Shown here piece by piece: positions 1 to 64,000 of a stretch of DNA of 64,000 bases. The position numbers and the translations under genes were made by a program. How positions within the stretch are numbered: position 1 is the first letter of the stretch; each line of letters begins with the position of its first letter. A model generated the notes under the pieces. The model was not told the DNA's origin and did not search any database. It saw nothing but the letters and a program-made list of their open reading frames with translations. The stretch covers positions 11,100,001-11,164,000 of the forward strand of contig NC_087251.1 of assembly GCF_037042905.1 (NCBI RefSeq), in the 5' to 3' direction. Origin of the DNA: Lytechinus pictus. Its lineage: Eukaryota.

Positions 1-1934
1 TTAGTGATTGTTTTTCAATCGCTACTTGCCAATTGAGTTTCATGTATGACCTTGCTTGATTATACTTTGCTGCTTGTTTGAATCAATTCTACCATGAGTC
101 GTGTTAAAATAAGCATAATACACTAATGTGTTTCTCATACTTTCCATCCTTGTTTGTTTCAGTCAAGCACATGGTTATTCATTTAAGAGTGTTATAAAAT
201 TGTTTTTCAAATATGATATATTTACCTGTTGTGATCAGAAATGAAAGGTTAAATACATTTGATTGAGGATGCAGTGAAGCTAAAATCTGTTTTGAAGCAG
301 TATAATTTTTACATGTCAGTCCATGACTAGTATTAGGGACATTTTTGCGCTCCTGATTTTAGAAAGTCATGGGTCCATAGTCGTTCTTCTTATAGACAAA
401 GCCAGATATTTGATTTTCTCTTGTGTTTTTGTGCCATTACATATAAGTATGTACATGTAGATTCAGTTATGAATACATATCCGGGTCCTGATTTTAGGAG
501 TTACACACATGTATGCATGTTCTATCTACATGAGTTGCAAACCCAGAATCAATGGAAGCATTTCACGAAGCATCTCGTCATTGATTTTTGCTGATAAATT
601 TGCGCTCAGCCAATCATATGCAAAAGATTTCAGTTTGCAACAGTTGTCTGTAAAATCATCATTTAGGAACAACGTTCATGAAAACGGCTCCAACAGACTT
701 CAAATGTTCGACAGTAATTTAACTACATCACTTCCCAGTTTTAACACTGTAAAAATGCGGTCAAATAACATTTAATTGGGACTTTCGCTGCACACAAAAG
801 AGGGACGGGGTCGGAAACCCCCAATGACCCCCGGGTTTGCCCAAGTCAGCAAACACTGCAGCAAACACAACCCCATTTTCATTTCATAACCTGCAAACCC
901 ATGCTACTCTCATGGTATGAGTCATATTGTTATTAAAAAGAAAAGTAGAGATCAATCGTCATCCAATCTACTTCTAATTATAGACAGTGACATTCTACTC
1001 ACATCTATCAACTACATGCTAGGCTCTCAAATGACAACGATATTCAGATGAAATTCTCTAAATTCACCTTCAGGATACACTAGCTACCGATATTAACAAT
1101 TTTAGATGATAATTATCATTCAAATGGTAGGTTTGATGAAATTTATAGTGAATCATGTGATTTGGTCAATCTGTAAAATTTACATTTTGCTCATGTCGAA
1201 GTGCCCTTTCAAAATGATTCAATTTGGAACAAGCCAGGAAAAGTGTTATACCTGGGTTTTCTTTTCTGCTTAGTTTTGTCTTAGTTTTAGTTTGGTGATT
1301 AAATTATGTATTTTTCTCTGATCCAGGTTGTGTCATCCTTATTCATCATCGATATATGCCAAATTTTGTTTTTTACAGATAGGGAATATGTTTATCGTCT
1401 AAAGGTTGGATCGTCTTAAGGTCAAACTGGCGTTTTGTCCAGGGTTATATTGTTTCAAGCACTCTTACCATTATGGTATGAGTATCCACTTTAATCAAGG
1501 ATGGGACGGTTATTGCTTAAAGGTGGAATTCAGGTTTTATGGCTTTGTGGATGATGTAATGTAAACATATTTTGATTTTGTTACTAAAATTGATGTAAAT
1601 ATGTTTTTTTCAGTACCAATCTGAAAGTATTTTATGTCTAAGGAAATATATTTTTAAAGGAAGCAAATGAGTCTACACTCTACAGTTTATTCAAAGAACG
1701 ATGTGATTCTTTTTTCAAAGTGACTTTTTATAATGGTCTTCCAGTTTCCCACGTTACAGAATTTAGTCTTATATCTAACATCAGTGAGTTTACATCTATA
1801 GTTTATCAAATTTTATCTATATTCTAGTTAATTAGACTAAACAAGATGTTTTGAATTTGTACTTGTATTATTTTCGATAAATTTTCAAAATCAAACGATC
1901 GGTTTTGGACGTTTTGAACGTTTTGAACGGTATA

Positions 1935-2376
1935 TTGCCACTTGGTCCCCTTGGTCTACATGTATCCGCTTCGTCTACTTTCCATCTGGTTTCATCTCAC
2001 ATTGTTTTAACGTAGTTGTTCACCTACCACCAATTCGTCTACTAGCCATTGTTTGAATTGCCATTTAGCACATTACCATGTTGTCTAATTTCCAGTAAGG
2101 CTATTCCCATTTCATCTACTGTGCTCTTTTTCCGACACCACTTAGGCTTTGTGTAGATGAAACATTTTTTTTTTCATTTGACAAAGTGCAAAATAATCTT
2201 TAGACGAATAGGAAATAATACCATCTGAAAATTAGACCAAATGATGATTAGACGAGGTGGGTAGTAGACCAAATTACAAAAAGACCAAATTGTAGACCAA
2301 ATGGGGTTGCATGTAACCTATGTCGTACTAGACTCTCTGATAAGTAGACCAACTGCTTGTGGACCACGTGGGAGTT
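1935..2376. repeat. Degenerate palindromic (MITE-like) element built from short GTCTAC/GTAGAC-type units
   Basis: The left half is rich in ggtcta/cgtcta motifs and the right half in their complements (tagacc/tagacg). The same architecture recurs at 56100-56480. Confidence 0.6.
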
Positions 2377-3186
2377 ATACATTTTCTGAACTTATCTCAT
2401 GATAATAAATTTATGTTCGTTCATTTATTTATTGGTTCGGGGGTTATTAGTAAATATGAAGCAATCATACCCATTTTGATGTCATAGTAATCTCATACTC
2501 TCAATACAATTTTATATAAAATCTAAATTAAGTTAGCTTAAAAAGCTTGAATATTTCACCTATTAAACCATAAGTATCATAATTATCTGGCAATGGGCGG
2601 AAGATAAGATCTAAGTAGTAGAATATATATATTAGAGAGAGAGAGAAGAGAAAATAATACTTAAAACTTTTTGTTGGAACTGAATGCATTACCTCTTTGT
2701 CTCAATTGTCTCTTCATCTGTATCCAAACAATACTTTGCTTAATTAATACAAATTTGCTCTGTGCTTCAGAACAGGAAAGTTTTCTCGAATTTTCACTAC
2801 TACCGTGACATTCAAGGAAATAAGTTTTTCTCTTCCCAAAATAAACTGGAAGTATAGTTTATTTTCCTGACATTTTCAGCACATTCCTCATTTGGACTGA
2901 TAAAGCGGTAAATCAACATACTGATTTTCGCCTTAATGTTGCTTGCCATTGTGTGTTCCAAATATAGAGTTCTTCTCCCCATCCATTTCCCTTGGTAATA
3001 CTATATTCTTGTGAAGATTGAAAAACATAAACTAAGCCAACAAATAGAGGAAGTCGTTTGGATATCAATTATTGAGAAGAAAATGAACGTACATGACCAA
3101 GCCAATTCTCGAAGTTGGATATGCATTTATTATTTTATTTCACAATTATATTCAAGACGACCTTTCATTGCGTTTTACTTTTTTAA

Positions 3187-3772
3187 AGGTCAAGTCCACC
3201 CCAGAAAAATGTGATTTGAATAAATAGAGTTAAATCAAACAATCATTATGCTGAAAATTTCATCAAAACTAAGAAAGCTGTGATATTTTAATGTTTCGCT
3301 TATCTTTCACAAAACAGTGATATGCACAACTCAGTGACATGCAAATGAGACAGTCGATGATGTCCATCACTCACTATTTCTTTTTTTTTTTTTATTGTTT
3401 GAATTATACAATATGTCATTTTTTACAGATTTGACAATAAGGACCAACTTGATTGAACATATACCGGTAGTATTAAACATTACACATGTTCAGGGAGGAA
3501 TTAATCGTTGTTTCACAGGACAACAGGGAAAAAATTGGAATATTTCATATAATAAAATACAAAAGAAATAGTGAGTGATGTTATCAGTCTCCTCATTTGC
3601 ATACCTACAAGGATGTGAATATAACTTTTTTGTTTTGTGAAATTTAGCTAAACTTTAAAATGTCATAACTTTCTTATTTTACTTCTGATTTTGATGAAAT
3701 TTTCAGTGTTATGCATGTTGGATTTTTCTCTTTTTATTTGAATCAACTTTTTGTTGGGGGTGGACTTGTCCT
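3187..3772. mobile_element. Kolobok-type non-autonomous element (MITE) with long imperfect inverted arms
   Basis: ttaa|aggtcaagtccacccc ... ggggtggacttgtcct|ttac. The inverted similarity continues inward (gatttgaataaatagag vs ctctttttatttgaatc; tcactcactatttctttt vs aaagaaatagtgagtga). A TTAA target with AG..CT ends fits Kolobok. Confidence 0.75.
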
Positions 3773-4370
3773 TTACAAAATAAATCGCACAGTAAAGACG
3801 TTTTTATGTTCACATGATGGATTTGATTATGTTATCTGCGTCACAATATCTCTGTTTTTTTAAGGGGGGAGGGTAATGGATTAAATCGAGACAACAGCTC
3901 ATTTCCCCTTCCCATTTTATGGTCTTTTAGTATTTTTTTCATTGTGATTATATTATTTTATTACCATCTTCATCCGTTTCCTCCCTTATCTACCGCATTC
4001 CATCCTTCTCACTTTTTTGTTATCCCGTGTCTCATATCTATTCTCCATCACTTCCTTTTGAAATATTTTTTTACTCACTTTTATCGTCTGTTCCTTCGTC
4101 CATACACCTTTTACCATCTTCCACCCCTTACTACCCATTTTCCACTCCTCTTCCATCTCCCCTCTTCTCTCTACTCTACTCCCCTGCCTTTCCTTTCCTT
4201 TGTCCCATTTCTTTAATTACTTCCCTCCCTTTCCACTTAACCTTTCCTCTATCGTCTTCCCTAACTTTTAAATTTCATCCCTTCCCTTGGCTACACCCCC
4301 TCGCTCTTTCCTAACTCTCTCCCATTCTCTGTTTATACGCCATTCCTCCCCTCCCTTTTGCTCCTCACAG

Positions 4371-4551
4371 CTTATTTCCAGTGTTCGACATGTCTGCTGT
4401 GGCAGCCAACCAGACACCTTTGACACAAACCATCAACGAAAACCAACAACTGAGGGCGCTCTTTGTCAAGAAGTACAAGAACGTATTCGATAAATTCTAC
4501 TACTGGAAGGGCATCAAACAAATCAAACCAAAAACTCAGGAAATCACGTGA
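4371..4551 (+). CDS. Possible terminal coding exon (LFPVFDMSAVAANQ...FYYWKGIKQIKPKTQEIT*), product unknown
   Basis: A long pyrimidine tract (3950-4370) ends in ctcacag. An open frame runs 4372-4551 with many C-ending codons, followed by AT-rich sequence. No matching upstream exon was found in the window. Confidence 0.35.
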
Positions 4552-7269
4552 CCAAATACCAGTCATGAGAATTTAGAATCATAAACTGATATTCATCGTA
4601 TTAGTTCTATTTTTATTATATATTACAATAACTTTCCATCGTTATTGACCTTCCTGTTTGTTTAATAAGAAATTTACAAATTGTTGTTTTTATATGTCGC
4701 ATTTTCTTTGTGCTCACATTCCTTTAAAAAAATGTCTGTACTAGAATATTGAGAATAATATGAATAGTATAATTCATTAATTTAATGGAAGTAAATGGTA
4801 TAGCATAGTCAGAGTAAGGAAGGGCAGTATTCTATTTCATTAAATACGTGTATGATACGATATTGCGATGGATGAAGACTTACAATGTAACAAGTCAACT
4901 CGATGAGTAGTTTACCTTGCTTAATGTGACAAAAGGTGGCGCTGTTCTAAATTATCAGAGAGATCATATTTACGATCAATTAAACATAGACATAGGATCT
5001 TTATGAAAAGTTAATTTGGATTTAGTTTTACGAACAATCTCACACCATTAGAGCATGTGAGCCTTTTAGTGTGAAATATACCAAAGAATTTATTCTCTCC
5101 AAGTCTTCCATTATATAAAAAAAAGAAAAACAGGGACATAATTCTGGTTCAAATTGAGTAATTTTCATCCAAATCATCAAAAATTAGCTTCCTTCAGAGC
5201 TTTGAGTAAATTTTGTAGGAAATATATAAAAATATTATTACATGTACCTGAATGTTTACACGTTTACATAATGGCTACAAACAAATCTACACAAAGCTTC
5301 CATTTTATTATGCTATATTACAAGTTACTTGAATGATAAATACAGACATGGTTTTACATTTTAAAAAAAATCAATGTTATTTACACCCCTTTGAGGGGAT
5401 TATGTTAGCTATCGCAGAGGTGGACGAGTTTTCGACGGATGACATAATTCATGCTGTGTTTTCTGCAGCAGATATCCATGCGAACTTGAAGTGACGTAGA
5501 CCTAATGCTAATGAAATAAACTGGTATATGGTGCCGTTTTAGCTGTCACAACATGCCCCAAATCGAGGTAATCTTACCCTTACTGTACGAGAGTCACCCA
5601 AGATAGAGACTGAAGGTGACAACTTAACGGGAAGGGGGTGGCGTACCCAAATGGGATCAAATTTGTGTTGTTTGCTCATTGTGAAATGATTGCTGTTTTG
5701 TTATACAATTTCCTTTTTTATAAGGGAGCCGGCAGTGATTGTGTAAAATACAAATGTGCAATCATGCAAGAATTGGCATCATTGAAATTAAATTTAATTT
5801 CATCATTCTAAAAGTAAATTGATAATGTGACATAATGATGCATGATATCCATCTAAATGTGAATGAAACAAAGATATTGTTTAATCGGTCGGTTTACATT
5901 TTGTAAAAAAGGGGTTTTCCAGTTTTTCGATTTTCTTTTGTCTTCATCTGTTACTCGATTTAAAGAAGACGATGGAGATTTATCTGATCGTATTTTGTAA
6001 ACTTTAATTCATTTAATGCTATTTCTTGCCTTATTTATGATTTCTCTTTTATTTTTCTTAAACACATCATCTTTTGTTATAGGCTATTGCCCCGTAAATG
6101 TTAGTAATAGGCCATTCTAAATATTTTTGATAATTGATTCTGATATTATGTGAATAAATATAAAATGAATCAATAAGAGTATTCAAACAATTCTGAATTT
6201 ATGTGAATGAACGTTTAGTTTTGTCGTTGAAAATAAAATGCAAATATATCGATATCAAAAATTATTCTGACCACTATTCTTTCTTTGTTTTTTTTGTTGA
6301 TAAAAAAAAATCTTACGGTTAAAGTAAATTATCTTTCTTTCTTTTGTTTTGGTTTTTGTTTTGTTGTTAATATTTTGTACATAGCATGAGTAATTACAAG
6401 GACTTGGGGTTAAGATAATTCAGGGTGCAAAAAAAAGTCAGAATGGAGAGTGGAAGGTGAAAAAAAAAAGGAACAGAGAATTAAAATAGATATTCGGAAA
6501 GAAACGCTTCCCAATCCAAGGGGCAATATATGGGGCCATGTCCCCTTCCCGGTTGATCAGCAAGCAAAACAAGAGAGAGAGAGAACAAAATAAGTTCATC
6601 GAGTCCGGCGACTTCACATTATTGCACCAACCACACCCTGCGAAATGGAAAACCTGTGGCTTTGAAGCGATCTAAATTTTCGCTTTTGATAAAAGCACTT
6701 TTCCTCCTGGTCCCTTCTCTCCCTTGCACAAGTCAAGTGCCCCTTCACTGTAATGCCCTATTGCATAACTTCTACCGTATAATACTCGGTTTCGGTGGTG
6801 AATACGATATTACATTCCACGTGTTGGACACAGATGTGATAAAAGAGGTAATGTATATATATATATTATATATATATATACGTATATATCACTCAGTTAG
6901 TGGAATTTGTATTAGCATTTTTATTCCGTCTTTGAGGTTCAAAATGAAACGTTTCACTGGCGAAAGAAGCAAAGAAAAACTCTTCCTGGAACACAACCGC
7001 CCTTTCCCTTCACTATCTTATTGTTACTGGATAAATAAGCGATTTTTTTGGTGCTCTGTCGCTACGCTCCCTTGCACGTTTTCGGGAATGACGTCACAGA
7101 CCTCCATCCTGGATCCGATTTTCGTTTTCCTAACCCTGACATAACATGTTAATATGCAACAAAATCATATGCTTATACACACGTGATTAAAAAAAAAACC
7201 GGGGGAGGTATATACGTATAGCTACATGTTTTTGAAAAAGAAGGTAACATAAAGGGTTTAAAGGAAAGC

Positions 7270-8690
7270 TTTATAATTATGCCCCCGCAGACGAAGTCCG
7301 GAAGGGGGCATTAAGCGTTGCCCCTGTCCGTCCTCCCCCCCCCCCCCCACTTCCGCGCAATAACTCGAAAAATATTTAATGGCTTTAAAAAAAATTGGTG
7401 TGTAGGTAGATGACACCAAAATACAGGCTAAGTTCGAATTCGGAGTCCGCAGGTCAAAGGTCACAGCTCATTATACAGTGCGTCCCAGAAAAAACGAAAC
7501 CGAGATTTAGCGATGATTTATCACAACTTAATCATGAATAAAATAGACAAAATGACCTACCAATGCAAAGCTTAGAATATCATCTTTCATCTGATATTAC
7601 TTAGATTATTCCTCATTCACGCATGAGTGAGCAAAAACAATTTGAAGAAAGGATACCAAAAACTCATTTGGCGGGGGTATCTGAATTTAAAAAAGAAAAT
7701 CACATGTCTAAAAAGTTCAATATCTGCTCTTTTATTTGATCCTTAATCACAAAAAATGGTCAAGAAGTAAAAAAGTTACAATCCCTCAAAACAATGCTTG
7801 TATTTCCATAATTTCATTAAATAAACGTGTTTTCACCGGTTTCCCACAGAAGCTATCGCAAAAGACTTGATGCATGGCTGATCGTCAACAAAACGGAGTG
7901 TCGAGTGAGTCTGAACGCTAGCCTGCAAAATCTCTTCATTTTATGAAATTATTGAAATTCAAGCCTTATTTCAAATAACCAGAACTTTGTTATTTCTTGA
8001 CCATTTTCTGTAATTGAGGTATCAAATTAAAGAGCAGATATTGAACTTTTTAAAAATGTGGTTTCCTTTTTTGAAACCCAGATACAGCCCGCCAAATGAC
8101 TTTTTGGTATCCCCTCTTCAAATTGTTTTTGCTTACTTATGCGTGAATGAGAAATAATCTAACTAATTTCAGATGAAAGAGGAGATTCTAAGCTTTACAA
8201 TGGTAGGTCATTTGTCTATTGTATTTGTGATTAAGTTATGATAAATCATCGCTAAATCTCGGTTTCGTTTTTTCTGGGACGCACTGTATATGCGAGTTGG
8301 TTTCCGCATAATAACTTTGGAAATATTCACCAGATATTAAAAATGTTTGGTGTCTGGGTAGATGACACCAAAATACAGGCTAAGTTTGAAATTGGAGCCC
8401 ACAGGTCAAAGGTCACAGCTCATTATAGATATGCAAGTTGGTTTCTGCATAGTAATTTAGGGAATTCGAATAATCAACAGATTTCAAAGAATTCTGGTGT
8501 GTGTGTATAGGTAGATGACAGCAAACTACAGGCTGAGTTCGATTGCGAAGTCCGCAGGTCAAAAGTCACAACTCATTATGTATGCAAGTTGTTTTCTGAA
8601 TAGTAACTTGGGGAATAATCAACAGATTAACAAAATTGTTGGTGTGTGTAGGTAGATGACACTGAAATCTAGGCCAACTGCGAATTCGAT
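7270..8690 (+). mobile_element. Helentron/DINE-like non-autonomous repeat with ~4 internal ~130 bp tandem units, interrupted by a MITE
   Basis: 5' end hairpin atgcccccgc...gggggcat followed by gtccgtcc. Repeated unit ggtagatgacaccaaaatacaggctaagttcgaa...aggtcaaaggtcacagctcattat. Confidence 0.6.
7476..8286. mobile_element. Tc1/mariner-type MITE (811 bp, near-complete foldback)
   Basis: TA|cagtgcgtcccagaaaaaacgaaaccgagatttagcgatgatttatc ... gataaatcatcgctaaatctcggtttcgttttttctgggacgcactg|TA. The inverted arms extend more than 300 bp. It is inserted into one unit of the host tandem repeat. Confidence 0.9.
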
Positions 8691-11334
8691 GTCTTTTTAC
8701 ATTTCTCACAATGATACTTGTAGGCATTTTTAAACAATCTTTCTGCTTGAACATATTGCAAAATGCTGGTTACAGCATATAAATATTTTAAGGGAATTGC
8801 CCATTATCAATATTGCTTATATAGATACACACATATTAAGGCCTGACTGCGAGTATTTTTTTTCAACCTCAATTGAATTTTTAATCACATGTTCATTTTC
8901 TTTCCTGGATAAAAACAAATCTTCACCCAGCATGGAATCTACTATTTGTTTAAGCTCAACAGAGTGCATAGTAAATATGAATTCAGTTCCAGTTCAAAGA
9001 TGAAATACAACAACCAACAAAAAATATCAACATTCATTATTAATGGCTTGTAAGAATTCAATGTAAATAACACTATACAATGAAATAAAACAATATCAGT
9101 TTGGCGGAAAATATTGTTAACACATTTCAATAGAGAGTTAACAACCTTTTAGCTCGTAACTGATATTTTGTATGAAAAAGGGAAGTATGAGAAATGAAAC
9201 AATAAAATGATATTTCTCAGGATTTTTTTTTAAATTGAATCAGATATAATACACCTATATAATTACCAATTACAATCACGATACATTGCTTAAAGTAAAT
9301 TTGTATTACTTCATTTGAGCCAAAATAACCATCAAATTAAATTGAAATGTTTTAACACATCAAGAAACGTACACCTTGGTCTACTGCAAAGTGCAGTACA
9401 TCGACACAGATATTATTTTTTTAAATAAATTGTATGCAATTCAAAACAGTATTTTAACAAATAAAACACTAATTCGTCTGTGGAATTTGTATTTATTTTC
9501 TGCATATTATGTCCAAATAAACTCTGAACCCTTTAATTCTGAACAAATTGGATTGAAGTTCAATTTGTCAATTACTCTATGAGTAACTTCCAGTTACATT
9601 TTGATTAAGAGACATTCATAAAAGTAAGAACCTAACATGAAAATTGCTTTCAATCTTGGTTAAATGGTGGTATTGAAAACGTTTGATGACAATCATTACA
9701 GTCATCTTTATTTGTATACCAAGTTCCTAGCAAAGACGAAGCATGTTCAGAATGTTTAAAACATTTACTAAATGTTGGCTTACTGTATACCAGTTGAGTC
9801 ATTTTCAAAGTTAAATCATAATTTAACAATCTGTTTAATGTACATCCCTGCCCCTAACATGTTGATATATGACATAACAATTGCCCTCTTCAACTTGCAA
9901 GGCAATTCTTATGTCATATATCAACATGCGAGTATTTTAAACTGTGATCCGCGTCCAAGTCATATTGCCGTGCAACATGTTGCACTCACATAACACATTT
10001 CTCTCTAACACAATTATTCCATCCAGTAAGATCAACATGGCAGAAGGATCACATTGTTTTCCACACCATATTGTTACAAATTGTTTGTAATAGCCTTTTC
10101 AGTCAGTTTGTGAAGATGTTCTTCAATTTACTTTTTAAACAAAGTGAAGAAGTTCTTCATTTGGTTGTGTATAACAGATATTGTTTATGTTTATTTGATT
10201 TCCAGAAAAATATAACACATGATAAGAATTTCTCGATAGATATACACAATGACATAAATAACTCATGCCTGAGGATTACTCATTTTAAAGGCCCTCCCTA
10301 CTCATATTACTGGTACAATTGGTTGTTTGACATTTGATATTGTCAATCGTGTCGATTTAGTATGATAAAGTTGGTTGGATCTCTTTGAATTCGATTAAAG
10401 TACCTTAAAACTTTCACGCGTGAGCCTTACCTCTTTCGTTCTTTTCCATGCATCATCAAAACATCTCGTTTACTTGGGCCGTGTTTGATTGCTTATGTGT
10501 TTTATTGCCATAAATTTATTTTGAGGAAATTGTGTTATCTGGTTATCGAAAGATTTATGACAATGATGACGATTATAGTAATAATAATTCAAATGATTAA
10601 TGTCATCACAGTGATAGTAGTAATAATACGGGCAACAGTTAATGTTCATAGTGTTTGTTGTAATAACAATTATGGTGATGATGGTGATAATGGCTAGTAT
10701 GAAAATAATAATCATCAATAAAACATTCCTGTTGCCACAATAACATAAAGTTATCACCATTGTTTTTCCTAGCACCTGAGAAGAAAGCATAAAGTTAACC
10801 TAAAATTCATCGAACACTAAGAACAAGAGAAAAGGAGATGGCACCCCATATGACATGTGTGATGACCCTTTTGAGCATTAATTAGAGACTTGTTTTTGCT
10901 GCGTTGTGAAAAATGCCCGATCGCCCAATTTCGAAATGTCTAGGTATCAAGGATTACGATAATATTGCCTGATTGAAATGGAAAAAAAATGACACTGACG
11001 GAAAATCTATACAGACTTCTCAGGCGAAATCACACTTCATCATCATCATCCGTTTAAGTACAGTCCACCAGGTTATCCATAGAGTAGTAGAAATATAATC
11101 ACTTAGCATAATTTTGACGAAAACATGGAAAAGGGCAGCATTTATAGATTGTTCTCCCTAAACGTGACATAAGAAAATGGGCAGATACATCGGTTCTAGT
11201 GCAACTCACCCGATTCCATATTTGACATATTTCTTCTTGCCGTTCATCCTGACCCTTGCCGTCATTCTCGAAAACAAAATTTTTACTATTGCGTCATAAT
11301 TATTTGTTGAACCCAAGCGCGTTGAATAAAGTTT

Positions 11335-11346
11335 TGCGCATGCGCA
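11335..11346. promoter_or_regulatory. Perfect palindromic TGCGCATGCGCA (NRF1/P3A2-type site), candidate promoter
   Basis: Matches the NRF1-family consensus. It lies between a candidate minus-strand first exon (donor at 11209/11208) and the plus-strand gene. Confidence 0.4.
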
Positions 11347-12133
11347 AGTAATACAGGCCTTGACGACACAAAATCAAGATAGCATTTGCAAACACAACAA
11401 TCCTTATGCATGCACATGCATATTTATCTTAGCTTTAATAGGTGCCGGTCGTCTCATCAAAACTTTACAAACTAAAAAAAGAGTGAAGATCGATCCCCAC
11501 AAAGATTTCACAACGGACAGATTGATAAATGTTGCAAAAGATAGTATAGTAATTTTTTAATGTGACTTCGTATCAGGTAACAGATATGGAAAAGTTGAAT
11601 GAAATCCCAAATGAATTCAAAATGGGTCTTTCCGGGTCAGGAAGCATTGATGTTACAAGATGTACAGCAGATGACGGCTCTCGGGTATCTATGCTTTTCG
11701 ATAATTATTCTGCTTTGATCTAATGTCATTTCTCTGTTGATTTTTGAAAGATGTTTAATTGATAGCTTCCTGATGTCGTACACTTTTCACTTCAATACAA
11801 TGCCTACGTGTTTTATGGATATTACTTCTCAATCATTCGCGTCACAAACTGAGACGTCTGAAACAGCGTGGAACTTTGACACTATTGGTGAATCAGAGGC
11901 GCCTTATTGCAGACCCTTAAAACTCACAGAATCGATGGGATTGTCGTACCCCACTTCAAAATAATCAAGTTAAATTCCTTTAGACCAAACTTATAAATTG
12001 AATTCGTTTCACCTATTGAAAGGTTGCTTATTATTGAACTCTTTGAGATGAAAAAAACCAAATCGCCTGTGTGGAAATTAAAGGAATATAAATTATATTC
12101 ACCCCCCCCCCTTTTCTGTAGGTGCAACTAAAG

Positions 12134-12345
12134 CACTAGCGTACCTACGGGGGGCAGTCTGCCCCCCCCTGACGAGCCACAACCCATGCAAAGGACGTAT
12201 CCCTGCCCCCCTGACGAGCTTGAAGACCTTTATTGCCCCCCCCCCCCTGACGAGCTTCTTTTTTTTTTTTTTTTTTTTGCTTGTCAAATTTTTTGGCGGA
12301 CGGTTTTGCCCCCCCCCCCTGTGGAAAATCCTAGGTACGCCACTG
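12134..12345. mobile_element. hAT-type MITE (212 bp)
   Basis: TIRs cactagcgtacct / aggtacgccactg. Exact 8-bp TSD aactaaag at 12126-12133 and 12346-12353. Internal gccccccctgacgag repeats. Confidence 0.85.
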
Positions 12346-12456
12346 AACTAAAGTCTTTATATTTCCACTCTATATATCAAACACACACACTCAGCACTCG
12401 CACGCACCTATTACATGTATTATTAATGTTTTATTTTCACCCTAATACAGATAACC

Positions 12457-15400
12457 ATGGTGGTCAGAAACGGACACATATCCATCAACGGCGTCCCCGT
12501 TGCCGTCGACGACAAAGGCTTCGTCGTCGGTCGCGACGGGTCTCTCTTGCCTATCAAGTACCAGGATTTCTATCGCCGGGCTTCGGTGGAGAGAATCGAC
12601 AGGATATTGACCGAGTTGGCCCAAACGAAGGATGTCCGTATACCGAATGAAATGCCACCTCGTCAGTCGAAAAAATGGGTTCCTGGTCCAGAGATCGGAT
12701 TAATTCCTCAGTTCAAGCTCCCTCGGTATAATATGTCAAGCAATATACAGTGGTGCTAAAAAGTTGGTGAACCCCACCATAAAATGAATTAAGTATTCAA
12801 GTTCTGCCATCTTTTAGATATTTATTTGTGAAGTCAGGTGATAAAATATTACGTTCAATAAAGATTATTTATCTGCATGGACTCGACGGACATTGTAGTG
12901 TTGTTGTCTTTATTCAACACTCAGCATGAAGGAGAGCATTTTCCTGTGGGGTTCACTAACTTATAAACACCACTGTATTGATTTGATTTTTTTAAGCGGA
13001 CATTTTCTTGTTCTTTTCTCCATAATTAAAGAACAGTTTATCCAGTGTATGTTTATACGTCACCATTCTTTCAGCTTCTGTTTTTATTGAATAGTGGATA
13101 CTAATGTTATCTATAACAGGTTATTACTGAACATTAATTTGGTTGAATATAATGTTGGTATTTTTAAGTATTTAAAATCTGCATTAGGCTAATGTCAAAT
13201 ATAAACGCCATGATTCCCCTTTCGATAATGGGTGAAATAATTACATGACAGTGGAAAGAAAAGAGGTCTTCAATAATCTCAGACATCTTTGGAGGATGTC
13301 TTCATGGTCTTGCTCCATGTCTACTCTGTGCTTGTCTAATACATTGTCTTCCCTGAAATGCCCATATATTGCTCTGAATTTCCAAATCTCCCATACATTT
13401 CCACAGAGAGAAAAGACGTCTTCCCAAGGACATGAAGCACCTGATAAATCGCCTCTCATCAAAAATGGCTAATCTAAAATCAGCTGTGGATGCTTCGATG
13501 CAAACCGCAACGTCGAAGCCATCAGAGCCACCTCGACGAACCACAACGTCCTCCATTTGCGACTGCATCAATTCCCGCATCAGTTCTCTTCGTCATCATG
13601 ATCACGCTGGTTCTCTCCTAGAAAACGAACAGGCCATCAGCAAGGATGACCACTTTGACTTTATTCTCAGAGCCATGCGAGACACTCAGTTGGTCATTAA
13701 GGAATTGGAATACTTGAGCCACAAATTGTCCAAGAGTTACAGCAACATGCAAAAGACAACCCGCGATGCCCAGGCGAGCAACTGGGCCCTGGCGAAGACG
13801 ACGGAAACATTTTGCACGGGCACTTTATCGTTAGAGAATGAAGAAGCCTATGTTTTGACAAAGTATTACAATCTTGTCGGAACTCTTCTTTGGTTACAGA
13901 GGAAGAGAAAGGAGAGGGAATGGGAATCTGCCAAACTGAAAGTTGACAATCAGAGATTGATTTCGCGGGTGGAAGAACTTGAAAGTCAAATAGCAGAAAT
14001 GACTACAGATAGAAACTTGGTGGACAGGCTACAAGAGCTTGCGGACAAGGTTGAAAATATGTGCTCTCCTAGAGCGCACCAAAACGATCAATCGGCATGT
14101 TCGTGTTCACCAGAGCCGAAAAGAGGAATTGAAGAGTCTCCAATGTCTGTCGACTCTACCAGTGATGACGAAGAAGGAATGGTCGGTAACTATGAAAACG
14201 ACCCTTCGGCAAGCTGGTTCAAAGCACTCCAAGCTCACAAACAGAACTGGTAAGTATCGCAGTGAACGTGAGTTTCATCTCATATTAGTCATAAGAGAAG
14301 ACATCACTGGCGTATATATATTAATGGGGGAGTGCGCTTGGAGCCCATGCCCCCCCCCCCCCAAAAAAAAAAAGGTAAAAGGGTGAAATATAGCATTTTC
14401 TGAAAATTATGTTAAAATCTTTGCTCGCTTGCTTCAGGTCGCTCTCAGCTTTTTAGAAATTACACCCCTTACGCCAAGTCTGGCCCCTTAAATGTTTGGC
14501 TCATTACGCTACCGAAGATAGATAAAATAATAAATTATAAGCTTAAATGACCAAAAAATGTCATAACAAGGTCTCAGTTCAATGCGATCATAAACATGAG
14601 GAAAGTGTTGGGATTTTAGTGCCGTTACAAAAAGATTTCCGTCCAAAATTTGAACTTAAATCTTTAAAATTTAACTTAAAAAGGGGGAAAGGTGTATGCT
14701 CATGATCGGTTCAAATCAGAGTCCGTTTTTGTTTTTTGTTTGTTTTTGGAATAATGGGGTTTGACTGCATTTTTTTTTTATCGCGGCAGATTGCATCCAT
14801 GCGCTGTATACGTAGTTTATGATAAACTAATATCTGACATCGATATTTTAGTAATTTCGTTTTTTTCTTTCTCAGGAAAGCGTTCTACGATCTCAGCGAT
14901 GACCAAAAGAAGAATCACGAAGTCCTCCATGAGCTCAAGGTTGAATGTGGAACAATCAACGACCAGAACAAACGTCTCACGAGCAGACTAGGCAATGCCG
15001 AAATCAACTCCGCTAAACTCCAAGATCAGGTACGCTGTCCCTTTTTCCATTTCGATTCGTCTATATCTTAAGATTTTTTTGTGAGAGAATTGGTTCCATT
15101 TTTTTTCTGACTTATGACTTTCATTACAGATCGAGCATGCGATCTTAAACACATAGGAGTAATGTCGAAAATTCATTTACAAAAAAAGAGAATATGTTGT
15201 TTACCGCAATTGACTCTCGGTTACCCTTGGATTTGATATAAGTAGAAAAGGTATAGAAACATAAAGTCTCGGTGAAACTTAATAAAGTTAATGCATTTTT
15301 CAAGTTTCAAATTTATGACGTGTTACAATAACTGCCATTTTAGTAAAAGAAACAAACTTTGCATTCAGAACCTTATATACATAATATACCACATCTTTAT

Positions 15401-15910
15401 CGACACTTTAAAAAAAAGAAACACACATTCATTCATCGTGAACACAGTTTATTTCACTTAGTTTACATGTCATGTGGGGATCTGCTCGCTTGTAGCTTAA
15501 CAAAATTTAGGGGAAAAAAGATGATTGCTGCTTTTTTGTCGAACCAACTTGATATTCACTGTTAAGTCATTTTAACCTGAAAACGTATAAAAAGCTGGTC
15601 TTCCTATTTGGGGAGTTTCGCTGAATCTAAATGATAACAGACAGCTACTTAAACTACCGACTTACAGTGCAATACTATGCGAATAAATGCTTTTGATAAA
15701 GTATTGCAACATGAATATATGTATAAATTAAGGCAGGTCACACAAAATGAATTTGCTTTCCATTTCCAATTTTCATGGATTATGTTATTACAGTTACGGG
15801 ATCTTTTGGACGAGAAACAAACTTTACAACAAAGACTTCGGACTTCCCAGAAACTCTTGAAAATTACACAGAAGTCGCTTGTCAGCCAACCTGAAGAAAT
15901 GAAAACATAA
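12457..15910 (+). CDS. Uncharacterised ~460 aa coiled-coil protein; coding exons 12457-12725, 13407-14249, 14876-15029, 15794-15910
   Basis: All three introns are GT..AG with consistent phases: LP-CG|A-EKRRLPKDMKHL; QN-TG|G-KAFYDL; LQDQ|LRDLLDEK...EMKT*. Acceptors have polypyrimidine tracts. Heptad-like Leu/Glu/Lys/Gln segments are present. The first donor (cg|gtataa) is weaker. Confidence 0.75.
12748..12975. mobile_element. Tc1/mariner-type MITE (228 bp) in intron 1 of the coiled-coil gene
   Basis: TA|cagtggtgctaaaaagttggtgaacccc ... ggggttcactaacttataaacaccactg|TA. Confidence 0.85.
14304..14514. mobile_element. Degenerate hAT-like MITE in intron 2
   Basis: cactggcgta ... tacgctaccg ends resemble the 12134 element. 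Poly-C/poly-A interior. The TSD is unclear. Confidence 0.4.
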
Positions 15911-16993
15911 TAGGAGGACGGGAATGGTCAAACAACAAGCAAGAAATTGATCGATTTGAGAATGACTATTATAGCAACACATCGTGATAGGTCGGAAGTG
16001 TGTCACTATTGTCAAGTTAACCAATTACATAGCATAGTATTTACATACAAAATCTCCCGATGAAAATCCATTTTGCCCAAACTAAAGTGTTACAAGCGTA
16101 TATATTCACGATATATACTTCTCAATTATTGCCAGTCTTAAATCATGTAAATAGGCCATGGTCATCTTAAATGTCTGCATCTGCTTACTAGTACTTCACG
16201 ACGAAGCTTCGACCTAGACAACGCAAATTAAATAACATTCGTGTCACATAAAATACATCAATAACCATGATAACGTTAAATATCATCATTGACCAAAAAA
16301 ATCCTTTAGAAGATTGCAATTATTGTTTTAAATGGCTATTTTCTTTTTATTCAAAATAACTTAAGGGCAATTTTGGGGTGTATGCTAATCTGGGATGCTG
16401 AATGAAAAAACGTGAAATAAAATTTCAAGCGATAGAATAAACTTTCTTCTTTTCAAACCAAACTATTCGTGATTCTGAATAACTACAATTATATTAGAAT
16501 AATTTCAACTGATTATTTTCTTTGCAAAAAGCCCGATGAGTTTTGAAGGAATGCAAGTGATTAGCATTGCACAATGAGATGTGAATTCGAAAGTGCTACG
16601 TTTGTATTCAATCATGGAAACAGTAACTAAAATGAATGGATTAGTAGTTTTGCAGAATTTCTCATTGAAATTAATTCATGTCGTTAAACATCCAATACAC
16701 AAATACATTACCCATTTTATTTAATATTAATATGTTATGAACCTTCGTGGAATGTTGGATATTGGTGGTAAAGTTGGAGTCTTCTTTTTCTTCACCCTCG
16801 TCTTTCTTTCTTTTTTTCTTCTTCTTCTACTTCTTTTTTTTACTGATCGAATTTATGATTCAAGGGATCAAGATCTGTATACAAGCATGGCTAGTCTTTC
16901 AGAACTGTCCTTCTTGATACACTAACTTAAATCATGAGTTCAATCTCAAGAAATGCGTTCATGTGCATACTGCACAAGACAAACATTTCTCTC

Positions 16994-17641
16994 TTTTTTG
17001 TCTCACCTGCATAGCAGAGCGAGACTATAGGCGCCGCTTTTCCGACGGCGACGAGTTTCAGGCCATGTTGGGGTTATTTGAGGAATTGTCATCATAATTT
17101 TATGGATCTAGTTCATGAAACATGGACATAAAAGCAATCAAGTATCCTTAAAGATCCTGTGCGAGTTTCAGGTCACACGATCAAGGTCAAAGGTCATTTA
17201 GGGTCAACAAACTTTGGTAATGTTGGGGGTATTTCTGGAATTGTCATCATAACTTTAAAAGTCTATGGATCTAGTTCATGAAACTTGGACATTAGAGCAG
17301 CAGTGTATCCTTGAATACCCTGTATGCATTTCAGGAAAATGGCCAAGATCAAAGGTCATTTAAAGGACAATGAACTCTGGCCGTGTTGGGAGTATGTGTT
17401 GAATTGGCATCATAACTAAGGAAGTTTATGGATCTAGCTCATGAAACGTCGACATAAGGATAATCAAGTATGAATGATTGTTTTGCACATGACTGTCTTA
17501 GGTTACATTATCATGGTCAAAGGTCATTTTGGGTCAATGGGCATAATATTTTATTATCATATTAGTGTTTTCTTCTGTGAATAATAGTTATTAGCTATTT
17601 TCAAAGGAAGCACTGCTGCTATATCGCATAGCGTAATGCAG
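16994..17641 (+). mobile_element. Helentron/DINE-like non-autonomous element with ~160 bp internal tandem units; 3' end missing
   Basis: Starts ttttgtctcacctgcatagcagagcgagactataggcgccgcttttccgacggcg. Units contain aaggtcaaaggtcatttagggtcaa (17182, 17345, 17513). It is the reverse-complement homolog of the element at 52801-53653. Confidence 0.75.
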
Positions 17642-19060
17642 TCGTCGTCTGGCAACTTGAAGACATTCTCCAGCACGGCTCGATACAGAGCGGTAAACCT
17701 TCCTCTTCTTCTGTCGTTAGTTACCCTCAAGCCTATGGCATTCCCGAATGAAACGATGGGACGTTCGGAAAGACCATGGCCGCACATGCTGAAAAAGAAA
17801 CAATTAGGAACGTTTTGTTTATATATCTAGCGTGTCGAGGAGAAATTTAGCGTCAATGTAAATAAGTTTTTTTTCATATGATATCCATAGGTGCAAACAA
17901 CTAGTAATTGTGGACTGTAACAGGATCAACCACAATGAATTATAACTTTGATAATGGTTAGATTGTGAAACTTTAATGATGGTGATGATGTTGTGGTAGT
18001 GATCGTGGTGGTGGTGGTGATGATGATGATGATGATGGTGATGATGACGATGGTGATGATGACGACGATGGAGACTGTTGTGATCTCAATGATAAAAGTT
18101 TTAACTGCAAGGTAGTAACCAAGATAACAGCATGACGTTTTATAAAAGTTTACTATGAGGCCAATATTACCAATCAATAACCCCAGGTTTGGTCACAGTC
18201 GCGCGAAGTGTTGAGGGGGGCATCATGGCCCCCAGTCCTTTTAGGGTTAAAGTAGTACTTACAACGTTGGAACCGCGATACCGTCACCGAGATCAAGAAC
18301 GAGAGAGTTCGTCTTGCAGAAGTCAGACTCCAGAAGATCAATGGACAGGAAGGTCAGCTCTATCCGATAGTCATCCGGCACCTCTATGGTGTAGAGGCAT
18401 GTCTCTGGGAGCCGCCACAGGGACAAACCTTGGGCCAGGTATCGGAATTGATGTGGTGCCCGGCGAGAGTAGTTGATTGCGCGATAAGAGACAGAGAAGC
18501 CACGTTTTTCGACAAAAGCGTCACTGACGAATTCCTTTGTCATGGTGTTTGCGAAGGATTGAAGAGAGCCTTCTGGTTCCTTGTTGCCCCAGATTCTGTG
18601 AAGAAACATAAGATAATTCGGAGTACCTATTCTAGAAACTTTGTCAATAAGAATAGTTAGTATACGCCTTTTTAAAATATATGTGCTGGGTGCACGCATG
18701 TCCTACGCCTCCAAGATAATTTTCAAAAATCTTTCCGCCTTCACCTTTTTGCGGCGGAATTCGTTGATAGAATGAGTCGAGAATGTTGAGTTGAAGAGGA
18801 AGAATAAGTATTTAGTTTAGATGTTAAAAAAGAGAGGTTGCATAAATTCACTTTGTTGTTTGCAAACTTTCCTTCCCATATTTTCTTTTTCATTTTCTTT
18901 AAACATCACATTCTGTGCTGTGATCATGGTGATAGGTTATGATAAAACGGTTCCTACCTCATCGGCCTCGGTTGTGCCCTCGCACACAACAATTTTGTGT
19001 GCTCAGAGTGGTCCGCGGCGCCTCTGATTATCTGGAGCGCTTCCACCAAGTATTTACTGA
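17642..19060 (-). pseudogene. Decayed tandem CUB-domain gene; exon remnants ~19060-18958, 18595-18263, 17788-17642
   Basis: CUB motifs are present: EFVSDAFVEKRGFSVSYRA, CLYTIEVPDDYRIELTFLSIDL..C...L, and MCG..P.IVSFGNAIGLRVT.D...GRFTALY. A clean phase-2 GT-AG intron joins PT-TT|C-MCG. Signs of decay: the expected CG reads WG, the G-I-S-WP motif (HINSDTWP) is in a shifted frame, and the upstream exon has frameshifts and a stop. Confidence 0.7.
17975..18085. repeat. (GAT/GGT)n microsatellite
   Basis: gatggtgatgatg...ggtggtggtgatgatgatgatg run. Confidence 0.85.
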
Positions 19061-19263
19061 TATCAAAGTGATCCTTCTATTAATTTCGTGATCTTCATCA
19101 AACTTTAAAATGTTTCGGAAAAAAAAGCATTCGTGTGGTATTCTACACTGCAAAAAAGTGATGAGAACCTTTAGGGTGGGGATACACATAAATGTACGTC
19201 GAATTGGACTGAGGCCGGCATCGGAGGCGATTCGCCTTAAGTGTAACCCCCCCCCCCCCCCTT

Positions 19264-20330
19264 CGGCGCGTATCAAGGATTTTGCATCCCGGGGGCCCGA
19301 CCTGATTTTGGCGCCCCTGTGTACTTTTTGAAAATGGCGCCCCCTCCCCGCCAGGCAAAGTTAGGTGCCTTAAATGCATGTTTAATTATCTTACTTCATA
19401 ATCACATAAAAAAAATGGAGACAACCATTTCTTTTTATGATGTGTTCATAGAAAAAAGAATCCATGAATTCAATGTAATATCACTACATAAAAATGATGA
19501 TTGCGAGCGCAAAGCGCGAGCTATTTCTGTTTAATTCACTTAACATCCTGAAAGCATAGAATAGAATATATCCTTTAGAAATGTTATTAATAATCTCTTG
19601 GAAATGATTCAATCTCGAAGGCAATCAGTGGCGTAGCTACAGTTTATTCAGCAGGGAAGGGGGGATTTGGGCCTTGAACTTTCTCATCAGTCACATTTAT
19701 CTCGTGAGGCCTAAATAAATCTTGCGAGCGCAAAGTGCGAGTTTTTTTTCAATATTCCATGTATTTAGACCTGAAATTATGAAATCATGAACAAGATGCG
19801 TATCGAACTAAACAAATCGTGCGAGCGAGAGGTGAATTTTTTAATATACTGACCTGCAAAAGCACCCGTTAGCAGTCACTCCTAAACAGAAAACATATAT
19901 CACCACTCAAATAGCACGATCGCGAAGCGCGAGCTAAAATGTTTAATATTTCGACATAAATTGGACATTCTAAGCACCTATTTAACCGTGGATAGGATAG
20001 GTATATAGGCTAAACTTATTGATACGAGAGCGAAGCGAGAACTGAAATTTTGAACAAGATGGGTATATTAGTTTTAATAAAGCAAATTTGATTCCAGCAC
20101 GAAGGACGAGCTGATTTTTTTCATTTTGCGACATGAAAACTGAATATTCTAAGCACTACATTCATAAATATATTGAATATCTAATAAAACAATGCAAGCG
20201 CTAAGAGCGAACTGTTATTGTTGATATTTTGCCGAAATTCTAAGCACTTTTTTTTTAAATAAAGATGAAGCTATAGTACGTACTTGGTAATGGAGGGGGG
20301 GGGGGGTATTTCGCTTACCGTTAAATTGGG
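19264..20330. mobile_element. Remnants of hAT-like non-autonomous elements with dispersed gcgagcgcgaagcgcgagc motifs
   Basis: Motif copies at ~19503, 19724, 19821, 19921, 20027 and 20098. A cagtggcgtagctac terminus is at 19626. The same internal motif occurs inside the TSD-flanked element at 63016-63553. Confidence 0.5.
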
Positions 20331-23300
20331 AATACCTCAATATCTACAAGTATTAAAATATAAGAATAAGAACTCATAATCGTTCACTGCCTATGTCGAA
20401 CATCGATTCGGCACCTCAAGGTCGAACATTAATTCGGCGCCAGCCCACTAGGTAAGAAATTAATTCCACGCCCCTAGATTGAACATCAATTCGGCTCCCC
20501 TAGGTCAAACTTCCATTCAGCACCCCCTATGTCGAACATCAACTCGCACCTCTAGGTCGAAGTGCTGCAACTCTATTGTCTATTCGAACCCCCCCTTCGG
20601 CGCCCCTATGTAAAACATCAATTCGGTGCCCCCCTAGGTTTCACGTCAATTTCGACTCCTCTAGGTTTAACACAATTATGCTTCCCATGGTGGAACATCT
20701 ATTTCGTACCCCCCCCTGTTGAACATCACATTGGCGCCCCTAAGTTTAACATCCATTCGTCACCCCCTTCTAGGTCGAGCATCAATTCGACACCCCCCAG
20801 GTTTAACATCAATTTGCGCCCCCTAGATTGAACATCAATTTGGCGCCCCTAGGTTGAACATCTATTTCGTACCCCCCCCCCTGTTGAACATCACATTGGC
20901 GCCCCTAAGTTTAACATCCATTCGTCACCCCCTTCTAGGTCGAGCATCAATTTGGCGCCCCCCCCCCCAGGTTGACCATCAATTCTACGCCCCAACGTCG
21001 AACGTCCATCCGGCACCCCCCTATGTAAACTCGGTGCCTCTACGTCGAACATGAATTCGGCGCCCCTAGGTCAAACATCCATTCGGGCTTCTTAGGTTGA
21101 TCATCAATTCGGCTCCCGAAGATCGAACCTTAATTCGGCGCCACTAGGTAAGACATGAATTCCACGCCCCTAGATTAAACATTAATTTGGCGCCCCACGT
21201 CGAGCATCAAACCGGCACCCTTAGGTAAAACGTAAATTCCAACCCCCCCCAAAAAAAAAAAAAATAAACATCAATTCGGCTCCTCTAGGTCGAACGTCCA
21301 TTCAGCACCACCCTATGTCGAATATCGAATCAGCGCCTCTACGTCGAACATGCATTCGGCGCCCCTAGGTCAAACATCTATTCGGTGCCCCCTCCTAGGT
21401 TTAGCGTCAATTTCGCCCCTCTAGCTTTAACATCAATTCGGCCCCCCTAGATTGAATATCAATTTGGCGCCCCTAGGTGGAACATTTATTTGACACCCCC
21501 CATGTTGAACATCACTTTGGCACCCCAGGTCCAACATCCATACGGCGCCCCCCCCCCCCCGGTTGACCATCAACAGCAACTGTACTGTCTATTCGACATC
21601 CCAACCCATTCAGCGCTCATAGGTTAAGCATCAATTCGGCACCCCCCTAGGTTTAACATCAATTTCGTCCCCTCTAGGTTTAACATCAATTCTACGCCCC
21701 CTATTCTTTATTGTCTATTCGACACCCCCCCCCCCATTTGGCGCCCCTAGGTCAAACATCAATTCGGTGCCCCCTCCTAGGTTTAGCATCGATTTCACCC
21801 CTCTAGGCTTAACATCAATTCGGCGCCCCCTAGATTGAACATCAACTCGGCGCCCTTAGGTCTAACATCAATTCAACACCCCCTCCCCCCTATGTTGAAC
21901 ATCACCTTGGCGCCTCTAGAATGGTCATTCATTCGGCACCGCCTTCTAGGTTAAGCATCAATTAGGCACCCCTAGAATGATCATCTATTCGACACCCCCT
22001 ACGTTTAACATCAATTTGCGCCCGCAGGTTAAACATCAATTTGGCGCCCCTAGGTCGAACATCAATTCAACATCCCCCCACGTTGAACATCAATTCGCCT
22101 CCCCCCCCAGTTGAAAATCACGATGGCGCCCTGAGGTCGAACATCCATTCGGCGCCATCCCCCTGAGGTTGACCATCAACTACAATTATATTGTCTATTC
22201 AACACCCCCCCCCCCCCCCCCATTCGGCGCCCATAGGTCATACATCAATTCGGTGCCCCCTCCTAGGTAAAGCATCGATTTCGCCTCTCTCTGTTTAACA
22301 TTAAATCGGCGGCCCTAGATTGAACATTAATTTTGTGCCCCTTGGTTCAACATCTATTTGGCACCCCCCCCTAAGTTGAACATCACCTTGGCACCCCTAG
22401 GTTGAACGTTCATTTGGCACCTCCCTATGTCGAACATCGACTCGACACCTCTACGTCGAACATGAATTCGGCACCCCTAGGTCAAACATCAATTCGGTGC
22501 GCCCTCCCCCCCCCCTAGGTTTAAAATCAATGTCGACCCCTCTCTAGATTTAACATCAATTCTGCGCCCCCTATTCTCTATTGTCTATTCGACACCCCCC
22601 CCCCCCCATTTGGGGCCCTTATTTCAACATCAATTTGTGCCCGCAGTTCGAGCATCAATTCGGCTCCCCTACGTCGAACAACAACTCGGCGCACCTAGGT
22701 CTAACATCAATTCAACACCCCCCTATGTTAAACATCACATTGGGGCCCCTAGAATGATCAATCATTCAGCACTCCCTTCTAGGTTGAGCATCAATTAGGC
22801 GCCCCCTAGATTGAACGTCAATCTGGAGCCCTAGGTGGAACATCTATTTGGCACCCCCAATGTTGAACATCACCATGGCACCCCTAGAATGTTCATCCAT
22901 TCGACATCCCCCGCCTAGGTTTAACATCAATTTGCACCCGAAGGTTGAAAATCAATTTGGCTCCCCTAGGTTGAGCATCAATTCGGCGCCCCTATGTCGA
23001 ACATCAACTCTGCGCCCCTAGGTCAAACATTAATTTAACATCCCCCACGTTGAACATCAATTCGCCCCCCCCCCCCCAAGTTGAACATCACCTTGGCGCC
23101 CCGAAGTCGAACATCCATTCGGCGCCATCCGCCTAAGGTTGACCATCAACTGCAATTCTATTGTCTATTCAACGGCCTCCCCTCCCATTCGGCGCCCCTA
23201 GGTCATACATTAATTCGGTGCCCCCTCCTAGGTTAAGCATCAATTTCTCCCCTCTATGTTTAACATTAAATTGGCACCCCCTAGATTGGACATACATTTT

Positions 23301-26300
23301 GCGCTCCTTGGTTCAACATCTATTTGGCACCCCCTATGTTGAACATCACCTTGGTGCCCCTGAAATGATCATCCATTCGGCACTCCCTTCTAGCTCGAGC
23401 ATCAATTCGGCGCCCCCTTGATTGAACATCAATTTGGCGCCCCTAGGTGGAACATTTATTAGGCACCCCCCATGTTGAACAACACCTTGGCACCCCTAGG
23501 TTGAACGTTCATTCGGCACCTCCCTATGTCAAACATCGACTCGGCGCCTCTACATCAAACATTAATTCGGCGCCCCTAGGTCAAACATCAATTCGGTGCG
23601 CCCTACCCCCTAGGTTTGATATCAATTTCGACCCCTCTCTAGGTTTAACACAAATTCTGCGCCCCGTATTCTCTATTGTCTATTCGAGACCCCCCCCCCC
23701 CATCTGGCGCCCCTATTTCAACATCAATTTGTGCCCGCAGTTCGAGCATCAATTCGGCGCCCCTACGTCGAACAACAACTCGGCGCCCCTTAGTATAACA
23801 TCAATTCAACAACCCCCCCCCCCCTATATTAAACATCACCTTGGTGCCCCTAGGTTGAACGTTCATTCGGCACATCCCTATGTCAAACATCTACTCGGCG
23901 CCTCTACGGCGAACATAAATTCCGCGCCCCTAGGTCGAACAACAACTCGGCGCCCCTAAGTATAACATCAATTCAACAACCCCCCCTATGTCAAACATCA
24001 CCTTGGCGCCCCTAGAATAATCATCCATTCGGCACCCCCTTCTAGGTTAAGCATCAATTAGGCGCCCCCTAGATTGAACATCAATCTAGCGCCCTAGGTG
24101 GAACATCTATTTGGCACCCCCCATGTTGAACAACACCTAGGCACCCCTAGGTTGAACGTTCATTCGGCACCTCCCTATGTCAAACATCGACTCGGCGCCT
24201 CTACGGCGAACATGAATTCGGCGCCCCTAGGTCGAACATCAACTCGGCGCCCCTTAGTATAACATCAATTCAACAACAACCCCTATGTTGAACATCACCT
24301 TGGCGCCCCTAGAATAATCATCCATTCGGCACCCCCTTCTAGGTTGAGCATCAATTAGGCGCCCCCTAGATTGAATATCAATCTGGCGCCCTAGGTGGAA
24401 CCTTTATTTGGCACCCCCCCCCCGTGTTGAACAACACCTTGGCGCCCCTAGAATGATCATCAATTCGACACCCCCCCCTCCTACGATTAACATCAATTTG
24501 CACCCGCAGGTTGAACATCAATTTGGCTCCCCTAGGTTGAGCATCAATTCGGCGCTCCTATGTTGAACATCAACTAGGCGCCCTTAGGTCGAACATCAAT
24601 TTAACATCACCCACGTTGAACATCAATTTGCCCCCCCCCCCCAGTTGAACATCACCTTGGCGCCCCAAAGTCGAACATCCATTCGGCGCCATCCGCCTGA
24701 GGTTGACCATCAACTGCAATTCTATTGTCTATTCAACGCCCCCCCCCCCATTCGGCGCCCCTAGGTCATACATCAATTCGGTGCCCCCTCCTAGGTTAAG
24801 CATCAATTTCGCCCCTCTATGTTTAACATTAAATTGGCACTCCCTAGATTGACCATGAATTATTTTGCGCTCCTTGGTTCAACATCTATTTGGCACCCCC
24901 CCCCCTTGTTGAACATCACCTTGGCGCCCCGAGAATGATCATCCATTCGGCATTCTCTTCTAGGTGGAGCATCAATTCGGCGCCCCCTAGATTGAACATT
25001 AAATTGGCGCCCCAAGGTGGAACATCTATTTGGCACCCCCATGTTGAATAACACCTAGGCACCCCAAGGTTGAACGTTCATTCGGCACCCCCCTATGTCG
25101 AATATCGACTCGGCGCCTCTATGGCGAACATGAATTCGGCGCCCCTAGGTCAAACATCAATTCGGTGCGCCCTCCTAGGTTTAATATTAATTTCGACCCC
25201 TCTCTAGGTTTAACATCAATTCTGCGCCCCCTATTCTCTATTGTCTATTCGACACCCCCCTCCCATTTGGCGCCCCTATTTCAACATCAATTTGTGCCCG
25301 CAGTTCGAGCATCAATTTGGCGCCCCTACGTCGAACAACAACTCGGCGCACCTAGGTCTAACATCAATTCAACACCCTCCCCCTATGTTCAACATCACCT
25401 TGGCGCCCCAAGAATGATCATTCATTCTGCACCCCCCCTTCTAGCTCGAGCATCAATTTGGCGCCCCTACGTCGAACAACAACTCGGCGCACCTAGGTCT
25501 AACATCAGTTCAACACCCTCCCCCTATGTTCAACATCACCTTGGGGCCCCTAGGTCGAACATCAATTTAACAGCACCCACGGTGAACATCAATTCGCCCC
25601 CCCCCCCCCCCAGTTGAACATCACCTTGGCGCCCCAAAGTCGAACATCCATTCGGCGCCATCCGCCTGAGGTTGACCATCAACTGCAATTCTATTGTCTA
25701 TTCAACGCCCCCCCCCCCATTCGGCGCCCCTAGGTCATACATCAATTCGGTGCCCCCTCCTAGGTTAAGCATCAATTTCGCCCCTCTATGTTTAACATTA
25801 AATTGGCACTCCCTAGATTGACCATGAATTTTGCGCTCCTTGGTTCTATATCTATTTGGCACCCCCCCCCCCTTGTTGAACATCACCTTGGCGCCCCGAG
25901 AATGATCATCCATTCGGCATTCCCTTCTAGCTCGAGCATCAATTCGGCGCCCCCTTGATTGAACATCAATCTGGCGCCCTAGGTGAAACATTTATTTGGC
26001 ACCCCCCATGTTGAACAACACCAAGGCACCCCTAGGTTGAACGTTCATTCGGCACCTCTCTATGTCAAACATCGACTCGGCGCCTCTACGGCGAACATCA
26101 ACTCGGCGCCCCTTAGTATAACATCAATTCAACAACAACCCCTATGTTGAACATCACCTTGGCGCCCCTAGAATAATCATCCATTCGGCGACCCCTTCTA
26201 GGTTGAGCATCAATTAGGCGCCCCCTAGATTGAATATCAATCTGGCGCCCTAGGTGGAACCTTTATTTGGAACCCCCCCCATGTTGAACAACACCTTGGC

Positions 26301-29300
26301 GCCCCTAGAATGATCATCAATTCGACACCCCCCTTTCCTACTATTAACATCAATTTGCACCCGCAGGTTGAACATCAATTTGGCTCCCCTAGGTTGAGCA
26401 TCAATTCGGCGCCCCTATGTTGAACATCAACTAGGCGCCCCTAGGTCGAACATCAATTTAACATCACCCACGTTGAACATCGATTCGCCCCCCCCCCCCC
26501 AGTTGAACATCATCTTGGCGCCCCAAAGTCGATCATCCATTCGGCGCCATCCGCCTGAGGTTGACCATCAACTGCAATTCTATTGTCTATTCAACGCCCC
26601 CCCCCCCCATTCGGCGCCCCTAGGTCATACATCAATTCGGTGCCCCCTCCTAGGTTAAGCGTCAATTTCGCCCCTCTATGTTTAACATTAAATTGGCACC
26701 CCCTAGATTGAACATAAATTTTCGCTCCTTGGTTCAACATCTATTTGGCACCCCCATGTTGAATAACACCTAGGCACCCCAAGGTTAAACGTTCATTCGG
26801 CACATCCCTATGTCGCACATAGACTCGACGCCTCTACGGCGAACATGAATTCGGCGCCCCTAGGTCGAACAACAACTCGGCGCCCCTTAGTATAACATCA
26901 ATTCAACAACCCCCCTATGTCAAATATCACCTTGGCGCCCCTAGAATAATCATCCATTCGGCACCCCCTTCTAGGTTAAGCATCAGTTCGGCGCCCCCTA
27001 GATTGAACATCAATCTGGCGCCCTAGGTGGAACATCTATTTGGCACCCCCCATGTTGAACAACACCTAGGCACCCCTAGGTTGAACTTTCATTCATCACC
27101 TCCCTATGTCAAACATCGACTCGGCGCCTCTACGGCGAACATGAATTCGGCGCCCCTAGGTCGAACAACAACTCGGCGCCCCTTAGTATAACATCAATTC
27201 AACAACAACCCCTATGTTGAACATCACCTTGGCGCCCCTAGAATAATCATCCATTTGGCACCCCCTTCTAGGTTGAGCATCAATTAGGCGCCCCCTAGAT
27301 TGAATATCAATCTGGCGCCCTAGGTGGAACCTTTAGTTGGCACCCCACCCATGTTGAACAACACCTTGGTGCCCCTAGAATGATCATCCATTCGACACCC
27401 CCCCTACGTTTAACATCAATTTGCACCCGCAGGTTCAAAATCAATTTGGCACCCCTAGGTTGAGCATCAATTCGGCGCCCCTATGTCGAACATTAATTTA
27501 ACATCCCCCATGTTGAACATCAATTCGCCCCCTCCCCAGTTGAACATCACCTTGGCGCCCCGAAGTCGAACATCCATTCGGCGCCATCCGCCTGAGGTTG
27601 ACCATCAACTGCAATTCTATTGTCTATTCAACGCCCCCCCCCCCCCCATTCGGCGCCCCTAAGTTATACATAAATTCTTTACCCCTCCTAGGTTAAGCAT
27701 CAATTTCTCCCCTCTATGTTTAACAAAAAATTGGCACCCCCTAGATTGAACATAAATTTTGCGCTCCTTGGTTCAACATCTATTTGGCACCCCCCCTATG
27801 TTGAACATCACCTTGGTGCCCCTAAAATGATCATCCATTTGGCACTCCCTTCTAGCTCGAGCATCAATTCGGTGCCCCCTTGATTGAACATAAATTTGGC
27901 GCCCCTAGGTGGAACATCTATTTGGCACCCCCCATGTTGAACAACACCTAGGCACCCCAAGGTTGAACGTTCATTCGGCACCTCCCTATGTCGAATATCG
28001 ACTCGGCGCCTCTACGGCGAACATGAATTCGGCGCCCCTAGGTCGAACAACAACTCGGTGCGCCCTCCTAGGTTTAATATTAATTTCGACCCCTCTCTAG
28101 GTTTAACATCAATTCTGCGCCCCCTATTCTCTATTGTCTATTCGACACCCCCCTCCCATTTGGGGCCCCTATTTCAACATCAATTTGTGCCCGCAGTTCG
28201 AGCATCAATTTGGCGCCCCTACGTCGAACAACAACTCGGCGCACCTAGGTCTAACATCAATTCAACACCCCCCCCCTATGTTCAACATCACCTTGGCGCC
28301 CAAAGAATGATCATTCATTCGGCACCCCCCTTCTAGCTCGAGCATCAATTTGGCGCCCCTACGTCGTACAACAACTTGGCGCACCTAGGTCTAACATCAA
28401 TTCAACACCCTCCCCTATGTTCAACATCACCTTGGGGCCCCTAGAATGATCATTCATTCGGCACTCCCTTCTAGGTTGAGCATCAATTAGGCGCCCCCTA
28501 GATTGAACATCAATCTGGAGTCCTAGGTGGAACATCTATTTGGCAACCCCAATGTTGAACATCACCATGGCACCCCTAGAATGTTTTTCCATTCGACACC
28601 CCCAGCCTAGGTTTAACATCAATTTGCACCCGCAGGTTGAACATCAATTTGGCTCCCCTAGGTTGAGCATCAATTCGGCGCCCCTATGTCGAACATCAAT
28701 TTGTGCCCGCAGTTCGAGCATCAGTTTGGCGCCCCTACGTCGAACAATAACTCGGCGCACCTAGGTCTAACATCAATTCAACACCCCCCCCCCTCTATGT
28801 CCAACATCACCTTGGCGCCCCAAGAATGATCATTCATTCGGCACCCCCCTTCTAGCTCGAGCATCAATTTGCCGCCCCTACGTCGAACAACAACTTGGCG
28901 CACCTAGGTCTAACATCAATTCAACACCCTCCCCCTATGTTCAACATCACCTTGGGGCCCCTAGAATGATCATTCATTCGGCACTCCCTTCTAGGTTGAG
29001 CATCAATTAGGCGCCCCCTAGATTGAACATCAATCTGGAGCCCTAGGTGGAACATCTATTTGGCACCCCCAATGTTGAACATCACCATGGCACTCCTAGA
29101 ATGTTTATCCATTCGACACCCCCAGCCTAGGTTTAACATCAATTTGCACCCGCAGGTTGAACATCAATTTGGCTCCCCTAGGTTGAGCATCAATTCGGCG
29201 CCCCTATGTCGAACATCAACTCGGCGCCCCTAGGTCGAACATTAATTTAACATCCCCCACGTTGAACATCAATTCGCCCCCCCCCCCCAGTTGAACATCA

Positions 29301-31394
29301 CCTTGGCGCCCCAAAGTCGAACATCCATTCGGCGCCATCCGCCTGAGATTGACCATCAACTGCAATTCTATTGTCTATTCAAAGCCCCCCCTCACCCATT
29401 CGGCGCCCCTAGGTCATACATTAATTCGATGCCCCCTCCTAGGTTAAGCATCAATTTCGCCCCTCTATGTTTAACATTAAATTGGCACCCCCTAGATTGA
29501 ACATGAATTTTGCGCTCCTTGGTTCAACATCTATTTGGCACCCCCCCCCCCTTGTTGAACATTACCTTGGCGCCCCGAGAATGATCATCCATTCGGCATT
29601 CCCTTCTAGGTCGAGCATCAATTCGGCGCCCCCTAGATTGAACATTAATTTGGCGCCCCAAGGTGGAACATCTATTTGGCACCCCCCATGTTGAATAACA
29701 CCTAGGCACCCCAAGGTTGAACGTTCATTCGGCACCCCCCTATGTCGAATATCGACTCGGCGCCTCTATGGCGAACATGAATTCGGCGCCCCTAGGTCAA
29801 ACATCAATTCGGTGCGCTCTCCTAGGTTTAACATCAATTCTGCGCCCCCTATTCTCTATTGTCTATTCGACACCCCCCTCCCATTTGGCGCCCCTATTTC
29901 AACATCAATTTGTGCCCGCAGTTCGAGCATCAATTTGGCGCCCCTACGTCGAACAAAAACTCGGCGCACCTAGGTCTAACATCAATTCAACACCCTCCCC
30001 CTATGTTCAACATCACCTTGGGGCCCCTAGAATGATCATTCATTCGGCACTCCCTTCTAGGTTGAGCATCAATTAGGCGCCCCCTAGATTGAACATCAAT
30101 CTGGAGCCCTAGGTGGAACATCTATTTGGCACCCCCAATGTTGAACATCACCATGGCACTCCTAGAATGTTTATCCATTCGACACCCCCCGCCTAGGTTT
30201 AACATCAATTTGCACCCGCAGGTTGAACATCAATTTGGCTCCCCTAGGTTGAGCATCAATTCGGCGCCCCTATGTCGAACATCAACTCGGCGCCCCTAGG
30301 TCGAACATTAATTTAACATCCCCCACGTTGAACATCAATTCGCTCCCCCCCCCCCCCAGTTGAACATCACCTTGGCGCCCCAAAGTCGAACATCCATTCG
30401 GCGCCATCCGCCTGAGATTGACCATCAACTGCAATTCTATTGTCTATTCAAAGCCCCCCCCTCACCCATTCGGCGCCCCTAGGTCATACATTAATTCGAT
30501 GCCCCCTCCTAGGTTAAGCATCAATTTCGCCCCTCTATGTTTAACATTAAATTGGCACCCCCTAGATTGAACATGAATTTTGCGCTCCTTGGTTCAACAT
30601 CTATTTGGCACCCCCCCCCCCCCCTTGTTGAACATTACCTTGGCGCCCCGAGAATGATCATCCATTCGGCATTCCCTTCTAGGTTGAGCATCAATTCGGC
30701 GCCCCCTAGATTGAACATTAATTTGGCGCCCCAAGGTGGAACATCTATTTGGCACCCCCCATGTTGAATAACACCTAGGCACCCCAAGGTTGAACGTTCA
30801 TTCGGCACCCCCCTATGTCGAATATCGACTCGGCGCCTCTATGGCGAACATGAATTCGGCGCCCCTAGGTCAAACATCAATTCTGCGCCCCCTATTCTCT
30901 ATTGTCTATTCGACACCCCCCTCCCATTTGGCGCCCCTATTTCAACATCAATTTGTGCCCGCAGTTCGAGCATCAATTTGGCGCCCCTACGTCGAACAAA
31001 AACTCGGCGCACCTAGGTCTAACATCAATTCAACACCCTCCCCCTATGTTCAACATCACCTTGGGGCCCCTAGAATGTTTTTCCATTCAACACCCCCCGC
31101 CTAGGTTTAATATTAATTTGCACCCGCAGGTTGAACATCAATTTGGCTCCCCTAGGTTGAGCATCAATTCGGCGCCCCTATGTCGAACATTAATTTAACA
31201 TCCCCCACGTTGAACATCAATTCGCTCCCCCCCCCCCCAGTTGAACATCACCTTGGCGCCCCAAAGTCGAACATCCATTCGGCGCCATCCGCCTGAGGTT
31301 GACCATCAACTGCAATTCTATTGTCTATTCAACGGCCCCCCCCCCCATTCGGCGCCCTAGTTAATACATCTATTTGTGCCCCCTCCTAGGTTAA

Positions 31395-31789
31395 AGAGAA
31401 ATTCCAGTAGTTGCAGTAAACACTGATTTCATGAGAAAGTCTGTAAAACCAGGCTTAATTGTCAGTATATCATCGAGGATCTAGATCTGGTACAGTTACA
31501 TAAACTGAACTTTGTGAAATCTTGAAATCTACGCTGAATAATGTTCAGACTGAACTTCCCCAACACAGATAAGCGCACGTGGGACAGTGTATAATTATTG
31601 CTTTGGGCGTCGGGCCCGACGCTCTACCCGAATCCTGTGCTTATTTGCTGATTTATCAGCAATTACACAATTTCTTCCAGAATCCTTTGGCACATGCGTT
31701 TTATTTATACAAACAGACACTTTGGTGGTCATTTCATTGGATTCTGTACGAACTCATTTTGATATCGTTACCAAAACTAGCATTTACCT
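31395..31789. mobile_element. Kolobok-type non-autonomous element (395 bp) inserted in the satellite
   Basis: The empty site cctaggTTAAgcatcaatttcgcc is seen in sister units. Here TTAA is duplicated (31391-31394, 31790-31793) around agagaaattccagt ... actagcatttacct (imperfect TIR). Confidence 0.88.
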
Positions 31790-34700
31790 TTAAGCATCAA
31801 TTTCGCCCCTCTATGTTTAACATTAAATTGGCACCCCCTAGATTGAACATGAATTTTGCGCTCCTTGGTTCAACATCTATTTGGCACCCCCCCCCCCCTT
31901 GTTGAACATCACCTTGGCGCCCCGAGAATGATCATCCATTCGGCATTCCCTTCTAGGTCGAGCATCAATTCGGCGCCCCCTAGATTGAACATTAATTTGG
32001 CGCCCCAAGGTGGAACATCTATTTGGCACCCCCCATGTTGAATAACACCTAGGCACCCCTAGGTTGAACGTTCATTCGGCACCTCCCTATGTCGAACATC
32101 GACTCGGCGCCTCTACGTCGAACATGAATTCGGCGCCCCTAGGTCAAACATCAATTCGGTGCGCCCTCCTAGGTTTAATATTAATTTCGACCCCTCTCTA
32201 GGTTTAACATCAATTCTGCGCCCCCTATTCTCTATTGTCTATTCGACACCCCCTCCCATTTGGCGCCCCTATTTCAACATCAATTTGTGCCCGCAGTTCG
32301 AGCATCAATTTGGCGCCCCTACGTCGTACAAAAACTCGGCGCACCTAGGTCTAACATCAATTCAACACCCTCCCCTATGTTCAACATCACCTTGGGGCCC
32401 CTAGAATGATCATTCATTCGGCACTCCCTTCTAGGTTGAGCATCAATTAGGCGCCCCCTAGATTGAACATCAATCTGGCGCCCTAGGTGGAACATCTATT
32501 AGGCACCCCCAATGTTGAACATCACCATGGCACTCCTAGAATGTTTATCCATTCGACACCCCCCGCCTAGGTTTAATATCAATTTGCACCCGCATGTTGA
32601 ACATCAATTTGGCTCCCCTAGGTTGAGCATCAATTCGGCGCCCCTATGTCGAACATTAATTTAACATCCCCCACGTTGAACATCAATTCGCTCCCCCCCC
32701 CCCAGTTGAACATCACCTTGGCGCCCCAAAGTCGAACATCCATTCGGCGCCATCCGCTTGAGGTTGACCATCAACTGCAATTCTATCGTCTATTCAACGG
32801 CCCCCCCCCCCATTCGGCGCCCTAGGTAATACATCTATTCGGTGCCCCCTCCTAGGTTAAGCATCAATTTCGCCCCTCTATGTTTAACATTAAATTGGCA
32901 CCCCCTAGATTGAACATAAATTTTGCGCTCCTTGGTTTAACATCTATTTGGCACCCCCCCCCCCCCCTATGTTGAACATCACCTTGGCGCCCCGAGAATG
33001 ATCATCCATTCGGCATTCCCTTCTAGGTCGAGCATCAATTCGGCGCTCCCTAGATTGAACATTAATTTGGCGCCCAAAGGTGGAACATCTATTTGGCACC
33101 CCCCCCCCCCATGTTGAATAACACCTAGGCACCCCTAGGTTGAACGTTCATTTGGCACCTCCCTATGTCGAACATCGACTCGGCGCCTCTACGTCGAACA
33201 TGAATTCGGCGCCCTAGATCAAACTTCAATTCGGTGCGCCCTCCTAGGTTTAATATTAATTTCGACCCCTCTCTAGGTTTAACATCAATTCTGCGCCCCC
33301 TATTCTCTATTGTCTATTCGACACCCCCCTCCCATTTGGCGCCCCTATTTCAACATCAATTTGTGCCCGCAGTTCGAGCATCAATTTGGCGCCCCTACGT
33401 CGAACAAAAACTCGGCGCACCTAGGTCTAACATCAATTCAACACCCTCCCCCTATGTTCAACATCACCTTGGGGCCCCTAGAATGATCATTCATTCGGCA
33501 CTCCCTTCTAGGTTGAGCATCAATTAGGCGCCCCCTAGATTGAACATCAATCTGGCGCCCTAGGTGGAACATCTATTAGGCACCCCCAATGTTGAACATC
33601 ACCATGGCACTCCTAGAATGTTTATCCATTCGACACCCCCCGCCTAGGTTTAATATCAATTTGCACCCGCAGGTTGAACATCAATTTGGCTCCCCTAGGT
33701 TGAGCATCAATTCGGCGCCCCTATGTCGAACATTAATTTAACATCCCCCACGTTGAACATCAATTCGCTCCCCCCCCCCCCCCCAGTTGAACATCACCTT
33801 GGCGCCCCAAAGTCGAACATCCATTCGGCGCCATCCGCTTGAGGTAGACCATCAACTGCAATTCTATCGTCTATTCAACGGCCCCCCCATTCGGCGCCCT
33901 AGGTAATACATCTATTCGGTGCCCCCTCCTAGGTTAAGCATCAATTTCGCCCCTCTATGTTTAACATTAAATTGGCACCCCCTAGATTGAACATAAATTT
34001 TGCGCTCCTTGGTTTAACATCTATTTGGCACCCCCCCCCCCCCCCCTATGTTGAACATCACCTTGGCGCCCCGAGAATGATCATCCATTCGGCATTCCCT
34101 TCTAGGTCGAGCATCAATTCGGCGCTCCCTAGATTGAACATTAATTTGGCGCCCAAAGGTGGAACATCTATTTGGCACCCCCCCCCCATGTTGAATAACA
34201 CCTAGGCACCCCTAGGTTGAACGTTCATTTGGCACCTCCCTATGTCGAACATCGACTCGGCGCCTCTACGTCGAACATGAATTCGGCGCCCTAGATCAAA
34301 CATCAATTCGGTGCGCCCTCCTAGGTTTAATATCAATTTCGACCGCTCTCTAGGTTTAACATCAATTCTGCGCCCCCTATTCTCTATTGTCTATTCGACA
34401 CACCCCCTCCCCTTTGGCCCCCCTATTTCAACATCAATTTGTGCCTGCAGTTCGAGCATCAATTTGGCGCCCCCCCCCCTATGTTGAACATCAATCTGGC
34501 GCCCTAGGTGGAACATCAATCTGGCAACCCCATGTTGAACATCACCTTGGCGCCCCGAAGACGAACATCCATTCGGTGCCATCCGCCTGAGGTTGACCAT
34601 CAACTGCAATTATATTGTCTATTCAACACCTCTCCCCCATTCGGCGCCCCTAGGTCATACATCAATTCGGTGCCCCCTCCTAGGTTAAGCATCAATTTCG

Positions 34701-35926
34701 CCCCTCTATGTTTAAGATTAAATCGGCGCCCCCTAGATTGAATATAAATTTTGCGCCCCTTGGTTCAACATATATTTGGCACCCCCCATGTTGAACATCA
34801 CCTTGGTGCCCCTAGAATGATTATCCATTCGGCACTTCCTTCTAGATCGAGCATCAATTCGGCGCCCCTAGGTCTAACATCCATTCGGCACCCCCCTAGG
34901 TTTAATATTAATTTGCGCCTGCAGGTTGAACATCGATTTGACGCCCTTAGGTCGAGCATCAGTTCGGCGCCTCAATGTCGAACATCAACTAGGCGCCCCT
35001 AGGTCGAACATCAATTCAACACCCCCCTCCCCCCATTTTGAACATCACCTTGGTGCCCCTACAATGATCATCCATTCGGCACCCCCTCCTAGGTCGAGTA
35101 TCAATTCGGCGCCCCTTAGATTGAACATCAATTTGGCGCCCCTAGGTGGAACATCTATTTGGCACCCCTCCCCCAATGTTGAATATTACCTAGGCGCCTC
35201 TAGGTCAAACATCAATTCGGTGCGCCCTCCCCCTAGGTTTAATTTCAATTTCGACCCCTCTCTAGGTTTAACATCAACTCTGTGCCCCATATTCTCTATT
35301 GTCTATTCGACACCCCCAATTTGACGCCCCTATTTCAACATCAATTTGTGCCCGCAGTTCGAGCATCAATTTGGCGCCCTTACGTCGAACAACAACTCGG
35401 CGTCCCTAGGTCTAACATAAATTCAACACCCCCCCCCCTATGTTGACCATCACCTTGGCGCCCCTAGAATGATCATTCATTCGGCATCCCCTTCTAGCTC
35501 GAGCATCAGTTCGGCGCCCCCTAGATTGAACATCAATTTGGCGCCCCAAGGTGGAACATCTATTTGGCACCCCCCATGTTGAACAACACCTAAGCACCCC
35601 TAGGTTGAACGTTCATTCGGCACCTCCCTATGTCAAACATCGACTCGGCGCCTCTACGTCGAACATGAATTCGGCGCCCCTAGGTCAAACATCTATTCGG
35701 TGCGCCCTCCCCCTAGGTTTTATATCAATTTCGACCCCTCCCTAGGTTTAACACCAATTCTGCGCCCCCTATTCTCTATTGTCTATTTGACACCCCCCCC
35801 CCATTTGGTGCCCCTAATTCAACATCAATTTGTGCCTGTAGTCCGAGCATCAATTTGGCGCCCCTACGTCGAACAACAACTCGGCGCCCCTAGGTCTAAC
35901 ATCAATTTAACACCCCCCCCTATGTT

Positions 35927-36471
35927 TATTTATTTATTTTTTATTTTTATTTATTTCAAATCTTTATCCAGAGTAGCCTGTTCAGCTTTATACAAACAAA
36001 TATGTAAAATTACACAATATATACAATTAAAACGTTCATTAAAAATCGCTGGTCTTCCACAGGGCTCTGCATTAATACCAAAACATATAATTCATAACAT
36101 AAAGAAAACATAAGTAAAGAAGACATATATACACATCAAAATAAGATTCAGAATGAGAAAGTAAAAGGACATGGTAAGACAGGGAGAAAGAGATAGAGAG
36201 AGAGAGAGAGAGAGAAAAAAAGGTGGCAGAGGCAAACAGAGAGAGAGGCAGAGAAGTGGAGAGAGAGGCAGAGAAGTGGAGAGAGAGGGAAGAAAAATGT
36301 GAGAGAGGGAGAGAGCGAAAGGGAGTTCAGGAGCAAATAAAATTATGTAATATTTGACCAGTCAAGCATATTCTTATGAACAGCATAAGATAGCATAGGA
36401 AAAAAAAACCAAATTGAGGAAGTGATCATGCATTTCTAATAAAACATAATACATGTATCATGGGCTGTAAG
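35927..36471 (-). mobile_element. 5'-truncated CR1/L2-group LINE 3' end
   Basis: The minus strand ends cagagccctgtggaagaccagc...gctgaacaggctactctggataaag...(aaat)n. Flanked by a duplicated tatgtt (35921-35926, 36472-36477). Confidence 0.75.
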
Positions 36472-36856
36472 TATGTTGAACATCAATCTGGCGCCCTAGG
36501 TGGAACATCTATTTGGCACCCCCATGTTGAACATCACATTGGCTCCCCTAGAATGATCATTCATTCGGCACCCCCTTCTAGGTTGAGCATCAAATAGGCG
36601 CCCCCTAAATTGAGCATCAATCTGGCGCCCTAGGTGGAACATCTATTTGGCACCCCCCATGTTGATTATCACCTTAGCGCCCCTAGAATGATCATTCATT
36701 CGGCACCTCCTTCTAGGTTGAGCATCAATTAGGCGCCCCCTAGATTGAACATCAATCTGGCGCCCTAGGTGGATTCTATTTGGCACCCCCCATGTTGAAC
36801 ATCACCTTGGCGCCCCTAGAATGTTCATCCATTCGACACCCCCTAGGTTTAACATC

Positions 36857-37193
36857 TTTTTAAATTTTAAATTTCATTATTGCCTTTTAATTTGAAATCA
36901 ACTTTTCTATGTCTATCTAATTTATTTTATCTATATATATTGCTTTGTATGTAATTTGTTAATTAGTATCATGTTTTTAAGGATACCGTATACTTGCTAC
37001 TCTGTTTTCTGTTATGATATGAGTTAAGTTATTTAGAATATTTCTGTGTATATTTCATATGTATTTAAATGTTTTTATACTTGTCATATATTCCATATTT
37101 ATCATGTATTCCAGGGCCCCACGGGAGACCAGTTTATTGCTGAGTGGGCTACCCTGGTTAAATATATTGAAATAAATAAATAAATATATAAAC
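36857..37193 (+). mobile_element. 5'-truncated CR1/L2-group LINE 3' end
   Basis: AT-rich UTR, then cagggccccacgggagaccag...gctgagtgggctaccctggttaaata and an (aaat)n tail. Flanked by a duplicated aacatc (36851-36856, 37194-37199). Confidence 0.78.
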
Positions 37194-38868
37194 AACATCA
37201 ATTTGCCTCCCCTGGGTTGAGCATCAATTCGGCGCCCCCAGTTGAACATCACCTTGGCGCCTCTAAGTCGAACATCCATTCGGCGCCATCTGCCTGAGGC
37301 CCGGGGCCTGAGGTTGACCATCAACTGCAATTCTATTGTCTATTCAACACCCCCCCCCCCATTCGGCGCCCCTAGGTCATGCATCAATTCGGTGCCCTCT
37401 CCTAGGTTAAGCATCAATTTCGCCCCTCTATGTTAAACATTAAATTGGCGCCCCTAGATTGAACATAAATTTTGCGCCCCTTGGTTCAACATATATTTTG
37501 CACCCCACCCCCATGTTGAACAACACCTAAGCACCCCTAGGTTGAACGTTCATTCGGCACCCTCCTATTTTGAACATCGACTCGGCGCCTCTACGTCTAG
37601 CATGAATTCGGCGCCCCTAGGTCAAACATCAATTCGGTGCGCCCTCCCTCCTAGGTTTAATTTCAATTTCGACCCCTCTCTAGGTTTAACATAAATTCTG
37701 TGCACCCTATTCTCTATTGTCTATTCGACACCCCCCATTTGGCGCCCCTATTTCAACATCAATTTGTGCCTGCAGTTCGAGCATCAATTTGGCGCCCCTA
37801 CGTCGAACAACAACTCGGCGCCCCTAGGTCTAACATCAATTCAACACCCCCCCCCCTATGTTGAACATCACCTTGACGCCCCTAGAATGATCATTCATTC
37901 GGCACCCCCTTCTAGCTCGATATCAATATCAATTATGCGCCCCCTATTCTCTATTGTCTATTCGACACACCCCCCCCCCCATTTGATGCCCCTAATTCAA
38001 CATCAATTTGTGCTTGTAGTTCGAGCATCAATTTGGCGCCCCTACGTCGAACAACAACTCGGCGCCCCTAGGTCTAACAATAATTTAACACCCCCCCCCT
38101 ATGATGAACATCAATCTGGCGCCCTAGGTGGAACATCTATTTGGCACCCCCATGTTGAACATCACCTTGGCGCCCCTAGAATGTTCATCCATTCGACAAC
38201 CCCCCCTCCCTAGGTTTAACATCAATTTGCGCCCGCTGGTTGAACATCAATTTGGCTCCCCTAGGTTAAGCATTAATTCGGCGCCCCTATGTCAAACATC
38301 AACTCGGCGCCCCTATGTCGGACATCAATTCAACATCCCCCCACGTTAAACATCACCTTGGCGCCCCGAAGTCGAACATCCATTCGGCGCCATCCGCCTG
38401 AGGTTGACCATCAACTGCAATTATATTGTATATGCAATACCCCCCCCCCCCCACATTCGGCGCCCCTAGGCCATACATCAATTCGGTGCCCCCTCCTAGG
38501 TTAAGCATCAATTTCGCCCCTCTATGTTTAGCATTAAATTGGCGCCCCCTAGATTGAATATACATTTTGCGCCCCTTGGTTCAACATCTATTTGGCACCC
38601 CCGCCATGTTGAACATCACCTTGGTGCCCCTAGAATGTTCATCCATTCGACGGACCCCCCACCCTAGGTTTATTATCAATTTGCGCCCGCAGGTTGAACA
38701 TCAATTTGGCTCCCCTAGGTTGAGCATCAATTTGGCGCCCCTGTGTCGAACATCAACTCTGCGCCCCTAGGTCGAACACCAATTCAACATCCCCCACGTT
38801 GAACATCAATTCGGTGCCCCCCCCCCCCCCCAGTTTGACCATGAACTGCACCTCTATTGTCTATTCGA

Positions 38869-41800
38869 ACATTACGTCAATTTCTGACTCCAATGATTAT
38901 GATGTATGTATAAATAAACTCAAGAAATACAATGGTCTCAAACTAGCTCACTTAAATGCCTGTAGTATGTATGGGAAACTAGATGAACTGCGATTTCTCT
39001 TGCAGAAAATTGATCTTGATGTATTATGCATTTCTGAGACTTGGCTATCTGAAACTATAAGTGACAATCTGGTATCAATAGATGGATATGCACTTTTCCG
39101 TAGGGATAGAACAGATGGTCGCCGTGGTGGTGGTGTTTGTATATATGTTAAAAACACATTATCATGTACTCAACGCGATGATCTTAAAAGTTCTGAAATA
39201 GAGGCGATATGGATAGACTTAAAAATATCCTTGTCTGATAATCTGTTAATATGTTGTCTATATAGACCACCTGACTCTAATACTGATTACTTTAACAATA
39301 TGTTGGATGTGTTTGAAAAGGCAACCGATGATCCATCTGATTTAGTAATCATGGGTGATTTTAATATAGATTATAAAGCTGATGAATCACTCCATGAAAA
39401 TCACATAAATCTCTTAGAAAATTTACTTCTTTTAACACAAATGATACGTAAACCTAATAGAGTAACCTTGACTTCTTCAACCTGTATAGACCACATATTA
39501 AGCTCAATTCCTCAGAAACACGTTATATGTGACGTAGCAGAAATTTCTATGAGCGACCATTATATGATATATACATGCATTGATTTCTCCACCGAAAAGA
39601 AACAACACAAATGTCGTCGTTTTCGTGACTATAAATCATTCGATGTAAATAGGTTCATTGCCTCTGTGGAAAATGCTGAAATATTCAAAGGAAACAATAA
39701 CGGTCCAGTTGAAGAAACATGGAACACCTGGAAGGAATCTTTTCTGACAATATGTAATGAACACGCACCTATCAAAACAGCAAGAGTAAAAGATAGAATA
39801 TGCCCTTGGATGACCCCTGACATTATAAAACTCATCTACACTAGAGATTTTCTCAAAAGAAAGTCAGTGGCTTCTGATGAATATGCAATACGCACTGAAT
39901 ATTATGAAAAATATAAGAAGGCAAAAAACTATATTACTTGTCTTATCCGAAAGCGGAAACAAGAATATTTCCATGATGGACACAAGAAACATAAAAATAA
40001 TTCTAAGAAGTTATGGTCAGAACTGAATAAGATTCATGGGGTGTCGAAATCTGTGGACCCTAGTTGTAATATTGAATGTAATGAAATGAATGATTTTTTT
40101 ATTAATACTGGTAAGAATATCTCTAAATAATTTTGCAAAGAAAAATTAAAGTGGAATCATCCACCATGTATCTATGAATTCAATTTTCAACCAATTGACT
40201 GTTCAAAGATTCTACGGCATTTGGACAATTTGGACTCAAATAGTAACTTAGATATCCTTGACTTTGATACAAAATTATTGAAATTAGCTGCCCCTTTTAT
40301 TGCCCAATCCTTATGTGACATATTTAACACTAGTTTAGATACGGGAATTGTACCTGCTGACTGGAAAATTGCACGTACGACACCAATTTTCAAAGGTAAG
40401 GGTTCAAAAGACGAAAAATCTAATTACCGACCAATCTCAGTCGTTAGTCACATCCCCAAAATCATAGAAAAGGAAATACAATCTCAACTACTATCCTACC
40501 TTCAAAAGCATGACATGATTAATGTTGATCAATACGCATTTCTTCCGAACCATTCAACAATAACGTGCCTACATCGTGTCTTAGATGATTTCTATGATGC
40601 ATTAAATATGAAAGAAATGTGTGCTGCATGCTTTCTAGACATCTCAAAATGTTTTGATTGTGTAGATCATGGACTTCTTCTATTCAAACTCGAAAAATAT
40701 GGAATTATCAATAATATGCTCACTTGGTTCAAAAACTACTTAAATGATAGAAAGCAAGCTGTATTTTCCAAAGGTAAATTATCTAATATTAAAAGCTTTC
40801 AATTGGAGTACCGCAGGGCAGTGTTCTGGCCCCCATCCTGTTCTTAATTTTTATTAATGATATATCTGAATGTATTACTGAAGGTACTTGCAGCATATTT
40901 GCTGATGATGTAGTAGTATTTGCCTCTGACAGTAAGTTGGAAGATGTAACAAAGAAATTACAGAAAAATGTAGACGCCTTAAATGACTGGTATAACCGAA
41001 ACCGATTACGCATTAATACAAGCAAAACCAAAACAATACTAATTAAATTAAGATCGTCTGATACATTGAATATATTCATTAATGATGATCTGATTGAACA
41101 GGTAAAGTCTATAAGATATTTAGGCATTGTGATAGATGAAAACCTGAAATGGAATGTATATTTAAGAGAATTATGTAAATCGATTGCCTATAAGATCTAC
41201 TCTTTAGGCAAGTTGAGTAAATTCCTGAGTTCACATGTACTAAATATCCTGTATAAATGCATAATTCAGCCCTGTATAGACTATGCAATCTCTGTTTGGG
41301 GCAACTGTCCAGCAGCCTACAAACTGCCCCTAAACAGATTGCAAAAAAGAGCTGCCAGATATGTATCTGGAATCAAATTGCGAGCGGGAATGCATTGATA
41401 AATCAAGTCTCCTGGCAAACTATTGACCAACGTCGAGATTATTTTCTGGCAATTCTCATGTACAAGTGTATAAGGGGCGTTGCCCCTCCCCGCTTATCAA
41501 ATGAAATTGAAATGTACTTCGATCGCCATGGCATGAACACTAGGAATGCAAATTCACTGAATGTAGTATTACCCAAACCTAACATATCCTTATTTAAACA
41601 ATCCTTCAAATATGCCGGAGCAGTAACTTGGAACAAACTCCCGGAAGACATCCAGAATGCCATTTCTGTTGAAAGTTTCAAACATCATTACAAGAAACTT
41701 CGCTCAAATCTATAACAATTATTCAACTGTTCTACTTTGGTCCATATATATCTGTAGTATTGATACTATTAGCATGATTGCCAAATAATACACATCTACT

Positions 41801-42165
41801 TATTATCGATTATTATGATTTCCTATGATTATTAATATTGTTACGATTCTTTAAATTGAGACCCATTCCTGTCACTATCGATATATAAAACGTACCTCTT
41901 TCCTTTTTCTTCACTTCTTTATCTTACTATGAGATAAATATTGCTAATTGTTCTTTTTTTTCTGATGTTTCATTTTTTAGCATTATTTGTATTCTAATCT
42001 TTGCTGTTTATAATTACATGTATTCCTAATTATTTGTAATCTTTCCTTTTAATATGTGTATATTTTCTTTATGCAGGACCATTATGTGAAACAGCCTGCG
42101 AGCTGATTAATGTTTTATCCTGTTGAAAGATGTTTTAATAAAATAAATAAAATAAATAATAATAA
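38869..42165 (+). mobile_element. CR1/L2-group non-LTR retrotransposon (APE endonuclease + reverse transcriptase ORF2), 5'-truncated and inactivated
   Basis: APE motifs HLNACS, ISETWL, GGGVCIY, LYRPP, MGDFN, CIDH, SDH. RT motifs YRPISV, FLDISKCFDCVDH, GVPQGSVLAPILF, FADD, YLGIVID. Lesions: in-frame stop at 40128-40130 and frameshifts near 40795 and 41370. (aaat/aat)n tail. Imperfect TSD tattcga/tatccga. Confidence 0.95.
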
Positions 42166-44973
42166 TATCCGACACCCACCTTCGGCGCCCCTAGGTTAGA
42201 AATCAATTCAGTGTCCCCTCCCCCCAGGTTTAATTTTGCGCCCCTAGGTCAAACATCTATTCGGTGCTCCCCCTTCTATGTTAAACATCCATTTCGCCCC
42301 CTCTAGGTTTAAAATTAATTTGGCGCCCCCTAGATTGAACATCGATTTGGCGCCCCTAGGTGTAAGAACTATTTGGCATCCCCCCTGTGTTTAACATCAC
42401 CTTGGTGCCCCTAAAATGATCATTCGGCACCCCCTTCTAGGTCGAGCATCGATTCGGCGCCCCCTAGATTGAACATCAATTTGGCGCCCCTAGGTCGAAA
42501 CATCTATTTGGCACCCCCCCCCCTATGTTTAAATACACCTTCGCGCCAGTAGGTCGAACATCCATTCGGCACCCCCCCCCCTGTGGCGAAAATCGACTCG
42601 TCGCCTCTACGTCGAGCATGAATTCGGCGCCCCTATGTCAAATATCCATTCGGCTCCCCCTACATTTAACATCAATTATACTTCAATTGGTTGAACCTTC
42701 GATTTGACACCCTCTAGTTTTAATATCAATTAGTGCCCGCAGTTCGAGCATCAATTCGGCGCCCCTAGGTTCAAAATCAAATCAACATACCCCCCTATGT
42801 TGAACATCACCTTGGCACCTAGATCAAACATCAATTTTGCGCCCTAGTTGGAACATCTATTTGGCACCACCCCCATGTTGAACATCACCTTGGCGCCCCT
42901 AGAATGATCATCCATTCGACACCCCCCCCCCCGGTTTAACATCAATTTGAGCCCGCAGCTTGAACATCAATTTGGCGCCCCTAAGTCGAGCATAAATTTG
43001 GCGCCCCTAGGTCGAACATCAATTTAACACCCCCTCCCCCACGTTGAACATAAATCCAGTGCCCCCTCCCCCCAATGTTGAACATCACCTGGCGCCCCTA
43101 GGCCAAACATTCATTCGGCGCTCCCTCCTCCTAGGTTTAACATCCATTTCGCCCCTCTAGGTTTAAAATTAATTCGCCGCCCCCTAGATTGAACATCAAT
43201 TCGGCGCCCCCATCTAGGTCGAACATCAATTCGCCCCCCCCCCAGGTTGACCATCAATTCGAATGTCCATTCGGCACCCCCTATTTCAAACATGAACTCG
43301 GCGCCTTTACGTCGAACATGAATTCGGCGCCCCTAGGTCAAATATCCATTCGGCTCACCCCCCCCCCCCCTACTTTTAACATCAAATATATTTCCCTTGG
43401 TTGCACATCCGTTTGACACCCCCTAGGTTAAAAATCAATTTGTGCCCGCAGTTCGAGCATCAATTCGGTGCCCCTACGTCGAACAACAACTAGGCGCCCC
43501 TTAGTATAACATCAATTCAACACCCCCCCCCCCCTATGTTGAACATCACCTTGGCACCCCTAGAATGATCATCCATTCAGCACCCCCTTCTAGGTTGAGC
43601 ATCAATTAGGCGCCCCCTAGATTGAACATCAATTTTTCGCCCTAGGTCGAACGTCCATTCGGCACCCCTTGTGGCGAACACCGACTCGGCACCTCTACGT
43701 CGAGCATGAATTCGGCGCCCCTAGGTCAAATATCCATTCGGCTCCCCCCTACATTTAACATCAATTATATTTCAATTGGTTGAACCTTCGATTTGACACC
43801 CTCGAGGTTTAACATCAATTTGTGCCCGCAGTTCGAGCATCAATTCGGGCCCTAGGTCCAAAATCAAATCAACACCCCCCCCCTATGTTGAACATCACCT
43901 TGGCACCTAGATCGAACATCAATTTTGCGCCCTAGTTGGAACATCTATTTGGCACCACCCCCATGTTGAACATCACCTTGGCGCCTCTAGAATGATCATC
44001 CATTCGACACCCCCCCCCCCCCAGGTTTAACATCAATTTGAACCCGCAGCTTGAACATCAATTTGGCGCCCGTAAGTCGAGCATCAATTCGGCACCCCTA
44101 TGTCGAACATAAACTCGGCGCCCCTAGGTCGAACATCAATTTAAAACCCCCTCCCCCACGTTGAACATCAATCCAGGACCCCCTCCCCCCTATGTTGAAC
44201 ATCACCTGGCGCCCCTAGGCCAAACATTCATTCGGCGCTCCCTCCTCCTAGGTTTAACATCCATTTCGCCCCTGTAGGTTTAAAATTAGTTCGCGCCCCC
44301 TAGATTGAACATCAATTCGCCCCCCCAGGTTGACCATCAATTCTATGTCCCAAGGTCGAATGTCCATTCGGCACCCCCCCCCCTATTTCGAACATCAACT
44401 CGGCGCCTTTGCGTCGAACATGAATTCGGCGCCCCTAGGTCAAATATCCATTCGGCTCACCCCCCTACTTTTAACATCAATTATATTTCCCTTGGTTGAA
44501 CATCCATTTGACACCCCCTAGGTTAAACATCAATTTGTGCCCACAGTTCGAGCATCAATTCGGCGCCCCTAGGTCGAACAACAACTAGGCGCCCATAGGT
44601 CTAACATTAAGTCAACACCCCCGCCTCTTTGATGAACATCACCTTGGCGCCCCTAGAATGATCATCCATTCAGCACCCCATTCTAGATTGAGCATCAATT
44701 AGGCGCCCCCTAGAATGAACATCAATTTTGCGCCCTAGGTGGAACATCTATTTTGCGCCCCCCATGTTGAACATCACCTAGGCGTCCTCAGGTCGAACAT
44801 CCACTACGCCATTCGGCACCCCCTTCTAAGTCGAGCATTAATTCGGCGCCCCTAGGTCGAACATCCATTCGGCACCCCCTAGGTTTAACATTAATTTGCG
44901 CCCGCAGGTTGAACATCAATTTGACGCCCTTAGGTCGAGCATGAATTCAGCGCCTCCATTTCGAACATCAACT

Positions 44974-45153
44974 TAGTCTAGATTCTAGACGTCGGTGTAC
45001 TTGTTATTTCTCTCACCTTGCTTTATTCTCCTCTGCGCGCCATCTCCAGTGATCGCGCTATCCCCTCTTTCACGCCCTTTTCATTTCGGGCGTAGAGGTC
45101 GAGGATTGTGTTATTGATCAACTGAAAAACAGAACAGTCCTGGCAAAGGACTA
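44974..45153. mobile_element. AcademH-like non-autonomous element (180 bp) with terminal hairpins
   Basis: TAGTC...GACTA ends. Each end is its own hairpin (gtctaga-t-tctagac; agtcct-ggcaa-aggact). Exact 9-bp TSD acatcaact at 44965-44973 and 45154-45162. Confidence 0.75.
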
Positions 45154-45895
45154 ACATCAACTAGGCGCCCCTAGGTCGAACATCAATTCAACACCCACCC
45201 CCTCCCCCCATGTTGAACATCACCTTGGCGCCCCTACAATGATCATCCATTCGGCACCCCCTCCTAGGTCGAGCATCGATTCGACGCCCCTTAGATTGAA
45301 CATCAATTTGGCGCTCTATTTGGCACCCCTTCCCCCAATGTTGAATATTACCTAGGCACCCCTAGGTCGAGCGTCCATTCGGCACCCCCCTATGTCGAAC
45401 ATCGACTCGGCGCCTCTTCGTCGAACATGAATTCGGCGCCCTTAGGTCAATCATCCATTCGGCTCCCCACCACCTAGATTGAACATCAATTTCGCCCTCC
45501 CCCCCCCCCCATGTTGAACTTCAATTCGGCGCCCCCCCCCCAGGTTGACCATCAATTCTATGTCCCAAGGTCGAATGTCCATTTGGCACCCCCTATGTCA
45601 AACATCAACTCGGCACTTCCTAGGTTGATCATTAGGTCGAATATTATTTCGGCACCCCCTATATCGAACATCAGTTTTGCGCCACTAATTCAACCTCCCC
45701 CCTCCCACGTTGAACGTCAATTCGATGTCAACTATGTCCATCACCAATTCGAACCCCTCCCCTAGATTGAACATCAATTATCGGCACCCCTGCGTCAAAC
45801 ATCAATTCGGTGCCCTCCCCCTAGTTTTAACATCAATTTCGACTCCTCTAGGTTTGACATCAATTCGGCGCCCCTAGATTGAACATCAGTTTGGC

Positions 45896-46111
45896 TGAAA
45901 GATGCTACTGCACCCTCTGCTTGCTTATCTGCAGTCTGCTGAACATTTGCTTCCATAGCCCTATGCAGTGCACACACACAATAGCTATCAAACACTGAGG
46001 GGTTGCCTACTCTAGCAGTTAGGTTTGGTCTATTCATAAACAAATTGAGGAGTTACTCAACCAAACAGGCTCTTCCACTGGCTAGTAAAGGGGAGTTTGA
46101 ATAAGCTTCTG
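45896..46111. other. Unidentified ~215 bp non-satellite insert
   Basis: The satellite periodicity is lost abruptly. No TIR, TSD or tail is recognisable. Confidence 0.6.
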
Positions 46112-49100
46112 ACACCCCCCACGTTGAATGCCACCTATGTCTAACACCAATTCGCCCCCCCCCCCTAGATTGACCATCAATAATGTTTCCCATGGTTGAA
46201 CATCCATTCGACACCCCCTAGGTTTAACATCAATTTGCGCCCGCAGGTTGATCATCAATTTGGCGCCCCTAGGTTGATCATCAATATGGCGCCCCTAGGT
46301 TGATCATCAATTTGGCGCCCCTATTTCGAACATCAATTCAACACCCCCCACGTTGAACATCAATTCGGCGCCCCCCCCCCCCAGTTGAAAATCAATTGGA
46401 CGCCCCCAAGTTCAAACATCAATACGGTATCCCCCCATAGGTTTTACATCAATTTCGCCCCCCAGGTCGAGCATCAATTCGGCGCCCCTACGTCGAACAT
46501 GAATTCGGCGCCCCTAGGTCAAACATCCACTCGGCGCTTCCTAGGTTGATCATCAATTCGGCACCCCATGGTCGAATATTAATACGGCACCACTAGGTAA
46601 AATATTACCTTCGCGCCCCCTAGATTGAACATCAATTTGGGGCCCCTAAGTCGAACATCCATTCGGCACCCCCTATATCGAACATCAGTTTTGCGCCCCC
46701 ACGTCGAACACTAATTCAACCCCCCCCCACGTTGAACATCAATTATCGGCACCCCCGGGTCAAACATCAATTCGGTGCCCTCCCCCCTAGTTTTAACATC
46801 AATTTCGACTCCTCTAGGTTTGACATCAATTCGGCGCCCCCTAGATTGAACATCAATTTGGCACCCCCCCCCCCCATGTTGAACATCACCTTGGAGCCCC
46901 TAGGTTGATCATCCATTCAGCACCACTATCTAGGTCGAACATCAATTCAGCCCCCCCAGGTTTACCATAAATTCTATGTCCCAAGGTCGAATGTCCATTT
47001 GGCACCACCCCCCCCCCCCCATTATGTCTAATATCAACTCGGCACTTCCGAGGTTGATCATCAGGTCGAATATTAATTCGGCGCCACTAAGTAAAACATT
47101 AATTCCGCGCCCCCTAAATTGAACATCAATTTGGGGCCCCTAGGTCAAACATCCATTCGGCATCCCCTATATCGAACATCACTTTTGCGCCCTAGGTCGA
47201 ACACCAATTCAACCCCCCCCCCCCACGTTGAACGTCAATTAGACGCCACCTATGTCTAACACCAATTCGGCTCCCCCTCCCTAGATTGACCATCAATTAT
47301 GTTTCCCATGGTTGAACATCCATTCGTTCGACACCCCCTGGGCTTATCATCAATTTGCGCCCGCAGGTAAAACGTCAATTCACCCCCCCCCCCCGATTTA
47401 ACATCAATCCGGCTCCCCTAGGTCGATCGTCCATTCAGCACCCACTATGTCGAACATCAATTCGGCGCCTCTATGTCGAAGTGCTGCAACTCTATTGTCT
47501 ATGAGACACCCCCCCCCCATTCGGCACCCCTAGGTCAAACATCAATTCGGTGCCCCCTAGATCGAACATCAATTTGGCACCCCAAGGTTGAACATCTATT
47601 TGGCACCCCCCCCCCCCCCATGTTGGACATCACCTTGGCAACCCTAGAATGATCATCCATTCGGCACCCCCTTCTAGGTCGAGCATCAATTTGGCGCCCC
47701 CTAGATTGAACATCAATTTGGCGCCCCTAGGTGGAACATCTACTTGGCACCCCCCCCCCCTATGTTGAACATCACCTTGGCGCCCCTAGGCCAAACATCC
47801 ATTCGGCGCCCCCCTCCCCCCCCCCGGTAGATCATTAACTGCAACTCTATTGTTTACTGGACACCCCCCCCCATTCGGCGCCCCTAGGTCAAACATCGAC
47901 TCGGCGCCTCTACGTCAAACGTGAATTCAGCCCTCCTAGGTCAAATATCCATTCGCCCCCCCTAGATTGAACATCAATTTGGCGCCTCTAGGTTGAACAT
48001 CTATTTGGCACCCCCCCCCCCTATGTTGATCATCACCTTGGCACCCCTAGATTGAACATCAATTTGGCGCCCTTAGGTGGAACATCTATTTGGCACCCCA
48101 CCCCCATGTTGAACATCAATTTTGCGCCCCTAGGTTGAACCTCTATTTATCACCCCCCCCCCATGTTGAACATCACCTTGGCGCCCATAGGCCAAACATC
48201 TATTCGGTGCCCCCCCCCCTTTAGACCATCAACTGCAACCCTATTGTTTATTCGACACCCCCCCCCCCCATTCGGCGTCCCTAGGTCAAACATCGACTCG
48301 GCGCCTCTACGTCAAACGTGAATTCAGCCCTCCTAGGTCAAATATCCATTCGCCCCCCCTAGATTGAACATCAATTTGGCGCCTCTAGGTTGAACATCTA
48401 TTTGGCAACCCCCCCCCCCTATGTTGATCATCACCTTGGCACCCCTAGATTGAACATCAATTTGGCGCCCTTAGGTGGAACATCTATTTGGCACCCCACC
48501 CCCATGTTGAACATCAATTTGGCGCCCCTAGGTGGAACATCTACTTGGCACCCCCCCCCCCCCTATGTTGAACATCACCTTGGCGCCCCTAGGCCAAACA
48601 TCCATTCGGCGCCCCCCTCCCCCCCCGGTAGATCATTAACTGCAACTCTATTGTTTACTGGACACCCCCCCCCCCATTCGGCGCCCCTAGGTCAAACATC
48701 GACTCGGCGCCTCTACGTCAAACGTGAATTCAGCCCTCCTAGGTCAAATATCCATTCGCCCCCCTAGATTGAACATCAATTTGGCGCCTCTAGGTTGAAC
48801 ATCTATTTGGCACCCCCCCCCTATGTTGATCATCACCTTGGCACCCCTAGATTGAACATCAATTTGGCGCCCTTAGGTGGAACATCTATTTGGCACCCCA
48901 CCCCCATGTTGAACATCAATTTTGCGCCCCTAGGTTGAACCTCTATTTATCACCCCCCCCCATGTTGAACATCACCTTGGCGCCCATAGGCCAAACATCT
49001 ATTCGGTGCCCCCCCCCCCTTTAGACCATCAACTGCAACCCTATTGTTTATTCGACACCCCCCCCCCCCCATTCGGCGTCCCTAGGTCAAACATCAATTC

Positions 49101-49574
49101 GGTGCTCCCCCTCCTAGGTTTAACATCCATTTCGCCCCCACTAGGTTTAAAATTAATTCGGCGCCACCTTGATTGAACATCAATTTGGCGCCCCTAGGTT
49201 GAAAACATCTATTTGGCACCCCCCCCCCCTCTGGTGAACATCATCTTGGTGCCCCTAGAGTGATCATCCACTCGGCACCCCCTTCTAGGTCGAGCCTCGA
49301 TTCGGCGCCCCCTAGATTGAACATCAATTTGGCGCCCCTAGGTGGAACATCTACCCCCCCGGTTGAACATCACCTTTGCGCCCCTAGATAGAACGTACAT
49401 TCGGCACCCCCCTATGGCGAACATCGACTCGGCGCCTCTACGTCGAACATGAATTCAGCCCTCCTAGGTCAAATATCCATTCGCCCCCCCTAGATTGAAC
49501 ATCAATTATATTTCCCTTGGTTGAACATCCATTTGACACCCCCCCTCCAGGTTTTACATCAATTTGTGCCCGCA

Positions 49575-50079
49575 AGACTTTAAAAGGCTTTGACCTTGAA
49601 TGTTATTATTTAATGTGCATTTTAGGTACTTAATTTCATTTGATTTGATCTTCTCGCAAGAACCTTTGCATTTTGACACCATGATCGCCAACCTGCACCT
49701 TTCATCCCAGAGACACCATTATACATTATGGTATATAATGTAAAAAAGGTCATTGACCTTTGAAGGCTTTGACTTTGAATTTTATTGGTAAATGTGCATT
49801 CTAGGTATTTAATTTTATTTGATCTACTTGTAAGAATCTGTGCATTTGGACACCATGATCGTCAACCTGCACCTTTCCATCTCAGAGATACAGTATATAT
49901 GAAAAGGTCAGTGACCTTTGACCTTGAAAAAAAAACACTTTCCCCAGCCCGTATTCCTCCTAACCTTTTTTTGGTAAATGTAGACACCCATACCTACTCA
50001 AATCAGCTGAAAAACCATTTCCAATAATTTTATTCCAGATTGGCTATTTTGGGGTCTTATTAAGGAATACTATACTAGT
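49575..50079 (+). repeat. Repeat with two ~180 bp units (ctttgaccttgaa...) ending in CTAG|T; possible Helitron 3' end
   Basis: Duplicated gacaccatgatcgYcaacctgcaccttt at ~49675 and ~49849. tatactagta at 50071-50080. No convincing subterminal GC hairpin. Confidence 0.4.
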
Positions 50080-50089
50080 AATCGAGGTA

Positions 50090-50368
50090 GATATATAATC
50101 CTTTGCTTTACGAATCTTTGCCGGGACGTCATTTCTAAATTTCCGATATGATACCCAATCATGATCTGAATTGGTATGCTTTGCTTTGTTTTGCCTTTTT
50201 GCGTTTACGAATAGATTGTATTATATCGTCATTAATCCACGGCGATTCAATCTTCTTTACTTGAGTCCGTTTAAGTTGAGCATGCTTATCCATTATACAG
50301 TTTAATGCATCTTCAAAGGAATTATAAGCATCTTTAACATTCAAGAGTTTATATAAACTGATTCCCAA
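50090..50368 (-). mobile_element. CR1/L2-group LINE ORF2 fragment
   Basis: DAYNSFEDALNCIMDKHAQLKRTQVKK..SPWINDDIIQSIRKR parallels the post-APE segment WNTWKESFLTICNEHAPIKTARVK..CPWMTPDI of the LINE at 38869. Confidence 0.8.
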
Positions 50369-50369
50369 G

Positions 50370-50682
50370 TAAGTAATTCCTGGGATCCCAGGAAGCCTAT
50401 TGATTTTGAGGTAAAAAGGTCAAAGGTTAAGATCACAGTGACATGTTTTCATCTTACCCTTCTGAAGTCCTTGTTAACGCGATTACTTTAGTTGAACTTA
50501 ACCTAGGATCATATAATTTGTTGTGTATTATACTGGCATAAATCCCATCAATTTTATTGATTTTGAGGTCAGAAGGTCAAAGGTGAAGTCGCCACCTTCC
50601 ACTTTTCTTGCTTGACCAATAACTCCATATTCCGTGATACAGGCGGGCGTATTATATGCTCGCCTAAGCGACACACTTGTTT
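50370..50682 (+). mobile_element. 3' part of a Helentron/DINE-like repeat
   Basis: Two units containing tattgattttgaggtca.aaggtcaaaggt. End segment aggcgggcg...tgctcgcct followed by acacttgtt. Confidence 0.55.
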
Positions 50683-50816
50683 CACATTTTAAAGGATCGG
50701 TTATACTGGGGGCAATGACCTACAAACCATATACCAAAACCGTCATTAACTCCCCCCCCCCCCCCGCCAACCATCCTTCCCACCATACTTCTATTTGATT
50801 ATTTGTATATCAGCAT

Positions 50817-51153
50817 TAAATAATAATGTTACATTTCTATAGCGCTTATTACACTTTGTTTCTAAGCGCTTTACGTTGCAATTATTATTACTCCGGTCAT
50901 CGGATCCTGACATGCCCGCAAACAATGTATGCACTTTATCCACTCCTTGGACAGCATTCCAACAAGAGCTCCAAGAATCAATTGCTATGCATACTACATA
51001 AGCTTTCGCATCCTACCGGGTACCCATTTAACACCTGGGTGGAGAGTGGAAAAGTGTGGCCTAACGCCTTGCCAAAGGACGCTAGGCCGTGGTGGGATTC
51101 GAACACACGACTCTCTGATTGCAAGGCGAGAGTCAGAACCGCTACACCCCGAC
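50817..51153 (-). mobile_element. tRNA-derived SINE with an L2-like tail
   Basis: Minus-strand head ggtgtagcggttctgactctcgccttgcaatcagagagtcgtgtgttcgaatcccaccacggcc (A and B boxes). Central aaatgggtacccgg. Tail aagcgctatagaaatgtaacattatta. Confidence 0.85.
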
Positions 51154-52309
51154 ACTTCCCTAAATTACATTATTTCGTTTTTATTTTGGAGGTCGATTGC
51201 ATCTCTTTGGACCACTATGACCACCATCATTATCACATCCTTTCTACTACTTGCCCAACCCTATTCTCTTCTCTCTTTTACCCTCTCGCTCTCTCTCTCT
51301 CTCTTCCCCTCCGTCTCTCATTTTCTTTCATTCAATTATTTTCTCTGTCTCTCACACCTACATTTCATGATTCTTCTTCCCCTCTCAAGTTCATGTTAGA
51401 AAACTTTTTTTATTTTCTGAGGGACTTTTGTAAATAGACACATGGGATACATCTATTTCATTTTGATTAGGATCATGCTTGTTGCAGAAGTTTTAATAGC
51501 ATCCATAAACCCGCTGCAAAAGTAAAAATAATGATACGAATGATAATGATAATACGTGATATTTCAAGAGTGTCGTTTTAACTTTGATAAACATGCTCAG
51601 ACACTTTAAGAAGACAGAATTTGAAAACGAGATAGAAAGAGAGTGGGGTGGGGCTACCATTCAAACACACGTTAGGATCTTCAGGTTGCCCTTAAACTGT
51701 AAATTACAGGCTTTGCATTTTTGAGAGTTGGTCCGATAAGAGCAAAAGCTCATTCCCCCTTGATTAATTAGAAAACCGAAAATGAAGAAGGTCAGAATTT
51801 TAGGATCTTAGGGCTATTTGGACGCTTAAGAAGACTGGGGGGCTGATTCAGCACCCCCCCCCCCCCTTATGATCTTGGACGTCGATCACGCGATCGCCAC
51901 GAAAATTGGCACGTGCTTTACCCATTGCATAATCTACAAAACTATATATATATATGATCAAATTTTGCGAAAAATCTCTTTGCTAATGCATTATACTAAT
52001 TTATGCGTAAAATAAAAAAAGAATTGCTTTAATTAACTAAATAACCCCCCTAAAATTCTTATTTTGGTTCACATACTCTTTGTAGGAATCTTATCAAACG
52101 TACTTTAAAAAACATATCAAAATGGATTTTGTGAGAGAAGGGGAGGAACAGCGGAACGAACTACTTAGAAAAGAGGATTAGATTTTATAACGACTACTAG
52201 TAAATTATTGAATGATTCTGATTATTTTTTTGGGGGGGGGGCAGAGAATTAGCCTATCGAATAATATGTCGTCTTATTTCTGACTATCATCTTTCACTAT
52301 CAGCTGGGT

Positions 52310-54377
52310 TTAGAATTCGTTCGCTGGCATCTTACAGACGAAAGACATCACCTCGTTGCAGTACATATCGTTCCATCTTTGAGCAATGTCAGAGTCATCT
52401 CTCAAACGCCAAATGTGGACGCAGTCTTCCACCTGTGAATGATCGTAATAATTGTTGTTGGGCTCTCCTTCAATCCACCTCTCGAATCTACCTTGTGTCT
52501 TACCATCAGAGTTCACCCAGGATCCGTCTGCCACAGTCTGATGAAGACCAATCCATATTCCATACACTGGATTACGAGCTTCTATATCATACTGACGATA
52601 AAGGGAAATTGAAGATATCATTCTCTTAGAGGAATATTTTTGTATAATTTATAGATTCATTTGAACAATGGCAAAAAAACATTATATTTTCTGTTGTATA
52701 TAATATACAGGTTCTGTAGAAAATCCAGCGTAATTATGGTTGATAATAAGAGGGGAAAAATGCGAGAGAAATCTTGCTGATATTTCATGTATTTAGACAT
52801 AACGAGCGGAGCGCCTGTGGCAGTCTCGCCTGCATTACGAGATTAAGTATAGCAGCAGTGCCGACTTTGAAAAATAACTATCAAATAATTATTCACAAAG
52901 AACACAATTCCTGTAATAAAATAGTACTACGTCCATTGACCCTAAATGACATTTTACCGTGATCATGTGACCTAAGACTTGTGCAAGATGATCAGTGATA
53001 TTTGATTACCCCTGTGTCAACATTTCATGAACTACAGTATATCCATAAACTTTCAAAGTTACGATGATAATTCAACAAATACCCCCAACATGGCCAAAGT
53101 TCATTGGCCTTAATGACCTTTGACCTTGGTCATGTGTTCTGAAACAATCATGTGATGTTAAGTGATACTTGATTATTCTTATGTCCAGTATTATGAGCTA
53201 GATCCATAAACTTTCAAAGCTACGATGGTAATTCAACCAATACTCAAAACATAGCCAAAGTTCATTGACCCTAAATGACCTTTGACCTTAATTATGTGAC
53301 CTGAAACCCGGGCAGGATCGGCATGTTATCGTGTAATCATACTTGATTACCCTAATGTTAAAGTTTCATGAACTAGGTTTATATACTTTCTAAGTTATGA
53401 TTACATTTCAAAAAAATAACCTTGGGTTAAGATTTCGATGTTGATTCCCCCAACATGGTCCAAGTTCATTGACCCTAAATGATCTTTGACTTGAGACATG
53501 TGACCTGAAAATCAGGCAGGATTTTTAGTAATACTGAATTATCCGTATGATGTAATTTCAAAAACTTAACCTTCTGTTAATATTTCATGTTGACGCCGCC
53601 GCCGTCGGAAAAGAGGCGCCTACAGTCTTGCTCTTATGCAGGCGATACAAAAACTGGATAAATTTATAAAAATTGATTTTTATAAGAGTGAAATTTTGAT
53701 TTAGTGCCCTGAAAAGGAGACATTTTAAGGACTGATTGTAAGAATTCAAGAAGAGGATATGTATCTCTCCAGTCAATAATGCTAGTGCAAAGCGCGAGCT
53801 AAACATTTTAATAATCTGACCTGAAAATGGAACATTCAAATACTTAATTTTAAATCATGGTTATGAGGCGTATTTCATCAAACAAATATTTATATTTGTT
53901 TTATATTTGATATACATTTCAATATATCAAACCAGTATTTAGCTATTGATGTTTTTTTAAGGTTATAATTCATCGTTTCATCATGTGTTTTCCCCCAAGC
54001 AATTTGTTTCCTTACATTGAGTTGATGAAATTCATCACCGCAGATAATTGATCATCAGTTTGCAAATCTCATTTTCGATTGACGTTAAAGTTGTAAAAAC
54101 TCACCTCCCAGTCTGGTATGTTGTTAATGTCCACGCTGGATTTGAAGAGTTCGTAGATGAATCGGTTCTCTTCGAGATTCAGGACAGAGGCGAGATGTCC
54201 CATTCCCTTGGTGGTGAAGTATTCATTACATCTAGCTTCAGCAGCCGACCAGGTCAGTCTATCCCCCTGGTAACGGTAGCAGTTCCCCTCGAACATATTC
54301 CAAAATTGAGGGCAGCTGTATTTGGCGTTGCACATGGTTGTCGTGGCGACAGCAATTATCAGCATAAGGATCCTCAT
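52310..54377 (-). CDS. Secreted single-domain C-type lectin (echinoidin-like), 184 aa; coding exons 54377-54105 and 52591-52310
   Basis: Signal peptide MRILMLIIAVATTTMCNA. CTLD motifs CP.FW..F.GNCY, W..AE..C, HLASV...EN, WIGL, EPN, EDCV, WND..C.....FVC. Phase-0 intron GAG|gtgagt ... tcgtcag|TAT. Stop TAA at 52312-52310. Confidence 0.95.
52801..53653 (-). mobile_element. Full-length Helentron/DINE-like element in the lectin intron
   Basis: Reverse complement of the 16994 family with both ends present (aacgagcggagcgcctgtggcagtctcgcctgcattacg ... gccgtcggaaaagaggcgcctacagtcttgc). About 4 tandem units with ttcattgaccctaaatgacctttgacc. Confidence 0.8.
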
Positions 54378-54477
54378 GGCGCTGTGATATAGATAATACA
54401 TTTTGAAGAAATCTCTGGTAAAATATGTAGAAAAGTGTATGTGCGTAGGCGTATGTGCGTACGTGTGGGTGTACTTG

Positions 54478-55733
54478 TCATTGAAGGGCCATGTGAGCTT
54501 ATACCGTGGCGTCAGTCGTCCGTCCATAATTTGAAATGCTTCTTCTTCGTCATTTCAAGTCCGATTTCAATTCTGTTTGCTTTATATGATAGCACTAGGT
54601 GGGGAATTCAAAACTTTAGCTACACAGAATTTTGAAACTTATTAGATATATATACTTATGCGCATGCTTATTTATGCGCATTTTTCAAAATTCCCCCCAA
54701 AATGCTTCTCCTTTATTTGTTTACCGATTTTGGTTTCTTTTGCTTCCATCTGGTAGAGCTTCACGAGTTTCACCAAACTTCTACAGAATTTTAAAATTTT
54801 GACGATAATTTTTTTAATGCTAATTTATGCAAAATTATGTTTGCTTTATATGATAGCACTAGGTAGGAGGATTTAATCTTCTACACAGAATTTCGAAACT
54901 CATTACATATGCTAATTTATGCACATTTTTCAAAATTAACCCCCCAAAAATGCTTCTCCTTTATTTGTTGACCGATTTTGATTTTGTTTTGCTTACTTCT
55001 GGTAGAGCTTCATTAGGTTCACCAAACTTCTACACAGAATTGTGAAATTTTTACTAGAAATTGTTTTAATGCTAATTTATGCGAAATTAATTTATGTGTA
55101 CTTAAAAAAATCATATAAAATGCTTCTTCTTTATTTGTTTACCGATTTTGATTTTTTTTGCTTCCATCTGGTAGAGCTTCATGAGGTTCACCAAACACAA
55201 CATTTTGAAATCTTGACTAAAAAAATGTTTATGCTAAGTTATGCGAAATTCATTCCTAATCACAAAAATTGGTTTGTTTTTTTTGTCCTCCATTTGTTCA
55301 TCAATTTCAATTTTGTTTGATTTATATGATAGCTCTAGGTGGGGATACAAAATTTCTACACAGAATTTGAAAATTCATGAAATATGCTTATTTATGCATA
55401 TCTTTCAAAACTCACAAAAATGCTTATTTATTTGTTGGCTGATTTTGATTTCTTTTTTGTTCCATCTGAGAGCTACTTGATGTTTACGAAGATTCTACAC
55501 AGAATTGAGAAATTTTGACTTAGAAAATTATTTATGCTAATTTATAGGCAAAATTTATTCATAAATCTCAAAGAATGCTTCTTCTCTGTCATTTCTTCAT
55601 CGATTTCAATTCTGTTTCCTCAATTTATGTCACCAATATTATTCACTACAGTGTCAACTGTGCTGAAATGAAAAATTGTGTTAAATTTCGTTGCAAGATG
55701 CCGGACGAGACCCACATCATTGATGTGCTAGTT
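54478..55733 (+). mobile_element. Helentron/DINE-like element with ~235 bp composite internal tandem repeats
   Basis: Starts ...gtgagcttataccgtggcgtcagtcgtccgtcc. tttatatgatagcactaggt recurs at ~54581, 54846 and 55321. Ends gagacccacatcattgatgtgctagtt. Confidence 0.6.
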
Positions 55734-56099
55734 TTAATTCTGTTTTGGGGATTATCAGCTTTCGTATAAATGCACATCATCACACAAGATGGACCTTTTA
55801 ATTAATTATTACTTAATGTCGCTTGTATTAAAACAATCATAAAGAAATTTGATGTCATTCTCGAGCATTTTGTTTTCTGTCACATAAAACCGATTGTTAT
55901 CCCTTTTCAATTAAATCAAGCAAAATATATGATCGAAATGCTAGTTACTTTCGTGCAATGCTCCTAATATGTTGAATTGTTGGTGGGATAAACCTAAAAA
56001 ATGATTTTCTTTTATATAAAATAGAAGAAATGCTGTCAATCGAACTACTTCTCTTTTTTAACCAATGTTCCATGATCGGCAACACTTACAAGGTTGTAT

Positions 56100-56480
56100 A
56101 TCAATTGGTCTACTGCCGGTTCGTCCAATTACCAACTCGTCTACTATCATTTGGTCTACCATCAGTTCGTCCACTGACCACTGTCTACATGGTCCAATTG
56201 CCAATTCGTTCACTCACTATTTCGTCTAACAACCAGTTGGTTCAATAGCCATTTGGTCCAGTTTGACTAAGTGTTCATTGGGCGAAATGAATGAAAAATG
56301 TATATTAGACCAACTGGTTATGATACGAAATGGTCATAGACGAAGTGATGATTGGACCAACTGATTATTGTACCAAGTGGTTGTTAGAAGAAATGGTTAT
56401 GGACGGAATGGCATTAGACTAAATGAAGGTAGACCACGTGATGAGTGGACGAGTTGGCAATAGACGAATTGGCAATTTAT
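56100..56480. repeat. Palindromic MITE-like element of short gtctac/gtccaa units
   Basis: aattaccaactcgtctactatcatttggtctacc vs ggtagaccacgtgatgagtggacgagttggcaat. Same family as 1935-2376. Confidence 0.7.
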
Positions 56481-57349
56481 CGTTGTATTTATCCTCTTAG
56501 TGATCATGTTGAGTTTAACAATAAAACGACTTCGATTGGAAGAAAAATTGGCATGTTAAATGGATCCCTCTTTCAATTTAGTGGTCTCTATAAAAGAAGT
56601 ATTTAACAAGTATGATATTAAGTACTATTAAGTAAAAATTTCACATCTAAAAATCATTCATACAAATAGGAAAACAAAAGAGGGGCAAGTATGTTTCCGT
56701 GGGAGGTTCCAGATCGATGATCGTTCAATTATATAATCAACAAAAATATGTGCGTTATATTATGCAGTATATACTGCTTGCAGTCGGACAGATAACTCCG
56801 GCAATTGTATAAACTGTGAATCAAAAATGGTTTACACTTTGAAATAATAAATACTATAAAAATGATACATTTTAGTATCCTAAGCTTTTTCCCCATTGAT
56901 ATATCGGCACAGATCGTTAAGCGAATGACGGTATGATTATTGACAAATCTCTCCGCTTGAGCGAGCTATATGGAATGATTTAATGTATCTTTAAAGCTTA
57001 AGCCAAATCGAGGAAATATATATATACATGTATATATATATCTATATATATATATATTTCATCAAGAGCATCTTACATACAAATATAAATAAAGCAGGGA
57101 TAATATATACCCAGTACAAATACTGATTATTTGGTTATAATTTTGCAATGACCTATACTTTAAACGTTCGAATATAAAGACAATTGATAGGTCACAATCC
57201 ATAAAAGTAAATCCACCCAATTATAATATTATAAATTAATTGTATTTACAGCAGGAGCAATTTGTTTGTACGAAGGCAACATTTTTGTTGTAGATATTTT
57301 TCTTAAAGATTTGCACATTGGAAAATCAGAAACATTGCATGTTAATTAA

Positions 57350-57478
57350 TGCTACGGTCACAAATACCTTTACGAACTCCGTAAGAATGATGTCATAGTA
57401 CCAGCTTGGTTATACCATATATTGCTATGGATAAAAATCGTAAGCACGGCGATCGTAAACGTATTTGTGACCATGGCA
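57350..57478. mobile_element. Small MITE (~130 bp)
   Basis: TIR tgctacggtcacaaatacctttacg / cgtaaacgtatttgtgaccatggca. Confidence 0.65.
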
Positions 57479-57521
57479 TATGGTAGTATTGTTCATTCTT
57501 GAAACGGGCTGTTGAACTTAC

Positions 57522-57672
57522 CAGATACACTTTCAATCTTGTTGAAGTGGAAATGTCAGTGTTTCAAAGCCGCCGAGAATCAAACTGGAAGTCGTGATGA
57601 TGTTCTTGGCGTCAACAAGTTAAATGAAAGTTTGGTGGAAATCCTCAAGTGATCTTTCTGCTTGCATTTATA
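57522..57672 (-). promoter_or_regulatory. Candidate TATA box (TATAAAT 57672-57666) and non-coding first exon of the lectin gene
   Basis: Consensus donor ctg|gtaagt at 57522/57521. An acceptor tcacag| lies 4 nt before the lectin ATG (54381). The TATA box is ~150 bp upstream of the donor. Confidence 0.55.
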
Positions 57673-58314
57673 GGTGTAATTTACTTTTGTGAAAGTTGGA
57701 GGTATATCGCGATATGGCGCATGCGCGTTTACCATGAATGTGGCATTACTTGACGTGATGAAAGCCTTTATCAACAACAACCAGGAATGAAATAATGGTA
57801 TAAATTCTAAAAAAAAAACACTGCATCGATACTTGCACAGAACAGTTTGAACAACACTAATCAGGCGATGAAGAAATTGAAGAGTGTTTGCCTTAGTCAA
57901 GGTAATGCTGATATCGTATTGTGATCAGAACGAAATGAGTGGGTCTCAAGTAACTAAGTGTATCGCACTTGACCCTCTTGGAGACACCGTGATCTTCTCG
58001 ACTTTATCCAGTATAACACTTCACTGCGGGCTTAATTATTGTCCAAAATATTGATTACTACCAGTATACTATTTGTTTTCAGTTCAGTAAGGCCGAATAA
58101 GCCTGTAATTATTCGGAAGACAAGAAAATGTGGTTTAATTGAATTGAATATATTTATTGGAGGATAGATATTCCGGATGGATGACAAAACTGTAGATGCA
58201 ACTGTAATATTATTGTCTACAGGGTGGCTTTCAACAATAGCCAAAGAATTTCACAGATCAATCGTTAAGGGGTTATAGAAGGAAATGGGGTGCATGATTT
58301 ATTTAATGCCTTGT

Positions 58315-58428
58315 AAAAGGTGAAGTCCATCCAAACATCAAGTTTATTCGAATAAATAGAGAGGTATCAAACAAACATTACACTGGAAATTTATTTAAGT
58401 CATGACATTTTAAGGTTTAGCTTATTTG
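58315..58428. mobile_element. Truncated left arm of the Kolobok-type MITE family seen at 3187
   Basis: aaaggtgaagtccatcc...gaataaatagag...tcaaacaa resembles aaaggtcaagtccaccc...gaataaatagagttaaatcaaacaa. Confidence 0.55.
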
Positions 58429-58430
58429 AA

Positions 58431-59132
58431 GAGTTTAATCATAAAATGAGCTAAATCCACTTTTAGCGTTTTCCTGTAAATCAAGGTGTTTTGATTCACC
58501 ACTTTCCCTTATCCACTGCTGTTTTATTTTGATATATATGATATTTCTATCATCTAAGATCAAATCATGTTTTTAAAAATCTAGCATCCAATGTAATTTT
58601 TTTTTAATATAAATTTAAGTTTTCATGGATTTAGCTCTTTTTGGAATAAAACCTTTGTTGAATGTCCATTTTTTCCAATTTAAACATCTTTAATATTGGA
58701 AATTGATTACGAAACACATAAATATTGCTAGCAGAGTACATTCATATCTGATGTTTATCTAATCAAAAATAAAAAAATTGTAGATTTTTCATCTTCTGTA
58801 AGGACAGTGACTTTCCGATGTTTTATTCCTAAATGAGCTAAATAAAAAAAAGTAAAATTCTGTAATTTTCACAATTTGCACAGATGATGTGAACTTGTAT
58901 CCATAACATGTACCTAAACATTTGAATCCATAACTTTATGTTAAGTAGTTAAATTAACAAATTTCAAATTATCTGGTAGTGTATCTAGCTCCTTTTGAAT
59001 AAAACTCAAATTCGCAATTAATTTTTACCAACCTCCCAATTTTTTTCTCAAATGCGATTGGTCTAAGATACATTTATATTAAAACTCAATTTTGGTCAAA
59101 AAGTGGATTTAGCCCCTTATGGAATCGAGCTC
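58431..59132. mobile_element. Non-autonomous DNA element with GAG..CTC ends (possibly Sola-like)
   Basis: gagtttaatcataaaatgagctaaatccactttt ... aaaagtggatttagccccttatggaatcgagctc. Confidence 0.55.
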
Positions 59133-59963
59133 TACATTTTAGCAAACCTGATTATATATGTATATTCGATATACCCATGACATGGAAATGAGAGAGCTGA
59201 TGATGATGTCACCACTTTGTGTTGTTGTTGTTGCTGTTTTTTGCTTTGTTTTGGACTTTTCTTTTCTTTGGGGGCATGTTATTATGAAGAAATATTCCAT
59301 TATTGTATTATGGATAATAATCAGGCCCTTGATGCAATCAAAGTAGATGACAGTTATATAATGTTCATGGATGAAGTCAACCATGTTCATGGATGAAGCC
59401 AACCATGTTTTTCCATTATAAAAATGTGAAAAATCGAACGCTTCATATTTTACAGTACAATAAAACAGAAATGGGGCGTTGATGAGCTCCCCTGTAGGCT
59501 CTGTTCACCACTTTGCATTATACCGTTTGTGTTGGGCATATGGACATAAGCAACTTCAAGATGCTATAAAATATATTATTCTTCATCCAGTTGAATTGAG
59601 TTTTCAGCGTTTTCCTTTTCTTTATAACATATTGAAATCCCCTAGTTGGGTGGAATTAGCCTTTGAGTTTTGATGAATCATACTATTATCGATAAACAAT
59701 GTTTTAATCTATTTTGTCGGATAAAATGGGAGAGTAAATGATTAAAACCCTCTTTGGTCAAAAACTCGATTTAAAGGAGAAATATATTGAAAATCGTAAA
59801 AATGGAGAATCATATATCAAATCAAAGGAGAAAATAAGGAGAACACGATGATGTACATCATTTATCATGGAGACCGATGGAACTCAGTTAATTGATAGTT
59901 TAAAGTTCTCTCTCTGAATGCTTCAAACACGCAGAATTACGTCCGCGAAATTGGGGATTTTTT

Positions 59964-61466
59964 ATGACGTCACTTTCTGTACGAGAGGCGTGATTGGCTC
60001 TCCCACGTGAAGCTCCACTTGCATGCAAAACCTGTTGCGAGGGTACGTTTTCTCCACATTGTCACTGAATACTTCGATCACGAAATGAAAGAAAACCCAG
60101 AATTTTATCTAGATTTGGATTTTCAAATTGATGATTTTGAAGATGAAGAGAATGATGATGAAATGAACAACAAAGTGACGTAGTTGGAGGTAAATTTGGG
60201 GAATTACGCTGATGATGATGAGTCGGACAATTCAACTTGCAACACGATCACATGCCGATTCGCTACCTAACTCATGCAGCTGCTAAGTGCTAGCTACACC
60301 GCGCGGGCCAAATTGAATTCATGAAAATGAATTACCACACTGTCCAGACAGAGTCTCTTACCTCTGTGACTATGAAGAATGAAAATAATGATAAAACTGT
60401 ACTTACAAACAAGTGAATGTAATCCGAACCTGAAGGCAACTCAACGAATAGCAGCAGACGATATATGCACCGACGATAAACTTCATGTGGCTGGGATAGA
60501 TTGTCACTCGCTCTGTTAGATGTAATGTTTATCTCATTAATTTGACAAAATTACGAAAATCGGGGAATTATTTATCTATATAAAAAAAAAAGTAACATCT
60601 CGTATAATTTTTAAATTACGATAAAACGTTTTTTGAAGGAAAACGTTGAGGTAAATTAAAATTAGATGTAAAAGATCCCCAACATGCGTAGCTTGATTGA
60701 GAGCTGTGCAACACGTGCATAGATCTACTCTCTCAGCCAAGGCGATCAAGCAATACGGCATGTTTGTGATTTTGATTACGATCACATATACGAGCTTTTA
60801 AAAGGTTTTATCGTAATTTAAAAAATTATACGAGATTTTACTATATTTTTATATAGATAAATAATTCCCCGAGTTTCGTAATTTTGTCAAATTAATGAGA
60901 TAAAAATTACATCTAACAGAACGAGTGACAATCTATCCCAGCCACATGAAGTTTATCGTCGGTGCATATCGTCTGCTGCTATTCGTTGAGTTGCCTTCAG
61001 GTTCGGATTACATTCACTTGTTTGTAAGTACAGTTTTATCATTATTTTCCTTCTTCATAGTCACAGAGGTAAGAGACTCTGTCTGGACAGTGTGGTAATT
61101 CATTTTCATGAATTCAATTTGGCCCGCGCGGTGTAGCTAGCACTTAGCAGCTGCATGAGTTAGGTAGCGAATCGGCATGTGATCGTGTTGCAAGTTGAAT
61201 TGTCCGACTCATCATCATCGGCGTAATTCCCCCAATTTACCTCCAACTACGTCACTTTGTTGTTCATTCCATCATCATTCTCTTCATCTTCAAAATCATC
61301 AATTTGAAAATCCAAATCTAGATAAAATTCTGGGTTTTCTTTCATTTCGTGATCGAAGTATTCAGTGACAGTGTGGAGAAAACGTACCCTCGCAACAGGT
61401 TTTGCATGCAAGTGGAGCTTCACGTGGGAGAGCCAATCACGCATCTCGTACAGAAAGTGACGTCAT
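59964..61466. repeat. Long inverted repeat: ~670 bp near-identical arms (59964-~60637, ~60795-61466) with a ~160 bp spacer
   Basis: atgacgtcactttctgtacgaga... pairs with ...tctcgtacagaaagtgacgtcat. The arms match throughout, with only scattered substitutions and small indels. Confidence 0.97.
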
Positions 61467-63015
61467 CAAATTCAAGTCAATTCAGAGACCGATGCGAGGC
61501 ATATTTCGGAGAGGCATTTTGAGCGTTTTTTAATCGGCGATTTTCACCTTATGTATTATTTTCGTTATTTTTGAATGACCCACTGATAATCCCCACATCA
61601 TTACCTTTCCATTGACATATAATAAGACCACATTCATAATCAATATAGTTCTCCTTTAAAGTTTGATATTTGTGACATTTATAACCAAACTGTCTGTATT
61701 TGGGTTATGGGGCAGGTCCATGCCAAGTTTTAAAGATTTTTGTATTTTGTCTTGTTTGTTTAAAAATCATTTTGTCCTCGGGATAGGACGAAAATTGTAC
61801 GATATAGATTGTATAGTTTCCGATATGCAAATATTAAATATGTAAGAAACGAGCTTAAATGGTGGGTATATCTACACATGAAAAATAACTTAGGAGACTA
61901 GCCGTAAATCTGATGAATGGGAATAAAATCAAATTTTCGCAAAAACCCAGCAAATCGAAAATGTTAGAATGTGATAATAACGATGCAATTTCAATGATAT
62001 TGAGCCCAACCTTTTAACATACCTTATACCAATAAACGGTAGGACAGCCCTGATTTGAGCTACCCAACATTCATTATTTCATGTACTTCCATTCCATGAT
62101 TTTACAATGGAGCTACTACGTGTTAGTACCTCCATGGTTTCATTATCTTTCATCACAGTCTTCTTTTTCATTTCCCGAAATCACTTGAAAAAAATATTTT
62201 CTAGTGTAATTGTATGTTAGTTTTCACATTTTGTTATAATATGTGAAAATGTTATAATCTAATAATTTTGATAGTTTTTCAACCTGACATTTCGCTTTCC
62301 TTTACGCCCTTGGCATATTGCTTATGCAAATAATTCCATGCGCACTTAGACCAAGGACATCTAGGGAGACGCCAGTAGATGGCTCTACCAATAGATGGCC
62401 TAACACAATCATAAACTAACCAATGGTTGGTATATACATGAATATAATGTATTATCTCATTGGGATAATTGATAAACTTAAAATATGTATTTAGTCGAAC
62501 ACAAAGGAAAACTCAGGTAAATCTTGATCTTCTTTCATGATTGCGTTTAATTGCACAATTTTACCTGGTCTACAAAAATAATACAAGTAGGTATGATGTT
62601 GTTCATTCTTAAACAAGTGTGATATTCATAGGCATTTGCCAGTTCGTAACAGGCACAAAGGAAAAAAATGATTAAAATAAATTGAATAAGCAATAGATTT
62701 GTTAGCCTTCATCGTTCTCTTAACTACGAACTAAAGTTTGTGTTTATACTTTGGCCCCAAACTCCATATGTTCTTAAACTGAACTGTAAATGTCGTGCAA
62801 AAATATCGGTGAGCTGATAAATCAATTTACGAAAACGATATTAAAGACTCAGACCAGAGATAAAATCAAAATTGGCTAATAGGAAATATATAAGCTACAT
62901 AATACAACAATGTAAGTTTTATCCATATTTCAATCATATTCAATTTAATAGGTTTAGCGCTGTATCGAGCTTCTTAACCGCCTGAGCTACTTGACGTCAC
63001 ACTGTGCATTCAGGA

Positions 63016-63553
63016 CAGGGGCGGCGGAACGTATTTTCGTTTAGGGGGCAAAGCCCAAAAAGGGCACTTAGATATCAAAATTGGCATTTTGGTGCAAACG
63101 GATATTTTCACCATGAGATTATCATCTGCGTGAAGTAGTTGTGTGTTTTTCAGTAATAAAGTTGAGCAAAACCTTTTTGAACTGACTTCTGTTTAATGAA
63201 ATATACAGTTAGGCTTTTTTTTCCGCGAGAGAGCATAGCGAGCGAGCGGTTTATATATACATAAAAGATAATCAAATCTGCAGTTGTGAAACTCGCTTTT
63301 TGGTCAATTATAGCGTTTATTATTGAAGGGCATCCTAGCGAAATGTTACAAGCGTGAATTGCAAGCTCAAACTTTTGGACACCAGAAAATTGACCTGATA
63401 ATGACTGCATTTAGTGACTGATTAATAGGATACACATCTCACCAATCGAATAATGCGCGCGCGAAGCGCGAGCTGAAATATATATATATATATTTTTTTT
63501 TTTTGGGGGGGGGCAAGTGCCTCCCTGCCCCCTCCCCGGTTCCGCCGCCCCTG
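63016..63553. mobile_element. hAT-type MITE (538 bp)
   Basis: Perfect TIR caggggcggcggaac / gttccgccgcccctg. Exact 8-bp TSD attcagga at 63008-63015 and 63554-63561. Confidence 0.92.
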
Positions 63554-64000
63554 ATTCAGGACCGTTATGATTCCATAGTTTTGTTTGTAGAAAATTCTAT
63601 TCATTATATTTTTGATTGCCAGGTTATGATTTCGATTTTTTTTTTCAATTTGGAGAGGAAATTGGCGGAAGTCTTCGTTCTGTTTTTTGTTTTATGATTA
63701 TTTTCTTTGTTTGGCTCTTAATGGGCCAAAATTGCTATGTGGGGAAAAGTAATTACTCATAATTTGAATGCAGATAGAATTGAAAAGCCGCGCCAAATAA
63801 GAGGGATATACAGTATGGCAAAATATAGTCTAAAGCTGTAGATTTTGTCAAGTCAAGCTTGCAAGAAAATATACATATAAATGTGATAAAAGAGAAGATA
63901 TTACATCCACTTTTTCTTGTTTAACATTTGATGGTAGTCTCATTTCCCGGGATGCGGTTATTCATGTCGGTCGTAACCTCTATTCCCATTGCCAACCTCG

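What the first reader, a model, noticed from the sequence alone, without database searches (positions are those of the whole stretch)
20390..49574. 29 kb hierarchical satellite: a ~26-30 bp monomer alphabet written in a fixed ~1.07 kb order
Seen: every monomer follows one template (TAGGTYRA-ACATC-x-TTYGGCRCCCC). There are dozens of recognisable variants (e.g. ...catcaccttggcgcc, ...gaatgatcatccattcggc, ...gaccatcaactgcaattctattgtctattc). They recur in a conserved order with a period of ~1070-1080 bp (29351 to 30420; 32767 to 33847), and whole blocks are skipped or repeated in other copies (periods ~880-970 bp, or ~1.55 and ~1.75 kb). Inference: this is a higher-order repeat of roughly 40 very short monomers, analogous to alpha-satellite HORs but with a minisatellite-sized unit. 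I do not recognise it as a described family. It sits between ordinary genes and could be a structural locus (heterochromatin, boundary or centromere-like) or simply a runaway expansion.
Basis: partly seen in the sequence, partly recalled or inferred. Interest (0 to 1): 0.75.

Follow-up and report, generated by a model that had tools for sequence, protein, structure and literature searches.

The report
Overgrown transposon repeat with local order
This 29-kb array is the largest of at least 62 arrays of a 26-base repeat that sits inside a gene-less jumping-DNA element scattered over the genome, and its 40-unit order, found at no other copy tested, likely arose on the spot by ordinary block duplication rather than for a centromere-like job.

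Summary
The array is real: 916 monomers of about 26 bp, with a 40-monomer (about 1.07 kb) period far above chance (300 of 367 neighbour pairs in order, against 2.5% shuffled). The order is not fixed over 29 kb. It holds in a young core (about 22-36 kb), breaks into 110 runs, and five single-copy insertions interrupt it. The monomer is not a stand-alone satellite. It is the internal repeat of a non-autonomous TIR transposon with a 5-bp target duplication (10 exact and 21 near-exact of 30 end pairs). The element's left end lies 1.1 kb upstream (19263); its right end is missing here. At least 62 arrays occur on 20 contigs (median about 32 monomers, five others of 230-420). Fifteen of 24 tested have their own higher-order period, and none shares this order. 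Simulated neutral duplication gave lag peaks of similar height. The 5-bp duplication points to hAT5, but no transposase partner was found. Satellite growth inside gene-less transposons is published (Tetris, miDNA4, DTC84). This scan noted it before for other families in this genome, not for this one. New member of a known kind; useful as replicated births of higher-order repeats.

The parts
19263..19520 (+). Left end of the non-autonomous TIR element: terminal repeat (first two letters differ from the family's) and subterminal motifs holding GGCGCCCC
   Evidence: 19265-19515 matches the left end in 58 fetched loci at 70-89%; 42 exact copies of the family's 17-base terminus in the genome
19499..20260 (+). 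Degenerate about 110-bp repeats, the element's first internal repeat block
   Evidence: motif at 19499, 19721, 19913, 20024, 20194; matches in 67 loci; same block precedes the array in complete copies
20390..49574 (+). Expanded 26-bp monomer array (916 monomers, 24,650 bp of monomers)
20390..22000 (+). Old, diverged left edge of the array, without clear 40-mer order
   Evidence: mean distance to the reference mostly 4-9 edits per monomer; nearest block 4-5 edits per monomer
22000..35926 (+). Core with the 40-monomer order and its skip/repeat variants; youngest at 28.2-34.5 kb
   Evidence: 0.6-2.7% substitutions between young copies, 6-13.5% for copies at 22-27 kb against the reference
32759..33839 (+). 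One complete 40-monomer unit (1081 bp), used as reference; monomers 8-11 and 26-29 are related (offset 18), so the unit holds an older internal duplication
31395..31789 (.). 395-bp dispersed element inserted into a monomer, TTAA duplicated (Kolobok- or piggyBac-like label is recalled, not tested)
   Evidence: relatives in 5 fetched loci, up to 85%
35927..36471 (-). Insertion with a LINE-type TAAA tail and a GA-rich stretch, TATGTT duplicated; same 3' motif as the next insertion
36857..37193 (+). LINE-type 3' end with TAAA tail, AACATC duplicated
   Evidence: closest relatives 94-95%
38869..42166 (+). Broken non-LTR retrotransposon (endonuclease and reverse transcriptase, in three frames pieces)
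   Evidence: PF03372, PF14529, PF00078; 3' end 97-98% to closest relatives
45900..46110 (.). About 200-bp non-monomer insertion, not characterised
42167..49574 (+). Older right part of the array; fragments of the 40-mer order, one recent 800-bp duplication at 48.0-49.5 kb; ends without the element's CT-rich tract and right TIR
18262..18600 (-). Neighbouring CUB-domain exon (host gene)
   Evidence: PF00431, E 4.9e-11
52313..54380 (-). Neighbouring C-type lectin gene (signal-peptide exon near 54.1-54.4 kb, lectin exon 52313-52648)
   Evidence: PF00059, E 3.2e-9

Best explanation
The array is the internal 26-bp tandem repeat of a gene-less TIR transposon family with 5-bp target duplications, here grown to 916 monomers, likely by neutral in-register duplication and deletion of blocks after the element landed. 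Steps: (1, shown) complete family members read left TIR - about 110-bp repeats - 26-bp array - CT-rich tract - right TIR and are flanked by 5-bp duplications; (2, shown) this array follows the family's left end and 110-bp block in the same orientation; (3, inferred) monomers first diverged to about 10 edits apart, partly by CpG-type transitions; (4, inferred) unequal exchange between similar monomers then copied long blocks, and a 40-monomer block became the commonest unit in the core, so the 'alphabet in order' is a record of copying, not a code; (5, shown) other copies of the family have other periods; (6, shown) later single-copy insertions interrupt it and the right end is absent, so this copy is likely immobile. 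No host function is needed.
For:: of 30 left-right end pairs, 5-bp flank duplications are exact in 10 and within one mismatch in 21 (shuffled pairing 0.09 and 1.5; other lengths 2-9 give 0-1 exact); window 19265-19515 matches the left end in 58 loci; a 14.4-kb copy on contig C14 keeps both ends around 438 monomers; 62 arrays, sizes a continuum from 6 to 672 (median 32.5, by that count); 15 of 24 other arrays have a top lag above the maximum of 100 shuffles (lags 8-56), and the window's order holds in 3 of 106 comparable neighbour pairs; 19 other arrays share at most 3 ordered monomers with 120 core monomers, whereas 8 copies of one subfamily share runs of 6-19 with each other, so order is inherited by copying; 21 distinct jumps join monomers closer than random (6.0 against 8.27 edits, 0 of 20000 draws); young core, old edges; 8 neutral simulations give top-lag fractions 0.08-0.23, against 0.15 observed.
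Against: The window has no right TIR or target duplication (none in the window, 10 kb upstream or 20 kb downstream), so its origin rests on the left end alone. No transposase with these ends was found. 9 of 30 end pairs lack the duplication (some are mis-paired by the script), and the C14 copy's flanks agree at only 3 of 5 bases. The jump test is biased toward similarity by the path-finding method. The simulation's parameters were my choice and do not reproduce the 0.35 peak of the core or explain why 40. Size and monomer divergence correlate only weakly (rho 0.24, p 0.06). No reads were laid on the array.
Confidence: 0.85

Rival explanations
1. The array has been co-opted as a structural locus (centromere, heterochromatin block or boundary), and the order is kept by selection.
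For: It is the largest of 62 arrays seen and has a young homogeneous core with old edges, a layout recalled from alpha satellite. CpG-type transitions are about four times other C/G transitions (0.25 against 0.06), which fits methylation.
Against: Order private to one locus; 110 runs; insertions tolerated inside the core; only 29 kb with exons 0.7 kb and 2.7 kb away; an exact consensus dimer occurs only 9 times in the assembly, so no large homogeneous block of this monomer is assembled. Core-and-edge layout also follows from neutral local copying.
Confidence: 0.06
2. The element moved here already carrying a multi-kilobase array (array as cargo), and the monomer is a multiplied transposase-binding site that favours long arrays.
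For: The monomer's 3' half (ATTT/CGGCGCCCC) resembles the subterminal motif at both ends. Eight subfamily copies on different contigs share ordered runs and kilobases of flanking element. The C14 copy keeps both ends at 14.4 kb. A similar idea was proposed for Tetris TIR-220 (PMC4079207, passages).
Against: Most complete copies are 1-6 kb with under 70 monomers; no two large arrays share an order; binding was not tested. This can only explain the seed, not the young core.
Confidence: 0.2
3. The long array, or its periodic core, is an assembly expansion.
For: No reads spanning the array were examined.
Against: No exact repeat of 300 bp or more; copies differ by 0.6-13.5% substitutions; insertions occur once each with clean target duplications; other large arrays exist with other orders.
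Confidence: 0.03

Closest known systems
Tetris foldback transposon and its TIR-220 satellite, Drosophila virilis (PMC4079207; passages read)
   Same: Tandem repeats inside a non-autonomous TIR element expand into long arrays still attached to element ends; no transposase partner found; unequal crossing-over invoked.
   Different: There 220-bp monomers lie in both long TIRs and the expanded arrays are homogeneous (about 94%, up to 66 copies). Here the TIRs are about 17 bp, the array is internal and one-sided, monomers are 26 bp and about 10 edits apart, and they form higher-order blocks.
miDNA4 (Xenopus tropicalis) and Xmix/Xstir (X. laevis) MITE-borne satellites (seen only through the review PMC9659126; passages)
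   Same: Satellite monomer born inside a MITE and then amplified in tandem.
   Different: Listed as Tc1/mariner or unassigned; rapid homogenisation is described rather than a private higher order; 5-bp duplications not reported in the passages seen.
DTC84 tandem-repeat MITE of Donax trunculus (PMC3879986; abstract only) and oyster Helentron-borne arrays (PMC7492417; search listing only)
   Same: Element as a cassette for internal repeats next to a simple-sequence tract; ordered variants with fixed positions, as in the subfamily.
   Different: Up to five core repeats, AA target duplication, Pearl/Helentron-like ends; here hundreds of monomers, true terminal TIRs and 5-bp duplications.
hAT5 group of hAT transposons (defined by Kapitonov and Jurka 2007, not seen; cited in PMC12730594, passages)
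   Same: 5-bp target-site duplication; short TIR starting CA(G/T).
   Different: No transposase could be tied to these ends, so membership is open.
Primate alpha-satellite higher-order repeats (recalled, no call)
   Same: Diverged monomers in a repeated order, structural variants by whole-monomer deletion, young core and old flanks.
   Different: 26 bp against 171 bp; about 14 kb and a handful of full units against megabases; no centromere evidence; order private to one transposon copy.

Membership tests
Non-autonomous TIR (class II) transposon | Terminal inverted repeats at both ends | tested here: met
   Family copies: (imperfect about 17-bp TIRs). The window copy has the left one only.
Non-autonomous TIR (class II) transposon | Target-site duplication of fixed length | tested here: met
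   5 bp, 10 exact and 21 within one mismatch of 30; controls 0.09 and 1.5. Not assessable for the window copy.
Non-autonomous TIR (class II) transposon | Dispersed copies with shared ends and unrelated flanks, no transposase | tested here: met
   long ORFs near ends are LINE, LTR-type or host genes.
hAT5 | 5-bp target-site duplication | tested here: met
   definition from PMC12730594.
hAT5 | hAT transposase in an element with the same ends | tested here: inconclusive
   18 of 18 DUF4371 loci and 40 loci from 62 hAT-dimerisation hits carried no such ends; 74 of 78 ORFs near orphan left ends had no transposase family (4 dropped as tandem duplicates). The partner may be extinct or missed.
hAT5 | Match to a described Repbase/Dfam family | not testable with these tools
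   No repeat library is held.
Canonical hAT (8-bp TSD) | 8-bp target-site duplication | tested here: not met
   0 of 30 exact or within one mismatch.
Foldback (Tetris/TU-like) element | Long inverted arms, repeats on both strands | tested here: not met
   no inverted copy; 0 monomers on the minus strand.
Higher-order repeat array | Block copies far more alike than monomers within a block | tested here: met
   Monomers within the unit differ by 9.9 edits on average; young unit copies differ by 0.6-2.7%.
Higher-order repeat array | Many uninterrupted tandem copies of one unit | tested here: not met
   Only 2 runs of 40 monomers or more among 110.
Centromeric satellite | CENP-A occupancy / location at the primary constriction | not testable with these tools
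   No ChIP or FISH data.
Centromeric satellite | Large homogeneous arrays in the genome | tested here: inconclusive
   9 exact consensus dimers in the assembly; largest arrays seen 12-29 kb; unassembled arrays cannot be excluded.
Structured RNA family | Rfam match | tested here: not met
   0 matches at gathering score in the window.

The most novel reading that the evidence does not exclude
A hAT5-like family whose 26-bp unit is a multiplied transposase-binding site carries ordered arrays to new sites as cargo, and each large copy then builds its own alpha-satellite-like higher-order repeat from scratch. The genome would hold a dozen or more independent births of higher-order structure from one known seed with known boundaries, away from centromeres, which makes the question of whether such structure needs selection directly testable.
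Probability: 0.3. Interest if true: 0.55.

Novelty: new member of a known kind. Interest (0 to 1): 0.33.

Why it matters
It turns an apparently coded, centromere-like array into a readable case of satellite birth: the carrier element, its ends, the small ancestral arrays and the overgrown copies are all in one genome. Because paralogous copies reached different periods (8 to 56 monomers, 40 here), the family offers natural replicates for how higher-order repeats arise without a known function. It is also an apparently uncatalogued transposon family with the rare 5-bp target duplication. The general route from transposon to satellite is already published, which caps the surprise.

Tried and rejected
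Retrotransposon targeting of the array: suspected, rejected because only 1 of 29 other copies of each of two LINE-type families lies in such an array. Autonomous partner: none in 58 hAT-domain loci or near orphan left ends. Right end of the window's element: none within the window, 10 kb upstream or 20 kb downstream. Shared order with other loci: rejected. Age-size relation: inconclusive. Self-BLAST as a dot plot returned too few pairs to use; monomer decomposition replaced it. Whether the array lies in an intron or between genes: unresolved; no RNA holder was listed, three RNA runs read at about 6% gave no depth on the unique CUB exon bins, and a search for longer relatives of the CUB exon found none (weak). 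No read evidence was obtained for the lectin side or the array itself. My note that the large C14 array lacks a right end was wrong; searches show both ends. CpG observed/expected in the array (0.85) is no lower than in the flanks (0.78, 0.85), so the CpG-decay point is only relative to the consensus and the monomers are not independent. Papers: seven searches listed no description of this family; the supplements of PMC9587614 hold 0 matches to the terminus. Repbase, Dfam, most subscription journals and bioRxiv supplements were not searchable and may describe it.
Full report
What is there. The window is G000:C7:11100001-11164000 of an 812-Mb animal assembly; earlier scan notes call the organism a sea urchin, which I did not test. 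From 20390 to 49574 runs a GC-rich, strand-skewed array. Wrap-around decomposition gives 916 monomers in 24,650 bp, 331 of them 26 bp long. No monomer match lies outside the array or on the other strand. The template is loose: 4 exact matches, 606 of 916 within four errors.

The order is real but local. Lag 40 is the strongest period: 0.35 of monomer pairs in 28.2-35.9 kb and 0.15 overall, against 0.012-0.02 background (908 monomers of 15 bp or more). Against one reference unit (32759-33839), 300 of 367 well-assigned neighbours follow the reference order; 500 shuffles give 0.025, at most 0.053. But the best path breaks into 110 runs. Only two reach 40 monomers, one of them containing the reference; 316 of 908 monomers lie in runs of 20 or more. 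Young copies differ by 0.6-2.7% substitutions, those at 22-27 kb and 37 kb by 6-13.5% from the reference, and both edges are old. No exact repeat reaches 300 bp, which argues against an assembly expansion. The unit holds an older internal duplication at offset 18. The 21 distinct jumps in 22-38.9 kb join monomers that are more alike than random (6.0 against 8.27 edits, 0 of 20000 draws), and several recur, so variant units were themselves copied; the path method favours such jumps, so this is support, not proof.

Five insertions interrupt the array, each once: a 395-bp element with TTAA duplicated, two LINE-type 3' ends with 6-bp duplications, a 3.3-kb broken non-LTR retrotransposon with endonuclease and reverse transcriptase domains, and about 200 bp near 45.9 kb. 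Closest relatives are 97-98% and 94-95% identical for two of them. They do not target the array: 1 of 29 other copies each lies in one.

What the monomer is. One unit finds 109 matches over many contigs, about 65-70% identical over their length outside the window. At these loci the array sits inside one element: a left terminus of about 17 bp with a GGCGCCCC-bearing subterminal motif, about 110-bp repeats, the 26-bp array, a CT-rich tract and an imperfect inverted copy of the terminus. Among 30 left-right pairs found in the fetched loci, a 5-bp flanking duplication is exact in 10 and within one mismatch in 21; shuffled pairings give 0.09 and 1.5, and lengths 2-4 and 6-9 give at most 1 exact. 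The other 9 include pairs that the script joined wrongly. The left 17-mer has 42 exact copies. In the window, 19265-19515 matches the left end in 58 loci at 70-89%, the 110-bp block follows, then the array, all in family orientation. The right end is absent from the window, 10 kb upstream and 20 kb downstream, so the window copy has no testable duplication.

The family gives the controls. I measured 62 arrays on 20 contigs, a biased lower bound; the median is 32.5 monomers and the window's is the largest (672 by that stricter count), followed by 418, 396, 368, 301 and 232. A 14.4-kb copy on C14 keeps both ends around 438 monomers, with flanks agreeing at 3 of 5 bases. Of 24 arrays tested, 15 have a top lag above the best of 100 shuffles, at 8 to 56 monomers; in small arrays one block duplication is enough for this. 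The window's order holds in 3 of 106 comparable pairs, and 19 arrays share at most 3 ordered monomers with 120 core monomers. Eight copies of one subfamily do share ordered runs of 6-19 monomers and kilobases of element: order travels with copying. Eight neutral simulations of block duplication and deletion with point mutation gave top-lag fractions of 0.08-0.23, like the whole-array 0.15 but below the core's 0.35; the parameters were my choice.

Mechanism. Shown: transposon anatomy and duplication in the family, left end at this locus, private order, age gradient, later insertions. Inferred: the element landed with a short array; monomers diverged (CpG-type transitions 0.25 against 0.06 at other C/G sites, 725 aligned monomers; not independent, and CpG is not depleted overall); in-register unequal exchange copied long blocks; a 40-monomer block came to dominate the core; loss of the right end left the copy immobile. 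Confidence 0.85. A role as cargo with transposase-binding monomers (0.2) is compatible for the seed only. A centromere-like role (0.06) has no positive evidence: a CUB exon lies 0.7 kb from the element and a C-type lectin gene 2.7 kb from the array, and a consensus dimer occurs exactly only 9 times in the assembly. Whether the array is intronic stayed open.

Classification. Five-base duplications define hAT5 according to PMC12730594 (passages; original report not seen). No transposase with these ends turned up in 18 DUF4371 loci, 40 loci from 62 hAT-dimerisation hits, or 74 of 78 ORFs near orphan ends, so 'hAT5-like' is a lead, not a filing. Satellite growth from arrays inside transposons is established: Tetris (PMC4079207, passages), miDNA4 and Xstir (via PMC9659126, passages), DTC84 with ordered variants (PMC3879986, abstract), and a general statement in PMC10048060 (passages). 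Seven paper searches and the supplements of PMC9587614 showed no description of this family; Repbase and Dfam could not be searched. Earlier notes of this scan report the same phenomenon for other families in this genome and nothing for this sequence. Rfam gave no match.

Verdict. Observation partly confirmed, interpretation partly supported. New member of a known kind, interest 0.33. Its value lies in many paralogous arrays that each built their own higher order from one seed.

Noticed in passing
G000 C14 (L039+L133), C1 (L102+L139), C3 (L136+L045+L046), C15 (L041+L042), C7 (L135+L026): Five other large arrays of the same monomer, 230-420 monomers each; in C15 and C7 blocks that include the 110-bp repeats or the right end were duplicated along with the monomers.
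   Followed up: partly
L047, L054-L060, L149, L155: A long subfamily (6 kb or more shared, expanded CT-rich tract) whose copies on different contigs keep the same monomer order; its ends were not mapped.
   Followed up: partly
L181, L183, L184, L187, L198, L176: Elements around hAT-dimerisation hits with 6-bp target duplications (hAT6-like); L183 and L184 are near-identical in length with an 823-aa open frame.
   Followed up: no
L079, L080, L172, L185, L193: hAT-domain elements with 8-bp duplications and intact-looking termini.
   Followed up: no
window 59960-61470: A 1.5-kb foldback with arms of about 630 bp at 98-99% and a 259-bp spacer: a young element.
   Followed up: no
window 7472-8290: An older inverted-repeat element, arms about 200 bp at 90-95%.
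   Followed up: no
window 16995-17640: A dispersed 163-bp-repeat element with strong one-strand RNA depth (about 900x) in three runs; reads are mostly 90-99% alike and run on into other sequence, so they come from other copies.
   Followed up: no
L124: The family's left-end region repeated in tandem with a period of about 3 kb.
   Followed up: no
window 13378-14253 (+): A 291-aa open frame with coiled-coil character and no Pfam family at threshold; almost no RNA depth in three runs.
   Followed up: no
L219, L251: Two of 58 other LINE-type copies lie inside arrays of this monomer, more than the arrays' apparent share of the genome would give; too few to call.
   Followed up: partly
window 20390-49574 (-): The G-rich strand has 23 non-overlapping four-G-run motifs with loops up to 12 and 164 with loops up to 25; no control was run, and they could aid slippage.
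   Followed up: no
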